DNA from: Candidatus Woesearchaeota archaeon | GTDB lineage: Archaea; Nanobdellota; Nanobdellia; Woesearchaeales; WJKV01 | NCBI GenBank assembly: GCA_014728875.1 | Contig: WJKV01000011.1 | Coordinates: 55-24,054 of the forward strand | Direction of reading: 5' to 3' | DNA: 24,000 nt | Shown here: one piece after another, positions 1 through 24,000 of the stretch | How the letters are laid out: each line of letters starts with the position of its first letter | Position numbering within the stretch: position 1 is the first letter of the stretch | Notes under the pieces: generated by a model | Database searches by the model: none | Seen by the model: the letters and a program-made list of their open reading frames with translations, nothing else | What the model was told of the DNA's origin: nothing | Translations under genes and position numbers: made by a program

Positions 1-379
1 GGCTAACGATTTCCTTTATTATTTTCAATGTCAATGAGCTGGGATTTTCCCTGTTGACAGGAAAACAGCCAAGCAGCCGGATCAGTTTGGAAAAGCCGAA
101 TTGTCTGCATAATCTGTGCGTGAACAGCTCTTCCCTTCCCATGTAGTGTGTCTTTCTTGAAAACGAATGGCCCAGCATGGGAGGATCGTATGCTGTCATG
201 TGGTTTGAATATATTACAAAGGGTCCTTCCCTTGGCACGTGCTTGCTGCCTTTCACATCAACATTCATCACAGCCCTGAAATATACAGTACAAAAAATCC
301 TTCCAAAATCATACAACGGCCCCCAATATCCGTATTCTCTTTCCTTGAAAAGATTAGAAAATTTCTCTTTTCCTGCCAT
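1..379 (-). CDS. PlsC/LPLAT-family acyltransferase (1-acyl-sn-glycerol-3-phosphate acyltransferase-like); N-terminal 126 aa only, gene continues past the window start
   Basis: Absent from the supplied ORF track because it runs off the window. My reverse-complement translation from the ATG at 379..377 is MAGKEKFSNLFKEREYGYWGPLYDFGRIFCTVYFRAVMNVDVKGSKHVPREGPFVIYSNHMTAYDPPMLGHSFSRKTHYMGREELFTHRLCRQFGFSKLIRLLGCFPVNRENPSSLTLKIIKEIVS, open to position 1. It contains acyltransferase block I NHxxxxD (NHMTAYD) and a block II-like GCFPVNRE at family-typical spacing. Confidence 0.7.
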   Translation of the reverse strand, partial: MAGKEKFSNLFKEREYGYWGPLYDFGRIFCTVYFRAVMNVDVKGSKHVPREGPFVIYSNHMTAYDPPMLGHSFSRKTHYMGREELFTHRLCRQFGFSKLIRLLGCFPVNRENPSSLTLKIIKEIVS

Positions 380-402
380 TCCTTGCTTGATGCGTTCGGC
401 GA

Positions 403-412
403 ATATATAAAA
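403..412 (-). promoter_or_regulatory. TATA-box-like element (ATATATAAAA) for the divergent acyltransferase gene
   Basis: AT-rich element about 25-30 nt upstream of the minus-strand ATG at 379, which fits an archaeal leaderless or short-leader transcript. Sequence pattern only. Confidence 0.3.
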
Positions 413-446
413 TTTATCGTGAGTTCATGCTCTTTAAACAATAACC

Positions 447-454
447 TTAATAAA
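447..454 (+). promoter_or_regulatory. TATA-box-like element (TTAATAAA) upstream of the RNase P subunit gene
   Basis: Lies 24-31 nt upstream of the ATG at 478, the expected archaeal TATA-to-start spacing for a near-leaderless mRNA. Confidence 0.3.
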
Positions 455-477
455 GGAAAATTCCCTTGCAGCCTAGT

Positions 478-1113
478 ATGATAGACATTGTCGTGCCCAA
501 GAACGATGAAAGTAAATTTGTGCAGATGGCAATCAAACTAGGTTATGACGGGCTTGTCTTTTTATATGATCAAAACAGCAAAAAGAGTCTAAGCAGCGCC
601 CTGGAATTAAAGGAAAAGGAAAAAAGAATAAAGATTTTTACAGCGTATGCTACAGACAAAAAGAGGAATCTGCCTAAAGTTGATTTGTTTTTGACTGCAA
701 ACAGCGATCGAAAATTCCTGAAAAAAGGTTTTGACATGGTATATGATACAGAGCTAAATATCCAGGATACTATGAAGCAGAGACAGGGAGGCCTTAATCA
801 AGTTTTGTGCAATCTGATGAAAGAAAACAAGGTTTCATACTGTATCTCTTTTTCTTCTTTTTTGAACTCTTCCAGGAGAGCTGACTTGATCGGCAAAATG
901 ATGCAGAATCTTCTATTGTGCCAGAAATACAATGTGAGAACTTGTATTGCCTCGTTCGCAAACAATGTGTTTGAGATGAAGAATCCAGAGGATCTGAAAG
1001 CATTCCTGGACCTGTTGGGAGCAAAAGACAGCAAGAAAGTCCTGTCACAGCTAAATAATATATTGGAACATAAGAAAAAGAGAATGCTGGCACCAGGAAT
1101 AGAACAGATTTAA
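478..1113 (+). CDS. rnp3: Ribonuclease P protein component 3 (Rpp30/Rnp3 family, TIM-barrel/PHP-like)
   Basis: The track ORF 466..1113 begins at a TTG. The first ATG (478) gives MIDIVVPKNDESKFVQMAIKLGYDGLVFLY. The C-terminal half, GLNQVLCNLMKENKVSYCISFSSFLNSSRRADLIGKMMQNLLLCQKYNVRTCIASFANNVFEMKNPEDLKAFLDLLG, follows the conserved archaeal Rpp30 pattern as I remember it (GIDHVLA..., then ...NPYDLRAFL...). Length of about 211 aa is typical. Confidence 0.72.
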   Translation: MIDIVVPKNDESKFVQMAIKLGYDGLVFLYDQNSKKSLSSALELKEKEKRIKIFTAYATDKKRNLPKVDLFLTANSDRKFLKKGFDMVYDTELNIQDTMKQRQGGLNQVLCNLMKENKVSYCISFSSFLNSSRRADLIGKMMQNLLLCQKYNVRTCIASFANNVFEMKNPEDLKAFLDLLGAKDSKKVLSQLNNILEHKKKRMLAPGIEQI

Positions 1114-1125
1114 TTCTGGTAAACA

Positions 1126-1133
1126 TTTATAAA
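1126..1133 (+). promoter_or_regulatory. TATA-box-like element TTTATAAA at the head of the surface locus
   Basis: Matches the archaeal TATA consensus TTTAWATA class. The ATG at 1175 follows 42 nt later, with a GAGGT Shine-Dalgarno-like motif at 1166..1170 between them. Confidence 0.4.
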
Positions 1134-1174
1134 GCAAAAGAAATTAATAGAAGTTATAACTGAAAGAGGTTGAA

Positions 1175-2377
1175 ATGCGCAGAAAAACACCATCTATGGG
1201 TACGATTCTCTTATTTTTGCTAATTTTATCAATAATGACAACATTATTAATTTCATCCTTTGCAGCTGCTGTCCAGAAAGCAGACTGGCTGGAATACAAG
1301 ACTGGCAACTGTTCTATGAGCGAATGCTTTCTTGATCCTACTGCGAGCGATAATGTGAGCGGTGACCAGCAGGAGTCTAAATGCAAGCCTGACGATTGGT
1401 ACAGCAAAGTCACTTTGATTGACGGTGTCTGGAGAGAGAATTACGACAACAACAGAGTGGCTGATCTGTACTGCGGGAACGGAAACTGGACGACAAGAAC
1501 CAGTTTTATCGCGCAGAAGATGCTTACCATACCTGCTGCAAACGAAGACTATGTGCTTTCCTGCGGGCCGCCCAGCGAGGTCCTTGTGGATCAAGGCATC
1601 GGAAAAAAAGCTTTTGATCCTACTGCCAGCAAAGAAAAAAGGTTCACGAACGAATATGATAGAAGTGTGTTCAACAGTCTGTGCATCTTATTGTACAAGG
1701 GCGATCTGATTGTAGGAACGAGCTTCAACGAGCTGGGAAACAATATAAACATTTCCTTGCAGAACCAGATACAGCTGGACGAGGCTTTGTATGAAGCATT
1801 CGACATTGACTCTGTTGATCTGTCAGGCTGTTCCGGGAGCACGAACAAGTACGATTTCAGGAGGTGCAGCATCAGTACCAGCGGCTCCAATCCAGAAATG
1901 TACTATAATAATTTCACCCAGTCTTTTATTTATACGCCGAACGGCGGGGATGTGCTGAGGCAGGGATTCATCTATAATTTATATGATCTGTTTATTACTC
2001 CAATCCTGAACCTGCTGGAGATAACTGACAGGACCTTGTTCGAGCTCAGTCCTGAGCCGTTAGAGGAAAGCAAGCTCTTCAAGAATCTCTACAGAAACAA
2101 GAACGGCAACAGACTTATTTCTGCTGTGATCGAACCCAAGCATTACAGCGGAAGAACAATAAATGAATATTTCACAGCATCCTATGTCGGTTTTTCAGAA
2201 GACATCTGTGAAAGCGTGGACATCTACGATGACAATGTCGCAGGCGGAATCATAATATGCAGGAAAGACGGAAACAGGCAGACCATCTTCACAGTGAGCA
2301 AGAGCAGCACTTTCATACAGAAGACAGTGCCTGTCAGTTTTGTGAAAGACATGACGCACGGGATGAGGCTGCAATAA
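1175..2377 (+). CDS. Secreted or N-terminally anchored hypothetical protein (Sec-type signal, Cys-containing)
   Basis: 400-aa ORF. N-terminus is MRRKTPSMGTILLFLLILSIMTTLLISSFAAA|VQK, a basic n-region, hydrophobic core and AxA-like site. GAGGT lies 5 nt upstream of the ATG. I recognise no catalytic motif. Confidence 0.75.
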   Translation: MRRKTPSMGTILLFLLILSIMTTLLISSFAAAVQKADWLEYKTGNCSMSECFLDPTASDNVSGDQQESKCKPDDWYSKVTLIDGVWRENYDNNRVADLYCGNGNWTTRTSFIAQKMLTIPAANEDYVLSCGPPSEVLVDQGIGKKAFDPTASKEKRFTNEYDRSVFNSLCILLYKGDLIVGTSFNELGNNINISLQNQIQLDEALYEAFDIDSVDLSGCSGSTNKYDFRRCSISTSGSNPEMYYNNFTQSFIYTPNGGDVLRQGFIYNLYDLFITPILNLLEITDRTLFELSPEPLEESKLFKNLYRNKNGNRLISAVIEPKHYSGRTINEYFTASYVGFSEDICESVDIYDDNVAGGIIICRKDGNRQTIFTVSKSSTFIQKTVPVSFVKDMTHGMRLQ

Positions 2378-2403
2378 AAACCGCAATAAAAAAGAGGAGT
2401 CAG

Positions 2404-3888
2404 ATGAAAAAAGGCCAAGTCACACTGTTCATCATCATCGGAATTATTATCCTGGTAGTATTCTTTTTCTTGTTCTACATAACCCAAAGGTTGACTCCTG
2501 GCGAGCAGGAAATGGAGCAGTTGACTGTCGCAAAAAGCAAGCTGAGGAGCGCGCCTCTGCGTTATTATGTCGAGAGCTGTATCCAGAAATCTTTTGAAGA
2601 GGGTCTGAACATGATTTCCCTGCAGGGAGGCAGGATATTTATGGAACAGCCGTACAGCACTCTGCCCTGTTCTGCTGACGGGCAGAACAGCTGCACACCG
2701 GCTTCAAAAGGAGGTAGTGTTAAAAAAATTATAGGAAACAAAGAGTATCATGTGAATTATCTGATAACCAAGAATCCTAACATTTTTCCTCAGCACCAAT
2801 ATCCCAGAGAGCCGTGCGTAAAAAATTTCAGCTGGCCGTACTGCAATTTCACTTATGACAAGGATGCTGCTGTCGAACCCAGGCTCGGCTGGAATTATCT
2901 TCCTCCGTTGAAAGCAAGCAAAGGGTCTATTGAAGCCCAGCTGGAAAATTATGTTGCTAAGAAAACAAACGACTGCATAGATTTCGGAGAAATAACCAAT
3001 ATAACCGGCATCCCCTACAGGATCGGGGAAGGTGACGCAGAAGTTGACATTGTTTTCACTGCGCAAGATACAAGAATTATTGTGGATCTGCCTTTGCAGA
3101 TAACAGGCGCCGGCATGCAGACTACTTCTGATGTTGAGCATTTTGAATTGTTGACGAAGATGAAGTATGAATATCTGCATACTTTCATTTTCAACCTGAT
3201 AAACGAAGAAATAGCAGACTTGAACTTCAGCATCTCAGAAGATTATACAGAACTTGACAGCTACAGGCAAGGTTATTCGCTCACGATAGAAAAGGATACA
3301 GAAGCAAGGACCGGCGATGACATGATAATTATATCCGATGATAATATCCAAATAGACGGCAAGCCGTTAAAGTTCCAGTTCGTGCGCGAAGATGTGCCGC
3401 CTGTTCTTAATTATGTGACAGACGGCAGTGCTCCTGGCTATGACGCAATCTGGCAGTTCCCGCCGGATCCCAGTGTGCAGACGATGACAAAGACAATAAG
3501 ACCGGGCGCGGTCGACATGAACGAAGATGAACCCAATTTTATATTCTCTTACAGAGGATGGGGAAGAGATTATTTTGAGATGTTTGTCGCAGGGCAATTG
3601 AAAAGATGGAATCCTGGCCAGAATGAAGGATGGCAGTTTAACCCGAGCAATGGCCGCGGATCCATTGTTGTAAACAGGACAAGGGATACGAATCCTCCCA
3701 AACATAATTTCACTATCCGGGTAAGCGACGGACAATTGTTTGATCAACAGACAGTGAGATTATTCGTGGTTAACATTCCAGGGATGCCGGGCGCGCCAAC
3801 TGTTCCGCCTGCACCTGCTGCGCCGCCGGCATCAGGATTTCCCAGCCTGCCGCCGCCACCGCCAGCACCGACCACTGGTTCCTCTTAG
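2404..3888 (+). CDS. Large class III signal-peptide (pilin-like) protein with a cadherin/Ig-like module and a Pro-rich C-terminal tail
   Basis: The track ORF starts at 2257, but that start overlaps the previous gene. The in-frame ATG at 2404 is preceded by GAGGAG (about 2394) and yields MKKG|QVTLFIIIGIIILVVFFFLFYI, a class III signal with G at -1 and Q at +1. Near the C-terminus, NFTIRVSDGQLFDQQTVRLFVVN resembles the last strands of cadherin-like/He_PIG Ig domains. The protein ends in PGMPGAPTVPPAPAAPPASGFPSLPPPPPAPTTGSS. Confidence 0.8.
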   Translation: MKKGQVTLFIIIGIIILVVFFFLFYITQRLTPGEQEMEQLTVAKSKLRSAPLRYYVESCIQKSFEEGLNMISLQGGRIFMEQPYSTLPCSADGQNSCTPASKGGSVKKIIGNKEYHVNYLITKNPNIFPQHQYPREPCVKNFSWPYCNFTYDKDAAVEPRLGWNYLPPLKASKGSIEAQLENYVAKKTNDCIDFGEITNITGIPYRIGEGDAEVDIVFTAQDTRIIVDLPLQITGAGMQTTSDVEHFELLTKMKYEYLHTFIFNLINEEIADLNFSISEDYTELDSYRQGYSLTIEKDTEARTGDDMIIISDDNIQIDGKPLKFQFVREDVPPVLNYVTDGSAPGYDAIWQFPPDPSVQTMTKTIRPGAVDMNEDEPNFIFSYRGWGRDYFEMFVAGQLKRWNPGQNEGWQFNPSNGRGSIVVNRTRDTNPPKHNFTIRVSDGQLFDQQTVRLFVVNIPGMPGAPTVPPAPAAPPASGFPSLPPPPPAPTTGSS

Positions 3889-3914
3889 ATTTCTATATGC
3901 AGATTACCACAAGA

Positions 3915-3946
3915 TTTATAAACTAAATTATGTTCAAATTATAAAA
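3915..3946 (+). promoter_or_regulatory. Two TATA-like elements (TTTATAAA 3915..3922; TTATAAAA 3939..3946) upstream of the giant gene
   Basis: They sit in the 87-nt intergenic gap before the ATG at 3976. The proximal one is 30 nt from the ATG. The distal one would leave a leader containing GAGAGGGTTGG. This suggests an internal promoter for the giant gene. Confidence 0.35.
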
Positions 3947-3975
3947 ATCGGGTTGAAAGAGAGGGTTGGATAGGT

Positions 3976-4071
3976 ATGAAGAAAAGAGGTGGAAAGAGTA
4001 GAGTATCAAGATCATTGTTTTTGATTTTTCTCTTCTCACTATTTGTAATTTCAGCCTGTTTTGTTTCTGCA
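3976..4071 (+). other. Sec-type signal peptide of the giant protein (32 aa)
   Basis: Basic n-region (KKRGGKSRVSR), hydrophobic core LFLIFLFSLFVI, and a small-residue site VSA|T. Confidence 0.6.
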
Positions 4072-7000
4072 ACCTGCTGCGTGAATGAGCAGACAAGCTT
4101 CACAAGCACTGCTGTTGATGTTACATGCATTGATAACCTGCCAAGCACACAGTGTTTCAGCGGTTTCTTTTCAAATGCTACAACATGCAAGGATGTCCAG
4201 CAATGCGGCTGTTGTGTCTGCAATTATGGCAGTGCGAATCCTACTGTTTATAAAGGAGGGGATTTGAGGGTCAGCAACAATTTCTGCGCAGCTTTCTGCG
4301 CTCCTTATTCTTATAATCTTATTCCTGGTCTTACAACCGCGTCCTGCAGCCAACAGGAAAATGCGACAGGAATCAGCGGTTATGTTTTTGACAGTGACGG
4401 AAATCCTGTTCACGGCGCACAGGTCACAGAGACAGGGGGAAGCAGTGATGTGACAGATGCGCAGGGCAAGTATAGCTTGTCAGTTTTCCAGCAGACAACA
4501 ACAGTCACCGCTTCAAAGGCGAATGTCCAGAACAACATAAATGTAAATGTCGCAACAAAAAAGACAGGGTGGAACATAACCCTCGATCTGGCAGCAGTGA
4601 GCGCAGATCTCGTCGGAAAGATAACGCCCCTGATAAGCGGTGTTCCGAGTCCGACCCCTTTGTCGAATGTTGTTGTGACTGTGACAGACGGCGTGAATCA
4701 GTTTGCTACAGAGACAGACGTTGCAGGCGAGTACGAATTCATCGCCATACCCATCTCAGACTATGCATTGACAGCCAACAGGTGCGGATTTTTCCCTGAA
4801 AGCGCGCAGGTCTCTGTAACTGCGCCATTGACAAGAAAAGACATCTCATTAAGAAGCGCGCCGCAGGAAACATTGACCGGCGTTGTAAAAGATTTGCAGA
4901 ACCGCCCAGTGAAAGATGCAGATATAGCAATAAGTCCCAAAAGGGGCATTGTCCAGAAAAGCGATGAGCAGGGGATCTATCGGGTGACTAATCTGGACAG
5001 CAATTGCCAGTATACTGTAACTGCTACAAAAGCCCCGCAGTATCAGGACAGCTCAAAAACAAAGAGCATATATGCGACAGATCCATTGACAACAAACACT
5101 CTGGATTTCGTCCTTGAGCCCAGTGTGATGTTTGATTTCTGTACAGATATTGGAGACTGCCGGGGCGAAGATCTCATTCTTGGAACGCCGGATGACTGCG
5201 GCTGTCCGCCCAACTATGTTTGCAATCAATTGACAGGAAACTGTGACAGGAAGCCGACAATCGACTGCTGCGATTATGATTTCCTGTGCCAGCCGCCGCA
5301 GGCCAGGAGCGGAGTCACTGCGCAATGCGGGAGCGAAAAAGAGACTTGCAGCAATGTGTGCGCTGAAATTATTAATTGTCCAGCAGATGAAAAACTGAGC
5401 AATCAGAATACGGACGGCGTCTGCAAATGCGCAGGAGAAACAGTGACCATACTTCAAAGCCTTGCAGACCAGTATGGTTTTGAGAATACAGCAGGCAAAT
5501 ACTGTTGTCCGTTTTCTCCTGTAAGCATCAGCGAAGTGCCGTGCGAATTCCAGCAGAAAGCTGCAATCGTCGGGATTGTTGTGAGCAGGATCGACGGAGA
5601 GCCAATAGACGCAACAGTAACTGCTGATCCCAATACTGCCGGAGAACAAAGCACGATGAGCAGTTCTGTTGACGGTTCATATGTCTTGTTTGTGGACCCA
5701 AATATAGACCATACCATTAATTTTAAACGGCCTCCGCTGTACGAGCCAGAGACAAGAGTTGTCAGGGCTGGGAACCTGGCAGTGGGCGAAACTTTCACTC
5801 TGGATGTCAGTCTTGGAATCGTCGCGCGCACCTGCGACTATCCTTCCACCCCAGAAGTTCCTGATTTTGTAGCTGAAAATGTAGTATGTAAGAACCAGGC
5901 AAGACTTACATGGAACAATGAGTATTGCAGGAATACAGATGGTGTGCAGTCTTTTATAATTACTGCAGATAATTTGAACAAGACCTATGTTGTAAGTCCT
6001 GACAACGACGAACTGATAATAAAAGATCTGGACTGGAACGAACTGTATTCCTTTTCCATACAAGCCAAGTATTCAGATCATAACAGTCCGAGGACGAGCC
6101 GGGCAGTGGCTGTTTCTGGTTTTGATCCTGGAGACGAGGAATGCGATGGCAGGTGCGACAGTGAAGAGTTTTGTCTGGACAATACAAAAAGAAGAATGTG
6201 CGACCAGAACAATCATGTTACTACTGACCTGCTTTCGCCCAACTATTTCCCCGACTGTGAACAGCACCAGCAGACAACAGGCAGCGATTATGCATTTGTC
6301 TGCATCGGCTCCGGCGCGAACAAAAGAACAAAATGCGTGGAACAGAGCAAGTGCGGTTTTGACCTTACAAATCCGGTGCCTTTCTTGGGCCTGCTTTTCA
6401 ACAGCCTCAAGTGTTCAAAGAACCCCGCGACCAAGAATGACAGGGGTTGCTATATGGACAGGTCCGGCAGCGTGAAAAATTTCTGTTATCCTTGTCCTGA
6501 TTCAGAAAACATAACATGTTCGGATTACAAGAGCAAATATGCATGCGAGCAAAACAAGTGTCTTGTGCCAGAAGACTGTATATGGTATTCTCCTGAATTT
6601 ACCGGCATGGGCGAGGGCTTCTGCGTCGACAGCGATACTTTGAGCAAGACAAAATACAAGCAAAGAGAACAGATGACTGTCAATCTTTTGAATGAAACAA
6701 TAAAGCAGAGCAAGTGCAGTCTTTGTTCCAAGCAGGGCAAGATCTTCAATAATGTTGGCTGCGAACAGGACGCATGCAGCAGGCTGGGCTTCTGCTATGC
6801 AGAACTTGACAATAAGAACATAAGCAGCTGCGTGCAGTGCAGTTTCACTCCGCCTGTCACCACTTGCAACGATTTCAAGACAGAAGAAAGTTGTATCAGT
6901 GCGACAGGTGAAAATCAAGAATTCGTTCTATTCTCTTCTTCTCTTCCGGAAAGTGCAAAATACAGCGATGATGCCTGCGGCATCGGAAGATGCATCTGGG

Positions 7001-10000
7001 ACGATCAAAGAAACGGATGTTACAAAGATGGTAACGGTGACGGTCAAGCAGATTGTGTCACTATTGAATTTGGCGTGGAAGCTTTCAACCCGATTTGTGA
7101 GCTTGACATAATTCCTCCAACCACCACGCCAAACAGTGACACATTAATATTAGGAAATGCCTCGGACAGGAACACTGTGAATTTCACAGTGTCTGAGGCC
7201 ATTTCTAATTTTTATTATTGCATATACAAGGAAGGAGGGACCAGGTGTTCTGTAATGAAGAAGATCAGCGGCACAAATTCCAACCGAGTCAAAGGAAATG
7301 TTGTTTCTGTACGGCCTGTGGAAGAGTTTAAGAATGCAATATACAAAGAAGGAAACTACAGGATAAGATATTATGCAGAAGATGCGAGCAAGAACAAGGA
7401 ACTGCTGAAAGAAGTGGCTGTCTTTGTCGATACTAAAAAACCGGGCATCACTATACAGAACCAGTCAGTCTGTGTCAACTGCGATCTTCAGATCGACTGC
7501 AGTGCAGAAGAAAGCTATCTTTCCAAACTGGTGTTGAGCATACAGAGCGATGAACTGGTTGCATGCAAAGCATATTTCATAGAGCCGGGGGACAGTCTCG
7601 AGACAACAACACAGAAATCAGACCTGATGATAGACATTGCAACCAGCGGCATTCTTTCTTATCCGAGGGCCGCAGGAGCCTCTGGCCTGGAAGACGGCAA
7701 TTACAGGCTTTATCTTCAGTGCGAAGATGTGGTGGGAAACGAATTCAAGAAACAGTATTTTTTTAAGATTGACCAGCTGAAAGGAATAAAAAATGTCAAG
7801 CCAGTCGGTCCCATTAAAAACACTGCCGTGCGGTTTGAAGCAGACACTGTCAAACCTTCTGACTGCACTATTTCTGTAGACGGAGGGAGCAGGATAAAGA
7901 TGGACCAGTTGGCCGGCGGCAGAAAGCACGCCCTGGAGAAGAACTTTGTAGAGAATAGTTATCATTATTATAACATAAGATGCGATGAGAAATACAGCAT
8001 AACACCTAACAGATGCGACAGCGAAAGGTACGAATTCTCGATAGATAATAGTGCGCCTGCAACTGTTGCCAGAATTAACGACAGACTCTTTGACGAAGAC
8101 GGCTGGACGATTTTCTTGACTGATCCTGCCATTCTAAAACTTTACTCTACAGATGAAAGCGTCAAACAAAACAGGATACAGTTCGGGGCGGACCATATAG
8201 CGTACTGTTATAGGGAGGATCTTCTGCCGTGCGTGCCAGGACAGAGTGTTAACAGCTACAGGGTTTTTGCAGACGCGCAGTCAGGGACAGCAGAGATAAA
8301 GATTCCTGTGGATAAGAATCTTAAGATGTGCTATCATGCGATCGACAAGGGCGGAAGAAAAGAAACAACCAAGTGCGGCAAGATCTTGTTCACTGTGCCT
8401 CCTTCTGTGGACCTAATTTCGCCTGTGAACGATTATGTGACCAATAAACTGCACATAACAGTGAATGCGACGCATGACGCAGATAATGCGACAGATCCGT
8501 TGATAACAACTTTCAACGGCGAGGATTTCATCGCGGTCGCAGCGCAATTAATCGACAGCCAAATCTACGGGATCTTGACATTCCTGTTCCCGGGCCTTAA
8601 CCGGGTAAGTGCAAGAGTCAGGGACGGTGCCGGCGTCTTCGGAGAAGATACTGTTAATGTGTATTACGACAAGGAAGGCCCTTCTATACAGATGACTTCT
8701 GACGAAGTGATCGAATACAACCAGCCGTTCTTGCTGAGCGCAGAGATCAAGGATCTAGAATGGACCTCCATAGACACTGCTGACAATATCGGGGAAGTGA
8801 CAGATGCCGTGGTCGCAATACAAAGCCCTGTCATGAGCAGGACATACAATATGACAAAACAAGGCTCTATGTGGAGCGCTTACATTGTGCCTTCTGTCGA
8901 TTCTGCAGGCTTTGCAGATTTCCTGCCCGGCAAATACAGCATTACCTTCAATGCAAAAGACGGTTTTGGCAATGAAAATTCAAAGCAGTACGAGATAGAG
9001 ATAAAGGATACGATTCCTGCAAACATCACTATAGATCTTCTGACGCCGAACATTCCTCTGCCTCCTTTCAGGGAAGAGGATGTTTTCTATACGAAAGAAA
9101 GGATGCCTGTCATCCGGGTAAGGACGACAGAGCCTGCAGAATGCCAACTAAGGATAAGTTCTATAGCTCCCACAATAACCGAAGACTTTGTCACAAACGA
9201 CAGCAGGACCCATCTTTTCAGCAGCCAGAACTTGCTGAGCTTCAGTCCTGGAAAAGAACAGAGGTTCAGCGCACAGATTGTATGCAGGGATCTTTTTGCG
9301 CAGACAACACAGGATACGAACATTGTGATAGATTATGATGATGTTGCTCCTAATCTGCAGATATTCAGCAGTGAAGGAAAAAATAAGATACACAAAAAAG
9401 GGACTGTCTACTTATTGTCAGAAAGGAATAATGTCGGAGATCTTTCAACGAGAATCTCTGTGACTGACGCCAGGAGAGGAGAGGAAATAAAGTGCGGTTT
9501 GAACTGTTCAAACAGGGGGAAAAGCTGCGGAACGCATCATCAGAATTCGGTGCTGCCTGTGCTGGGTGAAGACACTTTCAAGCGTGTGCAGGAAGAGATA
9601 ATAGATTATGACCTGGAGGTAGATAAGACAGGCGAGTTTAATTATTTGCTGACATGCACGGATAAAGCCAAAAATGCCGCATCCGGAGAATTTACCATTC
9701 TTGTTGAAAAAGAAGAACCGACAGTCAACCTCACTCTTCCTACTATCGGACCTGAGCCTGGAATAAACCTGCAAAGCGCAGACACTGGCTCGCCTGTGAT
9801 TGCAGACATTGGTGCCAGGACCATCTATAACAAGCTTGGCGTCATAGCCGACAGCCAGAGAGAAAACTACAAAAAATTCATCATAGTGGACGGCAAGTCA
9901 GGCAATACAATACCCGTACAATTGATTGCAGACGTGAGCGAGAGGACTGTCTGTAGGTACAGCACTTCTATGCAGGACTTCAACCAGATGCAGAACAGGT

Positions 10001-13000
10001 TCTCTTCTGATGATTATGTATTTTATCCTAGAACCCCTTATCTGAGCCTTGCTGATGGCAGCACGTATACTTACTATGTCGGCTGCAGGGACGAGGCAGG
10101 AAATCTCGCAGCACCTTATACTGTCGATATTGAAGTGGATCTGCAGGAGCCTGTAAGAATATTTGATGCAGAACCTGCCGGCCATATCAACAATCTGCCT
10201 GTTGTCAATGCTTATACCTACAGAAATGTGCAGTGCACTTATGATCACGGCACAAAGACCGGTCTGCCGATGAGAACGATAAAAACCAGCAAAGGCTACT
10301 TGCATACCTCTGCACAATTCAGCGGAAATGTCTTGTTCGTCCCTGAAGGAACAGAGACTTCTGTTACTATCGATTGCGGGCAGGGCAGCGGTCTATTGCC
10401 TGCGACAGAAACAGTCCGCTTCACAGTCGACAAAACTTCGCCGAATATTGTTTTAAGCAGTCCTGTGCAGGGTCAGGCAGTAGATGCTGTTGTTGTTGAT
10501 CTGACAGGCAGCACAGAACCGTTAAGCGAGATTGATGTATATGTGAACAAGATATTCCATAGAACAATAAAGACAGAAAGAGAGGATTTCGAAGAAGAGA
10601 TATTTCTTGAGAGAGACGGAAATAATATCATTGATTTGTTTGTTATTGACAAGGCAGGCAACAAGGCATTGAAGACTGTTTCAGTCGATGCAAACGGTCC
10701 GAATCTTGCAGTGAAACAGATTGTGCCTGTCAGCGGAAAAATAGGAGATCTTACAGGCATAGTCGCATCCATAGACGGCGATGATTTCAACGAAGAAATG
10801 AGCGAGTTCACAGTTCTGAGGAACGATATAGAGATCAGCGGAGAGCTGTCGTACTCTCCTGAAAGAAATTCGTGGAAATTTGTGCCTGACCAGGGCTATC
10901 TCTCAGACGGAGACTATCTGATAGCCGCCATTCCTGTAAATGATTTTGGAGAGAAAGGTTTTGGAAAGAGAGCAGAGTTTACAGTCCAGGAGGATGCGCC
11001 GAAGATAGAATGGATTTATCCAGAAAAAGAAAATGGTGTTTTGAGCAGCCGGCTCTTAAAACCCGCGGTTGAGTTCAGCACAATAAGTTCTACTGCGCCT
11101 GTCACGGACGCCGAGGTATACGTGCAGAACAGGATCAGGGACGGCACTGGTTTTGACCGGAAAAGATACAATTTTGCAAGAACAAAAGATGATGCGTTCA
11201 CTTCCAAACTTGACATGGCAGAAGGGATCAATTATCTGCGCATCAAGGCAAGAAATTTGTACGGGGAAACTGATTATCTAAGGGGAGTTTTTGTTGACAC
11301 AGCAGGTCCGAGGGCAAATATAGAACCTAAAGGCACAATAACAATGACCCGGCCGGAGATAACTGCGAAGTTTCAGGAAGATGTCAAACTGAAATATTAC
11401 GACCTGATTGAAGTCGGAAGCATACTGCAGAATCTTACAAGAGGAATGAGCGTGACCAAGAAATCCATGAAAGAATACGTATTTGACATAGGCGCGCAGT
11501 TAAGGAGCGGAACTTATCTGTTCACAATAGGTGTAGAAGATGCGTTAGGCAATCCTGAAGAATCACAGCAGGAATTCGTAGTCAATGTCGGCGAACTGGA
11601 TCTTGAACTGCTGAATCCGAAATATGAAGTTAGTCCAGAGCCTGTGTTTGATTTCAGATTGAAGTCCAACCAGGATGCGAACTGCAGATACAGCCAGATT
11701 TACGATTCCGGCGTTCACACTTCGATATATACTTTCAATGGCCTGTTCGACCAGACAGGCCAAGTTATACATGTTATAGAAAACCTTGATACTATAACTG
11801 CTGAATATCCTGGCTACAAGTCTTTCTATGTGTGGTGCGAAAGCGTTCTGTCCAAGACAATTTCGCAGCCTGTGGAATACAGATTGAGCATTGACGAGAC
11901 AAAGCCTGAGATTATAGATCTGTATGCAGAGCCTGCGCCTGTGACAGAACAACCTCTGCAGACGACATTGTACGTTGAAACTGACGACGAAACAAGATGC
12001 AGATTTGAATGCAATACAGATGTCGTTAACTATAACAGCATGGAGAACGAGTTCTCAGAGGAATTCTCCACCACACACAGTGTGGAAATGAATCTTGTGG
12101 ACAAGACCGATTATGAATGCAATATTGCCTGCATGAACCTGGCTGAGCTTGTATCTGAAACAGAAAAATTAGAATTTAAAGCAGATACAGGCCTGGGGGC
12201 GGGTCTCAGGATAGTCTCTCCTGAACATGACAGTGCGTATCCGCCGGGACCTGTAGAACTATTGATAAAAAGCCAGAATCTTGCACAATGCAGCTATACA
12301 TTGGATGATCTGCCCCCTGTAGAATTCCCTGCGATCAGCCGGCAATTCAACACGACATTTGAAGACCTTTTGGAGGGCGAGCATAATCTTGAAGTGAGCT
12401 GTGTTTACAGCGTTGGAAGCGATACAATAAGCAGCACTTTCTATATTGATGATACTCCGCCGTCTGAAATCTGGGTAGAGGACGGAGACTATGCCTGCAG
12501 CGGCAGCCTGATAAATGTTACCTGGGAGGCGGAAGATCCAGAGAGCGGAATACTAGAATATGAGTATGCAGTGAGGAGCGAGCTTTCAGAGGATTATGAT
12601 GTGCGGAACTTCACAAAGACGAAAGCAACAACAGTGGAAACTCCTTTGCAGAACCTTTCTTCCGGCAGGTATTATTTTGCAGTAAGAGCAAAAAACAGGG
12701 CAGGACTGTGGACAGAATTGATAGAAAGCGACGGCGTCCTGGTTGATGATACTCTGAATATCTGCGCAGAAGAAGCGCCGCCAATAGCACAGTTGCAAGT
12801 AGAAGAACTTGCAGGAAAAACTGTTGTATCTATCGTATGCAGTGATGAGAAAACCGGGTGCGCGCCCGATATGTACTATGGCACATCGCCTGACATGGGT
12901 GCCTGCGAACCCGCTCAGCTTTACAATGGAAGCTTAGAGTTGTATGAAACGCAGCAGTTTTGTTATCTTGTCAGCGATCTTGCTGGAAACGAAGTGACCG

Positions 13001-14499
13001 GAGAAGAGACTATAATTGTACTGCCTGCGGAACTGGTGGGCTGTCCAAACGATCTTGACTGCGACGAGATAATAAATGAAGAGGATCCTGACATTGACGG
13101 CGACGGCATCCTGAATTGTGAAGACGACGATGATGATAACGACGGCATCCTGGACTATGACCTCGCGACTAATTACAATACCGATTTTGATGATGATAAC
13201 GACGGCGTGAATGATGATTTAGATTATCATACAAACAATGATCTTGACCTGGACGGCCTGCCTAACGGCGTGGACGATGATGACGATTGCGACGGAATTA
13301 GTGACTGCGATGATCCTGACGATGACAATGACGGGATATTGGATGTAGATGATCTGGATGACGATAACGACGGTGTTCCTGATGTTGATGATCAAGATTC
13401 AGGAGCTTCCCTGACACCAGATGACGACAACGATCTGGACGATGACGGGATCTCTAATGCAATAGACGAAGACATTGACGGAGACGGGATCCTGAACGAG
13501 GACGACGCTGACATGGACAATGACGGCGTTCCCGACTGCATTGATCAGGACAATGACAATGACGGAATCCTGGACAAGGAAGATCCGGATTACAGCGATG
13601 ATTTTGACGAGGACGGTTTGCCCAACAGGTGGGAGGAACAATACGGTCTGGACAAGGTGAACAGTGCAGATGCAGGCATGGACAACGACAATGACGGTTT
13701 GAAGAATGTAGACGAATTCAAGTTTAAGACAAATCCTTTGAATAAAGACACCGACGAGGACGGGCACACTGATTACGACGAGCTGTTCAAATATGAAGAA
13801 CAGTACGATCCTGCAGATCCTGAGAGCAAACCGCCGAGCAGGTTCCTGTTCTATCTCATACTTGTGATAATCCTTTTAATCGTAGGTTTCATTGGATATT
13901 ATGGTTATCAGATCTTGTATGTCAAACGAAAAGAGAAATTGGCAGCAAAAAGGGCAGAGGAACAAAGAAGATTGAGAGAAGAAGCAAGAAGAAAGGCGGT
14001 GCCGCCTCCGAAGCCGGCAAAGAAGCCAGCCAAAGCAGCAGCGCCTGCGCCCCCTAAACCGAAGAAGCTTTCTCCGCTGGAAAAAAGAATCTTGAAGATG
14101 AAAAGGATCAGGGAGCAGAGACGAAAGGAAAGAGAAGAGATGAGAGATAGACTGTTCGGCAAGTTTGAGACTGCTGAAGAAAAGAAAAAAGAGAAAGAAA
14201 AGGAGAAGAAAGCTGAAAAGAAGCCTGAAGAAAAAGCAGAAAAGAAAGAAAAACCAAAGAAAGCTGAGCTGAAGAAGAAGCCCGCTAAACCTGCAAAACC
14301 TGCCCTGGCTCCAGAGTTCAAGAAACTGAGCCAGATGGTGAAAAAAGGCAGGAAAATAAAGACGATCGCCCAAAAATTAGAAGACTTGAAGATGCCCAAG
14401 AAAAAGGTTGACAGGCTGGGCGAGCTCATAGAAAAAAGAAGAGGCAAAAAAGCCAAGGACAAGTTTGATGAACTTGTTGCGCTCAAGAAAAAGAGATGA
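3976..14499 (+). CDS. Giant (3507 aa) modular cell-surface protein, putative adhesin, type I membrane topology
   Basis: Uninterrupted 10.5 kb ORF. Sec signal MKKRGGKSRVSRSLFLIFLFSLFVISACFVSA|TCC, then multiple beta-sandwich modules, Cys-rich segments and an Asp-rich Ca-binding repeat array. A single C-terminal TM (FLFYLILVIILLIVGFIGYYGYQILYV) is followed by KRKEK, consistent with the positive-inside rule, and a long charged tail. I found no HExxH, GDSGG or other catalytic signature. Confidence 0.92.
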   Translation: MKKRGGKSRVSRSLFLIFLFSLFVISACFVSATCCVNEQTSFTSTAVDVTCIDNLPSTQCFSGFFSNATTCKDVQQCGCCVCNYGSANPTVYKGGDLRVSNNFCAAFCAPYSYNLIPGLTTASCSQQENATGISGYVFDSDGNPVHGAQVTETGGSSDVTDAQGKYSLSVFQQTTTVTASKANVQNNINVNVATKKTGWNITLDLAAVSADLVGKITPLISGVPSPTPLSNVVVTVTDGVNQFATETDVAGEYEFIAIPISDYALTANRCGFFPESAQVSVTAPLTRKDISLRSAPQETLTGVVKDLQNRPVKDADIAISPKRGIVQKSDEQGIYRVTNLDSNCQYTVTATKAPQYQDSSKTKSIYATDPLTTNTLDFVLEPSVMFDFCTDIGDCRGEDLILGTPDDCGCPPNYVCNQLTGNCDRKPTIDCCDYDFLCQPPQARSGVTAQCGSEKETCSNVCAEIINCPADEKLSNQNTDGVCKCAGETVTILQSLADQYGFENTAGKYCCPFSPVSISEVPCEFQQKAAIVGIVVSRIDGEPIDATVTADPNTAGEQSTMSSSVDGSYVLFVDPNIDHTINFKRPPLYEPETRVVRAGNLAVGETFTLDVSLGIVARTCDYPSTPEVPDFVAENVVCKNQARLTWNNEYCRNTDGVQSFIITADNLNKTYVVSPDNDELIIKDLDWNELYSFSIQAKYSDHNSPRTSRAVAVSGFDPGDEECDGRCDSEEFCLDNTKRRMCDQNNHVTTDLLSPNYFPDCEQHQQTTGSDYAFVCIGSGANKRTKCVEQSKCGFDLTNPVPFLGLLFNSLKCSKNPATKNDRGCYMDRSGSVKNFCYPCPDSENITCSDYKSKYACEQNKCLVPEDCIWYSPEFTGMGEGFCVDSDTLSKTKYKQREQMTVNLLNETIKQSKCSLCSKQGKIFNNVGCEQDACSRLGFCYAELDNKNISSCVQCSFTPPVTTCNDFKTEESCISATGENQEFVLFSSSLPESAKYSDDACGIGRCIWDDQRNGCYKDGNGDGQADCVTIEFGVEAFNPICELDIIPPTTTPNSDTLILGNASDRNTVNFTVSEAISNFYYCIYKEGGTRCSVMKKISGTNSNRVKGNVVSVRPVEEFKNAIYKEGNYRIRYYAEDASKNKELLKEVAVFVDTKKPGITIQNQSVCVNCDLQIDCSAEESYLSKLVLSIQSDELVACKAYFIEPGDSLETTTQKSDLMIDIATSGILSYPRAAGASGLEDGNYRLYLQCEDVVGNEFKKQYFFKIDQLKGIKNVKPVGPIKNTAVRFEADTVKPSDCTISVDGGSRIKMDQLAGGRKHALEKNFVENSYHYYNIRCDEKYSITPNRCDSERYEFSIDNSAPATVARINDRLFDEDGWTIFLTDPAILKLYSTDESVKQNRIQFGADHIAYCYREDLLPCVPGQSVNSYRVFADAQSGTAEIKIPVDKNLKMCYHAIDKGGRKETTKCGKILFTVPPSVDLISPVNDYVTNKLHITVNATHDADNATDPLITTFNGEDFIAVAAQLIDSQIYGILTFLFPGLNRVSARVRDGAGVFGEDTVNVYYDKEGPSIQMTSDEVIEYNQPFLLSAEIKDLEWTSIDTADNIGEVTDAVVAIQSPVMSRTYNMTKQGSMWSAYIVPSVDSAGFADFLPGKYSITFNAKDGFGNENSKQYEIEIKDTIPANITIDLLTPNIPLPPFREEDVFYTKERMPVIRVRTTEPAECQLRISSIAPTITEDFVTNDSRTHLFSSQNLLSFSPGKEQRFSAQIVCRDLFAQTTQDTNIVIDYDDVAPNLQIFSSEGKNKIHKKGTVYLLSERNNVGDLSTRISVTDARRGEEIKCGLNCSNRGKSCGTHHQNSVLPVLGEDTFKRVQEEIIDYDLEVDKTGEFNYLLTCTDKAKNAASGEFTILVEKEEPTVNLTLPTIGPEPGINLQSADTGSPVIADIGARTIYNKLGVIADSQRENYKKFIIVDGKSGNTIPVQLIADVSERTVCRYSTSMQDFNQMQNRFSSDDYVFYPRTPYLSLADGSTYTYYVGCRDEAGNLAAPYTVDIEVDLQEPVRIFDAEPAGHINNLPVVNAYTYRNVQCTYDHGTKTGLPMRTIKTSKGYLHTSAQFSGNVLFVPEGTETSVTIDCGQGSGLLPATETVRFTVDKTSPNIVLSSPVQGQAVDAVVVDLTGSTEPLSEIDVYVNKIFHRTIKTEREDFEEEIFLERDGNNIIDLFVIDKAGNKALKTVSVDANGPNLAVKQIVPVSGKIGDLTGIVASIDGDDFNEEMSEFTVLRNDIEISGELSYSPERNSWKFVPDQGYLSDGDYLIAAIPVNDFGEKGFGKRAEFTVQEDAPKIEWIYPEKENGVLSSRLLKPAVEFSTISSTAPVTDAEVYVQNRIRDGTGFDRKRYNFARTKDDAFTSKLDMAEGINYLRIKARNLYGETDYLRGVFVDTAGPRANIEPKGTITMTRPEITAKFQEDVKLKYYDLIEVGSILQNLTRGMSVTKKSMKEYVFDIGAQLRSGTYLFTIGVEDALGNPEESQQEFVVNVGELDLELLNPKYEVSPEPVFDFRLKSNQDANCRYSQIYDSGVHTSIYTFNGLFDQTGQVIHVIENLDTITAEYPGYKSFYVWCESVLSKTISQPVEYRLSIDETKPEIIDLYAEPAPVTEQPLQTTLYVETDDETRCRFECNTDVVNYNSMENEFSEEFSTTHSVEMNLVDKTDYECNIACMNLAELVSETEKLEFKADTGLGAGLRIVSPEHDSAYPPGPVELLIKSQNLAQCSYTLDDLPPVEFPAISRQFNTTFEDLLEGEHNLEVSCVYSVGSDTISSTFYIDDTPPSEIWVEDGDYACSGSLINVTWEAEDPESGILEYEYAVRSELSEDYDVRNFTKTKATTVETPLQNLSSGRYYFAVRAKNRAGLWTELIESDGVLVDDTLNICAEEAPPIAQLQVEELAGKTVVSIVCSDEKTGCAPDMYYGTSPDMGACEPAQLYNGSLELYETQQFCYLVSDLAGNEVTGEETIIVLPAELVGCPNDLDCDEIINEEDPDIDGDGILNCEDDDDDNDGILDYDLATNYNTDFDDDNDGVNDDLDYHTNNDLDLDGLPNGVDDDDDCDGISDCDDPDDDNDGILDVDDLDDDNDGVPDVDDQDSGASLTPDDDNDLDDDGISNAIDEDIDGDGILNEDDADMDNDGVPDCIDQDNDNDGILDKEDPDYSDDFDEDGLPNRWEEQYGLDKVNSADAGMDNDNDGLKNVDEFKFKTNPLNKDTDEDGHTDYDELFKYEEQYDPADPESKPPSRFLFYLILVIILLIVGFIGYYGYQILYVKRKEKLAAKRAEEQRRLREEARRKAVPPPKPAKKPAKAAAPAPPKPKKLSPLEKRILKMKRIREQRRKEREEMRDRLFGKFETAEEKKKEKEKEKKAEKKPEEKAEKKEKPKKAELKKKPAKPAKPALAPEFKKLSQMVKKGRKIKTIAQKLEDLKMPKKKVDRLGELIEKRRGKKAKDKFDELVALKKKR
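4072..4371 (+). other. Cys-rich N-terminal head domain
   Basis: TCCVNEQ...VTCIDNLPSTQCFSGFFSNATTCKDVQQCGCCVCNYG...FCAAFCAP...ASCSQQ: many Cys within about 100 aa directly after the signal peptide. Confidence 0.5.
4372..5130 (+). repeat. Three tandem CarboxypepD_reg-like beta-sandwich modules
   Basis: ISGYVFDSDGNPVHGAQVTETGGSSDVTDAQGKYSLSV; LVGKITP...LSNVVVTVTDGVNQFATETDVAGEYEFIAIP; LTGVVKDLQNRPVKDADIAISPKRGIVQKSDEQGIYRVTNL. Each fits the family signature G-x-V-x-D-x-x-G-x-P-[IV]-x-x-A-x-[IV]...[TS]D-x-x-G-x-[YF]. Confidence 0.65.
5131..5565 (+). other. Cys-rich linker/knot segment
   Basis: FDFCTDIGDCRGEDLILGTPDDCGCPPNYVCNQLTGNCDRKPTIDCCDYDFLCQPP...QCGSEKETCSNVCAEIINCPADE...GVCKCAGE...KYCCPF...VPCEF. 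Confidence 0.5.
5566..5830 (+). other. Fourth CarboxypepD_reg-like module
   Basis: IVGIVVSRIDGEPIDATVTADPNTAGEQSTMSSSVDGSYVLFV matches the same signature as the modules at 4372..5130. Confidence 0.55.
5845..6120 (+). other. Fibronectin type III-like module
   Basis: PEVPDFVAENVVCKNQARLTWNNE...VQSFIITADNLNKTYVVSPDNDELIIKDLDWNELYSFSIQAKYSDHNSP shows the classic FN3 landmarks: P at the start, LxW, Y-x-[FV]-x-[IV]-x-A. Confidence 0.55.
6139..7098 (+). other. Extended Cys-rich region (31 Cys in about 320 aa by my count) with an internal duplicated motif
   Basis: ECDGRCDSEEFC...MCDQ... through ...NPIC. Two copies of a [IT]TC-x-D-[YF]-K-x(4)-C...C-I-W motif: ITCSDYKSKYACEQNKCLVPEDCIW (about 6508..6590) and TTCNDFKTEESCISATG...ACGIGRCIW (about 6862..7010). 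Confidence 0.5.
7110..12456 (+). repeat. About 16 divergent Ig-like beta-sandwich modules (roughly 90-200 aa each)
   Basis: A boundary motif hydrophobic-x-[IV]-[DE]-x(2,3)-P-x-[IV] recurs at about 7420 (VFVDTKKPGITI), 8035 (FSIDNSAPATV), 8660 (VYYDKEGPSIQM), 8995 (IEIKDTIPANITI), 9322 (IVIDYDDVAPNLQI), 9700 (ILVEKEEPTVNL), 10420 (FTVDKTSPNIVL), 10680 (VSVDANGPNLAV), 10978 (FTVQEDAPKIEW), 11288 (VFVDTAGPRANI), 11883 (LSIDETKPEIIDL) and 12440 (FYIDDTPPSEIWV). Weaker boundaries are at about 8400, 10125, 11575 and 12170. Many modules also carry an early C-[RQST]-[YFL] and a late Y-x-[YFL]-x-[VIA]-x-C-x-D-x-x-G-N pair. Confidence 0.6.
12457..12750 (+). other. FN3/Ig-like module with W-x-A-x-D-x-x-SGI-x-x-Y signature
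   Basis: PPSEIWVEDGDYACSGSLINVTWEAEDPESGILEYEYAVRSE...LSSGRYYFAVRAKNRAGLWTELIESDGVLVDD. Confidence 0.55.
13042..13788 (+). repeat. Thrombospondin type 3-like Asp-rich Ca-binding repeat array (about 14 D-x-D-x-D-G-x-x-[DN] units)
   Basis: DPDIDGDGILNCED, DDDNDGILDYD, DDDNDGVNDDLD, DLDLDGLPNGVDDD, DDCDGISDCDD, DDDNDGILDVDD, DDDNDGVPDVDD, DDDNDLDDDGISNAIDE, DIDGDGILNEDD, DMDNDGVPDCID, DNDNDGILDKED, DFDEDGLPNRWEEQYGLD, DNDNDGLKNVDEFKFKTNPLNKD, DTDEDGHTDYDELF. At the DNA level there are repeated GAYGAYGAYAAYGACGG units. Confidence 0.75.
13843..13923 (+). other. C-terminal transmembrane anchor of the giant protein
   Basis: FLFYLILVIILLIVGFIGYYGYQILYV is 27 uncharged hydrophobic residues, followed immediately by KRKEK. 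Confidence 0.75.
13924..14496 (+). other. About 190-aa Lys/Glu/Arg/Ala/Pro-rich low-complexity cytoplasmic tail (histone H1/AKP-repeat-like composition)
   Basis: KRKEKLAAKRAEEQRRLREEARRKAVPPPKPAKKPAKAAAPAPPKPKK...EEKKKEKEKEKKAEKKPEEKAEKKEKPKKAELKKKPAKPAKPALAP...KRRGKKAKDKFDELVALKKKR. The DNA at about 14175..14285 is a strongly purine-rich tract on the + strand. Confidence 0.7.
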
Positions 14500-14505
14500 A
14501 TTAAG

Positions 14506-15021
14506 ATGATTTTCAAGAAAAAAAGAGGTCAGATAGAAGCAAGGATTGTGATATATGTATTGGCAGTGTTCATAGCAGGGACAATCTTGATCTATGGGTA
14601 TACTGTCATCAAAGGGCTGGTAGGAACCCAGGAAGATATACTTTTGCTGACTTTCAAGGAGGACTTAAAGGCAAAAGTCGAAGAAAAGTCGTACGAATTC
14701 AGGTCTAGCGAGAAACTGACTTTCACACTGCCCAAGAAATATACGTCTGTATGCTATGGGGATGTGCGCAGGCTGGCCGACAACCAGTATCTTATAAACC
14801 TGATGCCGCCGGGCCTGACCCTGATAAAGGACAGTTTTTCAGACAGTGTGCCGTATAATTTCTTTTTGATGGAAAGAGGCCTTATAATGAGAGATGCGTT
14901 CCATGTCGGAGATCTTTTCATTCCTGACAATTTTGAATGTGTCAATGTTACTGATGGACAATTGAACCTGCAGTTCACTGCGCAGGGCAGGCAGGGCGTG
15001 CAGATAAACAGGTGGGACTAG
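14506..15021 (+). CDS. Class III signal-peptide (type IV pilin-like) protein, 171 aa
   Basis: MIFKKKRG|QIEARIVIYVLAVFIAGTILIYGY: short basic prepeptide, G at -1, Q at +1, then about 20 hydrophobic residues. The ATG is 6 nt after the giant gene stop. Confidence 0.8.
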   Translation: MIFKKKRGQIEARIVIYVLAVFIAGTILIYGYTVIKGLVGTQEDILLLTFKEDLKAKVEEKSYEFRSSEKLTFTLPKKYTSVCYGDVRRLADNQYLINLMPPGLTLIKDSFSDSVPYNFFLMERGLIMRDAFHVGDLFIPDNFECVNVTDGQLNLQFTAQGRQGVQINRWD

Positions 15022-16107
15022 ATGAGACGCAGCTTGTATAAAAGAAAAAAGCAGAACAAGAAAGGCGCAATAGAAGTACAGATGAACTGGATATTCATCG
15101 CGATAATAGGCTGTATCATTCTGCTTTTCTTTGTCACTGTCGCTGTAAAACAGAGATCTGCGTCCCAGCAAAGACTGATCGGAGAAGTTGTAAAGGATCT
15201 GGACAGCTATATCTCGGGCGCGTTATCTTCCACACAGGCAGCCACTGTCATTCCTATCCCTGATTTCGAGGTGCAATTTGACTGCAATGAGTACAGGATA
15301 GAGAAGCAAAGAAATCTCCTGGAGAACAGGGTTGTCTTTGCGACAGACAGCGTCTCGCCGGAAGACAGACAGCTTGTTGTGTGGAGCCTGCCGTGGAACA
15401 TCCCTTATCTTGTGACAAATTTTCTTTATGTCACTGGCCCCGGCGTAAAATATGTTTTTGCATATAAACAGAGCCAGGAGCCAAATTATAAGGAATTTTG
15501 TGAGGAATTAATAACAGACAAGATTGACAAGGAAATTGTATACATCCAGGAAGATGGGACAATAGATTTTGCAAATGAGAACAATTACAAGCTCAAGATT
15601 GTCGTGCTCGGCGGCCACCAGGTCACGCCTCCTGCTTTTGCATATAACGAGAAGACCACGATTCTTATTGTTTCGCCGTTCGACAGGACGCAAAAATATC
15701 CAATCGGCAATCTTGAATATTACCAGTACGGAAAAGAAACAAGAAATTTTGAAAAGGAAGGAGAAACATTGACTTTTATCGGGATCCCTTCCCTGGTCGG
15801 CGCGATCTTTTCTGACAGTTATGAGAATTACAACTGCTTGATGGAAAAAGCTGTAAGAAACCTTAATGTTGTCAATACTATCCTGATAGAAAAGGTTAAT
15901 CTGCTGTCGAGCAAGACAACAGAAAAAGTCGCAGGATGCAGCATATTTTATGGTGATGTGGAATTAGAGCATCTGAGCAGGATGAACAATGCAACCCGAT
16001 ATCCAGAAAGATGGACGGAAAATGCGGGAAAGATAATCAATACCGCGAACCTGCTCGACATACGGAATGAGATAATAGAACAGCAGTCATGTCCGTTGCT
16101 GTATTAA
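15022..16107 (+). CDS. Class III signal-peptide protein, 361 aa, large unknown ectodomain
   Basis: MRRSLYKRKKQNKKG|AIEVQMNWIFIAIIGCIILLFFVTVAV. The ATG abuts the preceding TAG (15019..15021). AGGTGGG SD-like motif is 6 nt upstream. Confidence 0.8.
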   Translation: MRRSLYKRKKQNKKGAIEVQMNWIFIAIIGCIILLFFVTVAVKQRSASQQRLIGEVVKDLDSYISGALSSTQAATVIPIPDFEVQFDCNEYRIEKQRNLLENRVVFATDSVSPEDRQLVVWSLPWNIPYLVTNFLYVTGPGVKYVFAYKQSQEPNYKEFCEELITDKIDKEIVYIQEDGTIDFANENNYKLKIVVLGGHQVTPPAFAYNEKTTILIVSPFDRTQKYPIGNLEYYQYGKETRNFEKEGETLTFIGIPSLVGAIFSDSYENYNCLMEKAVRNLNVVNTILIEKVNLLSSKTTEKVAGCSIFYGDVELEHLSRMNNATRYPERWTENAGKIINTANLLDIRNEIIEQQSCPLLY

Positions 16108-16134
16108 GCAGAAAGGAAATTTAAAAAATCCAAG

Positions 16135-16653
16135 ATGAAACTAAGAAGAATACAGGTCAAAAAAAGAGGACAGATACAAACCCTTGAATCTGTTGCAGTG
16201 TTATTTGTTTTTTTCATCCTGCTGGCATTGAGCATGATATTTTATCTTTCATATGCAAAAAGCCAGGAGAGCGGCAGGATGGCAGAAATCAACAGGGAGC
16301 AGGCAATGATGGTGGCGCAGCAGATAATCAACCTTCCTGAATTGAAAAGCTCCAGGAGGGCTGTGAGAGGCGTCAATACAATAGACATTGTCAAGCTGGA
16401 GGCGTTAAAGAATGTCCTGGATACCAACTTTGATCTGCGGAGAGGCATCTATCAGGAGCGTTTCGGTTCGAGCATCATCGATGTTTATGAGATATACCCC
16501 GGGCAGAACGAATGGGCACTATATAGTAATCCTGACCTGGACGCCAAGTTCAGGAACGAATTTTATGTACCTATTTCATTGTACAATTCATTAGACATAC
16601 CAGGCGGCAATTATTCAGCAGGTCTGCTGCACATATTGTATTATGGTGGATAA
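16135..16653 (+). CDS. Class III signal-peptide (pilin-like) protein, 172 aa
   Basis: MKLRRIQVKKRG|QIQTLESVAVLFVFFILLALSMIFYLSY. Confidence 0.8.
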   Translation: MKLRRIQVKKRGQIQTLESVAVLFVFFILLALSMIFYLSYAKSQESGRMAEINREQAMMVAQQIINLPELKSSRRAVRGVNTIDIVKLEALKNVLDTNFDLRRGIYQERFGSSIIDVYEIYPGQNEWALYSNPDLDAKFRNEFYVPISLYNSLDIPGGNYSAGLLHILYYGG

Positions 16654-17214
16654 ATGCTAAAGAAAATAAAAACAAGAAGAGGACAGATGGAGATCATGGG
16701 TCTGCTGGTGATAGTGATGATATTCATAGTTGCCCTGATGTTTGTATTGTTTTTTGTTGCAAGAGGGGATCGCACTGACGCGTTCAGGGCTTTTGACGAT
16801 GAACTGCACGCATACAATACGATCAGCACGATTGTGCAGGCGCACACACCCTGCAGGAGCCTGACCGTAACAGACGTGCTGAAATTTGCCTCGTTCGGAA
16901 ACAACTGGCCCGGGGCGCGGCCTTGCCCAGAGGAAGGAATCCCGATGGCGCCGGAAACTTATGCTACAGAACAGATAGAAACAATGCTGAACAGGTCCCT
17001 GGGCTTTATTGAACAGGATTATCATTTTTATGTCTACAGGGACCAGGATGTAAGAGCAGACGGAACAATCTCAAACTATGTGATAGACATCGTCTCAAGA
17101 AAGGATGTAGCGAGTGCAGAATTATGTGCTGACTATGTTGTGAGCGGGACACAGCCCATAAGCTACCAAGGAGGCACGTTTTTTGTGACCCTGGACATCT
17201 GCGACAAGAGATGA
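16654..17214 (+). CDS. Class III signal-peptide (pilin-like) protein, 186 aa
   Basis: MLKKIKTRRG|QMEIMGLLVIVMIFIVALMFVLFFV. The ATG abuts the preceding TAA. GGTGGA SD-like motif is 4 nt upstream. Confidence 0.8.
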   Translation: MLKKIKTRRGQMEIMGLLVIVMIFIVALMFVLFFVARGDRTDAFRAFDDELHAYNTISTIVQAHTPCRSLTVTDVLKFASFGNNWPGARPCPEEGIPMAPETYATEQIETMLNRSLGFIEQDYHFYVYRDQDVRADGTISNYVIDIVSRKDVASAELCADYVVSGTQPISYQGGTFFVTLDICDKR

Positions 17215-17357
17215 AAAACATGAAAACGCAAAACATACTGATAAAAACCAGGAAAGCGGCCCTGTCATTGAGGGCTCTGCTAATAATATTGATTACTGTG
17301 TTCGGCCTGATCATATTGACCTTGCTGGTCACCACTGTTTTGCGAGCATTTAAGTGA
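17211..17357 (+). CDS. Mini pilin-like protein, 48 aa (below the ORF-track cutoff)
   Basis: My translation: MKNMKTQNILIKTRKA|ALSLRALLIILITVFGLIILTLLVTTVLRAFK*. The ATG overlaps the upstream stop (ATGA at 17211..17214) and the TGA is at 17355..17357. It has the same basic-prepeptide plus K-A plus hydrophobic-helix layout as the neighbouring genes and exactly fills an otherwise unexplained 160-nt gap. Confidence 0.55.
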   Translation: MKNMKTQNILIKTRKAALSLRALLIILITVFGLIILTLLVTTVLRAFK

Positions 17358-17374
17358 AAATTTTTGTTGAAAAA

Positions 17375-18325
17375 ATGACAACGGCAAAATTAAAAATAAA
17401 AAAGAACAGGAAAGCGTTCCTGATAGGCCTGAAAGCCTTCGTCCTCATAGTATTGGTTCTTTTTGGCCTGTTCATTGCCTATACCTTTTTCATACCCAAG
17501 AGCAAGAGCACAGTAGAGCAGGTCGACCGTTATCTGTGCAGGACTAGCGTGAAGGCGAAAGCAGAGACAAAGATATTAAAGACGCCGAGCCCGGTGAATC
17601 TGGAATGCTATACAAGATTCGCGACCATAGAGCCGTCGAAAAAATACGAATATGAGAAGAAAGACAACAGGATCAGAAAAGGCGTGTCGAGCAAGGAAGA
17701 ATTAAGAGAAGCTTATGCTGATGAACTGGGCGGCTGTTTCTGGCAGATGGGGGGGGAAAACGGCGAATCCCTGTACAATCCTTTCTCTCCGTTCGAATCA
17801 ACAGGACAGGCAAGATGCGTGATATGCTCTACCATAGACATAGACGAAGAGATAATCAAGAAATACGGCGGCACAATAGACAAGTTCAATTCCCATTTAA
17901 GGTCGCACAATTACAAGGACGTCGGCATTGACGTGCCTTACAGCCGGCTGCTCGGCCTGCAGAACAAGGAATTCCCTGATTTCAGGATAGAAAGAAACAA
18001 CAAGCCTATGTCGTACAGTGTTGTGTGGATAATAAGTTCAACACCTGCGAAAACAAGAACAACTGTATATACTGTAGGTCTCGGCATACTTGGCGCAGGA
18101 GGCGGTTATGCTGCAGGCTGTCTTGCAGGATCTGTTATGATGCCGATTCCTCCTTTCAGTCTGCTCGGCTGCGTGGTCGGTGCCGGCGCAGGAGGTGCTG
18201 CCGGCGCAGGCGTGGGCTATGGTGCAGGTGTTATACATACTCTGGCAGAGGACCAGACGTACAGCACCAATACCTTGATCATACCTGCAGATGAAGCAGA
18301 GAAACATTGCGCGCAGTTGTATTGA
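17375..18325 (+). CDS. Class III-like signal-peptide protein with conserved-Cys ectodomain and C-terminal glycine-zipper hydrophobic segment (316 aa)
   Basis: The track start 17354 is a GTG. The first ATG (17375) gives MTTAKLKIKKNRKA|FLIGLKAFVLIVLVLFGLFIAYTFF. The segment at 18074..18238 encodes VGLGILGAGGGYAAGCLAGSVMMPIPPFSLLGCVVGAGAGGAAGAGVGYGAGVIH. It is a paralog of the next gene (see findings). The start choice is uncertain between 17354 and 17375. Confidence 0.75.
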   Translation: MTTAKLKIKKNRKAFLIGLKAFVLIVLVLFGLFIAYTFFIPKSKSTVEQVDRYLCRTSVKAKAETKILKTPSPVNLECYTRFATIEPSKKYEYEKKDNRIRKGVSSKEELREAYADELGGCFWQMGGENGESLYNPFSPFESTGQARCVICSTIDIDEEIIKKYGGTIDKFNSHLRSHNYKDVGIDVPYSRLLGLQNKEFPDFRIERNNKPMSYSVVWIISSTPAKTRTTVYTVGLGILGAGGGYAAGCLAGSVMMPIPPFSLLGCVVGAGAGGAAGAGVGYGAGVIHTLAEDQTYSTNTLIIPADEAEKHCAQLY

Positions 18326-18364
18326 ACGATTATTGACAATACTAAGTTTTAAAACAATGAGAAA

Positions 18365-19168
18365 ATGAAAAAAAACAAGAAAGCCGTTGTCGGGCAGGCC
18401 TTGTCTGTCATTGTGGTATTGATACTGGTAGTTTTCATATTGTTGATCTTTCTTCCGTTCGGCGAGAAAACAGCAGAAGCAGGCGAGAAGATCATTGCTG
18501 ACACAAAGTGCAAGACCAGTGTCGAGCTTGCGGCAAGGAGCGAAAAGGTGTGGGTCGCAGACATAATCGACTGTCCAACGACCTATCTTGAGATAAAAAA
18601 GAACGATGACGCAAAATACATCATCAGTGAAGCGCTCGCCAGCTGCTGGCATCGCTTCGGCAAGGGAGAGCTTAAACTGTTCAAGCATCATCCTGACACT
18701 TTCGGTTCGCAGGACAAAGCAGTGTACTGCAATGTCTGCCATGTTTTTGAGTTCGGCAAGGATGTTGCGCCTATTACAGATCTCGGAGGGTATCTTGCTA
18801 GAAACAATGTGTCTAGGAAATTTTCATTGCGCTCAGAGCCTGTATCTTATTTTGAATATCTTCAAGGAAAATACATAGATGAAAGCACAAAAGGAATATA
18901 TGCCAACAACATCTTTGCAGGAACGACAATTGAGACTAACAGGCCCTACGCAGCGGTTTTTGTATATACCAAAGATCCTTCATTTTTTGCCAGCAACTAT
19001 CTTTTTTTCAGGGCGCAGAGGGCTGAAACCTTCATCGGACAGATATGGTACGGCGGCCTCGGCCTCATGTTCGGCAAAAGCATCGGTGCAGAATGGTGGA
19101 GCCATACTGTCCTGTTGCCGTATGAAAAAGGAAAACTGCAGAATGTGTGCGAGATCCTGGAAGAATGA
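18365..19168 (+). CDS. Class III-like signal-peptide protein, conserved-Cys family paralog (267 aa)
   Basis: MKKNKKA|VVGQALSVIVVLILVVFILLIFL. It shares C[KR]TSV, C-x-T, A-x-x-L-x-x-C-[WF]-x-x-x-G-x-G, C-x-[VI]-C and a C-terminal C-x-x-L with the 17375 gene. Confidence 0.8.
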   Translation: MKKNKKAVVGQALSVIVVLILVVFILLIFLPFGEKTAEAGEKIIADTKCKTSVELAARSEKVWVADIIDCPTTYLEIKKNDDAKYIISEALASCWHRFGKGELKLFKHHPDTFGSQDKAVYCNVCHVFEFGKDVAPITDLGGYLARNNVSRKFSLRSEPVSYFEYLQGKYIDESTKGIYANNIFAGTTIETNRPYAAVFVYTKDPSFFASNYLFFRAQRAETFIGQIWYGGLGLMFGKSIGAEWWSHTVLLPYEKGKLQNVCEILEE

Positions 19169-19222
19169 AAGAATGAAAAAGTATTAAAATCGAAAAGAAT
19201 TTTATCTGAAACTATAGAAATG

Positions 19223-19230
19223 TTTATATA
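19223..19230 (+). promoter_or_regulatory. TATA box-like TTTATATA upstream of the small-pilin sub-cluster
   Basis: Near-consensus archaeal TATA in the 95-nt gap after 19168. The ATG at 19264 lies 41 nt downstream of the element start. Confidence 0.4.
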
Positions 19231-19263
19231 ACGAAATTGTTTATTTTGACAGGCAGAGCAAAC

Positions 19264-19425
19264 ATGAACCTGAATAACCTAATTAAAAGAGATAAAAAAG
19301 GCGAACTGAGCGTAAGAACAATAATCATAATAATTATTGTGATAGCCACTCTTGTAGCTCTATTGTTAATCCTTGCGTCAAAAGGAAAACTCATGACAGA
19401 AATCTGGGGGAAAGGTCCGTTCTGA
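19264..19425 (+). CDS. Small class III signal-peptide (pilin-like) protein, 53 aa
   Basis: The track ORF begins at a TTG (19237). The first ATG (19264) gives MNLNNLIKRDKKG|ELSVRTIIIIIIVIATLVALLLILASKGKLMTEIWGKGPF. Confidence 0.6.
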   Translation: MNLNNLIKRDKKGELSVRTIIIIIIVIATLVALLLILASKGKLMTEIWGKGPF

Positions 19426-19428
19426 AAA

Positions 19429-19677
19429 ATGAAAACAGTCAGCGTGATTATAGCCATCATAATCGGAATCATCATCCTATTGGTTGTTTTGTATGTTTTT
19501 CTGCCGAAATTGATGCAGGCTGACGAGAGCAGTGAAGAATTCCTGAAACAAACATTGGAAAAACAAACAATGCGCGCAGAAAATTATGATTTTCCAGAAT
19601 TCGAGCATCCAAAAGATTTAAATAGTAGAGATGCCAAAATACCAATATTGAGCGATTATAAAGAGGTGTTGCTATGA
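19429..19677 (+). CDS. Small single-pass membrane protein with acidic C-terminal region, 82 aa
   Basis: MKTVSVIIAIIIGIIILLVVLYVFLPKLMQADESSEEF... has a hydrophobic N-terminus but no basic prepeptide or G/A cleavage motif. The IIIGIIIL core resembles the helix of the 2404 gene product. Confidence 0.6.
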   Translation: MKTVSVIIAIIIGIIILLVVLYVFLPKLMQADESSEEFLKQTLEKQTMRAENYDFPEFEHPKDLNSRDAKIPILSDYKEVLL

Positions 19678-19982
19678 TGAACAAAAAAGGACAAGGCTTA
19701 TCATTGAGTGTTATTATTATTGCCATTCTTGCAATCTTGGTATTGGTTGTTCTTGCAGTGATATTCACAGGTAAAACAGGACAGATCACAACCAAGATAG
19801 AGAAAGGCTGCATAGAGAACGGAGGACAGTGCGTCGACAGGGACGAATACATCTCATGTGACGAGCCTGCTTTGAACATGGTTGATGTCGAAAGAATGGG
19901 CTATAAATGCGCCAATCCTGACCAGTACATGTGCTGCGCGTCTGAAGCGATTGCTGCATCCCTGAGAACAAGAGAGCAGTAA
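19674..19982 (+). CDS. Small class III signal-peptide pilin-like protein with Cys-rich C-terminal domain, 102 aa (candidate filament subunit)
   Basis: MMNKKG|QGLSLSVIIIAILAILVLVVLAVIFTG, then GCIENGGQCVDRDEYISCDEP...YKCANPDQYMCCAS. AGAGGTG SD-like motif is 7 nt upstream. ATGA overlap with the preceding gene. Confidence 0.8.
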   Translation: MMNKKGQGLSLSVIIIAILAILVLVVLAVIFTGKTGQITTKIEKGCIENGGQCVDRDEYISCDEPALNMVDVERMGYKCANPDQYMCCASEAIAASLRTREQ

Positions 19983-20005
19983 TTTCTATTTTCTTCTTTT
20001 TTCTT
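19983..20005 (+). terminator. Oligo-T/pyrimidine tract, putative archaeal intrinsic terminator
   Basis: TTTCTATTTTCTTCTTTTTTCTT (includes a T6 run) lies directly after the stop at 19982 and just before a TATA-like element. Confidence 0.4.
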
Positions 20006-20014
20006 ATCACAACC

Positions 20015-20022
20015 TTTATATA
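20015..20022 (+). promoter_or_regulatory. TATA box-like TTTATATA
   Basis: Ends 26 nt upstream of the ATG at 20049. This spacing fits a leaderless or near-leaderless transcript, and there is no SD-like motif in between. Confidence 0.45.
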
Positions 20023-20048
20023 TCTTATTTATTTAGTTTGAACATAAA

Positions 20049-20336
20049 ATGGGGAAAAAGAGAGTTGATAAGAAAGGGCAGGGACTGCCTTTGAGTGTAA
20101 TAATAATTCTGATAATCGCTGCTATTACTCTTGTTGTTGTGATTGCAATTTTTACCAGGCAGGCGCACAAAGGAGAGCAGCGATTGGATGCAATAACAAA
20201 CCCGATAGAATACAAGGCAGCATGCTTGAACCAGAATCAGATGGAATATGAAGAATGCGTGGGATTCTGCAAAAAGTCTGCAGAAGAAAATCAAAGAGAA
20301 GAGATTTGCGTGCTGGTCAAAGAAAAGCCAAAATAG
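20049..20336 (+). CDS. Small class III signal-peptide pilin-like protein, 95 aa (paralogous N-terminus to the 19674 gene; candidate filament subunit)
   Basis: MGKKRVDKKG|QGLPLSVIIILIIAAITLVVVIAIFTRQ has the same KKGQGL[SP]LSVIII start as the 19674 gene. The C-terminal part contains 4 Cys (ACLNQ...ECVGFC...ICV). Confidence 0.8.
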   Translation: MGKKRVDKKGQGLPLSVIIILIIAAITLVVVIAIFTRQAHKGEQRLDAITNPIEYKAACLNQNQMEYEECVGFCKKSAEENQREEICVLVKEKPK

Positions 20337-20344
20337 CATGAACT

Positions 20345-21040
20345 ATGAAAAAAAACAAAAAAGCTCAATTAGACTGGTTCGTAAAGGAATTAGGAGTATT
20401 GGTATTGGTGATCATCATTGCATTTGTCATATTCGCTTTGGGAACCAAGATATATAAATCGTTCTCTCCTACGCAGAGCGCAGAGATCAGCCTGCAGCTT
20501 CTCGCAGACGGCAGTGAGATTCTTGTGAATGGAACATACACAAAAGGCTATAATATTTCAAAGTGTTTCACCAATTTTGCATTGGAGAATGATGAAGCTC
20601 TTGTTGGCTTCAATGTCGGAAGGGACACCAGCAGAAAATACAACAGGCCCGAGCCCAGCGTGTGTCCCATGCAGTTCAGCTGTCTTGTCATCTGCGACCA
20701 AGGGGGCTGGACAAGAAGAAATATACTGGGGCCCGGCAGCGACATGTGCAAAGAGGATTCGCGGCTGGAGCATAAACTAGTGAGGAATGTAAGAAATTTC
20801 TATTATCTTAGGAAAGGCAGCTGGGAAGACCTGAATTATTTCGGAGACGAAGGAAGGGTAGAAACCTGGGTCCTGGAAAGAATAGGGAGCCCTGGCAACT
20901 GGAACATAAGAATAAAAGAAGGAGATATTGCAGGACTGAAAGCGTGCGAAAATCTCAAGATCTTGCCCAGGATAACAATCGCGCAGACCACAACGACAGC
21001 AGCAGGCACTGCAGCCAAAACAGCAGGCGCCGGAAATTAA
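20345..21040 (+). CDS. Class III-like signal-peptide protein, 231 aa
   Basis: MKKNKKA|QLDWFVKELGVLVLVIIIAFVIFALG. The first 20 nt (ATGAAAAAAAACAARAAAGC) are nearly identical to the start of the 18365 gene. Thr/Ala-rich C-terminus: TTTTAAGTAAKTAGAGN. Confidence 0.78.
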   Translation: MKKNKKAQLDWFVKELGVLVLVIIIAFVIFALGTKIYKSFSPTQSAEISLQLLADGSEILVNGTYTKGYNISKCFTNFALENDEALVGFNVGRDTSRKYNRPEPSVCPMQFSCLVICDQGGWTRRNILGPGSDMCKEDSRLEHKLVRNVRNFYYLRKGSWEDLNYFGDEGRVETWVLERIGSPGNWNIRIKEGDIAGLKACENLKILPRITIAQTTTTAAGTAAKTAGAGN

Positions 21041-21084
21041 CATATTAAAATATTTTAGTTTAAAACAATCAATAGTGATGTGAC

Positions 21085-22023
21085 ATGAGGATATTTTCTG
21101 AAAAAAGAGGCATAATAAGCGAGCAGTTGTTTATGATATTCAGTCTTATTGTAGTTGTGATATTCACCATTGTTGCAGTAAGATATACCAATGGCCTGGC
21201 AACAGACCTGCTCTTCAAGCAGGATTATTATGCTCACGACATATCTTTTTTGATTGCGACCAGCATAGGCGCGCCAGGGATAGTCATTTATGATTATTCT
21301 ATAAGTGAGGATGCAAAATTCACTATAGATTCAGCTTTTGTCAATATCGCTCTGAAAGATGAAGAAACACAGCAGAGAGCATTACAGTATTTGTCGCCTT
21401 CTAAATATTATCACATAAACAAGGCTGATTTTGAGTTCAAGACTGCAGAAGACCTTACAAAACTGCAATTAATGAATTATGACGAAGAGTTCGTTGCCAC
21501 GCAGCCTGTTTATTACACCGATGAAGAGCTGGACTGCATGCAGTACTTGAATTATGATTCTAAATCAGACATCAACAGCAAAAAAATTGTGATTGATCCT
21601 GGAAGGGGCGGGAGTGATGGCGGTATCAAAGAAGAAGACAACAAAGACCAGAACCTGCAGAAAGGAAAGAACTTGTTCGCCGCCCTGGGCGGACAGCTGG
21701 CAGCAGGCCCTTCTGTCGTGATGACGCGGGACAGGGATGTTTCTGTTTCCCAGGAAGAACGGAACAATATTGTCGGAGACATGTTCATCAGCATACACGG
21801 CCTTCATAAGAAAAAGAACGAAGAGATTGTAATCGGAAAACCCACAAGAGAGAACAAGAAGCTTGCTTGCTTGCTGTCGAAAGAACTAGGAATAGAGCAG
21901 GTCAGACAGGCATCCGACAACTACATCGAAAACAATCCGTCTTCAATCACAGTCGCACTGTATCTCGGCCCCGGGAAGCATGCGAACGCAATTGCAAATA
22001 GTGTGAGGTCTTATTATGTTTAG
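21085..22023 (+). CDS. Class III signal-peptide protein fused to an Amidase_3 (N-acetylmuramoyl-L-alanine amidase)-like domain, probably degenerate
   Basis: N-terminus MRIFSEKRG|IISEQLFMIFSLIVVVIFTIVAV. The C-terminal part (about 21586..22015) is IVIDPGRGGSDGG...LFAALGGQLAAGPSVVMTRDRDVSVSQEERNNIVGDMFISIHGL...KKLACLLSKELG...ITVALYLGPG. It tracks the Amidase_3 consensus ivIDpGHGGxDpGa...V.ltR..D..vsL.eR...an...aDlfiSiHaNa...s..LA..i...l...avLvElgf, but has R in place of the GHGG His (codon 21604..21606). Confidence 0.7.
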   Translation: MRIFSEKRGIISEQLFMIFSLIVVVIFTIVAVRYTNGLATDLLFKQDYYAHDISFLIATSIGAPGIVIYDYSISEDAKFTIDSAFVNIALKDEETQQRALQYLSPSKYYHINKADFEFKTAEDLTKLQLMNYDEEFVATQPVYYTDEELDCMQYLNYDSKSDINSKKIVIDPGRGGSDGGIKEEDNKDQNLQKGKNLFAALGGQLAAGPSVVMTRDRDVSVSQEERNNIVGDMFISIHGLHKKKNEEIVIGKPTRENKKLACLLSKELGIEQVRQASDNYIENNPSSITVALYLGPGKHANAIANSVRSYYV

Positions 22024-22537
22024 GATGAACAAGAAAGGATTCACATTCAACCAGCTTTTTAAACTGCTTGAACTGGCTTTTCTTCTAATCATTATCCTGT
22101 CATTCGTTTTTTTGACAAGACACACTGTGCAGAAAAGCACAGACACCAGCAGTGCAGAAGCGTATTCTTATCTTCACAGCATGCTGTATTCAAAGAACGG
22201 CATTTTATACCATGATTCAGACATAGACAGGCAGTATCCCGGAATAATAGATGTTAGTAGATTCAATGACATCTATCTGGACAGCAGTATGCTGCTGAAC
22301 CTCTCAGAGAATGTCGAGCTGCCTGCTGCAAAGCTCGCCCTGCTTGACCAGAGCGGCATGGTTAGGGAGGCATACTGGCATAAGAAATGGTACGATAGAC
22401 TTTATCCAAAAGCAGGCGGCAGAGGTGTCGGAAGCCCGAGACAGCTCTATCAGGACCTTTATGTCCTGAAAAGAACAGCAGGAGGAAGGCTTGAACCTGC
22501 GTATCTTTCAATAGAGCTGATAGTGCCGAGAAGATAA
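22016..22537 (+). CDS. Class III signal-peptide (pilin-like) protein, 173 aa
   Basis: MFRMNKKG|FTFNQLFKLLELAFLLIIILSFVFL. GAGGT at 22005..22009 is 6 nt upstream of the ATG at 22016, which overlaps the upstream gene by 8 nt. An alternative ATG is at 22025. Confidence 0.78.
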   Translation: MFRMNKKGFTFNQLFKLLELAFLLIIILSFVFLTRHTVQKSTDTSSAEAYSYLHSMLYSKNGILYHDSDIDRQYPGIIDVSRFNDIYLDSSMLLNLSENVELPAAKLALLDQSGMVREAYWHKKWYDRLYPKAGGRGVGSPRQLYQDLYVLKRTAGGRLEPAYLSIELIVPRR

Positions 22538-22572
22538 AAATACATCTTTGAAAAAGGAAAAATAAAAGGAAA

Positions 22573-23187
22573 ATGAGAAAAAAGTTATTCAGAAACAAGA
22601 AAGGAGCAATATCGAACGTTTTTGAACTGATCGCATCTGTGATATACTATTTAGTGCTGTTCACTATATTCATGGTTCTTTTTTCTTATATGGCCGCCAT
22701 ATTGGAATACAAGCTTGACAGCAATTATCTTTATTTTTCGAATGACATTTCTGCGTCAAGCTATTTGAAAACCCCTTTAAGCTTTGACCCTGACATGACA
22801 GTATATGATGTAATCCAGAAATCTGCAGCAGACCAGGATTATGCAAAGATAGGGGCGGAGACCAACAGACTCTTTTCTCCTTTCAAGAACAAGTTCTGGC
22901 ATGTGATGTTGTGGGAGCTGCAGCCTGACAACTCCGGCAAGAGCGAGAAAAGCAAAATACTGGACTATTACAAGGAAAAGGCTTCTTATGAAGTTTTGAT
23001 AGCAGAAGACAATAAACCGCAGCAGGTGGCTGATTTGAACAGCAGACAATTACTGAACATTGCCAAGCAGGGCGAAAGGCCTAGCTGGGAAAATTTCCAG
23101 AAGATGTTCGTGTTCAGACAGATTCCTTTAGAGATGAATGGAGTGCAAAAGGAAGCCTTGTTCGTATTCGCACTGGGTGATTCATGA
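22573..23187 (+). CDS. Class III signal-peptide (pilin-like) protein, 204 aa
   Basis: MRKKLFRNKKG|AISNVFELIASVIYYLVLFTIFMVLF. AAAGGA lies 4 nt upstream. Confidence 0.78.
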   Translation: MRKKLFRNKKGAISNVFELIASVIYYLVLFTIFMVLFSYMAAILEYKLDSNYLYFSNDISASSYLKTPLSFDPDMTVYDVIQKSAADQDYAKIGAETNRLFSPFKNKFWHVMLWELQPDNSGKSEKSKILDYYKEKASYEVLIAEDNKPQQVADLNSRQLLNIAKQGERPSWENFQKMFVFRQIPLEMNGVQKEALFVFALGDS

Positions 23188-24000
23188 TGAGATTAGTCAG
23201 AAACAAAAAAGCAGTATTGAGCTTCTTTCTGGTAGTTGTTGCCACATTCGTATTCGCTTATGCATATTTCAAGCTGGGCGGAACAGTCGGCCCTGTGACA
23301 AAACTGGTAGGAAACAATGAATTCGTTCTTGTCCAGCAGTATGAGAAAGGGGAAGCTGCCAGGCTCTACCTTGACCTGGCTGCGCATAACAGCAAGAACA
23401 AGGCGTTGTATCTTTTCGAGCAGAACGGCCATTTTCCAGACTGCGGCAAGAACGGCTTGTACTTTTTTTGGAAAAATGAAGACAATACATGCTATCCCAC
23501 AGACCATTCGATTTCAAACGGCCTGAGCACTGTGTTTATCCGGCTGCTGAATCCTTATGTCAAGAATTATAAAAAGATCTTGTTGCCAGAATTTTCTTCT
23601 GCGGACTTGGCATTCAACTTGGCAGAAAAGAAACTGATTGCGTATCCTTTCAACAGCATCAATATAAGCTCAAACCCTCGTTATCTGATAAATCCTGGAT
23701 TTTCAGTGAATCTCAATCATGATTTTGATTACAAGAAAATAAAAGAATTTATAGAAGGCGTGAACAATGAATGCAGAAATCTGCAGGATTTGAATGTTGT
23801 TGGAAAAACTGAATTAAGCAGTTGCGTGGCTGGTTATGTAGATAAATTCAACAAACAAAACAGCCAGATAAGGATCGAGCAGGACTGCGGGCCTGATGCG
23901 CAGATGGACAGGTTCATCGAAGATTATAAATTGTGCGCAGAAAGCCTGGACAGGGGCTGCTACTGCGAGATTGACCTGTCCTTCGACAAAAGCGGGTTGA
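23184..24000 (+). CDS. Class III-like signal-peptide protein, partial (first 272 aa; continues past the window end)
   Basis: Not in the ORF track because there is no stop in the window. My translation from the ATG at 23184 (ATGA overlap with the upstream stop; GGGTGA 4 nt upstream) is MMRLVRNKKA|VLSFFLVVVATFVFAYAYFKLGGTVGPVTKLVGNNEFVLVQQYEKGEAARLYLDLAAHNSKNKALYLFEQNGHFPDCGKNGLYFFWKNEDNTCYP...DRGCYCEIDLSFDKSGL, open to position 24000. Confidence 0.75.
   Translation, partial: MMRLVRNKKAVLSFFLVVVATFVFAYAYFKLGGTVGPVTKLVGNNEFVLVQQYEKGEAARLYLDLAAHNSKNKALYLFEQNGHFPDCGKNGLYFFWKNEDNTCYPTDHSISNGLSTVFIRLLNPYVKNYKKILLPEFSSADLAFNLAEKKLIAYPFNSINISSNPRYLINPGFSVNLNHDFDYKKIKEFIEGVNNECRNLQDLNVVGKTELSSCVAGYVDKFNKQNSQIRIEQDCGPDAQMDRFIEDYKLCAESLDRGCYCEIDLSFDKSGL

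Follow-up and report, generated by a model that had tools for sequence, protein, structure and literature searches.

The 24,000-nt stretch analyzed here (the window), part of a contig of Candidatus Woesearchaeota, a DPANN archaeon, encodes a cluster of surface proteins that we read, with a probability of about one half, as a type-IV-filament-like apparatus, specific to the lineage, that attaches to bacterial hosts and breaches them and whose machinery is encoded elsewhere. Woesearchaeota are tiny and probably symbiotic archaea, and the block, which extends from position 1175 to beyond 24000, could well be a core-genome operon set that is specific to them and to related Nanoarchaeota and that serves host-cell contact at the surface. 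Sequence comparisons support the class III-like nature and the evolutionary conservation of the N-termini on which this reading builds.

The block is bordered by housekeeping genes, upstream by RNase P p30 (along with an acyltransferase) and downstream by RPA, the latter placed by synteny with relatives, in which it follows the last cluster gene. Recurrence of the gene order in related genomes, a check proposed in the earlier note, is widespread: the order was found again in ~150 Woesearchaeota and Nanoarchaeota loci, is identical in three of them (L001, L004, and L008) at 42 to 77% identity, and is kept for the core in 76 genome loci and ~30 long metagenome loci. All 16 genes originally proposed as members lie, as described, on the + strand (as do all other features located below) and retain their place in the block; two members had been missed, a conserved Sec-signal protein (1175 to 2377) and a membrane protein (19429 to 19677). 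Mini-ORFs of 48, 53, and 82 aa are genuine genes, conserved in relatives (E values of 2e-11 to 4e-34). Packing is looser than the 0 to 40 nt first given, with an actual spacing of −8 to +95 nt and larger gaps of 87 nt (3888 to 3976), 95 nt (19168 to 19264), 66 nt (19982 to 20049), and 44 nt.

Each of the 16 positions for which class III-like N-termini had been claimed is the start of an ATG-initiated ORF, whose product has a K/R-rich prepeptide ending in [KR][GA], followed by ~20 hydrophobic residues. Three of these starts (2404, 17375, and 19264) are nested in longer mechanical ORFs (beginning at 2257, 17354, and 19237, respectively) but are sensible nonetheless; start 2404 is preferred because it avoids overlap with the upstream gene, has GAGGAG in front, and agrees with the N-termini of orthologues. 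Under a permissive rule, all 16 genes score, as do 16 of 242 (6.6%) ORFs that are ≥150 aa long and lie on the opposite strand of related loci, which serve as background; this rule also flags the Sec-type N-terminus of the giant protein, a known false positive. With a stricter rule, 5 of 31 (16%) Sec-type homologues of the giant protein score as controls. The N-terminal pattern exceeds chance. Among orthologues at 25 to 45% identity, the motif is found in 71 of 76 for g15022, 68 of 74 for g19674, 47 of 61 for g14506, 47 of 66 for g16135 (+1 Gln in all 47, +6 Glu in 46), and 28 of 39 for g16654 (QxE..G in all 28, mostly as QMEIMG), and Glu occupies +3 in 56 of 71 g15022 homologues. Positions +1, +3, and +6 of the class III N-termini hold fixed polar or acidic residues, which recall Glu5 of bacterial pilins. 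The +1 Gln of the cluster proteins also recalls EppA, which requires Gln at this position (PMC4390842).

At the 5′ end of the block, g1175 (1175 to 2377) encodes a secreted protein of 400 aa that has a Sec-type signal and no match in Pfam or NCBIfam. It is a conserved upstream partner: in 11 loci, its homologues precede the genes for g2404 and the giant protein. The product of g2404 (2404 to 3888) is a 494-aa class III-signal protein (MKKG/QVTLF, the slash marking the end of the prepeptide) with a Pro-rich C-terminus and no known domain; its family, found in 26 loci, keeps its place immediately 5′ of the giant adhesin gene, and homologue N-termini follow the pattern [KR][ASG]-Q-[VIL]-[TS]. Next comes a giant adhesin-like type I membrane protein of 3507 aa (3976 to 14499), in which a Sec signal (residues 14 to 32) is followed by CarboxypepD_reg, Big_13, fn3, and Glucodextranase-B repeats (Pfam), as well as Asp-rich, Ca-binding-like ones, by a TM helix (residues 3290 to 3308), and by a Lys/Glu-rich cytoplasmic tail of ~200 aa. 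The earlier proposal that a filament presents this adhesin is not borne out, given that the protein has its own Sec signal, C-terminal TM helix, and cytoplasmic tail. One or two giant genes stand in front of the core in 73 loci.

Directly 3′ of the adhesin gene lies an invariant core of four genes: g14506 (14506 to 15021; 171 aa, KKRG/QIEAR), whose family occurs in 58 loci and always immediately 5′ of a g15022 homologue; g15022 (15022 to 16107; 361 aa, NKKG/AIEVQMNW), with 1,343 cluster representatives at an E value of ≤1e-3; g16135 (16135 to 16653; 172 aa, KKRG/QIQTLES; 64 loci); and g16654 (16654 to 17214; 186 aa, TRRG/QMEIMG; 65 loci). The AF2 model of g15022 (pLDDT 93.6) combines a 57-residue N-terminal helix (residues 13 to 69) with a beta-rich plus helical globular domain, for which neither Foldseek nor profile searches returned a PDB match and whose modeled fold is novel. 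The core is followed by a 48-aa class III-like mini-protein (g17211; 17211 to 17357), conserved in close relatives (E value of 2e-11), and by two class III-like paralogues, g17375 (17375 to 18325; 316 aa) and g18365 (18365 to 19168; 267 aa), whose families align with an hhalign probability of 99.9 after removal of the N-termini and together occupy 41 loci. Both carry extra C-terminal hydrophobic segments, those of g17375 being of the glycine-zipper type.

A second unit opens with a 53-aa class III-like mini-protein (g19264; 19264 to 19425; DKKG/ELSVR) and g19429 (19429 to 19677), an 82-aa protein with an N-terminal TM, without the K/R-G motif, and with relatives at an E value of 4e-34. The third gene, g19674 (19674 to 19982; NKKG/QGLSLSV), encodes a 102-aa, Cys-rich pilin-like protein that is a candidate for the major subunit, with 344 homologues and one to five copies per cluster. 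Its AF2 model (pLDDT 78.5) consists of a helix of ~30 residues (11 to 41) and three strands; the head has six Cys in a beta-defensin-like spacing, and its profile resembles beta-defensins in the PDB at borderline significance. A divergent paralogue of 95 aa, g20049 (20049 to 20336; DKKG/QGLPLSV), has a four-Cys head and shares 40% identity with g19674 over 65 aa.

The distal part comprises five class III-like proteins: g20345 (20345 to 21040; 231 aa, NKKA/QLDW), g21085 (21085 to 22023; 312 aa), g22016 (22016 to 22537; 173 aa, NKKG/FTFNQL; phmmer homologues in 20 loci), g22573 (22573 to 23187; 204 aa, NKKG/AISNVFE), and the product of the last cluster gene, g23184 (23184 to 24000; NKKA/VLSFF), which extends past the window end to a full length of 432 aa. 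Most of the 16 proteins indeed have no recognizable domain, as first noted, the exception being g21085, which contains a degenerate Amidase_3 (N-acetylmuramoyl-L-alanine amidase) domain (Pfam, 2.8e-9, 37.7 bits versus a cutoff of 27; NCBIfam, CwlD-like, 6e-8): its first Zn-ligand His is replaced by Arg (DPGRGG) and the region of the catalytic Glu is gone, while distant homologues retain GHGG...H...E.GN. Murein-hydrolase inserts (3D or M23+SLT) are present in homologues of g23184 elsewhere but not in g23184. In the 107 distal class III proteins from related clusters, known domains that recur are confined to Amidase_3 (six), M23 (four), 3D (four), Amidase_2 (two), Glucosaminidase (two), SLT (two), and VanY. 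These modules strengthen the host-interaction role suggested earlier, and, because related clusters thus also encode enzymes for cleaving bacterial cell walls, the cluster is probably an apparatus with which bacterial hosts are gripped and breached. In the window itself, the modules are either degenerate (Amidase_3) or missing (the 3D insert), so adhesion probably outweighs lysis in this copy. From Woese- and Pacearchaeota, large murein transglycosylase proteins have been described, along with 51 lineage-specific families ("Module 98") (PMC8204110), a predatory way of life has been suggested (PMC9723730), and the peptidoglycan hydrolases of archaea are prominent in Nanoarchaeota (PMC12352652).

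In the reading that we favor, precursors would enter the membrane and be cleaved after [KR][GA], often leaving Gln at +1, by a PibD/EppA-type prepilin peptidase encoded elsewhere. The hydrophobic N-terminal helices would then pack into a short type-IV-filament-like fibre, with the g19674 family as the main building block, the four core proteins as an initiating or tip complex, and the ATPase and platform acting in trans. Modular pilin-like proteins would bear enzymatic or binding heads, which might act on the bacterial wall while the giant adhesin grips the partner cell. Observations that run against this reading are that the adhesin is independently anchored and that hydrolase modules in the window are degenerate or absent.

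Within ±10 kb in ~150 loci, neither a PilB/ArlI ATPase nor a TadC/ArlJ platform nor an A24 prepilin peptidase was found; one half of what the earlier note held would count against it, that homologues are never linked to type IV machinery, is therefore what we see in cis. Walker A ORFs near the loci proved to be Rad50, eRF1, UvrA, CobW, and RadA, and polytopic ORFs SPP, PMT_2, LGT, and YdjM. None of the 20 proteins of the window has an ATPase-type Walker A, in line with the earlier note; the only regular-expression match (AVIFTGKT) lies at the end of the g19674 hydrophobic helix and is not of ATPase type. Pilin and archaellin families of Pfam and NCBIfam match neither any of the 16 proteins nor any of 114 homologues of the small subunit or 137 members from six further cluster families, and Foldseek and PDB profile searches of the cluster proteins returned no pilin and no solved fold. 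Type IV pilus components are missing from DPANN genomes according to a preprint, and a 2026 census lists some TFF systems as present in DPANN.

A serious rival, to which we give clearly lower odds, is a tethered, non-filament surface complex: the N-termini, cleaved or not, would be membrane anchors only, and an array of extracellular proteins, among them murein hydrolases and Cys-rich heads, beside the giant adhesin would form a fixed contact patch without ATPase-driven polymerization. It gains from the lack of machinery in cis in ~150 loci and of homology to known pilins, from the preprint on DPANN, from the anchor and cytoplasmic tail of the adhesin, and from the extra hydrophobic segments of g17375 and g18365, which would make the proteins harder to pull out of the membrane and count against a filament. 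The Sulfolobus bindosome (PMC3047682) provides a precedent for non-filament class III substrates. The bindosome analogy drawn in the earlier note is not supported, as the cluster contains no substrate-binding or ABC-transporter domains. The overall interpretation given there is thus supported in part: the class III-like N-termini hold up, the source is a DPANN archaeon, and the order recurs, but adhesin presentation and the bindosome comparison lack support. What speaks against anchoring alone is the near-invariant [KR][GA] and fixed Gln/Glu across very divergent families, which point to a peptidase or assembly constraint beyond mere anchoring, together with the pilin-length N-terminal helix of g15022 and a multicopy small subunit that, with its probably private, conserved promoter, resembles a structural building block.

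Two further explanations fare worse. It is very unlikely that, instead of an adhesive fibre, the cluster specifies a pseudopilus akin to type II secretion, through which hydrolases and other cargo are exported or released: the clusters do encode hydrolases as well, and the count of four conserved pilin-like proteins and one small major subunit might be likened to GspH-K plus GspG, but the hydrolases themselves bear a class III N-terminus and are thus subunit-like rather than cargo-like, no secretin, ATPase, or platform occurs in cis, and, to our knowledge, such archaea lack an outer membrane that would have to be crossed. A cluster for ordinary envelope or S-layer biogenesis, in which uncleaved signal-anchor (type II) proteins build or maintain the cell's own surface and class III likeness is a by-product of the positive-inside rule, is somewhat less improbable, and would accommodate the core-genome position between housekeeping genes, the membrane or extracellular location of all members, and the lack of a detected known function in most. 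It does not account for the −1 G/A conserved in >90% of homologues of two families, versus 6 to 16% in controls, and we know of no substrate for murein hydrolases in the archaeal envelope. The lack of such a substrate is also argued in PMC8204110.

Six TATA-like matches occur on the + strand, four of them in the four largest intergenic gaps (61 nt before 1175, 87 nt, 95 nt, and 66 nt); promoter assignments follow from the archaeal TTTAWATA consensus. The box TTTATAAA (1126 to 1133), in the 61-nt gap, is the probable promoter of the g1175-g2404 unit, and another (3915 to 3922) lies in the 87-nt gap that precedes the giant gene. In the 95-nt gap, TTTATATA (19223 to 19230) probably serves as a private promoter for the small-subunit unit g19264-g19429-g19674; in 44 of 51 loci, the first small-pilin gene has a TATA-like box in the 100 nt upstream of it, versus 0 to 10% for core genes. 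Directly 3′ of g19674, a T-rich tract, TTTCTATTTTCTTCTTTTTTCTT (19983 to 20010), is possibly an archaeal oligo-T terminator, and a further TATA-like box (20015 to 20022) precedes g20049.

The block lies on a 26.7-kb MAG contig of Candidatus Woesearchaeota (kingdom Nanobdellati, i.e., DPANN), and two of the window proteins match the NCBI proteins GF371_00370 and GF371_00440 at 100% identity. A truncated PlsC-type acyltransferase gene on the minus strand (positions 2 to 379; PF01553, E = 6e-11) marks the housekeeping flank, and the gene for RNase P subunit p30 (466 to 1113) lies upstream of the block. Every credible gene from 1175 on is located on the plus strand: a Sec-signal protein (1175 to 2377), the class III-like protein g2404 (2404 to 3888; genes are named by their start), a giant protein of 3507 aa (3976 to 14499), and, from the 3′ side of the giant gene to the window end, another 15 class III-like genes plus the gene for a small membrane protein. 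The last gene, g23184, extends past the window end and encodes 432 aa at full length. Base composition is even across the window, and searches of it yielded neither tRNA genes nor Rfam matches nor repeats of note. A mobile-element or viral origin is rejected in view of this even composition, the housekeeping flanks, and the phylum-wide presence of the cluster.

The earlier note had described, from the sequence alone, 16 genes with class III signals, and its observation as a whole is confirmed: each of the 16 starts opens an ATG ORF with a Lys/Arg-rich N terminus that ends in [KR][GA] and is followed by ~20 hydrophobic residues. The spacing had been given as 0 to 40 nt; measured gaps and overlaps range from −8 to +95 nt. 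At the motif level, all 16 proteins carry the class III signal of type IV filament subunits, and all score under a permissive detection rule, as does the Sec-type N terminus of the giant protein, a known false positive of this rule (background: of the long ORFs on the opposite strand of related loci, 6.6% score). Under a stricter rule, 16% of the Sec-type homologues of the giant protein score. Among orthologues with 25 to 45% identity, the motif is present in 71 of 76 members of the g15022 family and in 68 of 74 members of the family of the small subunit, g19674, against 6 to 16% of controls. Gln occupies position +1 in 7 of the 16 window proteins; it never varies there in the families of g16135 and g16654 and is common in those of g14506 and g19674. 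Position +3 or +6 holds a fixed acidic or polar residue, and the N termini of the g2404 family read [KR][ASG]-Q-[VIL]-[TS] throughout. As far as sequences can tell, conservation to this degree speaks for a motif that a peptidase or assembly system recognizes and against a mere signal anchor.

The same genes occur in the same order, with a replication protein A (RPA) gene at the end, in a close relative (53 to 77% identity; loci L001 and L007) and in a more distant one (about 42%; L004 and L005). In a library of 1.8 billion proteins, 1343 cluster representatives belong to the g15022 family, and a scan of species-representative genomes, with a 14-sequence alignment as the query, recovered 76 loci, all from Woesearchaeota or Nanoarchaeota-type MAGs. 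Mapping of the window proteins onto these 76 loci reveals a conserved plan: there are often g1175-like and g2404-like genes, then one or two giant proteins, the invariant core g14506–g15022–g16135–g16654, one to five small Cys-rich subunits, a pair of paralogues (g17375 and g18365), and a variable distal set that ends with g21085-, g22016-, and g23184-like genes, followed by RPA. Searching metagenomes with a profile of the small subunit added 80 loci.

Pfam and NCBIfam searches for pilin, archaellin, and class III families returned no matches for the 16 proteins, for 114 small-subunit homologues, or for 137 members of six other cluster families. The model of g15022 (built with 79 homologues; pLDDT, 93.6) consists of a helix at residues 13 to 69, whose predicted 57 residues are a pilin-like length, and a beta-rich and helical domain for which neither Foldseek nor profile searches returned a PDB match. 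A long N-terminal helix bearing a globular head is also present in the model of g19674, the other of the two subunits modeled among the 16; Foldseek against PDB found nothing at E ≤ 1e-3 for either model, and profile searches of PDB did not find a pilin. Where BLASTP relates window proteins to each other, the similarity is confined to the first ~100 residues, which are mostly signal and hydrophobic helix, and hhalign of the globular parts identifies g17375 and g18365 as the only related pair among the families (99.9%). The g17375 protein (17375 to 18325) has C-terminal hydrophobic segments resembling glycine zippers (GLGILGAGGGYAAG...GAGAGGAAGAGVGYGAG), and homologues of both g17375 and g18365 (18365 to 19168) are scored as having three hydrophobic segments, a trait uncommon among pilins that suggests a function within the membrane.

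In its architecture, the giant protein is a type I membrane protein: it combines a Sec signal, some 3250 residues outside the cell (with CarboxypepD_reg, Big_13, and fn3 domains and Asp-rich repeats), a transmembrane (TM) helix at residues 3290 to 3308, and, C-terminal to this helix, a cytoplasmic tail of about 200 aa that is rich in Lys and Glu (helix and tail: residues 3290 to 3507; window positions 13843 to 14499). Having its own anchor and tail, it is not simply carried on the tip of a pilus. The tails of the giant proteins from the window and from four related loci (L011, L018, L022, and L023) contain recurring motifs of the form [DE]xF..L.K[IL], e.g., DVFDELEKL and EVFSKLKKI, at which a cytoplasmic partner may dock.

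TATA-like boxes at 1126, 3915, 19223, and 20015 coincide exactly with the four largest intergenic gaps of the window, from which we infer that the block comprises four transcription units. The g19674 gene is directly followed by a T-rich tract, and, across related loci, a TATA-like box occurs within 100 nt upstream of the first small-subunit copy in 44 of 51 cases, versus 0 to 10% for core genes. The small subunit would thus be expressed separately, and probably strongly, as would be expected of a main structural subunit. Its family (344 matches) consists of proteins of 80 to 100 aa, encoded in several copies per cluster, that share the pattern KK[GA]|Q-G/E-L-S-x-N, a hydrophobic helix, and six conserved Cys residues. 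In the g19674 model (pLDDT, 78.5), a helix at residues 11 to 41 precedes a three-stranded head.

The cysteines of this head (residues 46 to 88; gene, 19674 to 19982), and of the head in homologues from L007 to L164, are arranged as C-x6-C-x3-5-C-x10-18-C-x5-10-CC and include a C..KGG.C motif; their spacing fits the beta-defensin framework C-x(4-8)-C-x(3-5)-C-x(9-13)-C-x(4-7)-CC, a fold whose sheet, like the modeled head, has three strands. A profile of the head only, compared with solved proteins, matched gallinacin-11 (E = 0.0056), the tick carboxypeptidase inhibitor (0.0094), crotamine (0.023), beta-defensin 3 (0.03), and also beta-defensin 1, with E values that are borderline (0.006 to 0.03). 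Judged by molecule name, 24 of the 25 matches are beta-defensin-fold proteins, and the matches place all six cysteines and the C..KGG.C motif in register. Pfam AtDEF-like or beta-defensin families match 12 to 15 of the 114 small-subunit homologues, and Foldseek returned no match for the whole g19674 model. The likeness to beta-defensins is, at this stage, a lead that falls short of a demonstration, and convergence on a small Cys framework could possibly explain it. Big defensins offer a parallel to the layout of the g19674 family, in that a hydrophobic N-terminal part is joined to such a domain. The bacterial defensins reported in the literature searched are cis-defensins only; the beta-defensin-like head, if real, would bear on the origin of trans-defensins.

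The distal genes of related clusters hint at the kind of partner. Known domains that recur among 107 distal class III-type proteins (230 aa or longer) are exclusively those of murein hydrolases: Amidase_3 (six instances), M23 (four), 3D (four), Amidase_2, Glucosaminidase, and SLT (two each), VanY, and M15. For example, the last cluster gene of L083 encodes a class III-type protein of 1280 aa that combines Peptidase_M23 with SLT domains; L042 encodes a 612-aa class III protein with glucosaminidase and VanY domains; and homologues of g23184 in L022, L028, and L062 contain a 3D domain, an insert that is absent from the window copy. Within the window, g21085 (21085 to 22023) has an Amidase_3 domain (Pfam; residues 168 to 284; 37.7 bits versus a cutoff of 27; E = 2.8e-9). 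Assuming the residue roles known for this family (Zn-binding His/Glu/His and a catalytic Glu), the first metal-ligand His is replaced by Arg (DPGRGG) and the segment with the catalytic Glu (E.GN) is lost; the His and the Glu segment are both kept in distant homologues, those of L018 (17578 to 18648), L030 (12376 to 13422), L032 (18182 to 19198), and L042 (19023 to 20072). With this module degenerate and the 3D insert absent, lytic capacity may have been lost in the window lineage. To our knowledge, the envelopes of this group of archaea are without murein, and the hydrolases of the cluster therefore point to partners that are bacteria, not archaea. These data fit published remarks that Woese- and Pacearchaeota possess large murein transglycosylases as well as 51 families specific to these lineages (Castelle et al. 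2021, PMC8204110). They also fit the predatory lifestyle that has been proposed (Vigneron et al. 2022, PMC9723730) and reports of peptidoglycan hydrolases in archaea (PMC12352652).

The machinery that would assemble such proteins is missing from the vicinity of the cluster. The earlier remark that no ATPase, platform, or prepilin peptidase is in view holds for the window, in which none of the 20 proteins has an ATPase-type Walker A motif. Neither the window nor the regions within ±10 kb of the cluster in the 76 genome and 80 metagenome loci encode a PilB/ArlI-type secretion ATPase, and no PilC/TadC/ArlJ platform (T2SSF) or A24 peptidase was found within ±10 kb across roughly 150 loci. ORFs near clusters that contain a Walker A motif each turned out to be another protein (Rad50-like, eRF1, UvrA, CobW, or RadA), and the polytopic ORFs were SPP/presenilin (in two related loci only), PMT_2, LGT, YdjM, or unknowns, none of them T2SSF. 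Because housekeeping genes bracket the block in the window's lineage, the machinery is not merely just out of view. According to one preprint, DPANN are without type IV pilus components, and a 2026 census reports some type IV filament (TFF) systems in DPANN. The two related loci encode, inside the cluster and on the opposite strand, a GxGD intramembrane aspartyl protease of the presenilin/SPP family (PF06550, E = 6e-12; L014, 13735 to 14697, and L016, 13803 to 14765, both minus strand). Prepilin peptidases are likewise GxGD proteases; with two loci only, this location may be a coincidence.

Several known systems share some features with the cluster. The Epd-type pili of Methanococcus maripaludis (archaeal TFF system 1, reported in some DPANN) also have many pilin-like proteins with class III signals in one operon, and the +1 Gln reported to be essential for EppA cleavage of Methanococcus pilins (PMC4390842) is the residue fixed here in several core families. 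However, the Epd cluster encodes its ATPase and peptidase along with two TadC-like genes, whereas none of these exists in about 150 loci of the present type; Pfam matches to Class_IIIsignal (DUF361), the domain that marks the Epd system, and to Pilin_N are absent here, and no solved structure resembles the globular folds. Bacterial minor-pilin tip complexes with a large adhesin (FimU-PilVWX-PilY1 and the Kil Tad pilus of Myxococcus with its interchangeable Tips, PMC12075869) offer a further parallel: a small major subunit and a fixed set of about four larger pilin-like proteins stand beside a large adhesin, and variable outward-facing domains serve in contact with prey or host cells. Unlike these, the present system is archaeal, without similarity in sequence or fold; its adhesin has its own TM anchor and cytoplasmic tail; and murein-hydrolase heads are fused directly to the pilin-like N terminus. 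Modular pilins such as PilB of Streptococcus sanguinis (PMC8179133) similarly join a pilin N-terminal module to a functional C-terminal one, but in the cluster the C-terminal part is a murein hydrolase or has an unknown fold, and the pilin module is recognized only by the signal and helix. As for the archaellum, which has archaellin-domain subunits and ArlF/G/H/I/J, archaellin and Arl domains are unmatched in the window, and an ATPase and platform are absent near the cluster loci. The “Module 98” families and large murein transglycosylases (PMC8204110, PMC9723730) come from the same lineages, involve the same kind of enzyme, and have a proposed role in attaching to or attacking bacterial walls; the cluster families are probably among these lineage-specific families. 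The main texts searched for both papers make no mention of a co-located cluster, of class III signals, or of a small Cys-rich subunit; the text searched for PMC12352652 is likewise silent on the cluster and its signals, and the cluster as a unit is not described in the literature searched.

Taken together, the reading best supported is that of a lineage-specific, type-IV-filament-like apparatus for host contact, to which we assign a probability of about one-half. A prepilin peptidase encoded elsewhere would trim the subunits; the small subunit would make up the bulk of a short fiber, which the four invariant core proteins would initiate or cap, by analogy with bacterial minor-pilin sets and the Kil “Tips” (PMC12075869); modular pilin-like proteins would bear hydrolase or binding heads; and the giant adhesin would grip the partner cell. 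The interpretation in the earlier note is partly supported: host attachment by a class III system is, but a fiber presenting the adhesin is not, nor is a complex like the bindosome (Bas) of Sulfolobus. The latter likewise has class III signals on noncanonical surface proteins and is possibly tethered rather than a long filament (PMC3047682), but its basis is a set of sugar-binding proteins with ABC transporters, next to which BasEF is encoded, and no substrate-binding, ABC, or Bas-like domains are found in the window or among the 107 distal cluster proteins.

The main rival is a tethered contact patch whose subunits do not polymerize. The complete absence of machinery in cis, the extra hydrophobic segments of g17375 and g18365, and the absence of pilin homology all favor it, whereas the conservation of the signals beyond what an anchor calls for, together with the separate and probably strong expression of the small subunit, sits better with a filament-like apparatus; we regard the patch as a serious possibility but the less probable of the two. 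Both rank above the remaining explanations, of which ordinary envelope biogenesis appears unlikely and a secretion pseudopilus very improbable.

A more far-reaching proposal is an undescribed, phylum-wide surface machine of the Woesearchaeota, composed of class III-signal proteins of entirely new folds and assembled with no dedicated ATPase in cis and possibly none at all. Bacterial cells would be gripped and breached by the joint action of membrane-anchored giant adhesins, murein hydrolases on pilin anchors, and a mini-subunit whose head is beta-defensin-like. We advance this tentatively and consider it rather doubtful as a whole. If true, it would provide a first molecular apparatus by which archaea live as episymbionts on bacteria or prey on them, and its head would be the first prokaryotic domain of the trans-defensin type. 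The Woesearchaeota are among the most widespread uncultivated archaea, and, for research on archaeal cell surfaces and DPANN symbiosis, the cluster supplies concrete, conserved candidate genes for a contact apparatus as well as a unifying context for the earlier “lineage-specific hypothetical families” and “large murein transglycosylases.” It also prompts one to ask how proteins with class III signals come to be assembled when the genes nearby include no motor. The g19674-type subunit, the four core proteins, and the hydrolase fusions are direct targets for cryo-electron tomography (cryo-ET), metaproteomics, enzyme assays, and host prediction.

In long metagenome loci, the small subunit lies nearly always within the same cluster, with two exceptions (L115 and L120) in which core-gene matches are absent. 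In L115 (9950 to 11128), a small-subunit gene is situated directly 3′ of putative glycine-cleavage genes, recognized by their N-terminal sequences only, and the 10 kb upstream contain no recognizable core gene. In L120 (242 to 1044), three tandem small-subunit genes lead a divergent class III block. Many contigs with the cluster (L010 to L015, L021, L023, and others) are titled “uncultured Methanosarcinales archaeon,” and one is titled “Dehalococcoidales bacterium”; all of these are TPA_asm records, and the names look like mislabels.

What the first reader, a model, noticed from the sequence alone, without database searches (positions are those of the whole stretch)
3976..14499. 3507-aa modular surface protein embedded in the pilin-like operon
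Seen: a single 10.5 kb ORF. In order it encodes a Sec signal, a Cys-rich head, 3+1 CarboxypepD_reg-like modules, FN3-like modules, a 31-Cys region, about 16 Ig-like modules, an Asp-rich Ca-binding array, one TM helix and a charged tail.

I found no protease, nuclease or glycosidase motif, so it looks purely structural or adhesive. That differs from the enzymatic giant proteins reported from some nanohaloarchaea (SPEARE-type).

Giant adhesins are known from small-genome symbionts. What is distinctive is its placement: the ATG of the next pilin-like gene is 6 nt after its stop, and a pilin-like gene precedes it by 87 nt. This suggests co-expression and possibly physical coupling with a filament. 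In a small genome, about 10.5 kb for one gene is a large investment.
Basis: partly seen in the sequence, partly recalled or inferred. Interest (0 to 1): 0.75.

Follow-up and report, generated by a model that had tools for sequence, protein, structure and literature searches.

The report
Giant archaeal adhesin beside pilin-like genes
The 10.5-kb gene is real and encodes a non-enzymatic, membrane-anchored surface fibre of a Woesearchaeota-type archaeon; it belongs to a large unnamed family that is always followed by the same four pilin-like genes, so it is probably part of a conserved cell-attachment apparatus.

Summary
ORF 3976-14499 encodes 3507 aa. In order it has a Sec signal, a Cys-rich head, 3+1 CarboxypepD_reg modules, an fn3-like module, a 330-aa core with 31 Cys, about 19 Ig-like modules, 13 DxDxDG repeats, one TM helix and a 191-aa K/R/E-rich tail.

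It is not an assembly artefact. A Woesearchaeota MAG carries a collinear ortholog (78% identity, no indels across the extracellular part). Synonymous sites are saturated (pS 0.74) while pN is 0.13. The DNA contains no repeats.

No enzymatic domain was found by Pfam, NCBIfam, PDB sequence search or an AlphaFold model of the core (pLDDT 85).

New here: the protein belongs to a large family, with 191 representative clusters of 2000-6300 aa. They share a collinear fn3 + Cys-rich + Ig core. In 11 of 11 loci with downstream sequence, the giant is followed by orthologs of the same four class-III-signal proteins.

Best reading: a Ca-stiffened, membrane-anchored tether working with a pilin-like complex. 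The function is inferred, not shown. An S-layer-like scaffold is the main rival.

Large Ig-rich proteins in archaeal type IV pilus loci are already described, so this is a new variant of a known kind.

The parts
1175..2377 (+). Secreted (Sec-signal) Cys-containing protein, 400 aa; upstream member of the cluster
   Evidence: Its homologs lie upstream of the giant in L008 (E 8e-68), L010 and L007. The same position is occupied in L013-L016. No Pfam or NCBIfam family matched.
2404..3888 (+). Class-III-signal (pilin-like) protein, 494 aa, Pro-rich C-terminus; the true start is MKKGQ at 2404, not the longest-ORF start at 2257
   Evidence: The ortholog in L001 starts at MKKGQVTLFIIIG. Motif and hydropathy fit a class III signal. 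Homologs lie directly upstream of the giant in L007-L010 and in L013, L014 and L016.
3889..3975 (+). 87-nt A/T-rich spacer with TATA-like boxes (TTTATAAA 3915-3922; ATTATAAAAA about 3938-3947); possibly the giant gene's own promoter (inference)
   Evidence: Read directly from the sequence. Not tested.
3976..14499 (+). Giant surface protein gene, 3507 aa plus stop
   Evidence: Collinear orthologs are L003 (3502 aa, 78% identity) and L012 (3507 aa). pS is 0.74 against pN 0.13.
3976..4071 (+). Sec-type signal peptide (aa 1-32, ...VSA|TCC)
   Evidence: An N-terminal hydrophobic segment occurs in 116 of 152 family sequences.
4072..4365 (+). Cys-rich head (aa 33-130, 12 Cys; starts with a GCC/TCC motif)
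   Evidence: The GCC-type motif occurs in 57 family members. pN is 0.06 against L003. No family match.
4366..5130 (+). Three CarboxypepD_reg (transthyretin-like beta-sandwich) modules (aa 131-385)
   Evidence: Pfam PF13620 E 4e-24 with 3 stretches. They are mutually homologous, HHalign 99.7%.
5131..5550 (+). Second Cys-rich region (aa 386-525, 18 Cys)
   Evidence: No family match. 90% identical to L003.
5551..5820 (+). Fourth CarboxypepD_reg module (aa 526-615)
   Evidence: Pfam E 4.7e-4. HHalign 98.7% to module 1.
5821..6120 (+). fn3-like module (aa 616-715); start of the family-wide conserved core
   Evidence: Pfam fn3 E 2.7e-6. The AlphaFold beta-sandwich has pLDDT 82-96.
6121..7110 (+). 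Cys-rich core domain (aa 716-1045, 31 Cys); the family signature; fold unassigned
   Evidence: About 27 Cys are invariant or nearly so in 42-76 homologs. AlphaFold pLDDT is 53-90, with short hairpins and helices. No Pfam, NCBIfam or PDB match. No profile similarity to any other module.
7111..13002 (+). About 19 divergent Ig-like modules (aa 1046-3009), the stalk
   Evidence: xDxxxP boundaries. The first two modules are modelled as beta-sandwiches with pLDDT about 90. The others match them at HHalign 90-99%. Pfam gives weak Big_13, Glucodextran_B, DUF4625, Y_Y_Y and fn3 hits. Foldseek hits to GhpA, SiiE and fibronectin.
13003..13842 (+). Asp-rich array with 13 DxDxDGxxDxxD (thrombospondin-type-3-like, presumed Ca-binding) motifs (aa 3010-3289)
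   Evidence: Pfam TSP3_bac is only E 0.23 here. TSP_3 or TSP3_bac hits are on record for homologs.
13843..13923 (+). Single transmembrane helix (aa 3290-3316)
13924..14496 (+). Cytoplasmic K/R/E-rich tail (aa 3317-3507) with the conserved motif RDRLFGKF (aa 3396-3403)
   Evidence: The R-x2-3-LF-x2-F motif occurs in 32 of 59 family tails. This is the fastest-evolving part (50-75% identity, pN 0.25).
14506..15021 (+). Quartet gene 1: class-III-signal protein, 171 aa
   Evidence: Orthologs occupy the same position in L005-L009 (E 1e-11 to 1e-46) and in L003, L012, L015 and L016.
15022..16107 (+). Quartet gene 2: class-III-signal protein, 361 aa
   Evidence: Orthologs at E 2e-37 to 3e-101. No PDB or family match.
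16135..16653 (+). Quartet gene 3: class-III-signal protein, 172 aa
   Evidence: No PDB match.
16654..17214 (+). Quartet gene 4: class-III-signal protein, 186 aa
17375..24000 (+). Eleven further same-strand genes. Ten are class-III-like (17375, 18365, 19264, 19674, 20049, 20345, 21085, 22016, 22573, 23184->end). One has an N-terminal TM only (19429).
   Evidence: Most have orthologs in the same order in L005, and several in L008 and L009.

Best explanation
The gene encodes a type-I membrane-anchored, non-enzymatic giant surface fibre of a Woesearchaeota-type (DPANN) archaeon.

Topology. The Sec signal exports the N-terminus. The single C-terminal helix keeps the protein in the cell's own membrane, and the charged tail stays in the cytoplasm. 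This topology follows from the sequence.

Architecture, from the membrane outwards (inferred):
- 13 DxDxDG repeats bind Ca2+ and stiffen the base.
- About 19 Ig-like beta-sandwiches form a stalk of the order of 80-100 nm if extended.
- The conserved fn3 + Cys-rich core and the distal CarboxypepD_reg and Cys-rich head form the interaction end.

Genomic context. The gene is the centrepiece of a conserved surface-apparatus locus. It is probably transcribed from its own A/T-rich promoter. It is probably co-transcribed with four conserved class-III-signal (type IV pilin-like) proteins, since the first starts 6 nt after its stop, and with about ten further pilin-like genes downstream (inferred).

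Most likely function: to tether the small cell to a partner cell or surface, acting together with a minor-pilin-like complex. The conserved RxxLFxxF tail motif would link the tether to a cytoplasmic partner.

Shown: gene integrity, purifying selection, domain order, family membership, conserved synteny. Inferred: adhesion, Ca binding, co-transcription, contact with the pilin-like proteins.
For: The gene is real and constrained.
- It has a collinear ortholog with no indels across the extracellular part (about 3300 aa), and pS 0.74 against pN 0.13.
- L012 carries a second ortholog of 3507 aa.
- P0001 and P0002 tile the full length from two other samples.
- The DNA has no repeats.

Architecture.
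- Pfam finds CarboxypepD_reg x4, fn3 and Big_13.
- The AlphaFold model of aa 616-1270 has pLDDT 85 and reads beta-sandwich, Cys-rich region, two beta-sandwiches.
- All 19 stalk modules match those sandwiches.
- Foldseek's best hits are fibrous Ig-repeat proteins, including GhpA, SiiE, fibronectin and S-layer proteins.
- There are 13 DxDxDG motifs, one TM helix and a charged tail.

No enzyme was found. Six homologs have no enzymatic family on record.

Family. 191 representative clusters match, 122 of them at E<1e-10. Of the sequences examined, 119 share the 655-aa core collinearly.

Synteny.
- The quartet follows the giant in the window, L003, L005-L009, the P0047 contig, L012, L015 and L016.
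- Class-III-like N-termini occur throughout these loci.
- The gaps from the giant through quartet gene 4 are 0-27 nt.

Organism. The related loci carry archaeal markers: RNase P p30, MCM, TFIIE and Hjc. The named relatives are Candidatus Woesearchaeota.

Precedent. Large adhesin-like or S-layer-like proteins occur in archaeal type IV pilus loci.
Against: - There is no experimental or expression evidence.
- Against L003 the distal head is the most conserved part (84-90% identity) and overall dN/dS is low. That is unusual for a host-recognition adhesin. It fits a conserved ligand or a structural role equally well.
- No type IV filament ATPase, platform protein or prepilin peptidase is encoded in the window or in any related locus. 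Assembly of a filament is therefore unproven.
- The neighbours match no pilin family. Their pilin-like status rests on N-terminal motif and hydropathy only.
- The first 615 aa could not be modelled (pLDDT 30).
- Pfam TSP3 is not significant on this protein.
Confidence: 0.6

Rival explanations
1. It is a cell-envelope scaffold, an S-layer-like or stalk protein. The C-terminal helix anchors it and the Ig stalk sets the width of a pseudo-periplasm. The conserved head and core self-associate into a canopy, and the pilin-like proteins are envelope-associated accessory parts.
For: - A C-terminal TM anchor with many Ig-like folds and 23 N-glycosylation sequons is typical of archaeal S-layer anchoring proteins.
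- Makarova et al. interpret a large C-terminal-TM protein in Thermoproteales pilus loci as S-layer-like, with many conserved cysteines.
- There is strong purifying selection and the head is the most conserved part.
- Foldseek hits include S-layer proteins.
Against: - At 3507 aa, with family members up to 6362 aa, it is far larger than described S-layer subunits (general knowledge).
- The length and the number of head modules vary widely across the family, which is odd for a lattice.
- There is no expression or lattice evidence.
Confidence: 0.2
2. It is a filament-borne adhesin. It would be displayed on or primed by a type IV pilus-like filament built from the quartet, as PilY1 is by the bacterial minor pilins FimU-PilVWX.
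For: - Four conserved pilin-like proteins, one of them about twice the size of the others, are tightly linked to a large secreted protein. This mirrors minor-pilin operons.
- The linkage holds in 11 of 11 loci.
- PilY-like adhesins are reported in archaeal pilus loci.
Against: - The giant has a C-terminal TM helix followed by a 191-aa charged cytoplasmic tail. This orientation is opposite to that of pilins, and the helix is unlikely to be extracted from the membrane.
- No PilY1 or DUF2341 domain was found.
- No assembly ATPase or platform protein is encoded nearby.
Confidence: 0.1
3. It carries a hidden enzymatic or lytic module, SPEARE-like or like the murein-transglycosylase giants of Woese- and Pacearchaeota, in one of the unassigned Cys-rich regions.
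For: - About 570 aa (33-130, 386-525, 716-1045) have no family assignment.
- Large murein-lytic proteins are reported in the same clades.
- Weak Foldseek hits to transglutaminase 2 share its order of sandwich, core and two barrels.
Against: - There are no SLT, peptidase or nuclease hits at E up to 5.
- The core has no invariant His, Ser or Glu; the conserved residues are Cys, Asp, Asn, Gly and aromatics.
- The transglutaminase hits have TM 0.13-0.15 and rmsd above 30 A, so they are driven by the beta-sandwiches.
Confidence: 0.04
4. It is an assembly chimera, a repeat-expanded artefact or a decaying pseudogene.
For: Nothing beyond the general risk for long modular genes in metagenome assemblies.
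Against: - Full-length collinear orthologs exist in independent assemblies (L003, L012) and in tiled fragments from other samples.
- There are no DNA repeats.
- Synonymous sites are saturated while amino-acid divergence is low.
Confidence: 0.01

Closest known systems
Large S-layer-like or adhesin-like proteins encoded in archaeal type IV pilus (TFF) loci (Makarova et al. 2016, PMC4858521; archaeal TFF census, bioRxiv 10.64898/2026.04.22.720090: system 2, subsystem 4G arCOG05616)
   Same: A large secreted Ig-rich protein with many conserved cysteines and, in some cases, a C-terminal TM helix. It is encoded next to several class-III-signal proteins.
   Different: - The described cases sit beside the pilus ATPase and platform genes, mostly in Thermoproteales, methanogens and haloarchaea. 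Here no ATPase or platform gene lies within the locus.
- The host clade here is Woesearchaeota.
- The protein is 2-6 times larger.
- It has a family-specific Cys-rich core and a conserved cytoplasmic tail motif.
- Sequence relatedness to arCOG05616 was not tested.
Bacterial giant Ca-binding Ig-repeat adhesins (SiiE, LapA/MpIBP type) and the Aureispira grappling-hook protein GhpA
   Same: Long strings of divergent Ig-like modules, acidic Ca-type motifs and a distinct distal end. SiiE and GhpA are among the best Foldseek hits.
   Different: - Those proteins are secreted by type I or type IX systems and held at the outer membrane.
- This one uses a Sec signal and its own C-terminal TM helix with a cytoplasmic tail.
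- It has no RTX or T1SS signal.
- Its Ca-type motifs are concentrated in one membrane-proximal array.
SPEARE proteins of Nanohaloarchaeota
   Same: A giant surface protein of a DPANN archaeon, presumed to act in host contact.
   Different: None was found here.
[quoted passage not shown] 2021, PMC8204110)
   Same: Same clades, up to 3000 aa, extracellular, proposed to act in attachment.
   Different: That family is defined by a lytic transglycosylase domain. No such domain is present in this protein or on record for six homologs.
PilY1 with the minor pilins FimU-PilV-PilW-PilX (bacterial type IVa pili)
   Same: A large secreted protein with Ca-type sites, encoded in one operon with four pilin-like proteins.
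   Different: - No PilY1 beta-propeller or DUF2341 domain is present.
- The giant is membrane-anchored.
- Gene order and phylogenetic domain differ.
- The resemblance is an analogy of operon logic only.

Membership tests
SPEARE-type enzymatic giant proteins (Nanohaloarchaeota) | Serine protease and restriction-endonuclease-type domains within the giant protein | tested here: not met
   No peptidase or nuclease family matched the whole protein or ten segments at E up to 5.
fam00969 murein-lytic giants of Woese- and Pacearchaeota | Murein-like lytic transglycosylase (SLT) domain | tested here: not met
   No SLT hit. None is on record for homologs.
Archaeal pilus-locus-associated large S-layer-like or adhesin-like proteins | Large secreted protein rich in Ig-like folds and conserved cysteines | tested here: met
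   About 19 Ig-like modules and 111 Cys, with about 27 core Cys conserved.
Archaeal pilus-locus-associated large S-layer-like or adhesin-like proteins | Encoded next to class-III-signal (pilin) genes | tested here: met
   One such gene lies upstream and 14 downstream in the window. The link is conserved in 11 of 11 loci.
Archaeal pilus-locus-associated large S-layer-like or adhesin-like proteins | Same locus holds the TFF ATPase and platform (TadC/FlaJ-like) genes | tested here: not met
   No such family was found in the window proteins scanned. None appears in the called genes of L005-L011. The rest of each genome could not be seen.
Archaeal pilus-locus-associated large S-layer-like or adhesin-like proteins | Sequence homology to the named arCOGs (such as arCOG05616) | not tested
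   No arCOG library was available.
Type IV pilin-like (class III signal) proteins - applies to the neighbours | Short basic N-terminus, a [KR][GA] cleavage motif, then about 20 hydrophobic residues | tested here: met
   A regex plus hydropathy scan finds 15 window genes. The same pattern holds in the related loci.
Type IV pilin-like (class III signal) proteins - applies to the neighbours | Match to a curated pilin family, or processing by a prepilin peptidase | tested here: not met
   No Pfam, NCBIfam or PDB match. Processing cannot be tested with these tools.
RTX/T1SS giant adhesins (SiiE, LapA, MpIBP) | C-terminal RTX/T1SS secretion signal and outer-membrane retention module | tested here: not met
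   The protein has an N-terminal Sec signal and a C-terminal TM helix with cytoplasmic tail. No RTX family hit.
RTX/T1SS giant adhesins (SiiE, LapA, MpIBP) | Tandem Ig-like extender modules | tested here: met
Thrombospondin type 3 / bacterial TSP3 repeats | Repeated DxDxDGxxDxxD Ca-binding motif recognised by the family model | tested here: inconclusive
   13 motif copies by regex, but PF18884 scores only E 0.23 and PF02412 gives no hit on this protein. Weak or faint TSP_3 or TSP3_bac hits are on record for homologs.
PilY1-type pilus adhesins | PilY1 C-terminal beta-propeller or DUF2341 domain; no membrane anchor | tested here: not met
   No such domain was found, and the protein has a TM helix plus cytoplasmic tail.
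Archaeal S-layer proteins | Forms a 2-D lattice; among the most abundant proteins | not testable with these tools
   Needs proteomics, transcriptomics or cryo-ET.

The most novel reading that the evidence does not exclude
The giant and the four conserved pilin-like proteins together form a dedicated attachment organelle specific to Woesearchaeota-type DPANN archaea. In it, a short type IV pilus-like (minor-pilin-type) assembly is mechanically coupled to a membrane-anchored 100-nm tether. The conserved cytoplasmic RxxLFxxF motif relays attachment to an intracellular partner. This would be the main host-contact machine of a large, uncultivated archaeal clade, built around a Cys-rich domain with a new fold.
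Probability: 0.15. Interest if true: 0.8.

Novelty: new variant of a known kind. Interest (0 to 1): 0.55.

Why it matters
How DPANN archaea attach to their partners is largely unknown for the uncultivated Woesearchaeota. This analysis turns a single odd gene into a defined, testable unit with four features:
- A large family of giant surface proteins with a conserved signature core that no current domain library covers.
- A fixed partnership with four class-III-signal proteins.
- A conserved position next to RNase P p30 in five of the loci examined, including the window.
- A conserved cytoplasmic motif.

Together these give concrete targets for metatranscriptomics, structure prediction of complexes, and labelling in enrichment cultures. 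If the locus proves to be the host-contact apparatus, it could also serve as a genomic marker for lifestyle. The general idea of a big Ig-rich protein beside archaeal pilin genes is already in the literature, which limits the surprise.

Tried and rejected
1. The search for homologous proteins with the full 3507 aa timed out. With aa 1080-2280 it found only two close partial orthologs. With the 8-sequence core profile it found nothing. This reflects the limits of the word index, because the exhaustive HMMER search found 191 clusters.
2. The AlphaFold run on aa 30-1160 with a 2-sequence alignment failed (pLDDT 30), so nothing was taken from it. A 76-sequence alignment was too large to submit. 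The 42-sequence alignment worked.
4. PDB sequence searches with the Cys-rich core, the Ig region and two quartet profiles found nothing.
5. Pfam and NCBIfam scans of the neighbours gave no pilin family.
6. I considered that the Amidase_3-like neighbour (21085-22023) indicates attack on bacterial cell walls. I rejected it as evidence because the Zn-ligand motif DPGHGG reads DPGRGG here and in L003, and is absent from the L005 ortholog.
7. Cluster look-ups gave almost no names. Only two members are named Candidatus Woesearchaeota.
A 5-sequence profile gave 6 loci.
9. Literature searches found no description of this family.
Full report
**Observation**

The window has one uninterrupted ORF at 3976-14499 on the + strand, with an ATG start and 3507 codons. 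Its TGA stop ends at 14499 and the next gene's ATG is at 14506. The preceding gene ends at 3888, 87 nt upstream. Every gene from 1175 to the end of the window is on the same strand.

- The N-terminus is Sec-like (...VSA|TCC). Apart from that signal, only aa 3290-3316 is hydrophobic enough to span a membrane.
- Pfam finds four CarboxypepD_reg stretches, three in aa 133-385 and one in aa 531-613, with E 2e-26. It also finds fn3 at aa 639-705 and Big_13 at aa 2485-2536.
- Region 716-1045 contains exactly 31 Cys.
- Segment 3010-3289 has 91 Asp and 13 DxDxDGxxDxxD motifs.
- The 191-aa tail has 73 K+R and 26 E.
- The Ig-like region holds about 19 modules rather than about 16.

The module count rests on three results. 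An xDxxxP boundary recurs every 85-145 aa from aa 1043 to 2824. AlphaFold models the first two modules as beta-sandwiches with pLDDT about 90. Each remaining module matches one of those two in profile-profile comparison at 90-99% probability. The module profiles were built by iterative search within the family, so they may have recruited one another. That itself indicates homology among the modules.

**Is the gene real?**

Yes.
- A genome-collection scan found a full-length ortholog in a Candidatus Woesearchaeota MAG (L003, JAHWHE010000026.1).
- The two proteins are 78% identical, with no gaps across the extracellular part (about 3300 aa).
- Synonymous sites are saturated (pS 0.74) while pN is only 0.13. 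Every region is under purifying selection, and the tail and signal peptide are the loosest.
- A metagenome contig (L012) carries another ortholog of exactly 3507 aa.
- Two partial proteins from other samples tile the whole length.
- The DNA has no direct repeat of 30 nt or more and one trivial 43-nt tandem array.
- At protein level only the Asp-rich part and the tail are self-similar.

Chimera, repeat collapse and pseudogene are therefore excluded for practical purposes.

**Is there a hidden enzyme?**

I found none.
- Pfam and NCBIfam on the whole protein, and Pfam on ten overlapping segments at E up to 5, return only beta-sandwich or Ig-type families.
- PDB sequence searches are empty.
- The region with no family match at all is the Cys-rich core. 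It was modelled from a 42-sequence alignment (mean pLDDT 85, pTM 0.66). The model reads fn3-like sandwich, about 330 aa of short hairpins and helices, then two sandwiches.
- In alignments of 42-76 homologs the conserved residues of the core are about 27 Cys plus Asp, Asn, Gly, Lys and aromatics. No His, Ser or Glu is invariant.
- Foldseek against the PDB returns fibrous Ig-repeat proteins: GhpA, SiiE, fibronectin, cytokine receptors and S-layer proteins. Its weak transglutaminase hits have TM about 0.14 and rmsd above 30 A, and I discount them.

Limits of this test:
- The first 615 aa could not be modelled.
- The Cys-rich domain could not be searched on its own.

**The family**

An exhaustive HMMER search with aa 716-1915 found 191 representative clusters at E<=1e-3, and 122 at E<=1e-10.
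- Median length is about 2050 aa and the longest member is 6362 aa.
- Of the sequences examined, 119 share the whole 655-aa block aa 616-1270 collinearly.
- A second conserved block covers aa 2550-3000.
- The head, the middle of the stalk and the Asp-rich, TM and tail end are shared by fewer members.
- Many members have the signal peptide, 80-140 Cys, a C-terminal TM helix and a charged tail.
- Members with a source name are Candidatus Woesearchaeota.
- Other loci carry archaeal markers: MCM, TFIIE, Hjc and RNase P p30.
- In some loci the protein is split into two or three consecutive ORFs: head and core, then stalk, then TSP3 + TM + tail.
- I found no paper describing this family.

**Genomic context**

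The four genes after the giant encode proteins of 171, 361, 172 and 186 aa. Each starts with a short basic stretch, a [KR][GA] motif and about 20 hydrophobic residues, which is the class III (prepilin-like) pattern.

Orthologs of all four follow the giant in the same order in L005-L009, with blastp E from 1e-11 to 1e-101. The same arrangement appears in L003, the P0047 contig, L012, L015 and L016, judged there by gene sizes and N-termini. That is 11 of 11 loci in which downstream sequence is available, at giant-protein identities down to about 27-33%.

Further findings on the locus:
- The window holds ten more class-III-like genes downstream. One is an unlisted 53-aa ORF at 19264-19425, and another starts at 23184 and runs off the end.
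- Upstream there is a Sec-signal protein (1175-2377) and a class-III-like protein. The latter's true start is 2404, as shown by its ortholog.
- Both upstream genes have homologs in the same position in most other loci.
- RNase P p30 lies just before the cluster in the window, L008, L013, L014 and L015.
- None of the neighbours matches a curated pilin family or a solved structure.
- No type IV filament ATPase, platform protein or prepilin peptidase is encoded in any of these loci.

**How it most likely works**

The topology follows from the sequence: N-terminus outside, one C-terminal anchor helix, charged tail inside. The rest is inference. The membrane-proximal DxDxDG array would bind Ca2+ and stiffen the base. 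About 19 Ig-like modules would form a long stalk. The conserved fn3 + Cys-rich core and the CarboxypepD_reg and Cys-rich head would be the interaction end.

The 6-nt gap after the giant, with gaps of 0-27 nt through the quartet, suggests co-transcription and translational coupling with the quartet. The 87-nt A/T-rich spacer contains TATA-like boxes that could be the giant gene's own promoter.

I favour a membrane-anchored tether that works with a minor-pilin-like complex, at confidence 0.6.

The main rival is an S-layer-like envelope scaffold, at 0.2. Three things favour it:
- the anchor type;
- the N-glycosylation sequons;
- the observation that the head is the most conserved part between close orthologs (84-90% identity, against 67-85% for the stalk).

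A filament-borne, PilY1-like role (0.1) fits the operon logic. It conflicts with the TM helix and the 191-aa cytoplasmic tail.

**Comparison with what is known**

- Large Ig-rich, Cys-rich, sometimes C-terminally anchored proteins in archaeal type IV pilus loci have been described (PMC4858521; bioRxiv 10.64898/2026.04.22.720090). The kind is therefore known.
- This case differs from those in five ways: the clade, the size, the signature Cys-rich core, the fixed quartet and the lack of adjacent assembly genes.
- It is not a SPEARE protein and not one of the murein-transglycosylase giants reported for Woese- and Pacearchaeota. The defining domains of both were tested and are absent.
- It works like bacterial Ig-repeat Ca-dependent adhesins but lacks their secretion and anchoring modules.

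**Verdict**

The novelty is a new variant of a known kind. Interest is moderate (0.55), mainly because the analysis defines a widespread, conserved and testable surface-apparatus locus in an uncultivated archaeal clade.

Noticed in passing
window 21085-22023 (orthologs L003 18091-19038, L005 20475-21452): A class-III-like N-terminus is fused to an Amidase_3-like domain (Pfam E 2.8e-9). The canonical Zn-ligand motif DPGHGG reads DPGRGG in the window and in L003, and is absent from the L005 ortholog. It is probably a degenerate, non-catalytic amidase fold, so it is weak evidence for attack on bacterial walls.
   Followed up: partly
window about 14161-14184 (giant aa 3396-3403, RDRLFGKF): The otherwise fast-evolving cytoplasmic tail carries a short motif, R-x2-3-L-F-x2-F. 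The motif recurs in 32 of 59 family tails at 27-40% overall identity. This suggests a conserved cytoplasmic binding partner.
   Followed up: partly
window 2257-2403 versus 2404: The longest ORF of the upstream gene starts at 2257 and overlaps the preceding gene by 121 nt. Orthologs start at the MKKGQ codon (2404), which gives a 494-aa class-III-signal protein and a 26-nt intergenic gap.
   Followed up: yes
window 19264-19425: An unlisted 53-aa ORF (MNLNNLIKRDKKG|ELSVRTIIIIIIVIATLVALLLIL...) has a class-III-like N-terminus. A similar small gene sits at L005 18170-18400. It may be a very short pilin-like subunit.
   Followed up: partly
L009 10001-32563; L011 10001-26039; contig of P0047: In several family loci the 'giant' is split into two or three consecutive ORFs, for example 6285 + 1217 aa and 2012 + 2935 + >=931 aa. 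The pieces correspond to head and core, stalk, and TSP3 + TM + tail. The pilin-like quartet still follows in L009 and the P0047 contig; in L011 the sequence ends inside the third ORF. Whether this reflects gene fission or fusion, or sequencing frameshifts, was not resolved.
   Followed up: no
window 466-1113; L008 3757-4329; L013 4732-5370; L014 3842-4396; L015 694-1260: The RNase P p30 subunit gene lies immediately upstream of the surface-protein cluster in five loci of widely different sequence identity. This is an unexpectedly stable linkage between a housekeeping gene and a surface locus.
   Followed up: partly
window 14506-17214 and orthologs: The four quartet proteins have a conserved Glu shortly after the predicted cleavage site (G|QIE, G|AIE, G|QME, or G|QIQTLE). 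This recalls the conserved Glu5 of bacterial type IV pilins.
   Followed up: no
giant aa 100-500 versus 1100-2400 (window 4270-5475 versus 7270-11175): Between the window and L003 the distal head is more conserved (84-90% identity) than the stalk (67-85%). This is the reverse of what is usual for host-recognition adhesins.
   Followed up: partly
L010 295-4095; L011 1-7976; contig of P0047: The secreted protein upstream of the giant is much larger in other loci (1266-2768 aa). There it carries Laminin_G_3, Disintegrin, PKD and Cu-binding_MopE hits, so the locus holds more than one large Cys-rich surface protein.
   Followed up: no

Follow-up and report, generated by a model that had tools for sequence, protein, structure and literature searches.

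Archaea make no murein, and Amidase_3 enzymes cleave the MurNAc-L-Ala bond of bacterial murein. Why, then, should an archaeal gene join a pilin-like N-terminus to an Amidase_3 fold, and what could its product do if the residues that carry out the chemistry of that fold have been exchanged? The question is raised by an open reading frame in a 24,000-nucleotide stretch of DNA from Candidatus Woesearchaeota archaeon, the whole of which is referred to here as the window. An original prediction, made by eye from the sequence, described the encoded fold as catalytically dead, and as either a murein-binding module displayed on a filament or surface tether, or a repurposed structural fold. To our knowledge, the hosts of DPANN archaea and the mechanisms by which these organisms attack or attach to them are largely unknown, and we know of no cultured Woesearchaeota system. 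The analyses described below favor the overall picture, to which we assign a probability of roughly 0.6, that the dead Amidase_3 domain is a structural or adaptor subunit of a conserved surface system.

The gene and its archaeal source

The features of the locus are collected in Table 1. The open reading frame was found as originally described, with every segment that had been quoted from it, and NCBI lists an identical product, hypothetical protein GF371_00425, from a MAG labelled Candidatus Woesearchaeota. The label of this identical protein, together with an RNase P p30 gene at positions 466-1113 of the window and with the RPA and RadA genes that come after the syntenic operon in relatives, supports the archaeal setting that had been proposed. 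A tRNA and Rfam search of the window gave no matches, nor did a PHROG search of ten operon proteins; a phage origin was rejected on the latter result.

Table 1. Coordinates of the amidase-like gene, its parts and its operon neighbors in the window
Feature	Position	Strand	Basis or remarks
Giant 3507-aa surface protein, operon head	3976..14499	+	Counterparts in L006, L012, L013, L014
Upstream operon genes, 11 ORFs of 62-361 aa	14506..21040	+	9 of 11 with basic [KR][GA]-type leader and hydrophobic helix
Whole gene, stop codon included	21085..22023	+	312 aa; anchor, N-module and predicted Amidase_3-like pseudoenzyme
Basic leader MRIFSEKRG	21085..21111	+	Class-III-signal-like, putative cleavage after G9; sequence pattern
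Long kinked helix, aa 10-62	21112..21270	+	AlphaFold2 helices 11-39 and 42-62, pLDDT >90
Beta-sheet part of N-module, aa 63-145	21271..21519	+	Family motif APG..Y.Y; model and alignments A4-A6
Connecting helix with invariant C151	21520..21564	+	C151 codon 21535-21537, verified; 24 family members
Amidase_3-like domain, predicted complete fold, aa 161-312	21565..22020	+	Pfam aa 168-284; Foldseek superposition on LytH, AmiP, CwlV
R174 codon (AGG), replaces Zn-ligand His 1	21604..21606	+	Alignments; codon verified
N186 codon (AAC), Zn-ligand Glu position	21640..21642	+	MAFFT alignments, ungapped P0006 match; codon verified
H238 codon (CAC), sole retained Zn ligand, SIH motif	21796..21798	+	Alignments; codon verified
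C262 codon, family-specific N.KLACLL helix	21868..21870	+	Invariant; codon verified
Y293 codon (TAT), replaces catalytic Glu	21961..21963	+	Alignments; codon verified
Two downstream operon genes, 173 and 204 aa	22016..23187	+	NKKG/FTFNQLFKLLE; NKKG/AISNVFEL
Carrier gene, runs past window end	23184..24000	+	Homolog of cassette-holding proteins elsewhere

An Amidase_3 fold with a substituted active site

The Pfam Amidase_3 profile (PF01520) matched aa 168-284 of the window protein with an E-value of 2.8e-9 and 37.7 bits, compared with a gathering cut-off of 27 bits, the match spanning profile positions 1-126 of 174. The best NCBIfam match was CwlD (TIGR02883, 6e-8), far under the equivalog cut-off, and matches to PDB sequences included LytH (7tj4, E=1.5e-6), 4rn7 and Cwp6. 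An AlphaFold2 model, built from an input alignment of 71 sequences, had a pLDDT of 92.9 and a pTM of 0.82. Foldseek comparisons of the C-terminal half of this model with LytH, AmiP, 4rn7 and CwlV gave TMt values of 0.60-0.70 (0.68 for LytH 7tj4) and E-values of 1e-9 to 1e-7, at a probability of 1.00, with ~175 residues superposed and essentially the entire length of the targets covered. Because the superpositions extend essentially from end to end of the targets, the Amidase_3 fold of the window protein is predicted to be complete, despite the partial coverage of the Pfam profile, and the match of the model to Amidase_3 members lies far beyond chance. Thus, the collinearity with Amidase_3 that had been seen by eye was borne out by the profile, by the PDB sequences and by superposition on CwlV and its relatives.

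LytH coordinates its metal through H128, E145 and H193 (plus D195), with the His/Glu/His set maintained across the family (PMC9245657). CwlD does so through H49, E65 and H133 and uses E199 for catalysis; each of the single mutations H49A, E65A and E199A abolishes its function (PMC8496864). We observed that the corresponding tetrad of the window protein is R174/N186/H238/Y293, with three of the four essential residues replaced; that is, R174/N186/H238 stands in place of the Zn triad of a functional amidase, and Y293 in place of the equivalent of CwlD E199. The first His aligned with R174 in all alignments that we made, and R174, H238 and Y293 are unvarying across the four-member clade of closest homologs. 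The Glu-ligand column holds N186 in the window protein and Asp in its three closest homologs, and L240 occupies the position +2 after the third ligand, where true enzymes have Asp or Asn. The DPGRGG, SIH and MTRD motifs are kept in this clade, and the active-site region has been altered by point substitutions only.

Placement of the Glu-ligand column deserves comment. The original prediction had aligned this ligand with the Gln of DQNLQKGKNL (Q192), an assignment that we rejected, as it is backed by the LytH pairwise alignment alone. The placement at N186 is one on which the 4rn7 pairwise alignment and the MAFFT family alignments agree; it is found as well in an ungapped 21-residue match to the relative P0006, EKSFTLNSAKQAYSWLGGNLG versus NKDQNLQKGKNLFAALGGQLA, and helix 187-200 of the model begins at the residue that follows. 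Hence, the loss of the Glu stood and its replacement by Gln did not. Our alignments agreed with the other residue assignments, namely Arg for the first His, no Glu at the late catalytic position and the SIH His as the single survivor of the tetrad, and gave R/N/H/Y where the alternative, an intact His/Glu/His/Glu set, had been considered. With three of the four essential residues exchanged, canonical Zn-dependent amidase activity of the window protein is very unlikely, and the proposal of a catalytically dead fold is strengthened by the fact that the CwlD counterpart of each substituted residue is singly essential (PMC8496864).

Selection on the amidase-like domain

We compared the gene with its orthologs at L002 (70% identity) and L003 (55%), from two other Woesearchaeota MAGs; a genome scan with a narrow alignment retrieved two Woesearchaeota genomes and no others. 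Synonymous sites were saturated against both orthologs (pS 0.67-0.84), and pN of the amidase-like domain was 0.16-0.27; for L002, the values were pN 0.16 and pS 0.67, with dN/dS ~0.1 where this could be computed. The reading frame is intact in the three MAGs, and the dead domain (72% and 58% identity to L002 and L003, respectively) is better conserved than the beta module that precedes it (60% and 44%). The amidase-like domain is under strong purifying selection, and its state is therefore that of a pseudoenzyme and not of decay.

The N-terminal module

The window protein begins with a short basic leader ending in Gly, followed by a hydrophobic helix of ~20 residues. The sequence reads MRIFSEKRG/IISEQLFMIFSLIVVVIFTIVAV (the slash separates leader from helix, here and below), with the class-III-like motif KRG/IISEQ, and the class III signal-like N-terminus was thus correctly recognized at the outset. 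Kyte-Doolittle hydrophobicity peaks at 2.83 at residue 14; the first half of the kinked helix is hydrophobic, as in a transmembrane segment or a filament core, and the second half is amphipathic. Residues 66-139 are predicted to form an eight-strand sheet, with a pLDDT of ~90 both in the full protein and in the module modelled by itself. What had been taken for a linker of about 140 aa is instead a predicted folded module, helix 11-62 plus eight strands, that is conserved in the family.

We searched for a relationship of this module to known pilins. Pfam families of pilins or class III signals matched neither the window protein nor 45 relatives, and NCBIfam pilin families did not match the window protein; Pfam and NCBIfam pilin profiles likewise gave no match to ten neighboring operon proteins. 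Foldseek comparison of the isolated module with the PDB returned no pilin (best E=0.24), and a profile of the module by itself found chance matches only among all PDB sequences. For the beta-sheet module, there was no counterpart in Pfam, NCBIfam or the PDB, and the best PilA match of a small candidate subunit of the operon had an E-value of only 9.3. The four tests (Pfam, NCBIfam, Foldseek against the PDB and profile against the PDB) accordingly gave no assignment to a known pilin family, and the proposed display on a filament found no backing in them. The term pilin-like, as we use it, refers to motif, secondary structure and gene context. In the model, the overall build of the module is that of pilins in general, and the module is a candidate for membership in a pilin family.

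A family with several catalytic states

When 1.84 billion representatives were searched exhaustively with a profile, 359 matches were obtained, about 29 of which have the N-terminal module too; the remaining matches are ordinary amidases that align only to aa 160-240. The H/E/H/E tetrad is intact in 8 of the 29 family members; P0021 (NQV09291.1) is an example of an intact relative. Among the 21 non-intact members, one has H/E/H/Q, four have R/[N,D]/H/Y and constitute the clade of the window protein, and 16 are degenerate in other ways, including some in which motif 1 is affected by deletions. By comparison, H/E/H is kept in all 42 bacterial-type sequences of the same alignment. Pfam still recognizes Amidase_3 in 12 of 46 family sequences, and the intact members carry the annotation N-acetylmuramoyl-L-alanine amidase in archaeal MAGs. 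A prepilin-type anchor on this fold in an archaeon, for which the original prediction knew of no description, is thus a trait of a whole family, and that statement needs to be qualified to the extent that intact members are already annotated as amidases.

Two Cys residues, C151 and C262, are invariant in all 24 full-length members (alignment A4), whatever their catalytic state, and there is no Cys at the position of C262 in the aligned bacterial amidases. The N.KLACLL motif and a C-terminal YY are kept across the members of alignment A4, with K259 present in nearly all. From these patterns, a disulfide between C151 of the N-module and C262 of the amidase-like domain seems probable. The catalytic states, for their part, point to repeated formation of pseudoenzymes within the Amidase_3 fold, of which the window gene would be a clear example.

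The operon and its carrier gene

Between position 14506 and the window end, the + strand carries 14 closely spaced genes, with gaps of -8 to 139 nt; the first gene downstream of the amidase-like gene (173 aa) overlaps it by 8 nt. The products of twelve of the 14 genes start with basic residues and [KR][GA], after which come a few polar residues and then a hydrophobic helix, as in KKRG/QIEARIV, KKG/AIEVQ, NKKG/FTFNQLFKLLE and KKG/QGLSLSVIIIA. The giant protein at the head of the operon contains CarboxypepD_reg, Big_13 and fn3 domains. Gene order is the same in L002 and L003, and it is recognizable in the distant loci L004/L005, L006/L007, L008, L009, L011, L012, L013 and L014; at L010 (P0059), the upstream context differs, and the contig of P0019 ends too soon for its context to be seen. 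On contigs of sufficient length, the giant protein is followed by a row of small anchored proteins, the amidase-like gene, genes of ~170 and ~190 aa and then a gene that we call the carrier, which in relatives is followed by RPA, sometimes YdjM, and then RadA. The [KR][KR][GA] pattern recurs in most operon genes of four loci. Within the 24-kb window we detected neither a pilin family or fold nor an assembly ATPase, a platform protein or a prepilin peptidase; the words apparatus and filament, where we use them, therefore rest on synteny and N-terminal motifs.

The carrier is the third gene downstream of the amidase-like gene. Carriers are homologous across loci over their first ~130 residues, and again further on; between the homologous regions, at about residues 190-320, is a slot that has the same location in all carriers and in which different cassettes are found. 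The L004/L005 carrier (722 aa) contains SLT (E=1.7e-20), with ES, GLMQ and AYNSG present; that of L012 (663 aa) contains Peptidase_M23 (E=1.1e-16), with HEGTD and HLH present; that of L011 (at least 553 aa) contains NlpC/P60-CHAP and then a second Amidase_3 with H/E/H/E (E=4.5e-23); and that of L008 (777 aa) has a glucosaminidase-like segment that falls under the Pfam cut-off. The motifs of the SLT, M23 and NlpC/P60 plus Amidase_3 cassettes are intact. The carriers of the window, L003, L006, L009, L013 and L014, which range from at least 272 to 480 aa, hold no cassette, and no murein hydrolase was detectable in the operon of the window, where the carrier is visible only to the window end.

By these profile matches, the operon appears to recruit murein hydrolases of different classes again and again. 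Since such varied enzymes are recruited by an organism that has no murein, action on bacterial walls explains them most simply; the intact relatives of the window protein and the hydrolase cassettes of the same operon would thereby link the system, indirectly, to bacterial cell walls. We considered whether a dead amidase is strictly coupled to an empty slot, and rejected this: the coupling was clean over six lineages and was broken by four more. In L012, a degenerate Y/E/V/E amidase occurs together with an intact M23 cassette, and in L006 an intact amidase occurs with a carrier that lacks a cassette. A cassette was found in three of four lineages with an intact amidase and in one of five degenerate lineages, which is only a trend.

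Discussion

Our observations are consistent with the following picture. The anchor and the helix-plus-sheet module would be joined, probably by the C151-C262 disulfide, to an Amidase_3 fold from which the changes to R174, N186 and Y293, leaving H238 alone, would have removed canonical zinc binding and water activation. The protein would be a constant component of a cell-surface apparatus that is conserved in Woesearchaeota and consists of ~15 proteins with similar anchors, encoded after a giant adhesin-like protein. Elsewhere, in other lineages, the subunit is an intact amidase and the neighboring carrier holds interchangeable murein hydrolases, and there the apparatus would presumably cut bacterial peptidoglycan at cell-cell contact. 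In the window lineage, the subunit would have been retained for a non-catalytic job, most likely a structural one or that of an adaptor, with docking on murein-like ligands perhaps still possible. Surface display, assembly into a filament or complex and ligand binding are properties that we infer for the window protein.

Of the two original suggestions, a repurposed structural fold appears to fit the family evidence somewhat better than a murein-binding recognition module, because the conserved features of the family are non-catalytic and most of its members are degenerate. The recognition module would be a non-catalytic murein receptor or adhesin whose dead groove, by still holding on to MurNAc-peptide, tethers the archaeon to a bacterial partner, in the manner of the non-catalytic PGRPs of animals. 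Retention of the active-site scaffold motifs, with only the chemistry-bearing residues swapped, would equally fit such a receptor, as would the strong purifying selection, and the murein hydrolases among its same-operon relatives imply murein as the ancestral ligand. However, most family members are far more degenerate than the window protein, some having lost motif 1 to deletions, and yet are conserved, so that the shared role would not need a groove; also, with no hydrolase seen in the window operon up to the point where the carrier is cut, a bacterial target is not implied there. We therefore consider a receptor rather unlikely. Much less probable still is an enzyme with altered chemistry or substrate, for example one acting on pseudomurein or on a glycoprotein amide bond by way of H238, Y293 and R174. 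The invariance of these three residues in the clade does suggest that the new residues are themselves constrained, but no Amidase_3 is known to us to function once the H/E/H metal site is gone, and the wholly different degenerate patterns of other members look like relaxed catalytic constraint. Moreover, H49A, E65A and E199A each kill CwlD (PMC8496864), and three such positions are changed here. A decaying remnant without function, to which loss of the catalytic residues and the annotation as a hypothetical protein might point, is hardly credible given a frame that has stayed intact in three MAGs while synonymous sites became saturated, a dN/dS of ~0.1 and a conserved position in the operon.

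How the structural or adaptor subunit that we favor is held at the surface is a separate question. It is possible, if somewhat doubtful, that the protein is a plain membrane-anchored protein of the LytH/CwlD type, with an uncleaved signal anchor and no filament. Its best matches, LytH and CwlD, are N-terminally tethered, partner-dependent amidases, and every pilin-family test was negative. On the other hand, [KR][KR][GA] before a helix recurs along an unbroken run of ~15 genes and at four distant loci, and a long continuous helix plus sheet is predicted with confidence, instead of a transmembrane helix plus flexible linker.

Several known systems resemble parts of this arrangement. LytH of S. 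aureus and CwlD of C. difficile and B. subtilis are membrane-tethered Amidase_3 proteins that need ActH and GerS, respectively (PMC9245657, PMC8496864). Like the window protein, for which they are the best matches, they carry an Amidase_3 domain outside the cytoplasm behind an N-terminal membrane tether and belong to a multi-protein setting; they differ in being bacterial and in having H/E/H and the catalytic Glu intact, where the window protein, from an archaeal organism without murein of its own, has R/N/H/Y, an extra folded N-module of 150 aa and two family-specific Cys residues. Modular type IV pilins are exemplified by S. sanguinis PilB, with a vWA module, and PilC, with a lectin module; the survey that describes them covered proteins with the IPR012902 pilin domain, in bacteria only, and the words amidase, peptidoglycan and archaea are absent from its main text (PMC8179133). 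Here, too, a class-III-type N-terminus, a small helix-plus-sheet module and a grafted functional module occur among pilin-like genes, but the N-module of the window protein matches no pilin family or fold, and any filament that it forms is putative. The LytM factors EnvC, NlpD and DipM have lost their metal ligands and play a non-catalytic role among autolysins (PMC10336132). As we propose for the window protein, a murein-hydrolase fold with its metal ligands gone is kept for a non-catalytic role; the LytM factors, however, have the M23 fold, are bacterial, act on their own wall and have a demonstrated regulatory role. Non-catalytic PGRPs of animals have an Amidase_2 fold without the Zn ligand and are peptidoglycan sensors in organisms that are themselves free of peptidoglycan. 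The window protein likewise combines an amidase fold lacking the Zn ligand with an organism lacking peptidoglycan; the PGRPs differ in belonging to the Amidase_2 family and in that binding has been demonstrated for them, whereas for the window protein it would be conjectural.

Within the phylum itself, GH23 lytic murein transglycosylases of Woesearchaeota have been reported as evidence of predation (PMC9723730); these are mentioned in PMC12352652, which deals with archaeal peptidoglycan hydrolases in general. That report and ours have in common the phylum and the notion that archaea attack murein, and the enzymes described in it probably include the type seen in the SLT-bearing carrier of L004/L005; the window lineage differs in having no SLT. 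In the main text of the two papers, the word pilin is absent and amidase occurs once, in a generic list in PMC12352652; term searches of both gave no passage on the operon, on pilin-like anchors or on cassette swapping. The words amidase and murein are absent from a 2026 survey of archaeal type-4-filament systems, and a keyword search of the open-access literature found no description of the operon, the anchored Amidase_3 family or the cassette slot.

If these comparisons are taken further, one may picture a vertically inherited, type-IV-filament-like organelle for breaching walls, with a giant adhesin, ~15 pilin-like subunits, a built-in Amidase_3 and a carrier slot that swaps five hydrolase families, which has been disarmed but kept in the window lineage. 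We offer this speculatively and think the odds are clearly against it in that complete form. If it were true, the disarming would indicate that the lineage had exchanged bacterial prey or hosts for murein-free hosts, or lysis for mere attachment. Should the N-module prove to be a pilin, the modular pilin design principle would extend to archaea.

In the aggregate, the window gene provides an entry to an operon that joins pilin-like surface subunits and murein hydrolases in murein-free organisms, and the operon offers a concrete genetic marker for interaction between an archaeon and a bacterium. A genome sequence shows both the state of the amidase and what the carrier slot contains, and these could predict which lineages target bacteria.

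The amidase-like protein and its upstream neighbor

Each of the 24 family members in the alignment has cysteines C151 and C262 of the amidase-like protein, in intact and degenerate sequences alike, and the aligned bacterial amidases carried no cysteine at either position. From this pattern of conservation, the pair probably forms a disulfide that staples the N-module to the amidase-like domain. Coordinates for these codons and the other features discussed here are collected in the table.

In the related archaeal loci L004 and L005, the anchored protein encoded next to an intact-tetrad amidase contains TPR repeats, with E-values of about 1e-11 to 1e-12. The S. aureus amidase LytH, which was the best match in structure, depends for activation on ActH and its TPR domain (PMC9245657). 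By analogy with ActH, the L004/L005 protein may be an activator, or the resemblance may be a coincidence. The window counterpart of this protein is without TPR repeats.

Features of the operon and its surroundings, by locus
Feature	Locus	Coordinates	Remarks
RNase P p30 subunit gene	window	466-1113	called with TTG start
ORF upstream of giant protein	window	2257-3888	as listed mechanically; overlaps preceding gene
Giant protein	window	3976-14499	3507 aa; first gene of operon
323-aa protein	window	17354-18325	N-terminal anchor
Small proteins (three)	window	19429-19677, 19674-19982, 20049-20336	82-102 aa
TPR-protein counterpart	window	20345-21040	231 aa
C151 codon	window	21535-21537	
C262 codon	window	21868-21870	
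Carrier gene	window	23184-24000	runs off window end
TPR protein, anchored	L004/L005	7819-9954	711 aa; immediately upstream of intact-tetrad amidase
Carrier gene	L004	12132-14300	
Carrier gene	L008	7374-9707	
Carrier gene	L011	10945-12603	
Carrier gene	L012	11966-13957	
Downstream region with RPA (in several, YdjM and RadA)	L003	12279-13298	
Same	L004	14676-17743	
Same	L006	13049-15751	
Same	L008	9770-13997	
Same	L009	10490-11506	
Same	L012	16341-20972	

Other products of the operon

The giant protein has a signal peptide, four CarboxypepD_reg domains, Big_13 and fn3 domains, long Asp-rich repeats of the DxDxDG type, a TM helix at the C-terminus and a tail rich in Lys. L006, L012, L013 and L014 have upstream counterparts, the largest of 5589 aa. 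The true start of the ORF preceding it is likely the internal ATG at 2404, which would give the N-terminus MKKG|QVTLFIIIG... and thus a further protein with an operon-type leader and helix. The RNase P p30 gene is a useful marker of an archaeal contig.

Two of the 3 small proteins have the leaders KKG|QGLSLSVIIIA and KKG|QGLPLSVIIIL together with Cys-rich tails, and this motif is also present in L004, L006 and L008. The small proteins are candidates for the major subunits of a putative filament; against PDB sequences, their sole match was a PilA from a bacterium, with an E-value of 9.3 that is not significant. The C-terminal segment of the 323-aa protein is hydrophobic and Gly/Ala-rich (GLGILGAGGGYAAGCLAGS...GAGAGGAAGAGVGYGAGV), and is kept in L002.

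Conservation of the operon and its neighborhood

At 22016-22023 (8 nt), 23184-23187 (4 nt) and 19674-19677 (4 nt), the start codon of one operon gene overlaps the stop codon of the gene before it, and other junctions are spaced by 0-8 nt, an arrangement that suggests translational coupling.

At the operon end, the carrier protein is kept across loci and has a single insertion slot at about aa 190-320. According to lineage, the slot is occupied by SLT, by a glucosaminidase-like module, by Peptidase_M23 or by NlpC/P60-CHAP with a second Amidase_3 behind it; the catalytic motifs are intact in each case. In the window lineage the slot is empty, as read to the window end at 24000. Beyond the carrier, RPA follows the surface-protein operon in most loci with contig that far, accompanied in several by YdjM and RadA. 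Because this neighborhood with housekeeping genes is conserved, it argues for vertical inheritance of the operon, rather than for a mobile island.
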